NCBI RefSeq assembly: GCF_018350175.1
Contig: NC_058386.1
Coordinates: 45,694,001 to 45,758,000 of the forward strand
DNA: 64,000 nucleotides
Source of the DNA: Felis catus
Taxonomy: Eukaryota
Reading direction: 5' to 3'
Position 1 is the stretch's first letter, and every line of letters begins with the position of its first letter. The notes under the pieces were generated by a model. It was not told the origin of the DNA, ran no database searches, and saw only the letters and a list, made by a program, of their open reading frames with translations. Both the position numbers and the translations under genes were made by a program. Positions 1 through 64,000 of the stretch are shown in pieces.

Positions 1-139
1 GCAGTTTGTTAGTTCAAGCCCCACATCAGGCTTTGTGCTGACAGTGTGGAGCCTGCTTGGGATTCTCTCTCTGCCCCTAAACCGCTTGCTGTCTCTCTCT
101 CAAAATAAATAAATACCCTTAAAAATAAAAAAAAAAAAT
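1..139 (+). mobile_element. Carnivore/felid SINE (SINEC family), 5' end cut by window edge
   Basis: gttcaagccccacatcaggct...gctgacagtgtggagcctgcttgggattctctctc, (CT)n tract, AATAAA and A-rich tail, all typical of Can-SINEs. Confidence 0.85.
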
Positions 140-872
140 TAATGCAAAACACTACTTCAAATGGGATGCATTAACTCCTATGTTTTAGCAGCATCATTTG
201 TTATAACCAAATTACAGAGGCAACCCAAATGTCCATCGAAGGATGAATGGATAAACAAGATGTATATATATACAATGGAATATTATTCAGCTATAAAGAG
301 AATGAACTCTTTCCATTTGCAACGACATGCAAGGAGCTGGAGAGTATTAGAAATAAGTCCGTCAGAAAAAGACAAATAGCATATGATTTCACTCATAAGC
401 AGAATTAAACAACCACAACGAATGAGCAAAGGAAAAAAGAGTCAAACCAGGAAACATACTCTTAACTATAGAAAACAAAGGGATGAAGGGGATCCTGAGT
501 GGCTCAGTCGGTTAAGCATCGGACTTCGTCTCAGGTCATGATCTCAAGGTTCAGGAGTTCAAGCCCCACGTGGTGCTGTGTGCTGACAGCATGGAGCCTG
601 CTTCAAGATCCTCTGTCCCTCTCTGTCTCTCAAAAATAAAAATTAAAAAAAAATTTAAACAAGAAAACAAAGGGATGGTTACCAGAGGGGGCATGAAGTG
701 GTGGGGGGGTGGGGTGCGGGATGGGTAAAATAGGGGATGGGGATTAAGGAGTGCACTTGTCCTGATGAGCACTGGGTGTTGTATGGAAGTGTTGAATCAC
801 TGTATTGTACACCTGAAATTAATATTGTATGTAGGATTTAAAATAAACTTTGTAATAAAAAAAAAAAAAAGA
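140..872 (+). mobile_element. LINE-1 3' end (ORF2 C-terminus + 3'UTR + poly-A), interrupted by a SINE
   Basis: ORF 161..379 contains QPKCPSKDEWINKM..YTMEYYSAIK (L1 ORF2 C-terminal signature); G-rich 3'UTR; aataaa and A-tail at ~842-870. Confidence 0.9.
488..661 (+). mobile_element. SINEC inserted into the L1, with 16-bp target-site duplication
   Basis: ggggatcctgagtggctcagtcggttaag head and A-tail; TSD agaaaacaaagggatg at 470-485 and 662-677. Confidence 0.9.
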
Positions 873-894
873 AGAAAGAGAAAAAAGAAACCAG

Positions 895-985
895 GGACAG
901 ATGCTAGTGCTCCATCCCTGGAGAGCCTGATTTAGCGAGTCTGGAATGTGGCCCCCACATAAGCAGTATTTGGAAATGTCTCCTA
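895..985. mobile_element. Possible MER5-like hAT DNA transposon fragment
   Basis: ccatccctggagagcctgatttagcgagtctggaatgtggccc...agtatttggaaatgtctcc resembles MER5A from memory; short and diverged. Confidence 0.4.
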
Positions 986-1170
986 TGAAAACTTAGATTG
1001 CAGCTGTGCAAATAGAACTATCCTTAAGGAGAAAACCTAAAATCAGAAATGTGAGACTCCTTTGCAAGGAAAGCAGGTTTCCATCATTACCTGCTGTGGT
1101 TGGCAGATCTCACAGGCTTGAGGAGAGGAAAAACATGCCATGTAAATGCGGGTTTTAAAACTGACATTGT

Positions 1171-1402
1171 GGGGCGCCTGGGTGGCGCAGTCGGTTAAGC
1201 GTCCGACTTCAGCCAGGTCACAATCTCGCGGTCTGTGAGTTCGAGCCCCGCGTCAGGCTCTGGGCTGATGGCTCAGAGCCTGGAGCCTGTTTCCGATTCT
1301 GTGTCTCCCTCTCTCTCTGCCCCTCCCCTGTTCATGCTCTGTCTCTCTCTGTCCCAAAAAAAATAAAATAAAAAACGTTGAAAAAAAAAATTAAAAAAAA
1401 AA
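1171..1402 (+). mobile_element. Young full-length felid SINE (SINEC_Fc type) with 15-bp TSD
   Basis: ggggcgcctgggtggcgcagtcggttaagcgtccgacttcagccagg...gagttcgagccccgcgtc with intact A/B boxes and CpGs; TSD taaaactgacattgt at 1156-1170 and 1403-1417. Confidence 0.95.
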
Positions 1403-1664
1403 TAAAACTGACATTGTATCTGCTGTTCTCAATGTTGGCGAAAACCAAAGTTTGAAGTTAAAACCCTGGATTTGCTGTTGAAGCGTGTGACTTGTTATTG
1501 CTCGTCAAGATCCCTTGTGCTTACTTACTTTAAACTTTGCATTGCATAGATAACTTCTCCAGACAGATCACAATCATTCTTTGAAGATGGATTGGCTGAG
1601 ATTTGTATCAGTTGATGTGGATGGATCAGCGGTCAGGCTTATCTGCCAAGTTATGGAGTTTCCT

Positions 1665-1800
1665 TTTTTAACTTTTTATTATAATTTAATAATTTTTATA
1701 CAATAATTTTATTATATAATTTTTATATAATTTTATTATAATTTAATAATAATTTTATTATAATTTAATAACTTTTTATTATAATTTAAATGTTTAAATG
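1665..1800. repeat. AT-rich degenerate minisatellite (ttttattataatttaataa-like units)
   Basis: Almost pure A/T with recurring tttattataattt motif. Confidence 0.85.
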
Positions 1801-2459
1801 AATTCACATGCTCAGATAAGAGACCAACTAGGTCCAGGTATTTACGATGAAAAATAAAATTGAGCAGTCCCTTGTTTCATGCTCATGCATGGACACGTGC
1901 CTCCCCAAACTTTCTCTTTTAGCGATTCCTTCTGGATATTCAAGTCCATATTCCAAATCATGGGCTCACTGCTATGCCTAATCCATTGAGGTTAGACATT
2001 GTGAGTTCTTACAGAAGATGAGGAGTGCAGTCTCCCAGATATATTACAGGGCCCAGGTCTTCTGCTCGGAATTCCTGTGTGGAACCACCCAAACCAGGGG
2101 AAATCTCTGCTCAGGATGCGATCAGAGTGCATCTGCCGAGGAGGATCCCTCCTGGGGGACTTTACACACATCTGTGGCAAGGTGAGGATCATGGCTTAGC
2201 CTTTTCCAGAGCAGGTCCCAGAGAGTCATTGGACAATGGAGAACACACCTAGCAGTATCTCTAGGATTTTGCCTTCGGGAATTGGGTGGATGGCAGTGTC
2301 CAGCCATGAGACAGGGAATAGAGGTCTGGGGTCCTGTGCAGATTTGTAGGGCTTGTGGGATTTGCACCTGAGTAGAGGTGTCCTATAGGTTCAGCCCATG
2401 GGGTCCTGGGGCCCAGCAGACATTTCTTAGGTAGACTTGCTGATGGGAAAAGCCATCAG

Positions 2460-2900
2460 CATACAAGGGGAAATAGATGAAATCAAGTTAGATGCGTGGA
2501 GCTCTGGATGGCCATGTGGTCACCCACGAATCATGTATTAGGATGAGGAGAGCACAGGGAAGAAGTTGGAACCCTGGGAGAAAAAAGAAAAAGATTTAGG
2601 AGGGGATCAAATGAAATGGGCCAACAAGGAGACTTACAATTAACGACTGAGAAGTAGGAAGAAAGCTTGGGTGGGCTGCTGTCACAGATGCTGAGGAAAG
2701 ACAGCATTTTGAAAAAAGAATGTTCAGGCTGCCAAGACAGCATCGGGTACTTTGGTTTTGCAGCATGGAGCTCTTTGGAGAATTTAGCAAAGGAATGTTC
2801 CACGGGTGGGGGACACGGTAGAGGGAAATCCAGAGGTAAAAAGTACTCTCCTCAGTCTACACTTTGAAGAAGCCTGGCTTGAAGAGAATCAAGGCCAGGG
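2460..2900 (-). mobile_element. Ancient LINE-2 fragment
   Basis: Purine-rich plus strand with L2-like phrases (gaagtaggaagaaagc...ctgtcacagatgctgaggaaagacagc...ttttgcagcatggagctctttggagaatttagcaaag); highly diverged. Confidence 0.5.
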
Positions 2901-4729
2901 TGGTAGAGACAATTGGCTGTGTGCTTTCAGGGGATGTTCTTTTCTGTCCCCAAAAGCAAGACAGAAAACAAGATGCAGGTTCTGGAACCTCCTCTGGATG
3001 GTGAGCACTGTTGAACAGATGACCGAGTTGAGAGTTGGATGAGTCTCACAGGTGTTTCTTTCAGGGCAGAGCAGTGGGATTGGGCAGCAGTGGGGTTACA
3101 GGAAGTCTTCCATCATCTCCCATGCCATCCTTACCCCTGTGACCCATGCAGATGTGGCTACAGAGACTCAACATCTTCCAGGTAAAAGCCTCAGTGGATG
3201 GTGTCCGGGGAGAGTCCAACATGGAGTTGTCAGACTAGAGAGGAACGGGGGGGGGGGGGGGGGGGAGAGATTGGGAAGTTCTGGCAGAGGTGACATCAGA
3301 GGACAGGAGTCCTGTTGGGGGTGCTCAGAGCAGTTATGCCATTGAGAGCAGTGGATGTAAGGGGCTTGGGTTTGGGGTGATGGCAGGGCTGGGGATGTGG
3401 GCATTAGGCCACCACATTCAGACCCAGTATCTGTGAAAAAGATGTTTCTTGGTTTGGTGCAACCTTGTCTGTGGCCTGTGCCTGGATAGACTTGAGTCTT
3501 CTGTAAAACTAAGGCCTCTTCAAGAGATTGGCCTCAACATGTCCTATCTGGTGGTGAGGGTGCTTTGGGGGTCCTTCCGATGAGGAACAGAGAGGCTGGG
3601 CCGTAGAGCAGCAGAACAGAACTCCCATGTGATTCCCGCCACCACAAAGTGTATCCTCGGATCCCCATGAAGGGGGTGCAGGGTGCAGGGTGCAGGTTGC
3701 AGTGGGTCTTTGGAAGTACAGCGAGTGGCCCAGCTCTAAGATCACACACCAGGGCCACCTGGCAAGCCACCATGAAATAACTCAGGCGAATGCTCTCAGG
3801 CGAAGGACCAAGGTCCAATCCCAAAGCAAATTCTGCCATTGCTACATGGCCACAGCCCAGGCACTGTCAGAGCTCAAGGTCTTTGGGATGGAAACCCCAT
3901 CTTTCCAAAGCTCCTTCTCACTGCTTGAAGGGGGAGGGAGGGACAGACCATTATCTGAGAGGAGCCCCGATGAGGAATGGAGGCCAGGTGGACCATGGCT
4001 GGAAGAAGAGACCAAGGCCTTGCTCCAGGTCTTTCCATCCCCAGAGTGACACAAGGGGGTGTAGGCTTCTTCAGGACTAGTCCCTGGCTTCCATTTGAGA
4101 GACTCTAGGGCCTCAGGGCACCACTGTCCCATGAAGATGAAGGGTGGGAGAAAGCATGACTTTTTGAATTCCAAGAACCAAGTGGGACAATGGATATATC
4201 AATGTGTTCCAAGTCCTACAGCCTCCTGTAAAGAAAGCCTGTTGAATGGAGTACTGTTCCTGCTGCATAACTGTGTTATTGTTACCTAATGGGCTCTCCT
4301 TCATGGAAAGCACACTCAGGGGGCCAATGACAGCAACTGTAGACGTGAGACATGTCCTTTAGGGGAAGTTTGATTGCTGGTCTCTCAGAACAAAAGCCAG
4401 TGTCCTACCTGAGGCCATGTCAGGTATAGTGGACATGGGGAGGATCTACCTTGGAGATTAGATATGCTGAGGACCCAACAGAGGGGGAAAAGAACTTGGG
4501 AGATATTGCCAGGTCTGACAGCAACCACTGGGATTGTCACCCCTGCCTCTCAACTCTCAGGAGGAAACTCACATGATTTACCGTCCAAGGACACAAGAAA
4601 GGAAAACCTCTACCTCTTCTAATAAAAACTGGTGGCCTTGTACACGGTCCTCCAGGCTTTTTCCTCTGGTTCTGGGAACATTTATGAAACCCAACAACAC
4701 AACACAGGCACTGAAGTGAATGTCTGTGT

Positions 4730-6015
4730 AGCAAAGGAGAAATTGCCCGTGGAGGGCAAGGAGGCCATCAGGAGGCCCTGCTCACCTCGGTGACAGCCCT
4801 TGTCACTGAGTCCACTCTGCGTGTCTGGGGGGGGGGGGGCTCCCTTCCTTCATCTGTTCTGGGGGTCTGTTTGTGGATGTTTGAAGCTTCCTGAGTTAAA
4901 GGACAGGACAAGACAAGGACCGCTGATCTCTCAAATGGACGGCTTGGCCAGTGGGCAGAGGAAGAGCAGGTGGGGATGGTGAGCTGAGATCACAGAGCCA
5001 CTCATGCTCCTCAGACCCCATGGGCACGTTGGCTTATTTAGTCCCTGACTGATCTGATCTACACCATGAGAGCTGACCCTCTGGACTATGGAATGCAAGG
5101 GGAGGGGGGAGGAAGAGCCATTAATTTACATCCACTATGATAGCTACGTGTGGTCAGATGTAATCAGTGAATTGTCCAAATATACAAATGCTCAGTCTCT
5201 TTAAGTGAAAGTGTTCTCACATTTCCACCCCCTGCATCCTCCTCCCAAGATGAGGAGGGGGTATGTGTGGCTACAAATCTGTGTGATGATGTGAGTAGCG
5301 GGTCTATGACACACTTATGTGGCTCACAGTGCCCTCGTGGTCTCTGAGGGAAGGACAACACTTGTCTCCCAGGTCCAGCTGGTGATGCCGTGCATGGGGC
5401 TGGTGTAACTTGCACTTTTGTCCCTCTCTTCTTGGTCGGGTCCTGGTAGTCCCTGACTGACTCAGATTTACCTCACTTTGCTGGCATCTGCCAGTGCCTC
5501 TGAATCTGGGTTGCATCCTCCACCCCACCCCTGGGCAAGAGCGTCCAGTCCACAGGCTCAGCTGCAGAGGCATCTAAGTCTCCAGCCAGGTTAAAGCCTC
5601 CTTCATGAACCTCTGGCTAGGAGCTCAGCCACATTCTACATCCCCTAGGGTGGAGTACAGCTTCCCTCACCCACCCACCCTACCCCACCCCACCCCACCC
5701 CCAGGTCACACCTACACCACAGCAAGAACTAATTTCAGCTCCAGAAAGCTACATATCCACACTCCAGCTGCCCTTCTACCCAAAGAGAGAGGATGGCCAT
5801 TGGGCAGAGGGTACCTGTGCATCCCAAGTGTGAATGAGGTGAAACCCTCCTTTCCTTGGTGCTCCTCCTCGCTTCTTGACACCCATCCCTTGTCTGAGCT
5901 GTGTTGCCTCTGCCACCACTTGCTCTGTGGGCCTTGCTGCCCTGGACTGAAACGGACACTCTTTCTTTGGCTCTTCTTTCTTATTGACCCAACCTCCCAT
6001 GCTATATCCAGGTGA
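4730..6015 (+). repeat. Old diverged partial copy of the macrosatellite unit (corresponds to ~15055-16310)
   Basis: Collinear shared blocks: ctgctcacctc, gttaaagga, ggggatggtgagctg.gatcacaga, gtatgtgtggct, ctcagctgcag, cagctccagaaagcta, tatatccag. Confidence 0.85.
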
Positions 6016-6109
6016 AAAGGAGCATAATGAGAAATTGGCACATTGTCAAAAACAATGGAAATTGTGGTGACCTATCCCTCCCACTCAAAAAGTATGTATA
6101 AAGAAAGAG

Positions 6110-6720
6110 ATGGAGAAATGAATGGGCAGAATGCCAAAGGCTCCTCCGAGGTGGCCTACGATGTGCTTAGGGTGTGAGTGGGGTCAGGCAACATGGATAT
6201 TAATGGTGGCCTTGACAAGAACACTTGCAGTGGAGTGACAGGGACAGAATCTCTGTTGAAGGGGGTCGAGGAGCTAATGGTCTCAGGAGAAGTTGAAGCA
6301 GTTTTGCTTTGAAAGGCACAGATGATGTGCCAGTAGCTGCAAGATGACATGTGGGAAGAAGATGGGTTCCCCCCCCCCCTTGGGTGTGGAATGCTCCAAT
6401 GTAGAGAGAGCAGGTGATGGTTCAGGATAGAGGAGAGACAATTGCAGGAGCAGAGTCTCTGAGAAGGTGGGAGGCCTGGGATCCCGAGCAGCAGTGAGGG
6501 GCTGGTATGCAGAGGGGCAGCAGAGAATGCCAGGACAGAATCAGGTAGGTTGGGTTTGGGAAGCTCTGAGAAGCCCCACCTGATTGCTACTGTCTTCTCC
6601 GTGAATTATTAGGGAGGTGCACTGGAATGGAAGAGGATTGCAAGTGAGTGATGTAGTTAGTAGTGTGGGCAGGATGAGTGGGAGTGAGAAGCCATTCTCT
6701 CCTGACCATGGGATTAAGAT
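6110..6720 (-). mobile_element. Ancient LINE-2 fragment
   Basis: ggcaacatggatattaatggtggccttgacaagaacacttgcagtggagtgacagggacagaa... is a recognisable antisense L2 body segment. Confidence 0.6.
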
Positions 6721-7620
6721 GAAAGAATTCAGTAGGATTTTAAATTTTGTCATGAATGCTCTGATGCTCAGATACAAGCAGGGAGTGTTGGTATTGGGCG
6801 TGAACCAGTGAACCACGAGGTGGCCCAGGGGTCCATGGACTGGAAGCCCCCAAGAGGCTGAATACTGTGGATGTAGAGTCATTAGAGGGAGGGAGCTGGA
6901 GAAGGAGGGCATCCTGTTGGGGGTGAGGAGAAAGGGGAATGCTTGGCAGCGACAGCAAGGAGGGGAGCGGGGTTCCTGATGCCCACACCCCAAGGCAGGT
7001 CCCCGGGCAGCGGGATGTTCGGTTGGGGAGAAGAACAACCCTGAGGGTGGAGAGGACCGGGGGTGGCCAGGTGCTCTACTCGAATCCTGAGGAGGCCAGG
7101 AGGTAGTAGAGGAAGGAGGGTTGAGACGATGGCCAGTGTGCCAAGGGAGGAGCGTTTTCACAAGCTGGGGTGAACAGGAGGACAATGACCATGGGATCCA
7201 TACACACATCGCCAGAGGGATGGTCGGGGCGCCCGGGAATAGCACAGGACTGGGATATCAGCGATTCGAGCCTTTGGAAGCGTCGGGAAACCTCGTCAGA
7301 CTCAGGCAAGCACACAGTCCAGGACCTCACTCAGCCACCGTAGGCACAGAACCCACCAATCGGAGCGCAGCCCCAAGCCCGGGCATTCTACCTCCTGGGT
7401 GAAGGGACTTCCTGCCTCTGCAGGCATAGTTCCGGGGAGGGATGACGGAAGGCTTTTGTGCCAAAGGAGGTGTGGCCGAGCCAGTTATGCCTGGCTCCAG
7501 CTTTCTCTCCCCCTCAGTGGCCTTCCTCTTTTTTCCCTCAGCTATGGTCTCCAGGGCTCTTCTTATGACACTAACGAAAAAGACAGAGTTTACTTCGCGA
7601 TGTGCGGTATTCAGTTTGTC

Positions 7621-7639
7621 TAGCCAGTAGGTGACAGTG
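7621..7639 (+). promoter_or_regulatory. Degenerate CTCF motif in the diverged unit
   Basis: tagccagtaggtgacagtg, 2 mismatches to the array motif tggccagtaggtggcagtg. Confidence 0.6.
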
Positions 7640-7834
7640 TTGCCCCGTTCGGTGGGCTTCCACCCCGCCCTTTGTGCTTGAAAAAAAGAGTAGCTGCCTT
7701 TTATTCAAAAACCAGGGCTTGTTTTTCTGTTTGTTTGTTTTGTTTTGCGCCTGGGCGGTCAGGCAGTCTAGCCTGGTTCTGTCACCTCTCTCAGTAGGTG
7801 AGCACACCAGTGAAGATGCACAGCTGTAGAACAT

Positions 7835-8027
7835 CTTTTTTAAAATGTTTATATTTGAGAGAGAGAGAGAGAAAGAGTGCGAGCGGGGGAGAAGCAGAGA
7901 AACGAAGGCAATCTGAAGCAGGCTCCAAGCCTGGAGCTGTCAGCACGGAGCCAGACAGGGGGCTCGAACTAACTCATGACCTGAGCCAAAGTGGAGGCTT
8001 AACCACCTGGGCCACCCAGACGCCCTG
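7835..8027 (-). mobile_element. SINEC (older carnivore SINE), antisense
   Basis: T-tail, (GA)n, gaagcaggctcca..gagctgtcagcac.gagcc, ggggctcgaact, ccacccagacgccc; absent from the homogeneous units. Confidence 0.88.
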
Positions 8028-8264
8028 GGACAAAACTCTTAATGCTTTGTAAAATAGTTCCCAGGTTCCTCTGCAAATAGTATTTGCGCGTCTCTGAGTG
8101 TTCTGATTGACTTTCTGCCACACCTACTGGTTACCAGGCATTGAGGGGAAGAGGTACTGGGGGGTTCTTAATTAAAGCGTACAAAGAAACAGTTAGGGGT
8201 GATGAAACTTCTGTAGTTGGATGATTGTGGTGCTGATTGCACAACAGTGTGAACTTCATGGTTC

Positions 8265-8973
8265 TGATGAGGGGGTATGGGGTGGTCTGAGGCTGAAGTG
8301 CAAGCTAGTGCACCCCTGCCCTCCCCCGCCCCCCAGGTGGGATGTGTGTGATATTCCTCAGGCACTCGTGGCTGCCCAAGGACATAGGAAAGGAAAGAAA
8401 ACAAATGGCCAACTGATAAGAGATCATAGTCCTACTGGACTTGGATCTCCATCAGTTTACAAATATTTAGTAAATTACAAGAAAAAGGCAATCTTATCAA
8501 CAGCCTAATCTCTAGAAGCCTGTAGACTGTCTCCTGGAGCCCCACATCACCCCTCCATAGTGATATGGGAAACAAAGGCAAGAAGGAAATGACAGGTAAA
8601 ATTAAATTTCCTTATAACCTGCAGCCCATTGACAAATACTTAAGGCAAATACAGAGTATAACATTTCTCCCCGTCATAATGTTAGTGACTTACTAGAGGG
8701 AAAACAACCATAGCTTGATAATACCAAGGCCTCAGGTAAGGTAGGAGTCCTCTTTAGTATATCAAAGTCCCTGTGGAGGCCTCCCATTTGACTTCACCTC
8801 CCCAACACCAAAGTATAAAACCAGTCATTCTTCACAACCCCAGAGCAGCTCTTAGGGCCCATAGGTCCTGTCCCCATGCATTAATATAATCACCTTTTTG
8901 CACCAAATACGTCTTCAAGAATTCTTTGTTGGTTGTCAGCTCTGGACCCACTACCATCACCCCAAAAATATCA
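8265..8973 (+). mobile_element. Solo ERV LTR (~709 bp, probably ERV1 class) inserted in the unit's L1 fragment
   Basis: Termini TGAT...ATCA; flanking 4-mers gttc/gtgc (TSD with one mismatch); TATA-like gtataaaa at ~8813; the L1 fragment resumes on the other side. Confidence 0.8.
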
Positions 8974-9938
8974 GTGCTACAGAGTGTTCATTTTAAACAT
9001 GCTTAACATGGTAAATTTTATGTGATGGATATTTTAACACCACCAAAACGAGAAAAAACATGTTTCAGATGAAGGTGACTTGTCATAGAGTTTTTTCTAA
9101 ATAAGTAGTTGTACAAATGGATCCAAATAAATTACAGATGTCAAATAATGCATGAAAAAACAGAATACTAGCAATATTGAAAAGGTAAATTGTCCCTCTT
9201 CCCTTGCTTGATCTGGGTTAGCCTGCATTCCCTCCTCTTTGTCTCATCCCCTGTCTCCCCCTCCCGTACCTTATTCAGCAGTCACTGTGCTGTTCTGGGC
9301 TGGAAGGAGTGCGTAGCAGTATCCACATGTGCATGTGTCTGTGCGTGCACAGGACCCTTGATACAAGCTTATTTATTGGCAGGATCCCGTGTCTGTGGGT
9401 GGCCTCACACAATACATCCTGTGGTTTAGTTTCTCCTCCTTAGTGTGGTTTCTGTTTTTTTCCTGAGTAAAAAGGATGAAGCTTCAGTTACACTAGTAAC
9501 CATTTTTTTTAATCATCTCAAAGTCTGATCACAGAAAGAAAGAGACATGGAGACAAGTGCTTTCTTATCTGCCCCGACCTTCAGTCAGCCTGATGTCAGG
9601 ACTCAGTGAGGTCAAGCAGAGCTCATGTTGCCATGACAACAGAATAGCTCACCCCCTTCCAGCACACAGGCCCCTTTCCCTCTCTCTCCCTGCCTGCTAG
9701 ATCTCTTCTGAGAATGTGAATATGCTTTGCCTAGGAGGGAAGGGATGGATGTATAGCAGAGGATGCAAAGAGAGATGTGTAATCTTGGGATTCCCTCAGA
9801 AGGACCTGGGGGAGGGACCACAGCCCCCCAAAAGCATCCTGTACAGCACTGAGGTCCCAGGAGGCTACAAAGGGTATGAAAGCAGAGTAGATCGAATGTG
9901 GTTCTGTAATTTTCTCCAGCAGTACAGGATGCTACACC

Positions 9939-10063
9939 ATTTTTGTTAATGTTTATTTATTTTTGAGAGAGTGCGAGAGGGGCAGGGTGGGGTGGTGCAG
10001 AGAAAGAGGGAGACACAGAATCACAAGCAGGCTACAGGCTCTGAGCTGTCAGCACAGAGCCTG
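9939..10063 (-). mobile_element. Truncated antisense SINEC
   Basis: ttaatgtttatttatttttgagaga...gagggagacacagaatcacaagcaggctacaggctctgagctgtcagcacagagcctg. Confidence 0.85.
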
Positions 10064-10109
10064 GGGGGGGGGGCAGGGGAGGAAGCTGGGGGGTGGGATT
10101 CCAACTCAG

Positions 10110-10369
10110 GGACAATAGATAAACCTCCAGTATCCTGTGAGTCTTCTTTAGCATATGAAAGTCCCACTGGAAACTTCCACTTGACTTTACCTCCCCCAAC
10201 TCCCAAATATATAAACAGTCTCTCCAAAGGGTCCCAGGCAGCTCTTCCTGCCCATGGGTCCTTTCCCCATACCTTAATGAAATCACTGTTTTGCACCAAA
10301 GACATCTTCAATAATTCTTTCTTGGCTGTCAGCTCCAGACCACCCCATCATCACCCGAAAACTTCATCA
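10110..10369 (+). mobile_element. 3' part of a second LTR of the same family as 8265-8973
   Basis: Aligns to ~8715-8973 (ttgactt.acctcccc.aac, gcagctctt, cccat.ggtcct, ttttgcaccaaa.ac.tcttcaa.aattcttt, ends ATCA). Confidence 0.8.
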
Positions 10370-12490
10370 CTGGGAGATACTTGTCAGCAGTTGTAATGTC
10401 GGTACCCAGAGAGCTTCAGTCCTAAATCTTCTGCTCCCACCTGCACCTCGTAACTATTAAGGATACTCTGGCAGCAGAGATGAACTTACCCAAAGCTTGT
10501 GATGTCTTCCAGGAGTTACGAGGAAACCCTGGGTGCATCTTCATATCTGACTAGTCCAGAAATATCCTTGAGGTTTGGCAACCCTTTTTCCAGTCTCCTA
10601 TTTACCACATAACCAATTAAAAGATCAGCACAGAGACTGGCTCCATAGTTTAATGTTTCAAAGTAAATACTTTTCTCATTACCGTGGTGGGGGGGGGGGC
10701 ACAGTCTACATGACTGGAAAACAGAATGAAAGCACAACTGTCTAAAAGATAAAATCCCTGAAATGAAAATGTTTGCTTAAGAACTTCCAATTATGAGCAC
10801 AATGCCTTCAGTGGCCTTCCTGCTGAAGTTACATTACAGGTTCCTTGCTCAGTCCTAACCAGGGCAGTTTCTCCCTAGCTACTTCATGGCTGTGGGTTCC
10901 ATCAAGACAAGAGAGGGGGGAGCACTCTGGTCTCCAGCAACTCTTCTCAGGCTCCTGATTCTCCCGCAGACAGTTGCTCACACATGCAAAGGAATGATCT
11001 ATCAAACTCATTTTGAGAATTCCTGGTGCCAGCCCTGTTCTGAGAATAGAAAATCTCAAGTCACCCTGTGGGCACGTGTCCTGACTGTTCTAAGTGCAGA
11101 AGGAGAAATCAAGGCACATGGAGACATGGCCTGCCACCGTGCAGCCAGAGAGCTTACTGGATGAAGTTCAGACAGTACTGCTGCCCACCCTAGGCAACCT
11201 TATGATGGGCCCACCTCTTCTCTTTCTCCCTCTCATTTTTCATGCTTATGTCAGTTTAAGTAGCAGTGAACTAATTTAATCATTTAGAAGTAAACAAGAC
11301 AGGGAAAAGTATTGTGTCTTTAACACAAACACCTCAAAACCTTCTGAGAAGGCAAAAATGGAGTTGAAACCAGATGGTTAGAGGAACCAACCATGTAAGG
11401 ATTCAGGGTGAGACTTCCAGGCAGAGACAACTGTGATCACCAATGTCCTAAGGAGGTAAGAAGCCTGGTGTGTTCGAGGAATAGGAGTAGGCCAGAGTTA
11501 CTGCCGTGAAGACAAGAGATGAGCAGATTGTTCGGATACGAAAACAGTAGCAGTAGATGAGCACAGAACGGGATGGATGGATACAGGATGTTTTCAGAAG
11601 ATCGAATCCAGAGGACGTGGTGCTGGGTTGCAGTGGAGACCAAAGGAACACGTCACGTGAAGAGGCGTGCTTGGGACATGTTAAGTGTCTGCTCCCTTCT
11701 GGTCATCCAGCAAAGACACAGACAAATGTGGGTCTCAGGGGACAGGTTGATGCATGAGGTACGAACGTGGGAGGTCCCGTTGTGTCCATGCTCTGTGCTG
11801 GCACCAAGGATGAAACAACCCACAGAGAGAGTGTAGATGGGAAGGGCCCTGTTAAAAGCCCTGTGGAATAGGGAGTGAGCAATAAACACTGACAAGGAGC
11901 ACAGTGGCCACTGGGGTTGCGAGAACATCACCCAAAGAGTAAAGTTTCAAATAGGCCAAAATACAAATTAGAAGAAAGGGAGGGAGGGACATTTTCAAGA
12001 ACCAGGCAATTGTTAAGTGTACCAGAGCTATCTGAGAGGTACAGTAGGTTGAGGAGAGGACATCATCAAAGGGATTCACTGGTGCCCTTGACAGCTGTTT
12101 TCATTTGGGGGGCAGGCTGATAGAAGCTGGACTGGAGAAGTTAGCAAAAAAAAAAAAAATGGTTACAGAACAAGGAAAGACTTGCTGTTTACAGCAAGCG
12201 AAATGTGGCAGTGTCTCAGAAAGATATGGGATAAGGGATGGCTTTACGTTTTACTGCCTCTTGTATCATAGATAACAGAATGATGGAGAAATAAATGGAT
12301 AGGTGATAATTGGAATCATTGCAAAGTCCTACTCCTCCTCCAGAAGATGGGCATGGGATCCAGGTGAAGGGCCTGGCCTCAGGTAGGATAAGGTCCTTTA
12401 TCCCACAGGGATAGCAGAGATACAGGTGCAGATCAGGTGTTGCTGTGAAGTGGTGAGAGTTCCTGTCTGATAACTGCTCTTTTTTCTTTT

Positions 12491-12556
12491 CTTCTTCTTC
12501 TTCTTCTTCTTCTTCTTCTTCTTCTTCTTCTTCTTCTTCTTCTTCTTCTTCTTCTT
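12491..12556. repeat. (CTT)22 microsatellite in unit 1; (CTT)8-9 in the other units
   Basis: Direct count; accounts for the longer first period. Confidence 0.95.
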
Positions 12557-13574
12557 TTTAATGTATTACCATTGAACTTCTTGAGAAGCGTGGGTCATAG
12601 AGCACTAGAAGGTTACTGCAGATAGAGAAAAGATACAGGTCAGGAGGTTGCAGGATTTCGTCTTCATTAGGGTGTACCAGGAGAGGAGAGAGGAAGGAGC
12701 AAAGACCTGTTTTGCGCGGGACAATTTATAGCCCCTTAAGCTGGCCTAATAGAATGTGACATGACCTAGTGGCCATGGAACCGGGGGTTCCCTAAAGGGC
12801 TTAATGCCTAGGCTGTAGGCGCAGTAGAGGGAGGGGGCTGGAGAACAGGCCTTTTGGGGGTGATGAGAGAGAGGAATGCTAGACAGCGACTCCAGGGAGG
12901 GGAGCGGGGTTCCTGATGTCCAGGGCCCAAGGCAGGTCCATGGGCAGCTGGATATTCGTGTTGGGGAGAACAACCCTGAGGACGGAGAGGACCGGGGGTG
13001 GCCGGTTCGTCTTCTAGGGCCTTGATAGGCCTGGAGGCAGCAGGGGAGGGAGGGCTGAGAGGAGGATAGCAACTGTGCCTTGGGACCAACGTTCACAGGC
13101 TGGAGTGGGCAGAACAATGACCAGGGGATTCGGACACGCCTCGCCCAAAGGACGGTCTGAGAGTCCGGGGATCGAGGAATAGCAGCCGGATAACAGGGGT
13201 TTGGGGCCTTGGACGAGTATGGAAACCGTCTTCAGAGCTGGGCACACAGACTGGCAAGGACCTCACTCAGTCGCCGGAACCAGGCTCAGACCCTCACAAT
13301 TGGAACGCATCCCGAAGCCCTGCCTTTTCCTCTACCGGGCGCCGGAACTTCCGGACGCGGGCCTTCCTGCTTCTGTTGGCTTAGTTCCGGGGCGGGACCA
13401 TAGAAGGCTATTGTGCCGAAGACCGTTGGCCGGGCCACTTCGATTGTACCGCAGCCTTCGCTCCCCCGCAGCAGCATTCCTCTTTGCCACCTCAGCTATG
13501 ATCTGCAGGGCTCTTTACAGGCGAACAGAGGAAACGATGGATTTTCCTTTGTGATGTGTGTCGTTCCGTTTCTC

Positions 13575-13593
13575 TGGCCAGTAGGTGGCAGTG
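13575..13593 (+). promoter_or_regulatory. CTCF core motif, unit 1
   Basis: tggccagtaggtggcagtg fits the CTCF consensus TGGCCASYAGRKGGCRS. Confidence 0.85.
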
Positions 13594-13668
13594 TTGCGCA
13601 CTGTACCAGTTCGGACCACCTCTTCCCCCGCCTTCCGAGTTTGAAAAAACTCAGAGCTGCCTTCTTTT

Positions 13669-13720
13669 AAAAAAAAAAAAACAAACAAACAAACAATAAC
13701 AACAACAACAAAACCAAACA
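13669..13720. repeat. Compound A(n)/(CAAA)n/(CAA)n tract, once per unit, variable between units
   Basis: Differs in structure at ~13669, 20092, 26520, 52247 and 58674. Confidence 0.9.
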
Positions 13721-13929
13721 CAGGACCTTCCTTTTACGCATGCGCGCTTTTGGCTGCCCTGGCTGGAAATAGGTTTTTTCTACGTGTTAGGGACCCAATA
13801 AAACATGCAGCCCTGGGATAAAATCTTTCTACCTTTCAACCTGCTTTTCTTAAACTGCTGCCGAGGTTCTTCACCAACTTGGATGTCTGCGTCTCTAAGT
13901 CGTCTGCTTTTTGGCTTTTCTCCACACGT

Positions 13930-14140
13930 AGTGATTACCAGGCGCGGAGGGGAAGCGGTACTGGGGGGTTCTTAATGAAAGAGTACAAAGATACAGGTCG
14001 GATGATGGAAATTTTGGAAATGGATGATACTGGCGATAGTTGCACAACAGTGTGAACTTCCTGATGGAACCAACCGACGCTCATTTAAACATGCTTAACA
14101 TGGTACGTTTTATGTGATCGGTTTTAGTACCACAAAAGGG
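13930..14140 (+). mobile_element. Old L1 (L1MB-like) 3' UTR fragment embedded in every unit
   Basis: gtgattaccagg...ggaaatggatgatactggcgatagttgcacaacagtgtgaac...ttaacatggtacgttttatgtgat...taccacaaaa matches the L1MB-type 3' end. Confidence 0.75.
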
Positions 14141-15120
14141 AGAGAACACAGGTGACATAGGATAGAGTTTGTCCTAAATAAGTAGTTACACAAATAGGTG
14201 GAAATGAAATGCGGATTTCAAATAAGCCGTGAAAGAACCGGTAGATAACTACTGAAAAGGTACATTGCCCCTCTTGCCTTGCTTGATCTGGGTTGGCCTG
14301 CATTCCCTCCCCATTGTCTCATCGGGTCTCCCCCTTGGTACCTATTGCCTCAGTCAGTGTGCTGCTCTGGGCTGGAAGCAGTGCTCCTCTGTATCCGCGT
14401 GTGCGTGTGTAACAAGCACATTTATTGACAGTCAGGACCCTTTCTCTATGGGTGGCCTCCCACAATACATCCTGTGGTTTAGTTTCTACTCCCTTTTGTG
14501 GCTTGGGCTTTTTTCCTCTTGAGTCAGATGGATGAAGCTTCAGTTACCCTGGTAACCATTTTTCTCTTTTTAAATCATCTCAACGTCTCATCACAAAAAG
14601 ACAAGGAGAGGGAGACAAGTGCTTTCCCATCTATCCTGGACCTTCAGGCAAGCTGACGCCTGAGACTGAGTGACCCAGTGAGGAGCTGCAGAAGAATGTT
14701 GCCATGACAACAGAATGGCTCACCCCCTTCCGGCACACAGCCCCTTCTCCCTCCCTCTCACTGCCTGATAGATCTCACTTCAGAATGGGAACGTGCTTTG
14801 GCTAGGACTGAAGGGATAGGTGTATCGTAGAGGATGGAAGGAGAGAGGTATAATCCTGAGATGCCTTCAGAAGGAACTGGGGGAGGAACCACAGCCTCCC
14901 CAAAAAAAGCATCCTGCACAACAGTGAGGTCCCAGAAGGCTACGGAAGCAATGAAAGCAGAGTAGCTCTAATGTGTTTGTGATTTTCTCCAGCCCTAAAG
15001 GATGCTACAGCATTGTATGCATGGCTCAGGCCCTGGAAAAGGGGGCCTGTGTTGTTAAAGGAGAATGGAGCCTGGCATCACTCGTGGAGGGCATGACAGA
15101 CTTGAGAAGGACCTGCTCAC

Positions 15121-15222
15121 CTCAGTGACAGCTCTTATGAGTTACTCCGCTGTGTCTGTCTGGTCTGCTCTTCCTTCTGTGCTCTGCTTTGGGGGTCCAT
15201 TTCTGGGACATGAAACGTTGTC
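15121..15222 (-). other. Predicted 102-nt non-coding exon, one per unit (also 21549, 27980, 34411, 40843, 47278, 53703, 60121)
   Basis: Minus-strand acceptor cctctcctttaactag| and donor GAG|gtgagc; both conserved in the old copy at 4786-4890. Confidence 0.55.
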
Positions 15223-16336
15223 CTAGTTAAAGGAGAGGACAAGGCAAGGATGCCCCATCCTCCTCTAACATGGACTGATTGGAGGGTGGACAGAGCAGGG
15301 GCCTGTGGGGATGGTGAGCTGGGATCACAGATTCACCAGTGCTCCTCAGACCACAAGGGCACGGTGGGTAATTGATTCTCTCTGGCTGATGTGATCTTCA
15401 TGATTATTCACTCTCAGGACTACACAGAAAAGGAGCCAAAACCCCCACTGAATTCATTGATGGTCTGCTAAGCATCTTTGATATCAATCACGTGACTGGT
15501 CTAGCTGAGGAAGTGCTCAGTCGCTCAGATTTCCACCACACCTTCCTTCTTGCCTCCAAGTGGGGAAGGTGTATGTGTGGCTTACAAGTCTCCCCGGGTG
15601 GTGCTGGAATGGGGTGTATGAAATCCTTATGTTGCTCACAGTGTCCTGGGTGGTTTCTGAGGGAAGGAGGACTCTTGTGTCCCTGGTCCACCTGGTGAAG
15701 TGACCTGCACCACCTTGCATGTGGCTGGTGTAACCTGCTTTTTCCTCTCTCCTCTTGGCCAGTACCTGCTGCTTCCTGGCTGACCCAGCCTCAGCTCACC
15801 TGTGTTGGCATGTGGAGACCTCTTGGATTCTTGGTCTCAACGTCCATCACTTCTGTGGGAAGGGCTGTTGCTCCACAGCCTCAGCTGCAGGGTCACCTAG
15901 TCTGCTGCATGCTTAGTCCTCCTTCATTAACCCCTGATGGGGAGTCACTCACTTTCCACATTTCCTTACCTGGGGATGCAGCCTCTGGAGGGTCACAGCA
16001 CAGCAGGAGCCACGATCAGCTCCAGAAAGCTAAGTTCCTAAACTTCAGCCATCCCTCTGCCCAAAGAGACTGCTGGGTCAGCCTGCAAAGTGAACTCCTC
16101 TGAGTCCCAAACGCAAATCGGTGCAAAATCCTTTCCTCCACTTGTCTGATACATCTCACTTGTCCCCTCCCATTCAGGGGAGTCTGACCTGAGAGCCTTA
16201 CCTCCATCGGCCACCTCTTTGTGTCATGTACTCCTCCAATACTGGGAGACAACATTCATCTTTGCTTGACCTTCATGCTGACAAGACTCCTATAGAGTAT
16301 ATCCAGATCCCAAAGGGAAAGCTTTAGGATTTGCTT

Positions 16337-16365
16337 TTATTATTATTAATTATTATTATTATTAA
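16337..16365. repeat. (TTA)n microsatellite, once per unit
   Basis: Interrupted by an extra A in units 1-5, pure in units 6-8. Confidence 0.9.
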
Positions 16366-16617
16366 GCAAAAAGGGATTGGCTAGTTGAGAAAGAAACATA
16401 AAAGAGAGAGGATTACCAGTCAGTCATGCACCCTTGTGCCATTGTCAGTACGGACGATCTATAAAAGTAAACTCAGAGTTCAAAGACAGACACCATGTTT
16501 TAAAAGGGTCCTAGGAGATGCTTGTCAGCAATTGTAACATCAGTACCCAGAGAGCTTCAATCCTAAATCCTCTGCTCCCACCAGCACCTGGATACTCGGC
16601 AGCAGAGATGAACTTAC

Positions 16618-16832
16618 CCAAAGCTTGTGATGTTTTCCAAGGGTTCTGGGGCAAATCTGGGTGTGTCTTCCTAGGTGACTAGTCCAGGAGTATTTGGAGG
16701 TTTGGCAACCTTTTTTCCAGTCTCCTGTTTACCACATAATGAATTAAAACAGCAGCACGGAGACTGGCTCCATAGTTTAATCGTTCAAAGTAACTACTTT
16801 TCTCATTACCGGGGGAAGCACAGTCTACATGA
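16618..16832 (-). other. Predicted 215-nt non-coding exon, one per unit (also 23046, 29477, 35908, 42340, 48774, 55199, 61617)
   Basis: Minus-strand acceptor ctttaattctgttttccag| and donor TGG|gtaagt; both conserved in the old copy at 10490-10713. Confidence 0.6.
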
Positions 16833-17101
16833 CTGGAAAACAGAATTAAAGAACAACTGCCCTAAAGGTAAAATCCCCAAAATGAAAGTGTTTGCTTGAG
16901 AACTTCCCATTCTGGGCACAATGCCTTTAGTGGCCTTCCTGCTGGAGTTACAGTACAGGTTCCTGGCTCGGTCCTAACCAGGACAGTTTCTCCCTAGCTA
17001 CTTCCATGGGTGTGGGTCCCATACAGACAATACACGTGGGAACACTCTGGCCTCCAGCAGCTCTTCTCAGGCTCCTGATTCTCCCACAGGCAGTCACTCA
17101 C

Positions 17102-17156
17102 AATGCGAAGCAATGATTTATCAAACATCCTGAGAACTCCTGGTGCCAGCTTTGTT
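17102..17156 (-). other. Possible 55-nt exon, one per unit
   Basis: Acceptor ctattttcag| and donor ATT|gtgagt; equivalent sites in the old copy at 10982-11039 (ttttctattctcag|, |gtgagc). Confidence 0.4.
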
Positions 17157-17581
17157 CTGAAAATAGTTTCATTCACCTTACGGGCACATGCCCTGACTGT
17201 CCTAAGTGCAGATGGAGAAACCAAGTCACAGGGACACTAAGGAACGCGCCTGCTGCTATGCAGCCTGCGAGTTCACTAGATGAAGTCTTGAGAGCACTGC
17301 TGCCCACCCTAGGTGTCCTTATGATGGGCCAACCTCTTCTCTTTCTTTCTCTCATTCATCATGGGTATCTCATTTTAAGCAGCAAGTGAAGTAATTTAAC
17401 GACTGAGAAGAAAGTTTTTTTGTGTGTCATTAGTACAAACACCTCAAAACCTGCAGGAGTTACCATGGGGCACACGTGTTCCTGTGGGTTTAAAGGGAGA
17501 TCATCCAGGAACCCTCCCCCGCCCCAGTGATACCCTTTCAGTAACCCACAACAAAGCAACAACAGGTGTCAGGTGACCTTT

Positions 17582-18940
17582 TATTCGGCATTCCATAACA
17601 TTAATGAGAGCCTCTCTTAATAGGTGTGTGGTGCTCTTGTACAAGCTGGTCACGTAGCACTTATCTGGGGAGTGAGAGAATACAAACCAACCAACCAACC
17701 AACCAACCAAGGAATAAGCAAATTAGTGGGCTGTTAGGAAGAAAATAACCCAGGTCCTAGGCCAGGAACAACCTACTTTACACAAGGTGGTCACGGAGAG
17801 CCTCTCTGAGGAGGCAATAATGGAGCAGAAACCAGAAGGTTAGAAGGAACCCACCATGTAAGGATCCAGGGAGAGACTCTTCCAGGCAGCGACGACTGTG
17901 ATCACCAGTGTTCTAAGGAGGGAAGAAGCATGTGCAAGGAACAGGAGTAGGCCAGAGTTACTGCCGTGAAGACAAGAGATGAGCAGATTGTTCGGATACG
18001 AAAACAGTAGCAGTAGATGAGCACAGAACGGGATGGATGGATACAGGATGTTTTCAGAAGATCGAATCCAGAGGACGTGGTGCTGGGTTGCAGTGGAGAC
18101 CAAAGGAACACGTCACGTGAAGAGGCGTGCTTGGGACATGTTAAGTGTCTGCTCCCTTCTGGTCATCCAGCAAAGACACAGACAAATGTGGGTCTCAGGG
18201 GACAGGTTGATGCATGAGGTACGAACGTGGGAGGTCCCGTTGTGTCCATGCTCTGTGCTGGCACCAAGGATGAAACAACCCACAGAGAGAGTGTAGATGG
18301 GAAGGGCCCTGTTAAAAGCCCTGTGGAATAGGGAGTGAGCAATAAACACTGACAAGGAGCACAGTGGCCACTGGGGTTGCGAGAACATCACCCAAAGAGT
18401 AAAGTTTCAAATAGGCCAAAATACAAATTAGAAGAAAGGGAGGGAGGGACATTTTCAAGAACCAGGCAATTGTTAAGTGTACCAGAGCTATCTGAGAGGT
18501 ACAGTAGGTTGAGGAGAGGACATCATCAAAGGGATTCACTGGTGCCCTTGACAGCTGTTTTCATTTGGGGGGCAGGCTGATAGAAGCTGGACTGGAGAAG
18601 TTAGCAAAAAAAAAAAAAAAATGGTTACAGAACAAGGGAAGACTTGCTGTTTACAGCAAGCGAAATGTGGCAGTGTCTCAGAAAGATATGGGATAAGGGA
18701 TGGCTTTACGTTTTACTGCCTCTTGTATCATAGATAACAGAATGATGGAGAAATAAATGGATAGGTGATAATTGGAATCATTGCAAAGTCCTACTCCTCC
18801 TCCAGAAGATGGGCATGGGATCCAGGTGAAGGGCCTGGCCTCAGGTAGGATAAGGTCCTTTATCCCACAGGGATAGCAGAGATACAGGTGCAGATCAGGT
18901 GTTGCTGTGAAGTGGTGAGAGTTCCTGTCTGATAACTGCT
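17582..18940 (-). mobile_element. Ancient LINE-2 embedded in every unit (contains (AACC)n and A(n) tracts)
   Basis: L2 3' end-like ttattcggcattccataacattaatgagagcctct, followed by ggtggtcacggagagcctctctgaggagg, cttccaggcag and ggtgcccttgacag, typical antisense L2 phrases. Confidence 0.75.
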
Positions 18941-19998
18941 CTTTTTTCTTTTCTTCTTCTTCTTCTTCTTCTTCTTCTTTTTAATGTATTACCATTGAAC
19001 TTCTTGAGAAGCGTGGGTCATGGAGCACTAGAAGGTTACTGCAGATAGAGAAAAGATACAGGTCAGGAGGTTGCAGGATTTCGTCTTCATTAGGGTGTAC
19101 CAGGAGAGGAGAGAGGAAGGAGCAAAGACCTGTTTTGCGCGGGACAATTTATAGCCCCTTAAGCTGGCCTAATAGAATGTGACATGACCTAGTGGCCATG
19201 GAACCGGGGGTTCCCTAAAGGGCTTAATGCCTAGGCTGTAGGCGCAGTAGAGGGAGGGGGCTGGAGAACAGGCCTTTTGGGGGTGATGAGAGAGAGGAAT
19301 GCTAGACAGCGACTCCAGGGAGGGGAGCGGGGTTCCTGATGTCCAGGGCCCAAGGCAGGTCCATGGGCAGCCGGATATTCGTGTTGGGGAGAACAACCCT
19401 GAGGACGGAGAGGACCGGGGGTGGCCGGTTCGTCTTCTAGGGCCTTGATAGGCCTGGAGGCAGCAGGGGAGGGAGGGCTGAGAGGAGGATAGCAACTGTG
19501 CCTTGGGACCAACGTTCACAGGCTGGAGTGGGCAGAACAATGACCAGGGGATTCGGACACGCCTCGCCCAAAGGACGGTCTGAGAGTCCGGGGATCGGGG
19601 AATAGCAGCCGGATAACAGGGGTTTGGGGCCTTGGACGAGTATGGAAACCGTCTTCAGAGCTGGGCACACAGACTGGCAAGGACCTCACTCAGTCGCCGG
19701 AACCAGGCTCAGACCCTCACAATTGGAACGCATCCCGAAGCCCTGCCTTTTCCTCTACCGGGCGCCGGAACTTCCGGACGCGGGCCTTCCTGCTTCTGTT
19801 GGCTTAGTTCCGGGGCGGGACCGTAGAAGGCTATTGTGCCGAAGACCGTTCGGCCGGGCCACTTCGATTGTACCGCACCCTTCGCTCCCCCGCAGCAGCA
19901 TTCCTCCTTGCCACCTCAGCTATGATCTGCAGGGCTCTTTACAGGCGAGCAGAGGAAACGATGGATTTTCCTTTGTGATGTGTGTCGTTCCGTTTCTC

Positions 19999-20017
19999 TG
20001 GCCAGTAGGTGGCAGTG
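19999..20017 (+). promoter_or_regulatory. CTCF core motif, unit 2
   Basis: tggccagtaggtggcagtg. Confidence 0.85.
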
Positions 20018-23000
20018 TTGCGCACTGTACCAGTTCGGACCACCTCTTCCCCCGCCTTCCGAGTTTGAAAGAACTCAGAGCTGCCTTCTTTAAAAAAAAA
20101 AAAAAAAAAAAAACAAACAAACAAAACAACAACAACAAAAACCAAACACAGGACCTTCCTTTTACGCATGCGCGCTTTTGGCTGCCCTGGCTGGAAATAG
20201 GTTTTTTCTACGTGTTAGGGACCCAATAAAACATGCAGCCCTGGGATAAAATCTTTCTACCTTTCAACCTGCTTTTCTTAAACTGCTGCCGAGGTTCTTC
20301 ACCAACTTGGATGTCTGCGTCTCTAAGTCGTCTGCTTTTTGGCTTTTCTCCACACGTAGTGATTACCAGGCGCGGAGGGGAAGCGGTACTGGGGGGTTCT
20401 TAATGAAAGAGTACAAAGATACAGGTCGGATGATGGAAATTTTGGAAATGGATGATACTGGCGATAGTTGCACAACAGTGTGAACTTCCTGATGGAACCA
20501 ACCGACGCTCATTTAAACATGCTTAACATGGTACGTTTTATGTGATCGGTTTTAGTACCACAAAAGGGAGAGAACACAGGTGACATAGGATAGAGTTTGT
20601 CCTAAATAAGTAGTTACACAAATAGGTGGAAATGAAATGCGGATTTCAAATAAGCCGTGAAAGAACCGGTAGATAACTACTGAAAAGGTACATTGCCCCT
20701 CTTGCCTTGCTTGATCTGGGTTGGCCTGCATTCCCTCCCCATTGTCTCATCGGGTCTCCCCCTTGGTACCTATTGCCTCAGTCAGTGTGCTGCTCTGGGC
20801 TGGAAGCAGTGCTCCTCTGTATCCGCGTGTGCGTGTGTAACAAGCACATTTATTGACAGTCAGGACCCTTTCTCTATGGGTGGCCTCCCACAATACATCC
20901 TGTGGTTTAGTTTCTACTCCCTTTTGTGGCTTGGGCTTTTTTCCTCTTGAGTCAGATGGATGAAGCTTCAGTTACCCTGGTAACCATTTTTCTCTTTTTA
21001 AATCATCTCAACGTCTCATCACAAAAAGACAAGGAGAGGGAGACAAGTGCTTTCCCATCTATCCTGGACCTTCAGGCAAGCTGACGCCTGAGACTGAGTG
21101 ACCCAGTGAGGAGCTGCAGAAGAATGTTGCCATGACAACAGAATGGCTCACCCCCTTCCGGCACACAGCCCCTTCTCCCTCCCTCTCACTGCCTGATAGA
21201 TCTCACTTCAGAATGGGAACGTGCTTTGGCTAGGACTGAAGGGATAGGTGTATCGTAGAGGATGGAAGGAGAGAGGTATAATCCTGAGATGCCTTCAGAA
21301 GGAACTGGGGGAGGAACCACAGCCTCCCCAAAAAAAGCATCCTGCACAACAGTGAGGTCCCAGAAGGCTACGGAAGCAATGAAAGCAGAGTAGCTCTAAT
21401 GTGTTTGTGATTTTCTCCAGCCCTAAAGGATGCTACAGCATTGTATGCATGGCTCAGGCCCTGGAAAAGGGGGCCTGTGTTGTTAAAGGAGAATGGAGCC
21501 TGGCATCACTCGTGGAGGGCATGACAGACTTGAGAAGGACCTGCTCACCTCAGTGACAGCTCTTATGAGTTACTCCGCTGTGTCTGTCTGGTCTGCTCTT
21601 CCTTCTGTGCTCTGCTTTGGGGGTCCATTTCTGGGACATGAAACGTTGTCCTAGTTAAAGGAGAGGACAAGGCAAGGATGCCCCATCCTCCTCTAACATG
21701 GACTGATTGGAGGGTGGACAGAGCAGGGGCCTGTGGGGATGGTGAGCTGGGATCACAGATTCACCAGTGCTCCTCAGACCACAAGGGCACGGTGGGTAAT
21801 TGATTCTCTCTGGCTGATGTGATCTTCATGATTATTCACTCTCAGGACTACACAGAAAAGGAGCCAAAACCCCCACTGAATTCATTGATGGTCTGCTAAG
21901 CATCTTTGATATCAATCACGTGACTGGTCTAGCTGAGGAAGTGCTCAGTCGCTCAGATTTCCACCACACCTTCCTTCTTGCCTCCAAGTGGGGAAGGTGT
22001 ATGTGTGGCTTACAAGTCTCCCCGGGTGGTGCTGGAATGGGGTGTATGAAATCCTTATGTTGCTCACAGTGTCCTGGGTGGTTTCTGAGGGAAGGAGGAC
22101 TCTTGTGTCCCTGGTCCACCTGGTGAAGTGACCTGCACCACCTTGCATGTGGCTGGTGTAACCTGCTTTTTCCTCTCTCCTCTTGGCCAGTACCTGCTGC
22201 TTCCTGGCTGACCCAGCCTCAGCTCACCTGTGTTGGCATGTGGAGACCTCTTGGATTCTTGGTCTCAACGTCCATCACTTCTGTGGGAAGGGCTGTTGCT
22301 CCACAGCCTCAGCTGCAGGGTCACCTAGTCTGCTGCATGCTTAGTCCTCCTTCATTAACCCCTGATGGGGAGTCACTCACTTTCCACATTTCCTTACCTG
22401 GGGATGCAGCCTCTGGAGGGTCACAGCACAGCAGGAGCCACGATCAGCTCCAGAAAGCTAAGTTCCTAAACTTCAGCCATCCCTCTGCCCAAAGAGACTG
22501 CTGGGTCAGCCTGCAAAGTGAACTCCTCTGAGTCCCAAACGCAAATCGGTGCAAAATCCTTTCCTCCACTTGTCTGATACATCTCACTTGTCCCCTCCCA
22601 TTCAGGGGAGTCTGACCTGAGAGCCTTACCTCCATCGGCCACCTCTTTGTGTCATGTACTCCTCCAATACTGGGAGACAACATTCATCTTTGCTTGACCT
22701 TCATGCTGACAAGACTCCTATAGAGTATATCCAGATCCCAAAGGGAAAGCTTTAGGATTTGCTTTTATTATTATTAATTATTATTATTATTAAGCAAAAA
22801 GGGATTGGCTAGTTGAGAAAGAAACATAAAAGAGAGAGGATTACCAGTCAGTCATGCACCCTTGTGCCATTGTCAGTACGGACGATCTATAAAAGTAAAC
22901 TCAGAGTTCAAAGACAGACACCATGTTTTAAAAGGGTCCTAGGAGATGCTTGTCAGCAATTGTAACATCAGTACCCAGAGAGCTTCAATCCTAAATCCTC

Positions 23001-26000
23001 TGCTCCCACCAGCACCTGGATACTCGGCAGCAGAGATGAACTTACCCAAAGCTTGTGATGTTTTCCAAGGGTTCTGGGGCAAATCTGGGTGTGTCTTCCT
23101 AGGTGACTAGTCCAGGAGTATTTGGAGGTTTGGCAACCTTTTTTCCAGTCTCCTGTTTACCACATAATGAATTAAAACAGCAGCACGGAGACTGGCTCCA
23201 TAGTTTAATCGTTCAAAGTAACTACTTTTCTCATTACCGGGGGAAGCACAGTCTACATGACTGGAAAACAGAATTAAAGAACAACTGCCCTAAAGGTAAA
23301 ATCCCCAAAATGAAAGTGTTTGCTTGAGAACTTCCCATTCTGGGCACAATGCCTTTAGTGGCCTTCCTGCTGGAGTTACAGTACAGGTTCCTGGCTCGGT
23401 CCTAACCAGGACAGTTTCTCCCTAGCTACTTCCATGGGTGTGGGTCCCATACAGACAATACACGTGGGAACACTCTGGCCTCCAGCAGCTCTTCTCAGGC
23501 TCCTGATTCTCCCACAGGCAGTCACTCACAATGCGAAGCAATGATTTATCAAACATCCTGAGAACTCCTGGTGCCAGCTTTGTTCTGAAAATAGTTTCAT
23601 TCACCTTACGGGCACATGCCCTGACTGTCCTAAGTGCAGATGGAGAAACCAAGTCACAGGGACACTAAGGAACGCGCCTGCTGCTATGCAGCCTGCGAGT
23701 TCACTAGATGAAGTCTTGAGAGCACTGCTGCCCACCCTAGGTGTCCTTATGATGGGCCAACCTCTTCTCTTTCTTTCTCTCATTCATCATGGGTATCTCA
23801 TTTTAAGCAGCAAGTGAAGTAATTTAACGACTGAGAAGAAAGTTTTTTTGTGTGTCATTAGTACAAACACCTCAAAACCTGCAGGAGTTACCATGGGGCA
23901 CACGTGTTCCTGTGGGTTTAAAGGGAGATCATCCAGGAACCCTCCCCCGCCCCAGTGATACCCTTTCAGTAACCCACAACAAAGCAACAACAGGTGTCAG
24001 GTGACCTTTTATTCGGCATTCCATAACATTAATGAGAGCCTCTCTTAATAGGTGTGTGGTGCTCTTGTACAAGCTGGTCACGTAGCACTTATCTGGGGAG
24101 TGAGAGAATACAAACCAACCAACCAACCAACCAACCAAGGAATAAGCAAATTAGTGGGCTGTTAGGAAGAAAATAACCCAGGTCCTAGGCCAGGAACAAC
24201 CTACTTTACACAAGGTGGTCACGGAGAGCCTCTCTGAGGAGGCAATAATGGAGCAGAAACCAGAAGGTTAGAAGGAACCCACCATGTAAGGATCCAGGGA
24301 GAGACTCTTCCAGGCAGCGACGACTGTGATCACCAGTGTTCTAAGGAGGGAAGAAGCATGTGCAAGGAACAGGAGTAGGCCAGAGTTACTGCCGTGAAGA
24401 CAAGAGATGAGCAGATTGTTCGGATACGAAAACAGTAGCAGTAGATGAGCACAGAACGGGATGGATGGATACAGGATGTTTTCAGAAGATCGAATCCAGA
24501 GGACGTGGTGCTGGGTTGCAGTGGAGACCAAAGGAACACGTCACGTGAAGAGGCGTGCTTGGGACATGTTAAGTGTCTGCTCCCTTCTGGTCATCCAGCA
24601 AAGACACAGACAAATGTGGGTCTCAGGGGACAGGTTGATGCATGAGGTACGAACGTGGGAGGTCCCGTTGTGTCCATGCTCTGTGCTGGCACCAAGGATG
24701 AAACAACCCACAGAGAGAGTGTAGATGGGAAGGGCCCTGTTAAAAGCCCTGTGGAATAGGGAGTGAGCAATAAACACTGACAAGGAGCACAGTGGCCACT
24801 GGGGTTGCGAGAACATCACCCAAAGAGTAAAGTTTCAAATAGGCCAAAATACAAATTAGAAGAAAGGGAGGGAGGGACATTTTCAAGAACCAGGCAATTG
24901 TTAAGTGTACCAGAGCTATCTGAGAGGTACAGTAGGTTGAGGAGAGGACATCATCAAAGGGATTCACTGGTGCCCTTGACAGCTGTTTTCATTTGGGGGG
25001 CAGGCTGATAGAAGCTGGACTGGAGAAGTTAGCAAAAAAAAAAAAAAAATGGTTACAGAACAAGGGAAGACTTGCTGTTTACAGCAAGCGAAATGTGGCA
25101 GTGTCTCAGAAAGATATGGGATAAGGGATGGCTTTACGTTTTACTGCCTCTTGTATCATAGATAACAGAATGATGGAGAAATAAATGGATAGGTGATAAT
25201 TGGAATCATTGCAAAGTCCTACTCCTCCTCCAGAAGATGGGCATGGGATCCAGGTGAAGGGCCTGGCCTCAGGTAGGATAAGGTCCTTTATCCCACAGGG
25301 ATAGCAGAGATACAGGTGCAGATCAGGTGTTGCTGTGAAGTGGTGAGAGTTCCTGTCTGATAACTGCTCTTTTTTCTTTTCTTCTTCTTCTTCTTCTTCT
25401 TCTTCTTTTTAATGTATTACCATTGAACTTCTTGAGAAGCGTGGGTCATGGAGCACTAGAAGGTTACTGCAGATAGAGAAAAGATACAGGTCAGGAGGTT
25501 GCAGGATTTCGTCTTCATTAGGGTGTACCAGGAGAGGAGAGAGGAAGGAGCAAAGACCTGTTTTGCGCGGGACAATTTATAGCCCCTTAAGCTGGCCTAA
25601 TAGAATGTGACATGACCTAGTGGCCATGGAACCGGGGGTTCCCTAAAGGGCTTAATGCCTAGGCTGTAGGCGCAGTAGAGGGAGGGGGCTGGAGAACAGG
25701 CCTTTTGGGGGTGATGAGAGAGAGGAATGCTAGACAGCGACTCCAGGGAGGGGAGCGGGGTTCCTGATGTCCAGGGCCCAAGGCAGGTCCATGGGCAGCC
25801 GGATATTCGTGTTGGGGAGAACAACCCTGAGGACGGAGAGGACCGGGGGTGGCCGGTTCGTCTTCTAGGGCCTTGATAGGCCTGGAGGCAGCAGGGGAGG
25901 GAGGGCTGAGAGGAGGATAGCAACTGTGCCTTGGGACCAACGTTCACAGGCTGGAGTGGGCAGAACAATGACCAGGGGATTCGGACACGCCTCGCCCAAA

Positions 26001-26426
26001 GGACGGTCTGAGAGTCCGGGGATCGGGGAATAGCAGCCGGATAACAGGGGTTTGGGGCCTTGGACGAGTATGGAAACCGTCTTCAGAGCTGGGCACACAG
26101 ACTGGCAAGGACCTCACTCAGTCGCCGGAACCAGGCTCAGACCCTCACAATTGGAACGCATCCCGAAGCCCTGCCTTTTCCTCTACCGGGCGCCGGAACT
26201 TCCGGACGCGGGCCTTCCTGCTTCTGTTGGCTTAGTTCCGGGGCGGGACCGTAGAAGGCTATTGTGCCGAAGACCGTTCGGCCGGGCCACTTCGATTGTA
26301 CCGCACCCTTCGCTCCCCCGCAGCAGCATTCCTCCTTGCCACCTCAGCTATGATCTGCAGGGCTCTTTACAGGCGAGCAGAGGAAACGATGGATTTTCCT
26401 TTGTGATGTGTGTCGTTCCGTTTCTC

Positions 26427-26445
26427 TGGCCAGTAGGTGGCAGTG
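26427..26445 (+). promoter_or_regulatory. CTCF core motif, unit 3
   Basis: tggccagtaggtggcagtg. Confidence 0.85.
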
Positions 26446-29400
26446 TTGCGCACTGTACCAGTTCGGACCACCTCTTCCCCCGCCTTCCGAGTTTGAAAGA
26501 ACTCAGAGCTGCCTTCTTTAAAAAAAAAAAAAAAAAAAACAAACAAACAAACAACAACAACAACAACAAAAACCAAACACAGGACCTTCCTTTTACGCAT
26601 GCGCGCTTTTGGCTGCCCTGGCTGGAAATAGGTTTTTTCTACGTGTTAGGGACCCAATAAAACATGCAGCCCTGGGATAAAATCTTTCTACCTTTCAACC
26701 TGCTTTTCTTAAACTGCTGCCGAGGTTCTTCACCAACTTGGATGTCTGCGTCTCTAAGTCGTCTGCTTTTTGGCTTTTCTCCACACGTAGTGATTACCAG
26801 GCGCGGAGGGGAAGCGGTACTGGGGGGTTCTTAATGAAAGAGTACAAAGATACAGGTCGGATGATGGAAATTTTGGAAATGGATGATACTGGCGATAGTT
26901 GCACAACAGTGTGAACTTCCTGATGGAACCAACCGACGCTCATTTAAACATGCTTAACATGGTACGTTTTATGTGATCGGTTTTAGTACCACAAAAGGGA
27001 GAGAACACAGGTGACATAGGATAGAGTTTGTCCTAAATAAGTAGTTACACAAATAGGTGGAAATGAAATGCGGATTTCAAATAAGCCGTGAAAGAACCGG
27101 TAGATAACTACTGAAAAGGTACATTGCCCCTCTTGCCTTGCTTGATCTGGGTTGGCCTGCATTCCCTCCCCATTGTCTCATCGGGTCTCCCCCTTGGTAC
27201 CTATTGCCTCAGTCAGTGTGCTGCTCTGGGCTGGAAGCAGTGCTCCTCTGTATCCGCGTGTGCGTGTGTAACAAGCACATTTATTGACAGTCAGGACCCT
27301 TTCTCTATGGGTGGCCTCCCACAATACATCCTGTGGTTTAGTTTCTACTCCCTTTTGTGGCTTGGGCTTTTTTCCTCTTGAGTCAGATGGATGAAGCTTC
27401 AGTTACCCTGGTAACCATTTTTCTCTTTTTAAATCATCTCAACGTCTCATCACAAAAAGACAAGGAGAGGGAGACAAGTGCTTTCCCATCTATCCTGGAC
27501 CTTCAGGCAAGCTGACGCCTGAGACTGAGTGACCCAGTGAGGAGCTGCAGAAGAATGTTGCCATGACAACAGAATGGCTCACCCCCTTCCGGCACACAGC
27601 CCCTTCTCCCTCCCTCTCACTGCCTGATAGATCTCACTTCAGAATGGGAACGTGCTTTGGCTAGGACTGAAGGGATAGGTGTATCGTAGAGGATGGAAGG
27701 AGAGAGGTATAATCCTGAGATGCCTTCAGAAGGAACTGGGGGAGGAACCACAGCCTCCCCAAAAAAAGCATCCTGCACAACAGTGAGGTCCCAGAAGGCT
27801 ACGGAAGCAATGAAAGCAGAGTAGCTCTAATGTGTTTGTGATTTTCTCCAGCCCTAAAGGATGCTACAGCATTGTATGCATGGCTCAGGCCCTGGAAAAG
27901 GGGGCCTGTGTTGTTAAAGGAGAATGGAGCCTGGCATCACTCGTGGAGGGCATGACAGACTTGAGAAGGACCTGCTCACCTCAGTGACAGCTCTTATGAG
28001 TTACTCCGCTGTGTCTGTCTGGTCTGCTCTTCCTTCTGTGCTCTGCTTTGGGGGTCCATTTCTGGGACATGAAACGTTGTCCTAGTTAAAGGAGAGGACA
28101 AGGCAAGGATGCCCCATCCTCCTCTAACATGGACTGATTGGAGGGTGGACAGAGCAGGGGCCTGTGGGGATGGTGAGCTGGGATCACAGATTCACCAGTG
28201 CTCCTCAGACCACAAGGGCACGGTGGGTAATTGATTCTCTCTGGCTGATGTGATCTTCATGATTATTCACTCTCAGGACTACACAGAAAAGGAGCCAAAA
28301 CCCCCACTGAATTCATTGATGGTCTGCTAAGCATCTTTGATATCAATCACGTGACTGGTCTAGCTGAGGAAGTGCTCAGTCGCTCAGATTTCCACCACAC
28401 CTTCCTTCTTGCCTCCAAGTGGGGAAGGTGTATGTGTGGCTTACAAGTCTCCCCGGGTGGTGCTGGAATGGGGTGTATGAAATCCTTATGTTGCTCACAG
28501 TGTCCTGGGTGGTTTCTGAGGGAAGGAGGACTCTTGTGTCCCTGGTCCACCTGGTGAAGTGACCTGCACCACCTTGCATGTGGCTGGTGTAACCTGCTTT
28601 TTCCTCTCTCCTCTTGGCCAGTACCTGCTGCTTCCTGGCTGACCCAGCCTCAGCTCACCTGTGTTGGCATGTGGAGACCTCTTGGATTCTTGGTCTCAAC
28701 GTCCATCACTTCTGTGGGAAGGGCTGTTGCTCCACAGCCTCAGCTGCAGGGTCACCTAGTCTGCTGCATGCTTAGTCCTCCTTCATTAACCCCTGATGGG
28801 GAGTCACTCACTTTCCACATTTCCTTACCTGGGGATGCAGCCTCTGGAGGGTCACAGCACAGCAGGAGCCACGATCAGCTCCAGAAAGCTAAGTTCCTAA
28901 ACTTCAGCCATCCCTCTGCCCAAAGAGACTGCTGGGTCAGCCTGCAAAGTGAACTCCTCTGAGTCCCAAACGCAAATCGGTGCAAAATCCTTTCCTCCAC
29001 TTGTCTGATACATCTCACTTGTCCCCTCCCATTCAGGGGAGTCTGACCTGAGAGCCTTACCTCCATCGGCCACCTCTTTGTGTCATGTACTCCTCCAATA
29101 CTGGGAGACAACATTCATCTTTGCTTGACCTTCATGCTGACAAGACTCCTATAGAGTATATCCAGATCCCAAAGGGAAAGCTTTAGGATTTGCTTTTATT
29201 ATTATTAATTATTATTATTATTAAGCAAAAAGGGATTGGCTAGTTGAGAAAGAAACATAAAAGAGAGAGGATTACCAGTCAGTCATGCACCCTTGTGCCA
29301 TTGTCAGTACGGACGATCTATAAAAGTAAACTCAGAGTTCAAAGACAGACACCATGTTTTAAAAGGGTCCTAGGAGATGCTTGTCAGCAATTGTAACATC

Positions 29401-32400
29401 AGTACCCAGAGAGCTTCAATCCTAAATCCTCTGCTCCCACCAGCACCTGGATACTCGGCAGCAGAGATGAACTTACCCAAAGCTTGTGATGTTTTCCAAG
29501 GGTTCTGGGGCAAATCTGGGTGTGTCTTCCTAGGTGACTAGTCCAGGAGTATTTGGAGGTTTGGCAACCTTTTTTCCAGTCTCCTGTTTACCACATAATG
29601 AATTAAAACAGCAGCACGGAGACTGGCTCCATAGTTTAATCGTTCAAAGTAACTACTTTTCTCATTACCGGGGGAAGCACAGTCTACATGACTGGAAAAC
29701 AGAATTAAAGAACAACTGCCCTAAAGGTAAAATCCCCAAAATGAAAGTGTTTGCTTGAGAACTTCCCATTCTGGGCACAATGCCTTTAGTGGCCTTCCTG
29801 CTGGAGTTACAGTACAGGTTCCTGGCTCGGTCCTAACCAGGACAGTTTCTCCCTAGCTACTTCCATGGGTGTGGGTCCCATACAGACAATACACGTGGGA
29901 ACACTCTGGCCTCCAGCAGCTCTTCTCAGGCTCCTGATTCTCCCACAGGCAGTCACTCACAATGCGAAGCAATGATTTATCAAACATCCTGAGAACTCCT
30001 GGTGCCAGCTTTGTTCTGAAAATAGTTTCATTCACCTTACGGGCACATGCCCTGACTGTCCTAAGTGCAGATGGAGAAACCAAGTCACAGGGACACTAAG
30101 GAACGCGCCTGCTGCTATGCAGCCTGCGAGTTCACTAGATGAAGTCTTGAGAGCACTGCTGCCCACCCTAGGTGTCCTTATGATGGGCCAACCTCTTCTC
30201 TTTCTTTCTCTCATTCATCATGGGTATCTCATTTTAAGCAGCAAGTGAAGTAATTTAACGACTGAGAAGAAAGTTTTTTTGTGTGTCATTAGTACAAACA
30301 CCTCAAAACCTGCAGGAGTTACCATGGGGCACACGTGTTCCTGTGGGTTTAAAGGGAGATCATCCAGGAACCCTCCCCCGCCCCAGTGATACCCTTTCAG
30401 TAACCCACAACAAAGCAACAACAGGTGTCAGGTGACCTTTTATTCGGCATTCCATAACATTAATGAGAGCCTCTCTTAATAGGTGTGTGGTGCTCTTGTA
30501 CAAGCTGGTCACGTAGCACTTATCTGGGGAGTGAGAGAATACAAACCAACCAACCAACCAACCAACCAAGGAATAAGCAAATTAGTGGGCTGTTAGGAAG
30601 AAAATAACCCAGGTCCTAGGCCAGGAACAACCTACTTTACACAAGGTGGTCACGGAGAGCCTCTCTGAGGAGGCAATAATGGAGCAGAAACCAGAAGGTT
30701 AGAAGGAACCCACCATGTAAGGATCCAGGGAGAGACTCTTCCAGGCAGCGACGACTGTGATCACCAGTGTTCTAAGGAGGGAAGAAGCATGTGCAAGGAA
30801 CAGGAGTAGGCCAGAGTTACTGCCGTGAAGACAAGAGATGAGCAGATTGTTCGGATACGAAAACAGTAGCAGTAGATGAGCACAGAACGGGATGGATGGA
30901 TACAGGATGTTTTCAGAAGATCGAATCCAGAGGACGTGGTGCTGGGTTGCAGTGGAGACCAAAGGAACACGTCACGTGAAGAGGCGTGCTTGGGACATGT
31001 TAAGTGTCTGCTCCCTTCTGGTCATCCAGCAAAGACACAGACAAATGTGGGTCTCAGGGGACAGGTTGATGCATGAGGTACGAACGTGGGAGGTCCCGTT
31101 GTGTCCATGCTCTGTGCTGGCACCAAGGATGAAACAACCCACAGAGAGAGTGTAGATGGGAAGGGCCCTGTTAAAAGCCCTGTGGAATAGGGAGTGAGCA
31201 ATAAACACTGACAAGGAGCACAGTGGCCACTGGGGTTGCGAGAACATCACCCAAAGAGTAAAGTTTCAAATAGGCCAAAATACAAATTAGAAGAAAGGGA
31301 GGGAGGGACATTTTCAAGAACCAGGCAATTGTTAAGTGTACCAGAGCTATCTGAGAGGTACAGTAGGTTGAGGAGAGGACATCATCAAAGGGATTCACTG
31401 GTGCCCTTGACAGCTGTTTTCATTTGGGGGGCAGGCTGATAGAAGCTGGACTGGAGAAGTTAGCAAAAAAAAAAAAAAAATGGTTACAGAACAAGGGAAG
31501 ACTTGCTGTTTACAGCAAGCGAAATGTGGCAGTGTCTCAGAAAGATATGGGATAAGGGATGGCTTTACGTTTTACTGCCTCTTGTATCATAGATAACAGA
31601 ATGATGGAGAAATAAATGGATAGGTGATAATTGGAATCATTGCAAAGTCCTACTCCTCCTCCAGAAGATGGGCATGGGATCCAGGTGAAGGGCCTGGCCT
31701 CAGGTAGGATAAGGTCCTTTATCCCACAGGGATAGCAGAGATACAGGTGCAGATCAGGTGTTGCTGTGAAGTGGTGAGAGTTCCTGTCTGATAACTGCTC
31801 TTTTTTCTTTTCTTCTTCTTCTTCTTCTTCTTCTTCTTTTTAATGTATTACCATTGAACTTCTTGAGAAGCGTGGGTCATGGAGCACTAGAAGGTTACTG
31901 CAGATAGAGAAAAGATACAGGTCAGGAGGTTGCAGGATTTCGTCTTCATTAGGGTGTACCAGGAGAGGAGAGAGGAAGGAGCAAAGACCTGTTTTGCGCG
32001 GGACAATTTATAGCCCCTTAAGCTGGCCTAATAGAATGTGACATGACCTAGTGGCCATGGAACCGGGGGTTCCCTAAAGGGCTTAATGCCTAGGCTGTAG
32101 GCGCAGTAGAGGGAGGGGGCTGGAGAACAGGCCTTTTGGGGGTGATGAGAGAGAGGAATGCTAGACAGCGACTCCAGGGAGGGGAGCGGGGTTCCTGATG
32201 TCCAGGGCCCAAGGCAGGTCCATGGGCAGCCGGATATTCGTGTTGGGGAGAACAACCCTGAGGACGGAGAGGACCGGGGGTGGCCGGTTCGTCTTCTAGG
32301 GCCTTGATAGGCCTGGAGGCAGCAGGGGAGGGAGGGCTGAGAGGAGGATAGCAACTGTGCCTTGGGACCAACGTTCACAGGCTGGAGTGGGCAGAACAAT

Positions 32401-32857
32401 GACCAGGGGATTCGGACACGCCTCGCCCAAAGGACGGTCTGAGAGTCCGGGGATCGGGGAATAGCAGCCGGATAACAGGGGTTTGGGGCCTTGGACGAGT
32501 ATGGAAACCGTCTTCAGAGCTGGGCACACAGACTGGCAAGGACCTCACTCAGTCGCCGGAACCAGGCTCAGACCCTCACAATTGGAACGCATCCCGAAGC
32601 CCTGCCTTTTCCTCTACCGGGCGCCGGAACTTCCGGACGCGGGCCTTCCTGCTTCTGTTGGCTTAGTTCCGGGGCGGGACCGTAGAAGGCTATTGTGCCG
32701 AAGACCGTTCGGCCGGGCCACTTCGATTGTACCGCACCCTTCGCTCCCCCGCAGCAGCATTCCTCCTTGCCACCTCAGCTATGATCTGCAGGGCTCTTTA
32801 CAGGCGAGCAGAGGAAACGATGGATTTTCCTTTGTGATGTGTGTCGTTCCGTTTCTC

Positions 32858-32876
32858 TGGCCAGTAGGTGGCAGTG
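32858..32876 (+). promoter_or_regulatory. CTCF core motif, unit 4
   Basis: tggccagtaggtggcagtg. Confidence 0.85.
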
Positions 32877-35800
32877 TTGCGCACTGTACCAGTTCGGACC
32901 ACCTCTTCCCCCGCCTTCCGAGTTTGAAAGAACTCAGAGCTGCCTTCTTTAAAAAAAAAAAAAAAAAAAACAAACAAACAAACAACAACAACAACAACAA
33001 AAACCAAACACAGGACCTTCCTTTTACGCATGCGCGCTTTTGGCTGCCCTGGCTGGAAATAGGTTTTTTCTACGTGTTAGGGACCCAATAAAACATGCAG
33101 CCCTGGGATAAAATCTTTCTACCTTTCAACCTGCTTTTCTTAAACTGCTGCCGAGGTTCTTCACCAACTTGGATGTCTGCGTCTCTAAGTCGTCTGCTTT
33201 TTGGCTTTTCTCCACACGTAGTGATTACCAGGCGCGGAGGGGAAGCGGTACTGGGGGGTTCTTAATGAAAGAGTACAAAGATACAGGTCGGATGATGGAA
33301 ATTTTGGAAATGGATGATACTGGCGATAGTTGCACAACAGTGTGAACTTCCTGATGGAACCAACCGACGCTCATTTAAACATGCTTAACATGGTACGTTT
33401 TATGTGATCGGTTTTAGTACCACAAAAGGGAGAGAACACAGGTGACATAGGATAGAGTTTGTCCTAAATAAGTAGTTACACAAATAGGTGGAAATGAAAT
33501 GCGGATTTCAAATAAGCCGTGAAAGAACCGGTAGATAACTACTGAAAAGGTACATTGCCCCTCTTGCCTTGCTTGATCTGGGTTGGCCTGCATTCCCTCC
33601 CCATTGTCTCATCGGGTCTCCCCCTTGGTACCTATTGCCTCAGTCAGTGTGCTGCTCTGGGCTGGAAGCAGTGCTCCTCTGTATCCGCGTGTGCGTGTGT
33701 AACAAGCACATTTATTGACAGTCAGGACCCTTTCTCTATGGGTGGCCTCCCACAATACATCCTGTGGTTTAGTTTCTACTCCCTTTTGTGGCTTGGGCTT
33801 TTTTCCTCTTGAGTCAGATGGATGAAGCTTCAGTTACCCTGGTAACCATTTTTCTCTTTTTAAATCATCTCAACGTCTCATCACAAAAAGACAAGGAGAG
33901 GGAGACAAGTGCTTTCCCATCTATCCTGGACCTTCAGGCAAGCTGACGCCTGAGACTGAGTGACCCAGTGAGGAGCTGCAGAAGAATGTTGCCATGACAA
34001 CAGAATGGCTCACCCCCTTCCGGCACACAGCCCCTTCTCCCTCCCTCTCACTGCCTGATAGATCTCACTTCAGAATGGGAACGTGCTTTGGCTAGGACTG
34101 AAGGGATAGGTGTATCGTAGAGGATGGAAGGAGAGAGGTATAATCCTGAGATGCCTTCAGAAGGAACTGGGGGAGGAACCACAGCCTCCCCAAAAAAAGC
34201 ATCCTGCACAACAGTGAGGTCCCAGAAGGCTACGGAAGCAATGAAAGCAGAGTAGCTCTAATGTGTTTGTGATTTTCTCCAGCCCTAAAGGATGCTACAG
34301 CATTGTATGCATGGCTCAGGCCCTGGAAAAGGGGGCCTGTGTTGTTAAAGGAGAATGGAGCCTGGCATCACTCGTGGAGGGCATGACAGACTTGAGAAGG
34401 ACCTGCTCACCTCAGTGACAGCTCTTATGAGTTACTCCGCTGTGTCTGTCTGGTCTGCTCTTCCTTCTGTGCTCTGCTTTGGGGGTCCATTTCTGGGACA
34501 TGAAACGTTGTCCTAGTTAAAGGAGAGGACAAGGCAAGGATGCCCCATCCTCCTCTAACATGGACTGATTGGAGGGTGGACAGAGCAGGGGCCTGTGGGG
34601 ATGGTGAGCTGGGATCACAGATTCACCAGTGCTCCTCAGACCACAAGGGCACGGTGGGTAATTGATTCTCTCTGGCTGATGTGATCTTCATGATTATTCA
34701 CTCTCAGGACTACACAGAAAAGGAGCCAAAACCCCCACTGAATTCATTGATGGTCTGCTAAGCATCTTTGATATCAATCACGTGACTGGTCTAGCTGAGG
34801 AAGTGCTCAGTCGCTCAGATTTCCACCACACCTTCCTTCTTGCCTCCAAGTGGGGAAGGTGTATGTGTGGCTTACAAGTCTCCCCGGGTGGTGCTGGAAT
34901 GGGGTGTATGAAATCCTTATGTTGCTCACAGTGTCCTGGGTGGTTTCTGAGGGAAGGAGGACTCTTGTGTCCCTGGTCCACCTGGTGAAGTGACCTGCAC
35001 CACCTTGCATGTGGCTGGTGTAACCTGCTTTTTCCTCTCTCCTCTTGGCCAGTACCTGCTGCTTCCTGGCTGACCCAGCCTCAGCTCACCTGTGTTGGCA
35101 TGTGGAGACCTCTTGGATTCTTGGTCTCAACGTCCATCACTTCTGTGGGAAGGGCTGTTGCTCCACAGCCTCAGCTGCAGGGTCACCTAGTCTGCTGCAT
35201 GCTTAGTCCTCCTTCATTAACCCCTGATGGGGAGTCACTCACTTTCCACATTTCCTTACCTGGGGATGCAGCCTCTGGAGGGTCACAGCACAGCAGGAGC
35301 CACGATCAGCTCCAGAAAGCTAAGTTCCTAAACTTCAGCCATCCCTCTGCCCAAAGAGACTGCTGGGTCAGCCTGCAAAGTGAACTCCTCTGAGTCCCAA
35401 ACGCAAATCGGTGCAAAATCCTTTCCTCCACTTGTCTGATACATCTCACTTGTCCCCTCCCATTCAGGGGAGTCTGACCTGAGAGCCTTACCTCCATCGG
35501 CCACCTCTTTGTGTCATGTACTCCTCCAATACTGGGAGACAACATTCATCTTTGCTTGACCTTCATGCTGACAAGACTCCTATAGAGTATATCCAGATCC
35601 CAAAGGGAAAGCTTTAGGATTTGCTTTTATTATTATTAATTATTATTATTATTAAGCAAAAAGGGATTGGCTAGTTGAGAAAGAAACATAAAAGAGAGAG
35701 GATTACCAGTCAGTCATGCACCCTTGTGCCATTGTCAGTACGGACGATCTATAAAAGTAAACTCAGAGTTCAAAGACAGACACCATGTTTTAAAAGGGTC

Positions 35801-38800
35801 CTAGGAGATGCTTGTCAGCAATTGTAACATCAGTACCCAGAGAGCTTCAATCCTAAATCCTCTGCTCCCACCAGCACCTGGATACTCGGCAGCAGAGATG
35901 AACTTACCCAAAGCTTGTGATGTTTTCCAAGGGTTCTGGGGCAAATCTGGGTGTGTCTTCCTAGGTGACTAGTCCAGGAGTATTTGGAGGTTTGGCAACC
36001 TTTTTTCCAGTCTCCTGTTTACCACATAATGAATTAAAACAGCAGCACGGAGACTGGCTCCATAGTTTAATCGTTCAAAGTAACTACTTTTCTCATTACC
36101 GGGGGAAGCACAGTCTACATGACTGGAAAACAGAATTAAAGAACAACTGCCCTAAAGGTAAAATCCCCAAAATGAAAGTGTTTGCTTGAGAACTTCCCAT
36201 TCTGGGCACAATGCCTTTAGTGGCCTTCCTGCTGGAGTTACAGTACAGGTTCCTGGCTCGGTCCTAACCAGGACAGTTTCTCCCTAGCTACTTCCATGGG
36301 TGTGGGTCCCATACAGACAATACACGTGGGAACACTCTGGCCTCCAGCAGCTCTTCTCAGGCTCCTGATTCTCCCACAGGCAGTCACTCACAATGCGAAG
36401 CAATGATTTATCAAACATCCTGAGAACTCCTGGTGCCAGCTTTGTTCTGAAAATAGTTTCATTCACCTTACGGGCACATGCCCTGACTGTCCTAAGTGCA
36501 GATGGAGAAACCAAGTCACAGGGACACTAAGGAACGCGCCTGCTGCTATGCAGCCTGCGAGTTCACTAGATGAAGTCTTGAGAGCACTGCTGCCCACCCT
36601 AGGTGTCCTTATGATGGGCCAACCTCTTCTCTTTCTTTCTCTCATTCATCATGGGTATCTCATTTTAAGCAGCAAGTGAAGTAATTTAACGACTGAGAAG
36701 AAAGTTTTTTTGTGTGTCATTAGTACAAACACCTCAAAACCTGCAGGAGTTACCATGGGGCACACGTGTTCCTGTGGGTTTAAAGGGAGATCATCCAGGA
36801 ACCCTCCCCCGCCCCAGTGATACCCTTTCAGTAACCCACAACAAAGCAACAACAGGTGTCAGGTGACCTTTTATTCGGCATTCCATAACATTAATGAGAG
36901 CCTCTCTTAATAGGTGTGTGGTGCTCTTGTACAAGCTGGTCACGTAGCACTTATCTGGGGAGTGAGAGAATACAAACCAACCAACCAACCAACCAACCAA
37001 GGAATAAGCAAATTAGTGGGCTGTTAGGAAGAAAATAACCCAGGTCCTAGGCCAGGAACAACCTACTTTACACAAGGTGGTCACGGAGAGCCTCTCTGAG
37101 GAGGCAATAATGGAGCAGAAACCAGAAGGTTAGAAGGAACCCACCATGTAAGGATCCAGGGAGAGACTCTTCCAGGCAGCGACGACTGTGATCACCAGTG
37201 TTCTAAGGAGGGAAGAAGCATGTGCAAGGAACAGGAGTAGGCCAGAGTTACTGCCGTGAAGACAAGAGATGAGCAGATTGTTCGGATACGAAAACAGTAG
37301 CAGTAGATGAGCACAGAACGGGATGGATGGATACAGGATGTTTTCAGAAGATCGAATCCAGAGGACGTGGTGCTGGGTTGCAGTGGAGACCAAAGGAACA
37401 CGTCACGTGAAGAGGCGTGCTTGGGACATGTTAAGTGTCTGCTCCCTTCTGGTCATCCAGCAAAGACACAGACAAATGTGGGTCTCAGGGGACAGGTTGA
37501 TGCATGAGGTACGAACGTGGGAGGTCCCGTTGTGTCCATGCTCTGTGCTGGCACCAAGGATGAAACAACCCACAGAGAGAGTGTAGATGGGAAGGGCCCT
37601 GTTAAAAGCCCTGTGGAATAGGGAGTGAGCAATAAACACTGACAAGGAGCACAGTGGCCACTGGGGTTGCGAGAACATCACCCAAAGAGTAAAGTTTCAA
37701 ATAGGCCAAAATACAAATTAGAAGAAAGGGAGGGAGGGACATTTTCAAGAACCAGGCAATTGTTAAGTGTACCAGAGCTATCTGAGAGGTACAGTAGGTT
37801 GAGGAGAGGACATCATCAAAGGGATTCACTGGTGCCCTTGACAGCTGTTTTCATTTGGGGGGCAGGCTGATAGAAGCTGGACTGGAGAAGTTAGCAAAAA
37901 AAAAAAAAAAAATGGTTACAGAACAAGGGAAGACTTGCTGTTTACAGCAAGCGAAATGTGGCAGTGTCTCAGAAAGATATGGGATAAGGGATGGCTTTAC
38001 GTTTTACTGCCTCTTGTATCATAGATAACAGAATGATGGAGAAATAAATGGATAGGTGATAATTGGAATCATTGCAAAGTCCTACTCCTCCTCCAGAAGA
38101 TGGGCATGGGATCCAGGTGAAGGGCCTGGCCTCAGGTAGGATAAGGTCCTTTATCCCACAGGGATAGCAGAGATACAGGTGCAGATCAGGTGTTGCTGTG
38201 AAGTGGTGAGAGTTCCTGTCTGATAACTGCTCTTTTTTCTTTTCTTCTTCTTCTTCTTCTTCTTCTTCTTTTTAATGTATTACCATTGAACTTCTTGAGA
38301 AGCGTGGGTCATGGAGCACTAGAAGGTTACTGCAGATAGAGAAAAGATACAGGTCAGGAGGTTGCAGGATTTCGTCTTCATTAGGGTGTACCAGGAGAGG
38401 AGAGAGGAAGGAGCAAAGACCTGTTTTGCGCGGGACAATTTATAGCCCCTTAAGCTGGCCTAATAGAATGTGACATGACCTAGTGGCCATGGAACCGGGG
38501 GTTCCCTAAAGGGCTTAATGCCTAGGCTGTAGGCGCAGTAGAGGGAGGGGGCTGGAGAACAGGCCTTTTGGGGGTGATGAGAGAGAGGAATGCTAGACAG
38601 CGACTCCAGGGAGGGGAGCGGGGTTCCTGATGTCCAGGGCCCAAGGCAGGTCCATGGGCAGCTGGATATTCGTGTTGGGGAGAACAACCCTGAGGACGGA
38701 GAGGACCGGGGGTGGCCGGTTCGTCTTCTAGGGCCTTGATAGGCCTGGAGGCAGCAGGGGAGGGAGGGCTGAGAGGAGGATAGCAACTGTGCCTTGGGAC

Positions 38801-39289
38801 CAACGTTCACAGGCTGGAGTGGGCAGAACAATGACCAGGGGATTCGGACACGCCTCGCCCAAAGGACGGTCTGAGAGTCCGGGGATCGGGGAATAGCAGC
38901 CGGATAACAGGGGTTTGGGGCCTTGGACGAGTATGGAAACCGTCTTCAGAGCTGGGCACACAGACTGGCAAGGACCTCACTCAGTCGCCGGAACCAGGCT
39001 CAGACCCTCACAATTGGAACGCATCCCGAAGCCCTGCCTTTTCCTCTACCGGGCGCCGGAACTTCCGGACGCGGGCCTTCCTGCTTCTGTTGGCTTAGTT
39101 CCGGGGCGGGACCGTAGAAGGCTATTGTGCCGAAGACCGTTCGGCCGGGCCACTTCGATTGTACCGCACCCTTCGCTCCCCCGCAGCAGCATTCCTCCTT
39201 GCCACCTCAGCTATGATCTGCAGGGCTCTTTACAGGCGAGCAGAGGAAACGATGGATTTTCCTTTGTGATGTGTGTCGTTCCGTTTCTC

Positions 39290-39308
39290 TGGCCAGTAGG
39301 TGGCAGTG
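39290..39308 (+). promoter_or_regulatory. CTCF core motif, unit 5
   Basis: tggccagtaggtggcagtg. Confidence 0.85.
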
Positions 39309-42300
39309 TTGCGCACTGTACCAGTTCGGACCACCTCTTCCCCCGCCTTCCGAGTTTGAAAGAACTCAGAGCTGCCTTCTTTAAAAAAAAAAAAAAAAAA
39401 AACAAACAAACAAACAACAACAACAACAACAAAAACCAAACACAGGACCTTCCTTTTACGCATGCGCGCTTTTGGCTGCCCTGGCTGGAAATAGGTTTTT
39501 TCTACGTGTTAGGGACCCAATAAAACATGCAGCCCTGGGATAAAATCTTTCTACCTTTCAACCTGCTTTTCTTAAACTGCTGCCGAGGTTCTTCACCAAC
39601 TTGGATGTCTGCGTCTCTAAGTCGTCTGCTTTTTGGCTTTTCTCCACACGTAGTGATTACCAGGCGCGGAGGGGAAGCGGTACTGGGGGGTTCTTAATGA
39701 AAGAGTACAAAGATACAGGTCGGATGATGGAAATTTTGGAAATGGATGATACTGGCGATAGTTGCACAACAGTGTGAACTTCCTGATGGAACCAACCGAC
39801 GCTCATTTAAACATGCTTAACATGGTACGTTTTATGTGATCGGTTTTAGTACCACAAAAGGGAGAGAACACAGGTGACATAGGATAGAGTTTGTCCTAAA
39901 TAAGTAGTTACACAAATAGGTGGAAATGAAATGCGGATTTCAAATAAGCCGTGAAAGAACCGGTAGATAACTACTGAAAAGGTACATTGCCCCTCTTGCC
40001 TTGCTTGATCTGGGTTGGCCTGCATTCCCTCCCCATTGTCTCATCGGGTCTCCCCCTTGGTACCTATTGCCTCAGTCAGTGTGCTGCTCTGGGCTGGAAG
40101 CAGTGCTCCTCTGTATCCGCGTGTGCGTGTGTAACAAGCACATTTATTGACAGTCAGGACCCTTTCTCTATGGGTGGCCTCCCACAATACATCCTGTGGT
40201 TTAGTTTCTACTCCCTTTTGTGGCTTGGGCTTTTTTCCTCTTGAGTCAGATGGATGAAGCTTCAGTTACCCTGGTAACCATTTTTCTCTTTTTAAATCAT
40301 CTCAACGTCTCATCACAAAAAGACAAGGAGAGGGAGACAAGTGCTTTCCCATCTATCCTGGACCTTCAGGCAAGCTGACGCCTGAGACTGAGTGACCCAG
40401 TGAGGAGCTGCAGAAGAATGTTGCCATGACAACAGAATGGCTCACCCCCTTCCGGCACACAGCCCCTTCTCCCTCCCTCTCACTGCCTGATAGATCTCAC
40501 TTCAGAATGGGAACGTGCTTTGGCTAGGACTGAAGGGATAGGTGTATCGTAGAGGATGGAAGGAGAGAGGTATAATCCTGAGATGCCTTCAGAAGGAACT
40601 GGGGGAGGAACCACAGCCTCCCCAAAAAAAGCATCCTGCACAACAGTGAGGTCCCAGAAGGCTACGGAAGCAATGAAAGCAGAGTAGCTCTAATGTGTTT
40701 GTGATTTTCTCCAGCCCTAAAGGATGCTACAGCATTGTATGCATGGCTCAGGCCCTGGAAAAGGGGGCCTGTGTTGTTAAAGGAGAATGGAGCCTGGCAT
40801 CACTCGTGGAGGGCATGACAGACTTGAGAAGGACCTGCTCACCTCAGTGACAGCTCTTATGAGTTACTCCGCTGTGTCTGTCTGGTCTGCTCTTCCTTCT
40901 GTGCTCTGCTTTGGGGGTCCATTTCTGGGACATGAAACGTTGTCCTAGTTAAAGGAGAGGACAAGGCAAGGATGCCCCATCCTCCTCTAACATGGACTGA
41001 TTGGAGGGTGGACAGAGCAGGGGCCTGTGGGGATGGTGAGCTGGGATCACAGATTCACCAGTGCTCCTCAGACCACAAGGGCACGGTGGGTAATTGATTC
41101 TCTCTGGCTGATGTGATCTTCATGATTATTCACTCTCAGGACTACACAGAAAAGGAGCCAAAACCCCCACTGAATTCATTGATGGTCTGCTAAGCATCTT
41201 TGATATCAATCACGTGACTGGTCTAGCTGAGGAAGTGCTCAGTCGCTCAGATTTCCACCACACCTTCCTTCTTGCCTCCAAGTGGGGAAGGTGTATGTGT
41301 GGCTTACAAGTCTCCCCGGGTGGTGCTGGAATGGGGTGTATGAAATCCTTATGTTGCTCACAGTGTCCTGGGTGGTTTCTGAGGGAAGGAGGACTCTTGT
41401 GTCCCTGGTCCACCTGGTGAAGTGACCTGCACCACCTTGCATGTGGCTGGTGTAACCTGCTTTTTCCTCTCTCCTCTTGGCCAGTACCTGCTGCTTCCTG
41501 GCTGACCCAGCCTCAGCTCACCTGTGTTGGCATGTGGAGACCTCTTGGATTCTTGGTCTCAACGTCCATCACTTCTGTGGGAAGGGCTGTTGCTCCACAG
41601 CCTCAGCTGCAGGGTCACCTAGTCTGCTGCATGCTTAGTCCTCCTTCATTAACCCCTGATGGGGAGTCACTCACTTTCCACATTTCCTTACCTGGGGATG
41701 CAGCCTCTGGAGGGTCACAGCACAGCAGGAGCCACGATCAGCTCCAGAAAGCTAAGTTCCTAAACTTCAGCCATCCCTCTGCCCAAAGAGACTGCTGGGT
41801 CAGCCTGCAAAGTGAACTCCTCTGAGTCCCAAACGCAAATCGGTGCAAAATCCTTTCCTCCACTTGTCTGATACATCTCACTTGTCCCCTCCCATTCAGG
41901 GGAGTCTGACCTGAGAGCCTTACCTCCATCGGCCACCTCTTTGTGTCATGTACTCCTCCAATACTGGGAGACAACATTCATCTTTGCTTGACCTTCATGC
42001 TGACAAGACTCCTATAGAGTATATCCAGATCCCAAAGGGAAAGCTTTAGGATTTGCTTTTATTATTATTAATTATTATTATTATTAAGCAAAAAGGGATT
42101 GGCTAGTTGAGAAAGAAACATAAAAGAGAGAGGATTACCAGTCAGTCATGCACCCTTGTGCCATTGTCAGTACGGACGATCTATAAAAGTAAACTCAGAG
42201 TTCAAAGACAGACACCATGTTTTAAAAGGGTCCTAGGAGATGCTTGTCAGCAATTGTAACATCAGTACCCAGAGAGCTTCAATCCTAAATCCTCTGCTCC

Positions 42301-45300
42301 CACCAGCACCTGGATACTCGGCAGCAGAGATGAACTTACCCAAAGCTTGTGATGTTTTCCAAGGGTTCTGGGGCAAATCTGGGTGTGTCTTCCTAGGTGA
42401 CTAGTCCAGGAGTATTTGGAGGTTTGGCAACCTTTTTTCCAGTCTCCTGTTTACCACATAATGAATTAAAACAGCAGCACGGAGACTGGCTCCATAGTTT
42501 AATCGTTCAAAGTAACTACTTTTCTCATTACCGGGGGAAGCACAGTCTACATGACTGGAAAACAGAATTAAAGAACAACTGCCCTAAAGGTAAAATCCCC
42601 AAAATGAAAGTGTTTGCTTGAGAACTTCCCATTCTGGGCACAATGCCTTTAGTGGCCTTCCTGCTGGAGTTACAGTACAGGTTCCTGGCTCGGTCCTAAC
42701 CAGGACAGTTTCTCCCTAGCTACTTCCATGGGTGTGGGTCCCATACAGACAATACACGTGGGAACACTCTGGCCTCCAGCAGCTCTTCTCAGGCTCCTGA
42801 TTCTCCCACAGGCAGTCACTCACAATGCGAAGCAATGATTTATCAAACATCCTGAGAACTCCTGGTGCCAGCTTTGTTCTGAAAATAGTTTCATTCACCT
42901 TACGGGCACATGCCCTGACTGTCCTAAGTGCAGATGGAGAAACCAAGTCACAGGGACACTAAGGAACGCGCCTGCTGCTATGCAGCCTGCGAGTTCACTA
43001 GATGAAGTCTTGAGAGCACTGCTGCCCACCCTAGGTGTCCTTATGATGGGCCAACCTCTTCTCTTTCTTTCTCTCATTCATCATGGGTATCTCATTTTAA
43101 GCAGCAAGTGAAGTAATTTAACGACTGAGAAGAAAGTTTTTTTGTGTGTCATTAGTACAAACACCTCAAAACCTGCAGGAGTTACCATGGGGCACACGTG
43201 TTCCTGTGGGTTTAAAGGGAGATCATCCAGGAACCCTCCCCCGCCCCAGTGATACCCTTTCAGTAACCCACAACAAAGCAACAACAGGTGTCAGGTGACC
43301 TTTTATTCGGCATTCCATAACATTAATGAGAGCCTCTCTTAATAGGTGTGTGGTGCTCTTGTACAAGCTGGTCACGTAGCACTTATCTGGGGAGTGAGAG
43401 AATACAAACCAACCAACCAACCAACCAACCAACCAAGGAATAAGCAAATTAGTGGGCTGTTAGGAAGAAAATAACCCAGGTCCTAGGCCAGGAACAACCT
43501 ACTTTACACAAGGTGGTCACGGAGAGCCTCTCTGAGGAGGCAATAATGGAGCAGAAACCAGAAGGTTAGAAGGAACCCACCATGTAAGGATCCAGGGAGA
43601 GACTCTTCCAGGCAGCGACGACTGTGATCACCAGTGTTCTAAGGAGGGAAGAAGCATGTGCAAGGAACAGGAGTAGGCCAGAGTTACTGCCGTGAAGACA
43701 AGAGATGAGCAGATTGTTCGGATACGAAAACAGTAGCAGTAGATGAGCACAGAACGGGATGGATGGATACAGGATGTTTTCAGAAGATCGAATCCAGAGG
43801 ACGTGGTGCTGGGTTGCAGTGGAGACCAAAGGAACACGTCACGTGAAGAGGCGTGCTTGGGACATGTTAAGTGTCTGCTCCCTTCTGGTCATCCAGCAAA
43901 GACACAGACAAATGTGGGTCTCAGGGGACAGGTTGATGCATGAGGTACGAACGTGGGAGGTCCCGTTGTGTCCATGCTCTGTGCTGGCACCAAGGATGAA
44001 ACAACCCACAGAGAGAGTGTAGATGGGAAGGGCCCTGTTAAAAGCCCTGTGGAATAGGGAGTGAGCAATAAACACTGACAAGGAGCACAGTGGCCACTGG
44101 GGTTGCGAGAACATCACCCAAAGAGTAAAGTTTCAAATAGGCCAAAATACAAATTAGAAGAAAGGGAGGGAGGGACATTTTCAAGAACCAGGCAATTGTT
44201 AAGTGTACCAGAGCTATCTGAGAGGTACAGTAGGTTGAGGAGAGGACATCATCAAAGGGATTCACTGGTGCCCTTGACAGCTGTTTTCATTTGGGGGGCA
44301 GGCTGATAGAAGCTGGACTGGAGAAGTTAGCAAAAAAAAAAAAAAAATGGTTACAGAACAAGGGAAGACTTGCTGTTTACAGCAAGCGAAATGTGGCAGT
44401 GTCTCAGAAAGATATGGGATAAGGGATGGCTTTACGTTTTACTGCCTCTTGTATCATAGATAACAGAATGATGGAGAAATAAATGGATAGGTGATAATTG
44501 GAATCATTGCAAAGTCCTACTCCTCCTCCAGAAGATGGGCATGGGATCCAGGTGAAGGGCCTGGCCTCAGGTAGGATAAGGTCCTTTATCCCACAGGGAT
44601 AGCAGAGATACAGGTGCAGATCAGGTGTTGCTGTGAAGTGGTGAGAGTTCCTGTCTGATAACTGCTCTTTTTTCTTTTCTTCTTCTTCTTCTTCTTCTTC
44701 TTCTTTTTAATGTATTACCATTGAACTTCTTGAGAAGCGTGGGTCATGGAGCACTAGAAGGTTACTGCAGATAGAGAAAAGATACAGGTCAGGAGGTTGC
44801 AGGATTTCGTCTTCATTAGGGTGTACCAGGAGAGGAGAGAGGAAGGAGCAAAGACCTGTTTTGCGCGGGACAATTTATAGCCCCTTAAGCTGGCCTAATA
44901 GAATGTGACATGACCTAGTGGCCATGGAACCGGGGGTTCCCTAAAGGGCTTAATGCCTAGGCTGTAGGCGCAGTAGAGGGAGGGGGCTGGAGAACAGGCC
45001 TTTTGGGGGTGATGAGAGAGAGGAATGCTAGACAGCGACTCGAGGGAGGGGAGCGGGGTTCCTGATGTCCAGGGCCCAAGGCAGGTCCATGGGCAGCTGG
45101 ATATTCGTGTTGGGGAGAACAACCCTGAGGACGGAGAGGACCGGGGGTGGCCGGTTCGTCTTCTAGGGCCTTGATAGGCCTGGAGGCAGCAGGGGAGGGA
45201 GGGCTGAGAGGAGGATAGCAACTGTGCCTTGGGACCAACGTTCACAGGCTGGAGTGGGCAGAACAATGACCAGGGGATTCGGACACGCCTCGCCCAAAGG

Positions 45301-45724
45301 ACGGTCTGAGAGTCCGGGGATCGGGGAATAGCAGCCGGATAACAGGGGTTTGGGGCCTTGGACGAGTATGGAAACCGTCTTCAGAGCTGGGCACACAGAC
45401 TGGCAAGGACCTCACTCAGTCGCCGGAACCAGGCTCAGACCCTCACAATTGGAACGCATCCCGAAGCCCTGCCTTTTCCTCTACCGGGCGCCGGAACTTC
45501 CGGACGCGGGCCTTCCTGCTTCTGTTGGCTTAGTTCCGGGGCGGGACCGTAGAAGGCTATTGTGCCGAAGACCGTTCGGCCGGGCCACTTCGATTGTACC
45601 GCACCCTTCGCTCCCCCGCAGCAGCATTCCTCCTTGCCACCTCAGCTATGATCTGCAGGGCTCTTTACAGGCGAGCAGAGGAAACGATGGATTTTCCTTT
45701 GTGATGTGTGTCGTTCCGTTTCTC

Positions 45725-45743
45725 TGGCCAGTAGGTGGCAGTG
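45725..45743 (+). promoter_or_regulatory. CTCF core motif, unit 6
   Basis: tggccagtaggtggcagtg. Confidence 0.85.
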
Positions 45744-48700
45744 TTGCGCACTGTACCAGTTCGGACCACCTCTTCCCCCGCCTTCCGAGTTTGAAAGAAC
45801 TCAGAGCTGCCTTCTTTAAAAAAAAAAAAAAAAAAAACAAACAAACAAACAACAACAACAACAACAAAAACCAAACACAGGACCTTCCTTTTACGCATGC
45901 GCGCTTTTGGCTGCCCTGGCTGGAAATAGGTTTTTTCTACGTGTTAGGGACCCAATAAAACATGCAGCCCTGGGATAAAATCTTTCTACCTTTCAACCTG
46001 CTTTTCTTAAACTGCTGCCGAGGTTCTTCACCAACTTGGATGTCTGCGTCTCTAAGTCGTCTGCTTTTTGGCTTTTCTCCACACGTAGTGATTACCAGGC
46101 GCGGAGGGGAAGCGGTACTGGGGGGTTCTTAATGAAAGAGTACAAAGATACAGGTCGGATGATGGAAATTTTGGAAATGGATGATACTGGCGATAGTTGC
46201 ACAACAGTGTGAACTTCCTGATGGAACCAACCGATGCTCATTTAAACATGCTTAACATGGTACGTTTTATGTGATCGGTTTTAGTACCACAAAAGGGAGA
46301 GAACACAGGTGACATAGGATAGAGTTTGTCCTAAATAAGTAGTTACACAAATAGGTGGAAATGAAATGCGGATTTCAAATAAGCCGTGAAAGAACCGGTA
46401 GATAACTACTGAAAAGGTACATTGCCCCTCTTGCCTTGCTTGATCTGGGTTGGCCTGCATTCCCTCCCCATTGTCTCATCGGGTCTCCCCCTTGGTACCT
46501 ATTGCCTCAGTCAGTGTGCTGCTCTGGGCTGGAAGCAGTGCTCCTCTGTATCCGCGTGTGCGTGTGTAACAAGCACATTTATTGACAGTCAGGACCCTTT
46601 CTCTATGGGTGGCCTCCCACAATACATCCTGTGGTTTAGTTTCTACTCCCTTTTGTGGCTTGGGCTTTTTTCCTCTTGAGTCAGATGGATGAAGCTTCAG
46701 TTACCCTGGTAACCATTTTTCTCTTTTTAAATCATCTCAACGTCTCATCACAAAAAGACAAGGAGAGGGAGACAAGTGCTTTCCCATCTATCCTGGACCT
46801 TCAGGCAAGCTGACGCCTGAGACTGAGTGACCCAGTGAGGAGCTGCAGAAGAATGTTGCCATGACAACAGAATGGCTCACCCCCTTCCGGCACACAGCCC
46901 CTTCTCCCTCCCTCTCACTGCCTGATAGATCTCACTTCAGAATGGGAACGTGCTTTGGCTAGGACTGAAGGGATAGGTGTATCGTAGAGGATGGAAGGAG
47001 AGAGGTATAATCCTGAGATGCCTTCAGAAGGAACTGGGGGAGGAACCACAGCCTCCCCAAAAAAAGCATCCTGCACAACAGTGAGGTCCCAGAAGGCTAC
47101 GGAAGCAATGAAAGCAGAGTAGCTCTAATGTGTTTGTGATTTTCTCCAGCCCTAAAGGATGCTACAGCATTGTATGCATGGCTCAGGCCCTGGAAAAGGG
47201 GGCCTGTGTTGTTAAAGGAGAATGGAGCCTGGCATCACTCGTGGAGGGCATGACAGACTTGAGAAGGACCTGCTCACCTCAGTGACAGCTCTTATGAGTT
47301 ACTCCGCTGTGTCTGTCTGGTCTGCTCTTCCTTCTGTGCTCTGCTTTGGGGGTCCATTTCTGGGACATGAAACGTTGTCCTAGTTAAAGGAGAGGACAAG
47401 GCAAGGATGCCCCATCCTCCTCTAACATGGACTGATTGGAGGGTGGACAGAGCAGGGGCCTGTGGGGATGGTGAGCTGGGATCACAGATTCACCAGTGCT
47501 CCTCAGACCACAAGGGCACGGTGGGTAATTGATTCTCTCTGGCTGATGTGATCTTCATGATTATTCACTCTCAGGACTACACAGAAAAGGAGCCAAAACC
47601 CCCACTGAATTCATTGATGGTCTGCTAAGCATCTTTGATATCAATCACGTGACTGGTCTAGCTGAGGAAGTGCTCAGTCGCTCAGATTTCCACCACACCT
47701 TCCTTCTTGCCTCCAAGTGGGGAAGGTGTATGTGTGGCTTACAAGTCTCCCCGGGTGGTGCTGGAATGGGGTGTATGAAATCCTTATGTTGCTCACAGTG
47801 TCCTGGGTGGTTTCTGAGGGAAGGAGGACTCTTGTGTCCCTGGTCCACCTGGTGAAGTGACCTGCACCACCTTGCATGTGGCTGGTGTAACCTGCTTTTT
47901 CCTCTCTCCTCTTGGCCAGTACCTGCTGCTTCCTGGCTGACCCAGCCTCAGCTCACCTGTGTTGGCATGTGGAGACCTCTTGGATTCTTGGTCTCAACGT
48001 CCATCACTTCTGTGGGAAGGGCTGTTGCTCCACAGCCTCAGCTGCAGGGTCACCTAGTCTGCTGCATGCTTAGTCCTCCTTCATTAACCCCTGATGGGGA
48101 GTCACTCACTTTCCACATTTCCTTACCTGGGGATGCAGCCTCTGGAGGGTCACAGCACAGCAGGAGCCACGATCAGCTCCAGAAAGCTAAGTTCCTAAAC
48201 TTCAGCCATCCCTCTGCCCAAAGAGACTGCTGGGTCAGCCTGCAAAGTGAACTCCTCTGAGTCCCAAACGCAAATCGGTGCAAAATCCTTTCCTCCACTT
48301 GTCTGATACATCTCACTTGTCCCCTCCCATTCAGGGGAGTCTGACCTGAGAGCCTTACCTCCATCGGCCACCTCTTTGTGTCATGTACTCCTCCAATACT
48401 GGGAGACAACATTCATCTTTGCTTGACCTTCATGCTGACAAGACTCCTATAGAGTATATCCAGATCCCAAAGGGAAAGCTTTAGGATTTGCTTTTATTAT
48501 TATTATTATTATTATTATTAAGCAAAAAGGGATTGGCTAGTTGAGAAAGAAACATAAAAGAGAGAGGATTACCAGTCAGTCATGCACCCTTGTGCCATTG
48601 TCAGTACGGACGATCTATAAAAGTAAACTCAGAGTTCAAAGACAGACACCATGTTTTAAAAGGGTCCTAGGAGATGCTTGTCAGCAATTGTAACATCAGT

Positions 48701-51700
48701 ACCCAGAGAGCTTCAATCCTAAATCCTCTGCTCCCACCAGCACCTGGATACTCGGCAGCAGAGATGAACTTACCCAAAGCTTGTGATGTTTTCCAAGGGT
48801 TCTGGGGCAAATCTGGGTGTGTCTTCCTAGGTGACTAGTCCAGGAGTATTTGGAGGTTTGGCAACCTTTTTTCCAGTCTCCTGTTTACCACATAATGAAT
48901 TAAAACAGCAGCACGGAGACTGGCTCCATAGTTTAATCGTTCAAAGTAACTACTTTTCTCATTACCGGGGGAAGCACAGTCTACATGACTGGAAAACAGA
49001 ATTAAAGAACAACTGCCCTAAAGGTAAAATCCCCAAAATGAAAGTGTTTGCTTGAGAACTTCCCATTCTGGGCACAATGCCTTTAGTGGCCTTCCTGCTG
49101 GAGTTACAGTACAGGTTCCTGGCTCGGTCCTAACCAGGACAGTTTCTCCCTAGCTACTTCCATGGGTGTGGGTCCCATACAGACAATACACGTGGGAACA
49201 CTCTGGCCTCCAGCAGCTCTTCTCAGGCTCCTGATTCTCCCACAGGCAGTCACTCACAATGCGAAGCAATGATTTATCAAACATCCTGAGAACTCCTGGT
49301 GCCAGCTTTGTTCTGAAAATAGTTTCATTCACCTTACGGGCACATGCCCTGACTGTCCTAAGTGCAGATGGAGAAACCAAGTCACAGGGACACTAAGGAA
49401 CGCGCCTGCTGCTATGCAGCCTGCGAGTTCACTAGATGAAGTCTTGAGAGCACTGCTGCCCACCCTAGGTGTCCTTATGATGGGCCAACCTCTTCTCTTT
49501 CTTTCTCTCATTCATCATGGGTATCTCATTTTAAGCAGCAAGTGAAGTAATTTAACGACTGAGAAGAAAGTTTTTTTGTGTGTCATTAGTACAAACACCT
49601 CAAAACCTGCAGGAGTTACCATGGGGCACACGTGTTCCTGTGGGTTTAAAGGGAGATCATCCAGGAACCCTCCCCCGCCCCAGTGATACCCTTTCAGTAA
49701 CCCACAACAAAGCAACAACAGGTGTCAGGTGACCTTTTATTCGGCATTCCATAACATTAATGAGAGCCTCTCTTAATAGGTGTGTGGTGCTCTTGTACAA
49801 GCTGGTCACGTAGCACTTATCTGGGGAGTGAGAGAATACAAACCAACCAACCAACCAACCAACCAAGGAATAAGCAAATTAGTGGGCTGTTAGGAAGAAA
49901 ATAACCCAGGTCCTAGGCCAGGAACAACCTACTTTACACAAGGTGGTCACGGAGAGCCTCTCTGAGGAGGCAATAATGGAGCAGAAACCAGAAGGTTAGA
50001 AGGAACCCACCATGTAAGGATCCAGGGAGAGACTCTTCCAGGCAGCGACGACTGTGATCACCAGTGTTCTAAGGAGGGAAGAAGCATGTGCAAGGAACAG
50101 GAGTAGGCCAGAGTTACTGCCGTGAAGACAAGAGATGAGCAGATTGTTCGGATACGAAAACAGTAGCAGTAGATGAGCACAGAACGGGATGGATGGATAC
50201 AGGATGTTTTCAGAAGATCGAATCCAGAGGACGTGGTGCTGGGTTGCAGTGGAGACCAAAGGAACACGTCACGTGAAGAGGCGTGCTTGGGACATGTTAA
50301 GTGTCTGCTCCCTTCTGGTCATCCAGCAAAGACACAGACAAATGTGGGTCTCAGGGGACAGGTTGATGCATGAGGTACGAACGTGGGAGGTCCCGTTGTG
50401 TCCATGCTCTGTGCTGGCACCAAGGATGAAACAACCCACAGAGAGAGTGTAGATGGGAAGGGCCCTGTTAAAAGCCCTGTGGAATAGGGAGTGAGCAATA
50501 AACACTGACAAGGAGCACAGTGGCCACTGGGGTTGCGAGAACATCACCCAAAGAGTAAAGTTTCAAATAGGCCAAAATACAAATTAGAAGAAAGGGAGGG
50601 AGGGACATTTTCAAGAACCAGGCAATTGTTAAGTGTACCAGAGCTATCTGAGAGGTACAGTAGGTTGAGGAGAGGACATCATCAAAGGGATTCACTGGTG
50701 CCCTTGACAGCTGTTTTCATTTGGGGGGCAGGCTGATAGAAGCTGGACTGGAGAAGTTAGCAAAAAAAAAAAAAAAAAATGGTTACAGAACAAGGGAAGA
50801 CTTGCTGTTTACAGCAAGCGAAATGTGGCAGTGTCTCAGAAAGATATGGGATAAGGGATGGCTTTACGTTTTACTGCCTCTTGTATCATAGATAACAGAA
50901 TGATGGAGAAATAAATGGATAGGTGATAATTGGAATCATTGCAAAGTCCTACTCCTCCTCCAGAAGATGGGCATGGGATCCAGGTGAAGGGCCTGGCCTC
51001 AGGTAGGATAAGGTCCTTTATCCCACAGGGATAGCAGAGATACAGGTGCAGATCAGGTGTTGCTGTGAAGTGGTGAGAGTTCCTGTCTGATAACTGCTCT
51101 TTTTTCTTTTCTTCTTCTTCTTCTTCTTCTTCTTTTTAATGTATTACCATTGAACTTCTTGAGAAGCGTGGGTCATGGAGCACTAGAAGGTTACTGCAGA
51201 TAGAGAAAAGATACAGGTCAGGAGGTTGCAGGATTTCGTCTTCATTAGGGTGTACCAGGAGAGGAGAGAGGAAGGAGCAAAGACCTGTTTTGCGCGGGAC
51301 AATTTATAGCCCCTTAAGCTGGCCTAATAGAATGTGACATGACCTAGTGGCCATGGAACCGGGGGTTCCCTAAAGGGCTTAATGCCTAGGCTGTAGGCGC
51401 AGTAGAGGGAGGGGGCTGGAGAACAGGCCTTTTGGGGGTGATGAGAGAGAGGAATGCTAGACAGCGACTCGAGGGAGGGGAGCGGGGTTCCTGATGTCCA
51501 GGGCCCAAGGCAGGTCCATGGGCAGCTGGATATTCGTGTTGGGGAGAACAACCCTGAGGACGGAGAGGACCGGGGGTGGCCGGTTCGTCTTCTAGGGCCT
51601 TGATAGGCCTGGAGGCAGCAGGGGAGGGAGGGCTGAGAGGAGGATAGCAACTGTGCCTTGGGACCAACGTTCACAGGCTGGAGTGGGCAGAACAATGACC

Positions 51701-52153
51701 AGGGGATTCGGACACGCCTCGCCCAAAGGACGGTCTGAGAGTCCGGGGATCGGGGAATAGCAGCCGGATAACAGGGGTTTGGGGCCTTGGACGAGTATGG
51801 AAACCGTCTTCAGAGCTGGGCACACAGACTGGCAAGGACCTCACTCAGTCGCCGGAACCAGGCTCAGACCCTCACAATTGGAACGCATCCCGAAGCCCTG
51901 CCTTTTCCTCTACCGGGCGCCGGAACTTCCGGACGCGGGCCTTCCTGCTTCTGTTGGCTTAGTTCCGGGGCGGGACCGTAGAAGGCTATTGTGCCGAAGA
52001 CCGTTCGGCCGGGCCACTTCGATTGTACCGCACCCTTCGCTCCCCCGCAGCAGCATTCCTCCTTGCCACCTCAGCTATGATCTGCAGGGCTCTTTACAGG
52101 CGAGCAGAGGAAACGATGGATTTTCCTTTGTGATGTGTGTCGTTCCGTTTCTC

Positions 52154-52172
52154 TGGCCAGTAGGTGGCAGTG
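52154..52172 (+). promoter_or_regulatory. CTCF core motif, unit 7
   Basis: tggccagtaggtggcagtg. Confidence 0.85.
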
Positions 52173-55100
52173 TTGCGCACTGTACCAGTTCGGACCACCT
52201 CTTCCCCCGCCTTCCGAGTTTGAAAGAACTCAGAGCTGCCTTCTTTAAAAAAAAAAAAAAAAAAAAAACAAAAACAAAAAAAACAACAACAAAAACCAAA
52301 CACAGGACCTTCCTTTTACGCATGCGCGCTTTTGGCTGCCCTGGCTGGAAATAGGTTTTTTCTACGTGTTAGGGACCCAATAAAACATGCAGCCCTGGGA
52401 TAAAATCTTTCTACCTTTCAACCTGCTTTTCTTAAACTGCTGCCGAGGTTCTTCACCAACTTGGATGTCTGCGTCTCTAAGTCGTCTGCTTTTTGGCTTT
52501 TCTCCACACGTAGTGATTACCAGGCGCGGAGGGGAAGCGGTACTGGGGGGTTCTTAATGAAAGAGTACAAAGATACAGGTCGGATGATGGAAATTTTGGA
52601 AATGGATGATACTGGCGATAGTTGCACAACAGTGTGAACTTCCTGATGGAACCAACCGATGCTCATTTAAACATGCTTAACATGGTACGTTTTATGTGAT
52701 CGGTTTTAGTACCACAAAAGGGAGAGAACACAGGTGACATAGGATAGAGTTTGTCCTAAATAAGTAGTTACACAAATAGGTGGAAATGAAATGCGGATTT
52801 CAAATAAGCCGTGAAAGAACCGGTAGATAACTACTGAAAAGGTACATTGCCCCTCTTGCCTTGCTTGATCTGGGTTGGCCTGCATTCCCTCCCCATTGTC
52901 TCATCGGGTCTCCCCCTTGGTACCTATTGCCTCAGTCAGTGTGCTGCTCTGGGCTGGAAGCAGTGCTCCTCTGTATCCGCGTGTGCGTGTGTAACAAGCA
53001 CATTTATTGACAGTCAGGACCCTTTCTCTATGGGTGGCCTCCCACAATACATCCTGTGGTTTAGTTTCTACTCCCTTTTGTGGCTTGGGCTTTTTTCCTC
53101 TTGAGTCAGATGGATGAAGCTTCAGTTACCCTGGTAACCATTTTTCTCTTTTTAAATCATCTCAACGTCTCATCACAAAAAGACAAGGAGAGGGAGACAA
53201 GTGCTTTCCCATCTATCCTGGACCTTCAGGCAAGCTGACGCCTGAGACTGAGTGACCCAGTGAGGAGCTGCAGAAGAATGTTGCCATGACAACAGAATGG
53301 CTCACCCCCTTCCGGCACACAGCCCCTTCTCCCTCCCTCTCACTGCCTGATAGATCTCACTTCAGAATGGGAACGTGCTTTGGCTAGGACTGAAGGGATA
53401 GGTGTATCGTAGAGGATGGAAGGAGAGAGGTATAATCCTGAGATGCCTTCAGAAGGAACTGGGGGAGGAACCACAGCCTCCCCAAAAAAAGCATCCTGCA
53501 CAACAGTGAGGTCCCAGAAGGCTACGGAAGCAATGAAAGCAGAGTAGCTCTAATGTGTTTGTGATTTTCTCCAGCCCTAAAGGATGCTACAGCATTGTAT
53601 GCATGGCTCAGGCCCTGGAAAAGGGGGCCTGTGTTGTTAAAGGAGAATGGAGCCTGGCATCACTCGTGGAGGGCATGACAGACTTGAGAAGGACCTGCTC
53701 ACCTCAGTGACAGCTCTTATGAGTTACTCCGCTGTGTCTGTCTGGTCTGCTCTTCCTTCTGTGCTCTGCTTTGGGGGTCCATTTCTGGGACATGAAACGT
53801 TGTCCTAGTTAAAGGAGAGGACAAGGCAAGGATGCCCCATCCTCCTCTAACATGGACTGATTGGAGGGTGGACAGAGCAGGGGCCTGTGGGGATGGTGAG
53901 CTGGGATCACAGATTCACCAGTGCTCCTCAGACCACAAGGGCACGGTGGGTAATTGATTCTCTCTGGCTGATGTGATCTTCATGATTATTCACTCTCAGG
54001 ACTACACAGAAAAGGAGCCAAAACCCCCACTGAATTCATTGATGGTCTGCTAAGCATCTTTGATATCAATCACGTGACTGGTCTAGCTGAGGAAGTGCTC
54101 AGTCGCTCAGATTTCCACCACACCTTCCTTCTTGCCTCCAAGTGGGGAAGGTGTATGTGTGGCTTACAAGTCTCCCCGGGTGGTGCTGGAATGGGGTGTA
54201 TGAAATCCTTATGTTGCTCACAGTGTCCTGGGTGGTTTCTGAGGGAAGGAGGACTCTTGTGTCCCTGGTCCACCTGGTGAAGTGACCTGCACCACCTTGC
54301 ATGTGGCTGGTGTAACCTGCTTTTTCCTCTCTCCTCTTGGCCAGTACCTGCTGCTTCCTGGCTGACCCAGCCTCAGCTCACCTGTGTTGGCATGTGGAGA
54401 CCTCTTGGATTCTTGGTCTCAACGTCCATCACTTCTGTGGGAAGGGCTGTTGCTCCACAGCCTCAGCTGCAGGGTCACCTAGTCTGCTGCATGCTTAGTC
54501 CTCCTTCATTAACCCCTGATGGGGAGTCACTCACTTTCCACATTTCCTTACCTGGGGATGCAGCCTCTGGAGGGTCACAGCACAGCAGGAGCCACGATCA
54601 GCTCCAGAAAGCTAAGTTCCTAAACTTCAGCCATCCCTCTGCCCAAAGAGACTGCTGGGTCAGCCTGCAAAGTGAACTCCTCTGAGTCCCAAACGCAAAT
54701 CGGTGCAAAATCCTTTCCTCCACTTGTCTGATACATCTCACTTGTCCCCTCCCATTCAGGGGAGTCTGACCTGAGAGCCTTACCTCCATCGGCCACCTCT
54801 TTGTGTCATGTACTCCTCCAATACTGGGAGACAACATTCATCTTTGCTTGACCTTCATGCTGACAAGACTCCTATAGAGTATATCCAGATCCCAAAGGGA
54901 AAGCTTTAGGATTTGCTTTTATTATTATTATTATTATTATTATTAAGCAAAAAGGGATTGGCTAGTTGAGAAAGAAACATAAAAGAGAGAGGATTACCAG
55001 TCAGTCATGCACCCTTGTGCCATTGTCAGTACGGACGATCTATAAAAGTAAACTCAGAGTTCAAAGACAGACACCATGTTTTAAAAGGGTCCTAGGAGAT

Positions 55101-58100
55101 GCTTGTCAGCAATTGTAACATCAGTACCCAGAGAGCTTCAATCCTAAATCCTCTGCTCCCACCAGCACCTGGATACTCGGCAGCAGAGATGAACTTACCC
55201 AAAGCTTGTGATGTTTTCCAAGGGTTCTGGGGCAAATCTGGGTGTGTCTTCCTAGGTGACTAGTCCAGGAGTATTTGGAGGTTTGGCAACCTTTTTTCCA
55301 GTCTCCTGTTTACCACATAATGAATTAAAACAGCAGCACGGAGACTGGCTCCATAGTTTAATCGTTCAAAGTAACTACTTTTCTCATTACCGGGGGAAGC
55401 ACAGTCTACATGACTGGAAAACAGAATTAAAGAACAACTGCCCTAAAGGTAAAATCCCCAAAATGAAAGTGTTTGCTTGAGAACTTCCCATTCTGGGCAC
55501 AATGCCTTTAGTGGCCTTCCTGCTGGAGTTACAGTACAGGTTCCTGGCTCGGTCCTAACCAGGACAGTTTCTCCCTAGCTACTTCCATGGGTGTGGGTCC
55601 CATACAGACAATACACGTGGGAACACTCTGGCCTCCAGCAGCTCTTCTCAGGCTCCTGATTCTCCCACAGGCAGTCACTCACAATGCGAAGCAATGATTT
55701 ATCAAACATCCTGAGAACTCCTGGTGCCAGCTTTGTTCTGAAAATAGTTTCATTCACCTTACGGGCACATGCCCTGACTGTCCTAAGTGCAGATGGAGAA
55801 ACCAAGTCACAGGGACACTAAGGAACGCGCCTGCTGCTATGCAGCCTGCGAGTTCACTAGATGAAGTCTTGAGAGCACTGCTGCCCACCCTAGGTGTCCT
55901 TATGATGGGCCAACCTCTTCTCTTTCTTTCTCTCATTCATCATGGGTATCTCATTTTAAGCAGCAAGTGAAGTAATTTAACGACTGAGAAGAAAGTTTTT
56001 TTGTGTGTCATTAGTACAAACACCTCAAAACCTGCAGGAGTTACCATGGGGCACACGTGTTCCTGTGGGTTTAAAGGGAGATCATCCAGGAACCCTCCCC
56101 CGCCCCAGTGATACCCTTTCAGTAACCCACAACAAAGCAACAACAGGTGTCAGGTGACCTTTTATTCGGCATTCCATAACATTAATGAGAGCCTCTCTTA
56201 ATAGGTGTGTGGTGCTCTTGTACAAGCTGGTCACGTAGCACTTATCTGGGGAGTGAGAGAATACAAACCAACCAACCAACCAACCAACCAAGGAATAAGC
56301 AAATTAGTGGGCTGTTAGGAAGAAAATAACCCAGGTCCTAGGCCAGGAACAACCTACTTTACACAAGGTGGTCACGGAGAGCCTCTCTGAGGAGGCAATA
56401 ATGGAGCAGAAACCAGAAGGTTAGAAGGAACCCACCATGTAAGGATCCAGGGAGAGACTCTTCCAGGCAGCGACGACTGTGATCACCAGTGTTCTAAGGA
56501 GGGAAGAAGCATGTGCAAGGAACAGGAGTAGGCCAGAGTTACTGCCGTGAAGACAAGAGATGAGCAGATTGTTCGGATACGAAAACAGTAGCAGTAGATG
56601 AGCACAGAACGGGATGGATGGATACAGGATGTTTTCAGAAGATCGAATCCAGAGGACGTGGTGCTGGGTTGCAGTGGAGACCAAAGGAACACGTCACGTG
56701 AAGAGGCGTGCTTGGGACATGTTAAGTGTCTGCTCCCTTCTGGTCATCCAGCAAAGACACAGACAAATGTGGGTCTCAGGGGACAGGTTGATGCATGAGG
56801 TACGAACGTGGGAGGTCCCGTTGTGTCCATGCTCTGTGCTGGCACCAAGGATGAAACAACCCACAGAGAGAGTGTAGATGGGAAGGGCCCTGTTAAAAGC
56901 CCTGTGGAATAGGGAGTGAGCAATAAACACTGACAAGGAGCACAGTGGCCACTGGGGTTGCGAGAACATCACCCAAAGAGTAAAGTTTCAAATAGGCCAA
57001 AATACAAATTAGAAGAAAGGGAGGGAGGGACATTTTCAAGAACCAGGCAATTGTTAAGTGTACCAGAGCTATCTGAGAGGTACAGTAGGTTGAGGAGAGG
57101 ACATCATCAAAGGGATTCACTGGTGCCCTTGACAGCTGTTTTCATTTGGGGGGCAGGCTGATAGAAGCTGGACTGGAGAAGTTAGCAAAAAAAAAAAAAA
57201 AAAAATGGTTACAGAACAAGGGAAGACTTGCTGTTTACAGCAAGCGAAATGTGGCAGTGTCTCAGAAAGATATGGGATAAGGGATGGCTTTACGTTTTAC
57301 TGCCTCTTGTATCATAGATAACAGAATGATGGAGAAATAAATGGATAGGTGATAATTGGAATCATTGCAAAGTCCTACTCCTCCTCCAGAAGATGGGCAT
57401 GGGATCCAGGTGAAGGGCCTGGCCTCAGGTAGGATAAGGTCCTTTATCCCACAGGGATAGCAGAGATACAGGTGCAGATCAGGTGTTGCTGTGAAGTGGT
57501 GAGAGTTCCTGTCTGATAACTGCTCTTTTTTCTTTTCTTCTTCTTCTTCTTCTTCTTCTTTTTAATGTATTACCATTGAACTTCTTGAGAAGCGTGGGTC
57601 ATGGAGCACTAGAAGGTTACTGCAGATAGAGAAAAGATACAGGTCAGGAGGTTGCAGGATTTCGTCTTCATTAGGGTGTACCAGGAGAGGAGAGAGGAAG
57701 GAGCAAAGACCTGTTTTGCGCGGGACAATTTATAGCCCCTTAAGCTGGCCTAATAGAATGTGACATGACCTAGTGGCCATGGAACCGGGGGTTCCCTAAA
57801 GGGCTTAATGCCTAGGCTGTAGGCGCAGTAGAGGGAGGGGGCTGGAGAACAGGCCTTTTGGGGGTGATGAGAGAGAGGAATGCTAGACAGCGACTCGAGG
57901 GAGGGGAGCGGGGTTCCTGATGTCCAGGGCCCAAGGCAGGTCCATGGGCAGCTGGATATTCGTGTTGGGGAGAACAACCCTGAGGACGGAGAGGACCGGG
58001 GGTGGCCGGTTCGTCTTCTAGGGCCTTGATAGGCCTGGAGGCAGCAGGGGAGGGAGGGCTGAGAGGAGGATAGCAACTGTGCCTTGGGACCAACGTTCAC

Positions 58101-58579
58101 AGGCTGGAGTGGGCAGAACAATGACCAGGGGATTCGGACACGCCTCGCCCAAAGGACGGTCTGAGAGTCCGGGGATCGGGGAATAGCAGCCGGATAACAG
58201 GGGTTTGGGGCCTTGGACGAGTATGGAAACCGTCTTCAGAGCTGGGCACACAGACTGGCAAGGACCTCACTCAGTCGCCGGAACCAGGCTCAGACCCTCA
58301 CAATTGGAACGCATCCCGAAGCCCTGCCTTTTCCTCTACCGGGCGCCGGAACTTCCGGACGCGGGCCTTCCTGCTTCTGTTGGCTTAGTTCCGGGGCGGG
58401 ACCGTAGAAGGCTATTGTGCCGAAGACCGTTCGGCCGGGCCACTTCGATTGTACCGCACCCTTCGCTCCCCCGCAGCAGCATTCCTCCTTGCCACCTCAG
58501 CTATGATCTGCAGGGCTCTTTACAGGCGAGCAGAGGAAACGATGGATTTTCCTTTGTGATGTGTGTCGTTCCGTTTCTC

Positions 58580-58598
58580 TGGCCAGTAGGTGGCAGTG
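58580..58598 (+). promoter_or_regulatory. CTCF core motif, unit 8
   Basis: tggccagtaggtggcagtg. Confidence 0.85.
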
Positions 58599-61500
58599 TT
58601 GCGCACTGTACCAGTTCGGACCACCTCTTCCCCCGCCTTCCGAGTTTGAAAAAACTCAGAGCTGCCTTCTTTTAAAAAAAAAAAAAAAACAAAAACAAAA
58701 AAAAAAAAAAAAACCAAACACAGGACCTTCCTTTTACGCATGCGCGCTTTTGGCTGCCCTGGCTGGAAATAGGTTTTTTCTACGTGTTAGGGACCCAATA
58801 AAACATGCAGCCCTGGGATAAAATCTTTCTACCTTTCAACCTGCTTTTCTTAAACTGCTGCCGAGGTTCTTCACCAACTTGGATGTCTGCGTCTCTAAGT
58901 CGTCTGCTTTTTGGCTTTTCTCCACACGTAGTGATTACCAGGCGCGGAGGGGAAGCGGTACTGGGGGGTTCTTAATGAAAGAGTACAAAGATACAGGTCG
59001 GATGATGGAAATTTTGGAAATGGATGATACTGGCGATAGTTGCACAACAGTGTGAACTTCCTGATGGAACCAACCGATGCTCATTTAAACATGCTTAACA
59101 TGGTACGTTTTATGTGATCGGTTTTAGTACCACAAAAGGGAGAGAACACAGGTGACATAGGATAGAGTTTGTCCTAAATAAGTAGTTACACAAATAGGTG
59201 GAAATGAAATGCGGATTTCAAATAAGCCGTGAAAGAACCGGTAGATAACTACTGAAAAGGTACATTGCCCCTCTTGCCTTGCTTGATCTGGGTTGGCCTG
59301 CATTCCCTCCCCATTGTCTCATCGGGTCTCCCCCTTGGTACCTATTGCCTCAGTCAGTGTGCTGCTCTGGGCTGGAAGCAGTGCTCCTCTGTATCCGCGT
59401 GTGCGTGTGTAACAAGCACATTTATTGACAGTCAGGACCCTTTCTCTATGGGTGGCCTCCCACAATACATCCTGTGGTTTAGTTTCTACTCCCTTTTGTG
59501 GCTTGGGCTTTTTTCCTCTTGAGTCAGATGGATGAAGCTTCAGTTACCCTGGTAACCATTTTTCTCTTTTTAAATCATCTCAACGTCTCATCACAAAAAG
59601 ACAAGGAGAGGGAGACAAGTGCTTTCCCATCTATCCTGGACCTTCAGGCAAGCTGACGCCTGAGACTGAGTGACCCAGTGAGGAGCTGCAGAAGAATGTT
59701 GCCATGACAACAGAATGGCTCACCCCCTTCCGGCACACAGCCCCTTCTCCCTCCCTCTCACTGCCTGATAGATCTCACTTCAGAATGGGAACGTGCTTTG
59801 GCTAGGACTGAAGGGATAGGTGTATCGTAGAGGATGGAAGGAGAGAGGTATAATCCTGAGATGCCTTCAGAAGGAACTGGGGGAGGAACCACAGCCTCCC
59901 CAAAAAAAGCATCCTGCACAACAGTGAGGTCCCAGAAGGCTACGGAAGCAATGAAAGCAGAGTAGCTCTAATGTGTTTGTGATTTTCTCCAGCCCTAAAG
60001 GATGCTACAGCATTGTATGCATGGCTCAGGCCCTGGAAAAGGGGGCCTGTGTTGTTAAAGGAGAATGGAGCCTGGCATCACTCGTGGAGGGCATGACAGA
60101 CTTGAGAAGGACCTGCTCACCTCAGTGACAGCTCTTATGAGTTACTCCGCTGTGTCTGTCTGGTCTGCTCTTCCTTCTGTGCTCTGCTTTGGGGGTCCAT
60201 TTCTGGGACATGAAACGTTGTCCTAGTTAAAGGAGAGGACAAGGCAAGGATGCCCCATCCTCCTCTAACATGGACTGATTGGAGGGTGGACAGAGCAGGG
60301 GCCTGTGGGGATGGTGAGCTGGGATCACAGATTCACCAGTGCTCCTCAGACCACAAGGGCACGGTGGGTAATTGATTCTCTCTGGCTGATGTGATCTTCA
60401 TGATTATTCACTCTCAGGACTACACAGAAAAGGAGCCAAAACCCCCACTGAATTCATTGATGGTCTGCTAAGCATCTTTGATATCAATCACGTGACTGGT
60501 CTAGCTGAGGAAGTGCTCAGTCGCTCAGATTTCCACCACACCTTCCTTCTTGCCTCCAAGTGGGGAAGGTGTATGTGTGGCTTACAAGTCTCCCCGGGTG
60601 GTGCTGGAATGGGGTGTATGAAATCCTTATGTTGCTCACAGTGTCCTGGGTGGTTTCTGAGGGAAGGAGGACTCTTGTGTCCCTGGTCCACCTGGTGAAG
60701 TGACCTGCACCACCTTGCATGTGGCTGGTGTAACCTGCTTTTTCCTCTCTCCTCTTGGCCAGTACCTGCTGCTTCCTGGCTGACCCAGCCTCAGCTCACC
60801 TGTGTTGGCATGTGGAGACCTCTTGGATTCTTGGTCTCAACGTCCATCACTTCTGTGGGAAGGGCTGTTGCTCCACAGCCTCAGCTGCAGGGTCACCTAG
60901 TCTGCTGCATGCTTAGTCCTCCTTCATTAACCCCTGATGGGGAGTCACTCACTTTCCACATTTCCTTACCTGGGGATGCAGCCTCTGGAGGGTCACAGCA
61001 CAGCAGGAGCCACGATCAGCTCCAGAAAGCTAAGTTCCTAAACTTCAGCCATCCCTCTGCCCAAAGAGACTGCTGGGTCAGCCTGCAAAGTGAACTCCTC
61101 TGAGTCCCAAACGCAAATCGGTGCAAAATCCTTTCCTCCACTTGTCTGATACATCTCACTTGTCCCCTCCCATTCAGGGGAGTCTGACCTGAGAGCCTTA
61201 CCTCCATCGGCCACCTCTTTGTGTCATGTACTCCTCCAATACTGGGAGACAACATTCATCTTTGCTTGACCTTCATGCTGACAAGACTCCTATAGAGTAT
61301 ATCCAGATCCCAAAGGGAAAGCTTTAGGATTTGCTTTTATTATTATTATTATTATTATTATTAAGCAAAAAGGGATTGGCTAGTTGAGAAAGAAACATAA
61401 AAGAGAGAGGATTACCAGTCAGTCATGCACCCTTGTGCCATTGTCAGTACGGACGATCTATAAAAGTAAACTCAGAGTTCAAAGACAGACACCATGTTTT

Positions 61501-64000
61501 AAAAGGGTCCTAGGAGATGCTTGTCAGCAATTGTAACATCAGTACCCAGAGAGCTTCAATCCTAAATCCTCTGCTCCCACCAGCACCTGGATACTCGGCA
61601 GCAGAGATGAACTTACCCAAAGCTTGTGATGTTTTCCAAGGGTTCTGGGGCAAATCTGGGTGTGTCTTCCTAGGTGACTAGTCCAGGAGTATTTGGAGGT
61701 TTGGCAACCTTTTTTCCAGTCTCCTGTTTACCACATAATGAATTAAAACAGCAGCACGGAGACTGGCTCCATAGTTTAATCGTTCAAAGTAACTACTTTT
61801 CTCATTACCGGGGGAAGCACAGTCTACATGACTGGAAAACAGAATTAAAGAACAACTGCCCTAAAGGTAAAATCCCCAAAATGAAAGTGTTTGCTTGAGA
61901 ACTTCCCATTCTGGGCACAATGCCTTTAGTGGCCTTCCTGCTGGAGTTACAGTACAGGTTCCTGGCTCGGTCCTAACCAGGACAGTTTCTCCCTAGCTAC
62001 TTCCATGGGTGTGGGTCCCATACAGACAATACACGTGGGAACACTCTGGCCTCCAGCAGCTCTTCTCAGGCTCCTGATTCTCCCACAGGCAGTCACTCAC
62101 AATGCGAAGCAATGATTTATCAAACATCCTGAGAACTCCTGGTGCCAGCTTTGTTCTGAAAATAGTTTCATTCACCTTACGGGCACATGCCCTGACTGTC
62201 CTAAGTGCAGATGGAGAAACCAAGTCACAGGGACACTAAGGAACGCGCCTGCTGCTATGCAGCCTGCGAGTTCACTAGATGAAGTCTTGAGAGCACTGCT
62301 GCCCACCCTAGGTGTCCTTATGATGGGCCAACCTCTTCTCTTTCTTTCTCTCATTCATCATGGGTATCTCATTTTAAGCAGCAAGTGAAGTAATTTAACG
62401 ACTGAGAAGAAAGTTTTTTTGTGTGTCATTAGTACAAACACCTCAAAACCTGCAGGAGTTACCATGGGGCACACGTGTTCCTGTGGGTTTAAAGGGAGAT
62501 CATCCAGGAACCCTCCCCCGCCCCAGTGATACCCTTTCAGTAACCCACAACAAAGCAACAACAGGTGTCAGGTGACCTTTTATTCGGCATTCCATAACAT
62601 TAATGAGAGCCTCTCTTAATAGGTGTGTGGTGCTCTTGTACAAGCTGGTCACGTAGCACTTATCTGGGGAGTGAGAGAATACAAACCAACCAACCAACCA
62701 ACCAACCAAGGAATAAGCAAATTAGTGGGCTGTTAGGAAGAAAATAACCCAGGTCCTAGGCCAGGAACAACCTACTTTACACAAGGTGGTCACGGAGAGC
62801 CTCTCTGAGGAGGCAATAATGGAGCAGAAACCAGAAGGTTAGAAGGAACCCACCATGTAAGGATCCAGGGAGAGACTCTTCCAGGCAGCGACGACTGTGA
62901 TCACCAGTGTTCTAAGGAGGGAAGAAGCATGTGCAAGGAACAGGAGTAGGCCAGAGTTACTGCCGTGAAGACAAGAGATGAGCAGATTGTTCGGATACGA
63001 AAACAGTAGCAGTAGATGAGCACAGAACGGGATGGATGGATACAGGATGTTTTCAGAAGATCGAATCCAGAGGACGTGGTGCTGGGTTGCAGTGGAGACC
63101 AAAGGAACACGTCACGTGAAGAGGCGTGCTTGGGACATGTTAAGTGTCTGCTCCCTTCTGGTCATCCAGCAAAGACACAGACAAATGTGGGTCTCAGGGG
63201 ACAGGTTGATGCATGAGGTACGAACGTGGGAGGTCCCGTTGTGTCCATGCTCTGTGCTGGCACCAAGGATGAAACAACCCACAGAGAGAGTGTAGATGGG
63301 AAGGGCCCTGTTAAAAGCCCTGTGGAATAGGGAGTGAGCAATAAACACTGACAAGGAGCACAGTGGCCACTGGGGTTGCGAGAACATCACCCAAAGAGTA
63401 AAGTTTCAAATAGGCCAAAATACAAATTAGAAGAAAGGGAGGGAGGGACATTTTCAAGAACCAGGCAATTGTTAAGTGTACCAGAGCTATCTGAGAGGTA
63501 CAGTAGGTTGAGGAGAGGACATCATCAAAGGGATTCACTGGTGCCCTTGACAGCTGTTTTCATTTGGGGGGCAGGCTGATAGAAGCTGGACTGGAGAAGT
63601 TAGCAAAAAAAAAAAAAAAAAAAATGGTTACAGAACAAGGGAAGACTTGCTGTTTACAGCAAGCGAAATGTGGCAGTGTCTCAGAAAGATATGGGATAAG
63701 GGATGGCTTTACGTTTTACTGCCTCTTGTATCATAGATAACAGAATGATGGAGAAATAAATGGATAGGTGATAATTGGAATCATTGCAAAGTCCTACTCC
63801 TCCTCCAGAAGATGGGCATGGGATCCAGGTGAAGGGCCTGGCCTCAGGTAGGATAAGGTCCTTTATCCCACAGGGATAGCAGAGATACAGGTGCAGATCA
63901 GGTGTTGCTGTGAAGTGGTGAGAGTTCCTGTCTGATAACTGCTCTTTTTTCTTTTCTTCTTCTTCTTCTTCTTCTTCTTTTTAATGTATTACCATTGAAC

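What the first reader, a model, noticed from the sequence alone, without database searches (positions are those of the whole stretch)
11483..64000. 6.43-kb macrosatellite whose unit is a complete promoter + CTCF + exon cassette: candidate homogenised FIRRE-type locus in a cat
Seen: at least 8 near-identical units, each with one CpG-rich block, one CTCF motif and several minus-strand exon-like segments, and no credible ORF. Known: the X-linked loci FIRRE and DXZ4 are CTCF-rich repeat loci that are transcribed and anchor inactive-X superloops, and FIRRE is built from local repeats with repeated exons (RRD). Inference: this is such a locus. FIRRE fits best because of the repeated exons, and because I recall cat DXZ4 monomers being shorter (unverified). 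Human and mouse FIRRE repeats are diverged from one another, so a near-perfect tandem array would mean a lineage-specific re-amplification in which copy number sets both CTCF-site number and RNA repeat number. If it is not FIRRE/DXZ4/ICCE, it is an undescribed locus of the same design.
Basis: partly seen in the sequence, partly recalled or inferred. Interest (0 to 1): 0.85.

Follow-up and report, generated by a model that had tools for sequence, protein, structure and literature searches.

The report
Cat X-linked CTCF macrosatellite, probably ICCE
A real, almost perfectly homogenised 6.43-kb tandem repeat on a cat X chromosome carries one CpG island and one strong CTCF site per unit; its position rules out FIRRE and DXZ4 and fits the third known X-inactivation loop anchor, ICCE.

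Summary
The window contains a 6.43-kb macrosatellite with seven complete units, one partial unit and one unit cut off by the window end. Pairs of units differ by 0-9 substitutions. Two old, decayed, SINE-invaded copies sit at the left edge, so the array starts near 4704, not 11483. Each unit has a 706-bp CpG island containing an ETS site and a GC box, and one strong CTCF core on the + strand. Units have no transposon pieces, no internal repeats, no Pfam or Rfam match and no conserved ORF.

The FIRRE call is not supported. Earlier notes from this scan place an Xq28 LAGE3/CTAG cluster on the same sequence piece, 80.7 Mb further on. Cat FIRRE lies within about 20 Mb of Xq28 and cat DXZ4 about 31-35 Mb from it. 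Cat DXZ4 units are also 4.55-4.6 kb, not 6.43 kb. The position (about 0.36 of the X length) matches ICCE, which lies in an NBDY intron in human and dog. The CTCF site shares a 12-nt block with the DXZ4/ICCE-type motif.

ICCE membership is inferred, not proven. No NBDY exon is visible, no YY1 motif is present, and no cross-species alignment was possible. The exon-like segments are not above chance, and the tools for sequencing reads and encoding contigs were unavailable.

The parts
4704..7620 (+). Decayed edge copy A of the unit (unit positions 1451-2752 and 4940-6423; the middle is deleted), 67-70% identical to the core unit
   Evidence: blastn, nhmmer
7624..7637 (+). Decayed CTCF core CCAGTAGGTGaCAG in copy A. 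The 21-nt block GCCAGTAGGTGNCAGTGTTGC keeps 20 of 21 bases, but the changed base is a core G
7623..11342 (+). Decayed edge copy B (unit positions 2-99, 229-489, 509-1440, 2936-3879), 75-81% identical, interrupted by carnivore SINE pieces at 7712-8015 and 9943-10070
11343..13575 (+). First homogeneous copy, partial (unit positions about 4229-6424), 96.7% identical to the core unit. It joins copy B abruptly at 11342/11343
13576..58580 (+). Seven complete units of 6424-6435 bp, starting at 13576, 20000, 26428, 32859, 39291, 45726 and 52155. Pairs differ by 0-9 substitutions and neighbouring units are most alike
58581..64000 (+). Eighth unit, cut off by the end of the window. The array continues beyond it
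25826..26531 (.). CpG island of one unit (706 bp, GC 0.588, observed/expected 0.71, 43 CpG). The same island is at 12975-13673, 19398-20103, 32257-32962, 38689-39394, 45124-45829, 51553-52258 and 57979-58683
26198..26247 (+). Promoter-type motifs inside the island: ETS ACTTCCGG (26198-26205) and GC box GGGGCGGG (26240-26247), about 190-230 bp left of the CTCF core. These are motif matches only; promoter activity was not tested
13578..13591 (+). CTCF core CCAGTAGGTGGCAG
20002..20015 (+). CTCF core CCAGTAGGTGGCAG. Its extension TGGCAGTGTTGC (20010-20021) is identical to the centre of the published DXZ4 34-mer
26430..26443 (+). CTCF core
32861..32874 (+). CTCF core
39293..39306 (+). CTCF core
45728..45741 (+). 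CTCF core
52157..52170 (+). CTCF core
58583..58596 (+). CTCF core
20092..20140 (+). A22 plus (CAAA/CAA)n microsatellite about 75 bp right of the CTCF core. It is the most length-variable part of the unit
16618..16832 (-). 215-nt exon-like segment (ttttccag|...|gtaagt). Both sites are kept in decayed copy B. Transcription was not tested

Best explanation

Shown here: a 6.43-kb unit of otherwise unique sequence is repeated head to tail at least nine times. Each unit presents one CpG island carrying an ETS site and a GC box, with one strong CTCF core at the island's right edge. All the cores point the same way, on the + strand.

Inferred evolution: the core of the array is kept nearly identical by ongoing unequal exchange or gene conversion. 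The leftmost copies have escaped this process, decayed to 67-81% identity, lost CpGs and the CTCF core G, and taken up SINEs. The tandem locus is therefore old and its present uniformity is young.

Inferred function: as at human ICCE and DXZ4, the CpG islands stay unmethylated and CTCF-bound on the inactive X. The block of same-direction CTCF sites would stall loop-extruding cohesin, making the array a superloop anchor. If the sequence piece runs p to q, the motifs point toward DXZ4 about 47 Mb away. DXZ4 Repeat A carries reverse-direction motifs, so the pair would be convergent. Copy number then sets the number of CTCF sites.
For: Structure of the array.

CpG island and CTCF site. The CTCF core matches the loop-anchor consensus CCACNAGGTGGCAG, which I quote from memory as that of Rao et al. 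2014, at 13 of 14 positions.

Unit content: no SINE or LINE pieces and no internal repeats. The human ICCE monomer is described the same way.

Motif kinship: the site's 12-nt block TGGCAGTGTTGC equals the centre of the conserved mammalian DXZ4 34-mer. ICCE Site-6 and Site-7 are reported to share this DXZ4-type core.

Position: an Xq28 LAGE3/CTAG cluster with PLXNA3 and SLC6A8 scraps lies 80.73 Mb beyond the window on the same piece. For an X of about 130 Mb this puts the window near 47-49 Mb, about 0.36 of the length. Human ICCE is at 56.8 of 156 Mb (0.36) and dog ICCE at 47.9 Mb. Cat DXZ4 is at about 94 Mb, so the window is about 46-47 Mb from it. Brashear et al. report a cat ICCE with human-like proportional spacing from DXZ4.

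Unit size: 6.43 kb is close to the human ICCE unit (about 5-5.4 kb) and unlike cat DXZ4 (4.55-4.6 kb).

Orientation: Repeat A of cat DXZ4 carries a reverse-direction CTCF site.
Against: No NBDY exon or any other anchoring gene is visible in the 4.7 kb of non-repeat flank.

X linkage and position rest on earlier AI notes about another window, which I could not re-check, and on X-chromosome coordinates that I partly recalled from memory.

No YY1 motif (AANATGGC) occurs anywhere in the unit, whereas ICCE Site-6 and Site-7 have an adjacent conserved YY1 site in most species.

The full DXZ4 34-mer is not matched: 16 mismatches to the consensus and 11 to the IUPAC form.

Human ICCE units are heterogeneous and carry up to four CTCF motifs on both strands. 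Here the units are near-identical with one motif each.

CTCF binding, methylation, transcription and looping were not testable.
Confidence: 0.6

Rival explanations
1. A felid- or carnivore-specific X-linked macrosatellite of the same design (CpG island plus CTCF site per unit) that lies near ICCE but is not ICCE. That would make it an undescribed locus.
For: Membership in the NBDY locus was not shown. No YY1 motif is present. The unit is homogeneous and has a single motif, unlike human ICCE. The position estimate has an error of a few Mb.
Against: The proportional position matches ICCE in human and dog. The decayed edge copies argue for an old locus. The CTCF core is of the DXZ4/ICCE type. A cat ICCE with tandem structure and CTCF enrichment has been located by others.
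Confidence: 0.25
2. It is the cat FIRRE locus, re-amplified into a perfect array.
For: It is X-linked, rich in CTCF sites and non-coding, and has exon-like minus-strand segments with consensus splice sites.
Against: The window is 80.7 Mb from the Xq28 cluster. ENOX2 is at 110.2 Mb in felCat9. ENOX2 and ARHGAP36 lie about 1 Mb from FIRRE in human, and the felCat9 X is about 130 Mb (both from my own knowledge). FIRRE must therefore be within about 20 Mb of Xq28. The donor-site excess is not significant. No short RRD-like repeat exists inside the unit.
Confidence: 0.02
3. It is part of the cat DXZ4 compound macrosatellite.
For: It shares 12 nt with the DXZ4 CTCF consensus, and each unit has a CpG island with promoter-type motifs plus a CTCF site, as in DXZ4.
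Against: Cat DXZ4 units are 4554 bp (Repeat A) and 4607 bp (Repeat B), with a standard deviation of 46 bp across three felids and within-array distances of 0.013-0.028. Here the unit is 6.43 kb and the distance about 0.0005. DXZ4 lies at about 94 Mb, roughly 47 Mb from this window. The 34-mer criterion used to annotate DXZ4 sites (13 mismatches or fewer) is failed, with 16.
Confidence: 0.02
4. The array is real, but its near-perfect identity and copy number are partly products of assembly or polishing of a long repeat.
For: Neighbouring units differ by 0-2 substitutions in 6.4 kb. Long arrays exceed typical read lengths, as noted for cat DXZ4.
Against: The units carry an ordered gradient of private and shared variants and length differences. 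That pattern is what true unequal exchange produces, not a collapsed consensus. The decayed edge copies give a natural boundary.
Confidence: 0.05
5. It is an amplified gene or retro-element array, such as a cancer/testis gene amplicon or a provirus tandem.
For: X-linked arrays are often cancer/testis gene amplicons. An A-rich tail follows the CpG island.
Against: The longest ORF is 201-202 aa. None of the ten ORFs scanned, including the longest, has a meaningful Pfam match, and the frame is broken in the decayed copy. There is no Rfam match and no similarity to the SINEs or L1 piece in the flank.
Confidence: 0.03

Closest known systems
[quoted passage not shown]
   Same: Both are X-linked large tandem repeats at about 0.36 of the chromosome length. 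Units are multi-kilobase (5-5.4 kb in human, 6.43 kb here), made of otherwise unique sequence with microsatellites and no SINE or LINE pieces. Both carry CTCF motifs with the DXZ4-type core and are non-coding.
   Different: The human array has about 10 heterogeneous units with up to four CTCF motifs on both strands and an adjacent YY1 site. Here at least nine units are 99.9% identical, each with one forward CTCF motif inside a CpG island and no YY1 motif. Location within NBDY is not shown.
DXZ4 macrosatellite (human: 3-kb units, more than 99% identical; cat: compound Repeat A / Repeat B arrays of 4.55-4.6 kb units, Bredemeyer et al. 2021, PMC8662614)
   Same: Both are homogeneous arrays in which each unit is a CpG island with promoter-type sequence plus one CTCF site, all sites in one orientation. 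The motif centre TGGCAGTGTTGC is identical. In homogeneity this array resembles human DXZ4 more than human ICCE.
   Different: The position differs (about 47 Mb from cat DXZ4), the unit length differs, and the 34-bp DXZ4 signature is not kept outside the central 12 nt. The motif is on the opposite strand to that of DXZ4 Repeat A.
FIRRE (lncRNA locus with local repeats, including the RRD repeat, and clustered CTCF/YY1 sites)
   Same: It is an X-linked, CTCF-dense, repeat-built superloop partner of DXZ4.
   Different: FIRRE lies distal to DXZ4 near ENOX2/ARHGAP36/IGSF1, more than 60 Mb from this window. It is built from short local repeats spread across a gene, not a homogeneous 6.4-kb macrosatellite.

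Membership tests
X-linked CTCF-binding macrosatellites (DXZ4 / ICCE / FIRRE class) | Large tandem repeat with a multi-kilobase unit | tested here: met
   6.43-kb period, at least 9 copies plus 2 decayed copies
X-linked CTCF-binding macrosatellites (DXZ4 / ICCE / FIRRE class) | High density of CTCF motifs, one or more per unit | tested here: met
   One exact core per unit; 8 matches against 0.04 expected
X-linked CTCF-binding macrosatellites (DXZ4 / ICCE / FIRRE class) | Location on the X chromosome | not testable with these tools
   Rests on earlier notes that an Xq28 LAGE3/CTAG cluster lies on the same piece, 80.7 Mb away.
X-linked CTCF-binding macrosatellites (DXZ4 / ICCE / FIRRE class) | CTCF binding, hypomethylation and superloop contacts specific to the inactive X | not testable with these tools
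   Needs ChIP, methylation and Hi-C data from female cat cells
ICCE | Embedded in an intron of NBDY, between UBQLN2 and SPIN3 | tested here: inconclusive
The proportional position (about 0.36 of the X) fits.
ICCE | Conserved CTCF Site-6 / Site-7 motifs with a DXZ4-like core | tested here: inconclusive
   The 12-nt block TGGCAGTGTTGC equals the DXZ4 consensus centre. The Site-6 and Site-7 logos exist only as figures, so the 50-57 bp signatures could not be compared.
ICCE | YY1 motif abutting or within 10 bp of the CTCF motif | tested here: not met
   No AANATGGC on either strand of the unit. The paper itself reports an exception (elephant Site-6), so this feature is accessory rather than universal.
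ICCE | Weak but detectable sequence similarity to the human or dog ICCE repeat | not tested
   No mammalian genome collection is available, and human sequence was deliberately not sought
DXZ4 | Immediately downstream of PLS3 | tested here: not met
   Cat DXZ4 is at about 94 Mb. The window is about 47 Mb from it by the same-piece distance to Xq28.
DXZ4 | Cat unit length of 4.55-4.6 kb (Repeat A / Repeat B) | tested here: not met
   The unit is 6424-6435 bp against 4554 and 4607 bp
DXZ4 | Conserved 34-bp CTCF signature (13 mismatches or fewer, or a match to the published IUPAC pattern) | tested here: not met
   16 mismatches to the 34-mer and 11 to the IUPAC form. No match at 3 mismatches or fewer.
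FIRRE | Position near ENOX2/ARHGAP36/IGSF1, distal to DXZ4 | tested here: not met
   ENOX2 is at 110.2 Mb in felCat9. The window is 80.7 Mb before Xq28.
FIRRE | Spliced lncRNA with repeated RRD exons | not testable with these tools
   No RNA data. Exon-like sites are not above chance.

The most novel reading that the evidence does not exclude
In cats, ICCE (or a new locus at its position) has been re-homogenised into a DXZ4-grade macrosatellite. Every unit is a CpG-island promoter plus one forward CTCF site, convergent with the reverse sites of DXZ4 Repeat A. Like cat DXZ4, it would be a fast-evolving, copy-number-variable X-linked array that could influence inactive-X folding, X-chromosome segregation or hybrid incompatibility.
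Probability: 0.3. Interest if true: 0.6.

Novelty: new member of a known kind. Interest (0 to 1): 0.42.

Why it matters
ICCE is the least studied of the three tandem-repeat anchors of the inactive X. A 2026 preprint (PMC13622753) reports that ICCE copy number in humans (0-13 units of 5.4 kb) is one of the two strongest inherited determinants of age-related X loss in cis.

In cats, the sister locus DXZ4 is the mapped hybrid-sterility locus, and rapid macrosatellite change there is thought to drive incompatibility (PMC8662614). In the papers I could search, the cat ICCE is only given a location; its structure is not described.

A cat ICCE that is long, nearly perfectly homogeneous and single-orientation would give a clean natural system. 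It could test whether the number and direction of CTCF sites in these arrays set superloop strength, and whether ICCE also evolves fast among felids.

Tried and rejected
No test of expression, strand, sex-specific depth or copy number was possible.

**Searches that found nothing**
- Tandem Repeats Finder reports nothing, because its maximum period is 500 bp.
- Rfam at gathering thresholds, positions 1-27000: no match.
- Pfam on ten unit ORFs: only one sub-threshold chance match.
- The DXZ4 34-nt IUPAC motif has no match at 3 mismatches or fewer.
- No YY1 consensus occurs in the unit.

**Leads that did not hold up**
- The second TGGCAGTGT in each unit (for example at 25096) lacks a CTCF core.
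- The minus-strand excess of splice donors is not significant.
- The unit has no similarity to flank transposons and no internal repeats.

**Literature and earlier notes**
- Table 4 of Brashear et al., which holds the cat ICCE coordinates, is not in the text library, and no supplements are held.
- Searches of the scan's earlier notes for other anchoring genes on this piece found only the Xq28 cluster.

**Readings rejected**
- FIRRE and DXZ4 were rejected on position, and DXZ4 also on unit length.
- A coding or retro-element array was rejected for lack of any conserved frame or domain.
Full report
**1.

A 20-mer offset histogram of the window has nearly all its mass at 6418-6436 bp. A BLAST of unit 20000-26430 against the window gives an unbroken head-to-tail series from 11343 to 64000 at 99.5-100% identity. 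Tandem Repeats Finder reports nothing only because its longest period is 500 bp.

In one phase, the units start at 13576, 20000, 26428, 32859, 39291, 45726, 52155 and 58581. Seven are complete (6424-6435 bp) and the eighth is cut off by the window end. A partial unit (unit positions about 4229-6424, 96.7% identity) occupies 11343-13575.

Pairs of units differ by 0-9 substitutions. Neighbours are the most alike, and ordered blocks of shared variants run along the array. Most length variation lies in one A-rich microsatellite. This pattern is what stepwise unequal exchange produces.

**2. The array is older and longer than the finding says**

Left of 11343 lie two decayed copies:
- Copy A, 4704-7620, covers unit positions 1451-2752 and 4940-6423 at 67-70% identity.
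- Copy B, 7623-11342, covers unit positions 2-99, 229-489, 509-1440 and 2936-3879 at 75-81% identity.

Copy B carries pieces similar to the carnivore tRNA-derived SINEs seen in the flank. The homogeneous units contain no SINE or L1 piece and no internal repeat.

The island-equivalent region of copy A has lost CpGs (observed/expected 0.38-0.45, against 0.62-0.71 in the core). A locus with edge copies 20-33% diverged and a core about 0.05% diverged is an old tandem array under ongoing homogenisation. It is not simply a recent amplification.

**3. Anatomy of the unit**

- One CpG island of 699-706 bp (for example 25826-26531: GC 0.588, observed/expected 0.71, 43 CpG). The remaining 4.9 kb of the unit has observed/expected 0.22.
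- Inside the island, an ETS site ACTTCCGG (26198) and a GC box GGGGCGGG (26240). These are promoter-type motifs, not evidence of promoter activity.
- At the island's right edge, one exact match to CCASYAGRKGGCRS, namely CCAGTAGGTGGCAG. It is on the + strand in all eight units (8 matches, 0.04 expected, 0 of 100 shuffles reach 8).
- This core matches CCACNAGGTGGCAG, which I quote from memory as the loop-anchor consensus of Rao et al. 2014, at 13 of 14 positions. No other site in the unit has fewer than two mismatches.
- About 75 bp to the right lies an A22 plus (CAAA)n microsatellite.

In decayed copy A, the 21-nt block GCCAGTAGGTGNCAGTGTTGC keeps 20 of 21 bases and is the longest conserved block in the alignment. 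The one change hits a core G.

**4. The unit is not coding**

The longest ORF is 201-202 aa, starts at TTG, lies in the CpG island and runs into the poly-A tract. Ten of the unit's 18 ORFs of at least 70 aa, including the longest, were scanned and gave no meaningful Pfam match. There is no Rfam match. The alignment to copy A has 1-, 4- and 8-nt gaps inside the longest ORF, so no reading frame has been conserved.

**5. The exon-like segments are unproven**

The 215-nt segment 16618-16832 on the minus strand is flanked by ttctgttttccag| and |gtaagt. Both sites are unchanged in decayed copy B. With only two sequences at 87% identity, conserved runs of that length are expected about once by chance.

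One unit has five consensus-like donor sites on the minus strand and none on the plus strand. A first-order Markov model expects 2.0 (P=0.08). Pyrimidine-rich acceptor-like sites on the minus strand follow from the strand's base composition.

Transcription is therefore neither shown nor excluded.

**6. Which locus is it?**

The flank contains carnivore SINEs and an L1 3' piece. Earlier follow-up notes from this scan identify the genome as a cat. They place an X-linked LAGE3/CTAG cluster, with PLXNA3 and SLC6A8 fragments (Xq28), on the same sequence piece, 80,726,297 bases beyond this window. I could not re-check that window, so this is a lead taken on trust. The distance itself is index metadata.

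Because Xq28 is at the far end of the long arm, the piece must run p to q. The window therefore sits about 80.8 Mb before Xq28.

Published anchors for the other candidates:
- Cat DXZ4 lies at 93.7-94.2 Mb (felCat8), next to PLS3 and AGTR2.
- ENOX2 lies at 110.23 Mb in felCat9 and 108.98 Mb in AnAms1.0.

ENOX2 is the neighbour of ARHGAP36 and lies about 1 Mb from FIRRE in human (my own knowledge).

With an X of about 130 Mb (my own knowledge), FIRRE is at most about 20 Mb from Xq28 and DXZ4 about 31-35 Mb from it. Both are excluded by a wide margin.

DXZ4 is also excluded by unit length. Its units are 4554 and 4607 bp with a standard deviation of 46 bp across three felids, and within-array distances are 0.013-0.028.

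The window's estimated position is about 47-49 Mb, or 0.36 of the X. That matches human ICCE ('X56', 56.8 of 156 Mb) and dog ICCE (canFam3 chrX:47.9 Mb). The implied distance of about 46-47 Mb to DXZ4 agrees with the statement that cat ICCE-DXZ4 spacing is proportionally like human.

**7. Evidence inside the window for DXZ4/ICCE kinship**

The CTCF site and its 3' shoulder, TGGCAGTGTTGC, are identical over 12 nt to the centre of the conserved mammalian DXZ4 34-mer used to annotate felid DXZ4. Six of those bases lie outside the 14-nt CTCF core used for the scan. Chance identity is roughly 1 in 1,000 to 1 in 10,000, and this was noticed after the fact.

Westervelt and Chadwick report that ICCE Site-6 and Site-7 share this DXZ4-type core and propose that ICCE derives from DXZ4. 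Outside the 12-mer the DXZ4 signature is not kept: 16 of 34 mismatches, and 11 to the IUPAC form.

The unit also lacks any YY1 consensus. ICCE sites normally have an adjacent YY1 motif, with elephant Site-6 as the published exception. The unit is free of interspersed repeats, as is reported for the human ICCE monomer.

**8. Likely mechanism**

Shown: a block of at least eight same-direction strong CTCF cores, each inside a CpG island, spaced 6.43 kb apart.

Inferred from the known behaviour of human DXZ4 and ICCE: on the inactive X the islands stay hypomethylated and CTCF-bound. The array then stalls extruding cohesin and anchors superloops.

With the piece running p to q, the motifs point toward DXZ4. 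Its PLS3-proximal Repeat A has reverse-direction motifs, so the pair is convergent, which is the arrangement loop extrusion requires. This assumes that 'reverse' in that paper refers to a p-to-q oriented X.

Copy number would set the number of CTCF sites. Unequal exchange keeps units identical, which also predicts copy-number polymorphism.

**9. Comparison and novelty**

The closest known locus is ICCE, and in homogeneity the array resembles human DXZ4. It differs from human ICCE in three ways:
- Human ICCE has about 10 heterogeneous units of about 5-5.4 kb, with up to four motifs on both strands plus YY1.
- Here the units are near-identical.
- Here each unit has a single forward motif and no YY1.

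A cat ICCE has been located before (Brashear et al. 2021). I found no description of its structure in the searchable literature.

I class it as a new member of a known kind. Confidence is about 0.6 that it is ICCE itself and about 0.25 that it is a separate locus of the same design.

**10. Limits**

- No reads, RNA, methylation, cross-species sequence or gene annotation could be consulted.
- X linkage and position depend on earlier unchecked notes and on approximate chromosome coordinates.
- No human sequence was sought or compared.

Noticed in passing
window 2278-2311: In the non-repeat flank, GGAATTGGGTGGATGGCAGTGTCCAGCCATGAGA has 13 mismatches to the DXZ4 34-mer. That is just inside the lenient threshold used to annotate felid DXZ4 CTCF sites. 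It shares GATGGCAGTGT with the consensus, but its canonical CTCF core is weak.
   Followed up: partly
window 13576-19999 and 58581-64000: Units 1 and 8 share three variants that units 2-7 lack (alignment columns 72, 93 and 107-111), which gives a k-mer offset of 45,005 bp. This may hint at a higher-order period of seven units or at an exchange between distant units. The window ends too soon to tell.
   Followed up: partly
window 24000-26000 and the same phase in every unit: A stretch of about 2 kb has strong positive GC skew (0.21-0.30) on the + strand, just left of the CpG island. A minus-strand transcript starting in the island would be C-rich there, so the region is not of the usual R-loop-prone type for that direction.
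   Followed up: no
window 24345-24678 (repeated in each unit): A second, borderline CpG-enriched block (334 bp, 12 CpG, observed/expected 0.61) holds a weak reverse-strand CTCF-like site, CCAGAAGGGAGCAG, at 24577 (2 mismatches, one of them in the GGC core).
   Followed up: partly
window 1-1400: The flank holds carnivore tRNA-derived SINEs (about 480-650 and 1172-1375, plus a partial one at 1-110) and an L1 ORF2 3' fragment (about 180-470), consistent with a carnivore genome.
   Followed up: no
window 1670-1795: An AT-rich minisatellite (ttttattataatttaataa-like units) lies in the flank.
   Followed up: no
window 3247-3270: A G-homopolymer of about 20 nt lies in the flank and may be a point of assembly or polishing uncertainty.
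   Followed up: no
window 8745-8967 and 10139-10361: Inside decayed copy B, two 223-bp segments are 78% identical to each other and match nothing in the core unit. This is an old local duplication or an unidentified repeat.
   Followed up: no

What the first reader, a model, noticed from the sequence alone, without database searches (positions are those of the whole stretch)
13575..58598. Eight co-oriented, evenly spaced, invariant CTCF motifs
Seen: tggccagtaggtggcagtg at 13575, 19999, 26427, 32858, 39290, 45725, 52154 and 58580, all on +, plus a 2-mismatch relic at 7621. The core lacks CpG, but a possible upstream module (tgtcgttcc; tgcggtatt in the old copy) contains one. Known: CTCF motif orientation determines the direction in which cohesin extrusion is blocked. 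Inference: a strong one-directional barrier or loop anchor whose strength scales with copy number and may be gated by methylation of the surrounding island.
Basis: partly seen in the sequence, partly recalled or inferred. Interest (0 to 1): 0.7.

Follow-up and report, generated by a model that had tools for sequence, protein, structure and literature searches.

The report
CTCF repeat array on cat X
The eight sites are one CTCF-type motif copied along with a 6.4-kb block that repeats nine times between two mirror-image FAM156 genes on the cat X chromosome; the motif is old and likely a real, directional genome-folding anchor, but it is not the known DXZ4 or ICCE repeat and its binding is untested.

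Summary
In detail: 8 exact matches plus the 7621 variant. Even spacing, shared strand and invariance come from a 6.43-kb tandem array of 9 copies (11343 to about 69790); 96% of 19-nt windows are invariant across the units. The array lies on the cat X chromosome, in the 82-kb spacer of a 61-kb-arm FAM156A/B palindrome. It is 3.5 Mb from ICCE and 48.7 Mb from DXZ4 and does not match their shared 34-bp motif better than ordinary CTCF sites do. The motif itself looks constrained: 6 of 7 diverged lineages of the unit keep it (neutral simulation P about 1e-4 to 8e-4, but 0.05 if branch lengths are halved). The locus holds 11 forward then 2 reverse sites, so it is convergent rather than one-directional. 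The proposed upstream module is out of register. There is no binding, methylation or Hi-C evidence. Verdict: an apparently undescribed CTCF-bearing X macrosatellite, likely amplified by unequal crossing-over, with its architectural role untested.

The parts
1..7110 (.). Inner end of the left arm of a ~61.5-kb palindrome. The arm runs from about -54350 to 7110 and its mirror from 88884 to 150377 in the window frame; each arm carries one FAM156A/B ORF pointing at the spacer.
   Evidence: 99.57% identity; first arm-to-arm difference at 7111/88883; ORF
4748..7643 (.). Old, truncated paralog of the unit (partial body plus CpG-island part) straddling the arm/spacer junction
   Evidence: 67-71% identity to the young unit
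7621..7639 (+). Old forward CTCF-type site (18.3 bits), about 500 bp inside the spacer; its diverged mirror counterpart is at 88313 (-), beyond the window
8060..11342 (.). Old diverged unit body (75-81% identical) interrupted by SINE and other high-copy inserts; joins the young array at 11343
11343..64000 (.). Homogeneous tandem array of 6.43-kb units (arbitrary starts 12577, 19000, 25428, 31859, 38291, 44726, 51155, 57581, 64000). It continues past the window to about 69790 (9.1 units; ninth site at 64999 +). Further old sites beyond the window, in the window frame: 71997 (+, 23.6 bits), 82921 (-, 19.8), 88313 (-, 14.2).
12977..14176 (.). CpG island of unit 1 (unit positions 401-1600, CpG o/e 0.64-0.86 measured on unit 2); repeated in every unit
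13295..13354 (+). Promoter-like elements: CCAAT-box position (intact CCAAT in 6 of 7 lineages, variant in the young unit) and paired ETS-type CCGGAA/TTCCGG words; motif names recalled
   Evidence: sequence; alignment
13559..13567 (+).
13575..13593 (+). CTCF core, copy 1 (24.3 bits, p 2.6e-9)
14421..14426 (-). AATAAA on the minus strand, kept in 5 of 5 paralogs that span it; possible poly(A) signal of a gene-like block (inferred)
   Evidence: position shown for unit 1; about 20852 in unit 2
18147..18165 (-). Weak reverse CTCF-like match in every unit (13.6 bits; background level)
19999..20017 (+). CTCF core, copy 2
26427..26445 (+). CTCF core, copy 3
32858..32876 (+). CTCF core, copy 4
39290..39308 (+). 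CTCF core, copy 5
45725..45743 (+). CTCF core, copy 6
52154..52172 (+). CTCF core, copy 7
58580..58598 (+). CTCF core, copy 8

Best explanation
This is a nine-copy 6.4-kb macrosatellite in the spacer of the FAM156A/B palindrome on the cat X, likely made by recent unequal crossing-over between older direct copies of a CpG-island unit that already carried one CTCF motif; the sites are likely bound and would stall cohesin arriving from the GPR173/TSPYL2 side, likely looping to the two reverse sites at the far end of the spacer. Shown: the array, its place, the old paralogs, motif retention and the orientation map. Inferred: the origin by unequal crossing-over (each edge joins an 80-85% diverged relative), selection on the motif, occupancy and loop direction (convergent rule). 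The motif predates the array, so the number of sites is most likely a by-product of amplifying a promoter-like block rather than a sign of selection for a barrier.
For: Array structure and edges. X linkage: the 127.8-Mb contig carries Xist exon 1. FAM156A/B in both arms; GPR173- and TSPYL2-like ORFs 116-125 kb past the array (names recalled from the sequences and matching the gene order in the PMC8327908 table). Seven lineages of the unit, all on X; 6 keep a motif of at least 14.2 bits at the homologous place, and the seventh (48.03 Mb) ends about 100 nt short of it and has lost its CpGs. Motif identity among five paralogs is 79% against 62% for the flanks. Neutral simulation: 2 of 20000 runs with all sites, 16 of 20000 with CpG columns removed. 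Word class enriched 610 to 1. One contig of an independent run (X4, record 20) spans the head-to-tail junction, and contig depth over the unit is 28-45 against 3-6 over the two-copy arm. Palindrome spacers are unstable (PMC8327919 passages). Convergent rule (PMC4840295 passages).
Against: No occupancy data. The two ChIP-labelled runs are flat across the unit (28.3 over the island and motif, 28.0 and 29.7 elsewhere); the antibody is unknown, they are contigs only and they look like one data set. The simulation gives P=0.054 if branch lengths are halved, its threshold is the observed minimum, and gene conversion between paralogs could mimic constraint. Another block about 470 nt upstream is more conserved than the motif: 21 of 457 windows that do not overlap the motif match or beat it. 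The scoring matrix is recalled. The upstream module, which raises insulator strength, is missing in register.
Confidence: 0.55

Rival explanations
1. A further inactive-X CTCF macrosatellite that works like DXZ4, ICCE or FROST: methylated on the active X, open and CTCF-bound on the inactive X, and serving as a superloop anchor or long-range boundary near the KDM5C escape region.
For: It is X-linked, tandem, CpG-island-bearing and co-oriented. Among the 76 genome-wide matches to a 14-nt word shared with DXZ4, the only tandem clusters are this array (9) and DXZ4 RA/RB (8+9). Its core scores higher on the recalled matrix than any DXZ4 or ICCE site. New CTCF repeats do arise on mammalian X chromosomes (FROST: 10.1101/2023.06.30.547175 passages). 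KDM5C is roughly 185 kb away (inferred).
Against: There is no DNA homology to cat DXZ4 or ICCE (blastn best E 0.2; nhmmer best E 0.31). The site has 16 of 34 mismatches to the DXZ4 motif, against 0-2 for DXZ4 monomers and 8-10 for ICCE; 14 of 60 generic sites do as well. No ATGGC (YY1-like, recalled) lies within 40 nt, unlike the DXZ4 and ICCE sites. The cat inactive X was reported as bipartite, hinged at DXZ4, at 500-kb resolution (PMC8327908 section 6), although this locus was unplaced in that assembly. No human inactive-X-specific cluster is named here (PMC12157683 passages: FAM156 0 hits).
Confidence: 0.15
2. An amplified transcription unit: each block is a non-coding or decayed gene on the minus strand with a CpG-island promoter, and the CTCF site is only a promoter-flanking site that is unbound or architecturally unimportant in somatic cells.
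For: The dispersed copies at 45.41 and 48.03 Mb stop 150-250 nt past a minus-strand AATAAA on one side and at or near the CTCF site on the other, as a duplicated gene would. Two splice-donor GTs are kept in 5 of 5 copies. The CCAAT- and ETS-type words are conserved. The copies lie in intervals that hold XAGE/SSX and PAGE genes in human (inferred). CpG o/e is 0.79-0.87 in three lineages.
Against: 0 of 143 unit ORFs reach a Pfam cut-off. There is no GAGE or SSXRD match in the unit, no homolog for the 161-aa island ORF among proteins of 88-282 aa, and no recognisable conserved reading frame. The invariant AATAAA is 1 of 14 invariant runs of 6 nt or more. In one single-cell RNA run (about 1 in 100 read, tissue unknown) depth was at most 5.7 on either strand and zero at the AATAAA.
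Confidence: 0.25
3. Assembly artefact: one or two real units expanded by the assembler.
For: Units 2-5 differ by only 0-2 substitutions, and the region was unplaced in an earlier cat assembly.
Against: Units carry ordered, shared variants and different microsatellite lengths. An independent contig spans the junction, and contigs show about 5-9 times the arm depth (the tool warns that depth is not a copy number).
Confidence: 0.03

Closest known systems
DXZ4 macrosatellite (felid RA/RB; PMC8662614, PMC3491370)
   Same: X-linked, homogeneous tandem array of kb-scale units with co-oriented CTCF motifs; shares the 12-mer TGGCAGTGTTGC.
   Different: Lies 48.7 Mb away from the DXZ4 locus. No unit homology, 16/34 mismatches to its motif, no YY1-like ATGGC. 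The unit is 49% GC with CpG o/e 0.34, against 68-69% and 0.66-0.69 for DXZ4.
ICCE repeat in NBDY (PMC6125249)
   Same: Xp tandem repeat of similar unit size (5.3 kb in this genome) and similar whole-unit CpG o/e (0.29) with CTCF motifs.
   Different: The cat ICCE is a separate array at 49.24-49.27 Mb behind the NBDY-like ORF. It carries DXZ4-type motifs in both orientations and has no homology to this unit.
FROST (elephantid X; 10.1101/2023.06.30.547175) and mouse XE3 (as discussed in PMC8327908)
   Same: Lineage-restricted X-linked tandem repeats proposed to gain architectural roles.
   Different: Different loci. FROST marks a Hi-C superdomain boundary, whereas no boundary is known here.
X-palindrome spacers and ampliconic arrays (PMC8327919; FAM156 palindrome shared among apes, PMC11168930)
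   Same: Arms more than 99% identical carrying FAM156, with a structurally unstable spacer.
   Different: The passages read give no CTCF array in the FAM156 spacer (PMC8327919 main text: FAM156 0, CTCF 0 hits). Human FAM156B and FAM156A gene ends are 38.7 kb apart, against about 108 kb between the two cat ORFs; the human spacer sequence could not be examined.

Membership tests
DXZ4 | Located downstream of PLS3, compound RA/RB array in felids | tested here: not met
   A two-array locus with the published motif lies at 94.45-94.56 Mb; this array is at 45.71-45.76 Mb between FAM156 copies. PLS3 itself was not searched.
DXZ4/ICCE motif family | Match to the conserved 34-bp extended CTCF motif | tested here: not met
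   16 mismatches for the young site and 15-19 for the old ones; DXZ4 monomers 0-2, ICCE 8-10; generic sites median 19, with 14 of 60 at 16 or fewer. The 3' 13 nt are slightly closer than average (6-9 of 13).
DXZ4/ICCE motif family | YY1 motif at or beside the CTCF site | tested here: not met
   No ATGGC/GCCAT within 40 nt in 3 of 3 sites checked; present at 4 of 4 DXZ4/ICCE sites (word recalled).
ICCE | Tandem repeat inside NBDY, between UBQLN2 and SPIN3 | tested here: not met
   ICCE found separately at 49.239-49.273 Mb; SPIN family at 49.47-49.62 Mb.
Inactive-X superloop anchors (DXZ4, FIRRE, ICCE, FROST) | X-linked tandem cluster of CTCF motifs | tested here: met
Inactive-X superloop anchors (DXZ4, FIRRE, ICCE, FROST) | Female-specific hypomethylation and CTCF binding on the inactive X | not testable with these tools
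   Only flat contig depth from ChIP-labelled runs of unknown target.
Inactive-X superloop anchors (DXZ4, FIRRE, ICCE, FROST) | Long-range contacts or a boundary in Hi-C | not testable with these tools
   The published cat map is bipartite at DXZ4; cat Hi-C resolution could not detect superloops.
Macrosatellite (large homogeneous tandem repeat) | Head-to-tail kb-scale units, more than 99% identical, at one locus | tested here: met
   9.1 units of 6.43 kb; the eight complete young units are 99.5-100% identical; near-identical copies only at this locus.
Macrosatellite (large homogeneous tandem repeat) | Copy-number variation between individuals | tested here: inconclusive
   Unit-to-arm contig depth differs between runs, but the tool states that depth is not a copy number.
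CTCF site with upstream (zinc finger 9-11) module | TGCAG-type module starting 14-15 nt before the core | tested here: not met
   the young site matches 3/9 and 1/9 at those offsets
GAGE/PAGE/XAGE or SSX cancer-testis gene arrays | GAGE (PF05831) or SSXRD (PF09514) coding exons in the unit | tested here: not met

The most novel reading that the evidence does not exclude
A fourth CTCF macrosatellite on the felid X, unrelated to DXZ4 and ICCE. It would have arisen by amplifying an ordinary promoter-flanking CTCF site inside a palindrome spacer, and would act as a copy-number-tunable directional anchor on the inactive X or in male germ cells, beside the TSPYL2/KDM5C escape region. That would show an X superloop anchor being born from an unrelated sequence.
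Probability: 0.15. Interest if true: 0.75.

Novelty: new member of a known kind. Interest (0 to 1): 0.38.

Why it matters
Published work proposes that long CTCF repeats emerge and vanish on mammalian X chromosomes and partition the inactive X, and DXZ4 divergence is a candidate cause of hybrid male sterility in cats. This array offers a test case of independent origin, with its single-copy ancestors still beside it. If it proves unbound or inert, it shows that CTCF clustering in a macrosatellite can be a passive result of spacer instability.

Tried and rejected
Identity with DXZ4 or ICCE: rejected by position, homology and motif. Structured RNA in the unit: Rfam over 1-21000 gave 2 sub-threshold matches. 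The 7621 site as the arm's gene-converted twin of 88313: rejected, because arm identity ends at 7110 and the two sites differ at 5 of 19 positions. The TT flank as a general CTCF preference: 51 of 601 non-array sites have it, near chance. The reversed control contains two CpGs and is not a fair null, so I used only the clustering. Earlier scan findings: none nearby, none by words, and two unrelated archaeal transposons sharing 3 of 180 words. Literature: searches returned no description of this array, judged from listings plus the passages cited. The 2023 felid single-haplotype paper and one CTCF motif paper were not held, and supplement file 1 of PMC8327908 was not searchable; the felid paper or that supplement could mention the array.
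Full report
Observation. All nine positions are as reported, and chance does not give them. Self-alignment shows that the window from 11343 onward is a head-to-tail array with a period of 6424-6435 bp. Units 1-8 differ by 0-16 substitutions, with 18 variable columns in all, and 96% of 19-nt windows are invariant. Spacing, strand and invariance therefore describe the array rather than the motif. A ninth identical site lies at 64999, and the homogeneous part ends near 69790, giving 9.1 units. Coordinates above 64000 or below 1 are in the window frame (G000:C47 position minus 45694000).

Place. The window is G000:C47:45694001-45758000. This contig is 127.8 Mb long and carries Xist exon 1 at 60.05 Mb, so it is the X. 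The flanks form a palindrome of 99.57% identity, with arms from about -54350 to 7110 and from 88884 to 150377. Each arm has the same ORF; the left one has the PGC7_Stella domain and is, letter for letter, a protein named FAM156A/FAM156B-like of domestic cat. Both ORFs point at the spacer. GPR173- and TSPYL2-like ORFs follow on the right (names recalled, order as in the table). An earlier cat assembly had FAM156A unplaced (PMC8327908 supplement file 2), which may be why the array is not described.

Not DXZ4 or ICCE. Both were found elsewhere in this genome: two arrays at 94.45-94.56 Mb carrying the published DXZ4 34-mer with 0-2 mismatches, and a 5.3-kb array at 49.24-49.27 Mb behind an NBDY-like ORF with 8-10 mismatches. 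The unit has no alignable homology to either region. Its site has 16 mismatches to the 34-mer. In the first 60 of 610 generic cat CTCF words the median is 19, and 14 of 60 have 16 or fewer. The shared 12-mer is the right half of the core plus TTGC. The old paralogs' 3' flanks are slightly closer to DXZ4 than average (6-9 of 13), a weak hint only. The YY1-like word seen at DXZ4 and ICCE sites is absent.

The motif. On a recalled MA0139.1 matrix the site scores 24.3 of 28.7 bits, and 11 of 60 generic sites reach that score. Independently of the matrix, the word class CCASYAGRTGGCAGYR occurs 610 times in the genome against 1 for its reversal. The core has no CpG. Only some CTCF motifs have a CpG placed to block binding (PMC4840295 passages), so any gating would be indirect, through the ~1.2-kb island. 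The proposed upstream modules start at -16 and -18. Generic cat sites show the module at -15/-14, as do two published module-bearing sites (PMC11417384 Table 1), so that claim is not supported.

Older than the array. Four diverged paralogs in the spacer (sites at 7621+, 71997+, 82921-, 88313-) and two dispersed copies on X (45.41 and 48.03 Mb) share the island, at about 55-79% identity over the spacer alignment. Six of seven lineages keep a site of at least 14.2 bits; the seventh ends before it and has the lowest CpG content. Simulating neutral change from the young site along the paralog tree reaches the observed minimum in 2 of 20000 runs, in 16 of 20000 with CpG columns removed, and in 5.4% if those branch lengths are halved. 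I read this as probable but not proven constraint. The threshold is post hoc, conversion is possible, and a block about 470 nt upstream is better conserved.

Orientation. The spacer holds 11 forward sites followed by 2 reverse sites, plus one weak reverse match per unit at background level. Under the convergent rule, bound forward sites would stall cohesin coming from the right and pair with 82921 and 88313 or with reverse sites further on, such as 198879 (19.1 bits). Co-oriented sites give direction-dependent stripes at mouse Dxz4 (PMC6985041 passages). That is an analogy, not evidence for this locus.

What the unit is. It has CCAAT- and ETS-type words in an island, a CTCF site at one edge and about 5 kb of body. 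The dispersed copies are delimited like a minus-strand gene, ending 150-250 nt past a conserved AATAAA, with some conserved donors. No protein family or conserved frame was found, and AATAAA invariance is not exceptional. Both array edges join 80-85% diverged relatives within the same part of the unit, which fits unequal crossing-over between old direct copies. Palindrome spacers are known sites of rearrangement (PMC8327919).

Public runs. Twenty of 24 listed runs, from 13 studies, hold the unit or part of it. Four were laid on 4000-17800. One contig of X4 spans the tandem junction. Contig depth was 28-45 over the unit and 3-6 over the two-copy arm, which argues against an artefact but is not a copy number. 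X14 and X15 (ChIP-labelled, unknown target, near-identical numbers) show no peak at the site. X24 (single-cell RNA, about 1% read) has a few reads on both strands around the island and none at the AATAAA, too few to call a transcript.

Literature seen. PMC6125249: parts 2-4 of 6. PMC8327908: passages, section 6 and supplement file 2 parts 2 and 5. Passages only: PMC8662614, PMC3491370, PMC8327919, PMC11168930, PMC12157683, PMC6985041, PMC4364777, PMC11417384, PMC4840295 and the mammoth preprint. Abstract only: PMC6258728, which reports that Dxz4 and Firre structures are dispensable for silencing and escape in mouse; this lowers the expected effect of any such anchor. Eight searches found no description of this array; one likely paper was not held.

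Verdict. This is a real, apparently undescribed CTCF-bearing macrosatellite, a new member of a known kind but not of the DXZ4/ICCE family. The best reading is a recently amplified old promoter-plus-CTCF block that likely acts as a local directional anchor (0.55). Rivals are an amplified transcription unit with an incidental site (0.25), an inactive-X superloop anchor (0.15) and an artefact (0.03). Interest 0.38.

Noticed in passing
about 470 nt upstream of each motif (about 19525-19555 in unit 2): The best-conserved block among five paralogs (88% identity) contains AACAATG, which resembles a SOX-type site (label recalled); its role is unexplained.
   Followed up: partly
G000:C47:45.411-45.420 Mb (L063, L064) and 48.032-48.036 Mb (L075): Two dispersed single copies of the unit (70-80% identical), showing an old X-linked duplicated family of unknown nature.
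   Followed up: partly
G000:C47:49.239-49.273 Mb (L044-L048): Cat ICCE here is a homogeneous 5.3-kb array of about 6.3 copies (98-99% identical), whereas PMC6125249 describes human ICCE units as degenerate.
   Followed up: partly
G000:C47:49.306-49.388 Mb (L051-L059): Mirror-symmetric repeat pairs and twin CTCF-like sites at 49312084 (+) and 49382315 (-) suggest another palindrome between NBDY and SPIN3.
   Followed up: no
window 7111 and 88883 (window frame): Arm-to-arm identity stops abruptly inside the island paralog, about 500 bp before the CTCF sites, which are left unconverted.
   Followed up: partly
window 8325-8968, 10139-10361; also 70992-71408 and -93518 to -92863 in the window frame: Related high-copy inserts in the old units that look like solo LTR fragments (label recalled; described only).
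   Followed up: no
G000:C47:45.585-45.587 and 45.613 Mb: GAGE-family exons (one over and two just under the Pfam cut-off) left of the palindrome, where human has XAGE5 and XAGE3; the PMC8327908 table lists no cat ortholog for these.
   Followed up: no
window 12484-12556: The TTC microsatellite has 24.7 copies at the left array edge against 10.7-11.7 in internal units.
   Followed up: no
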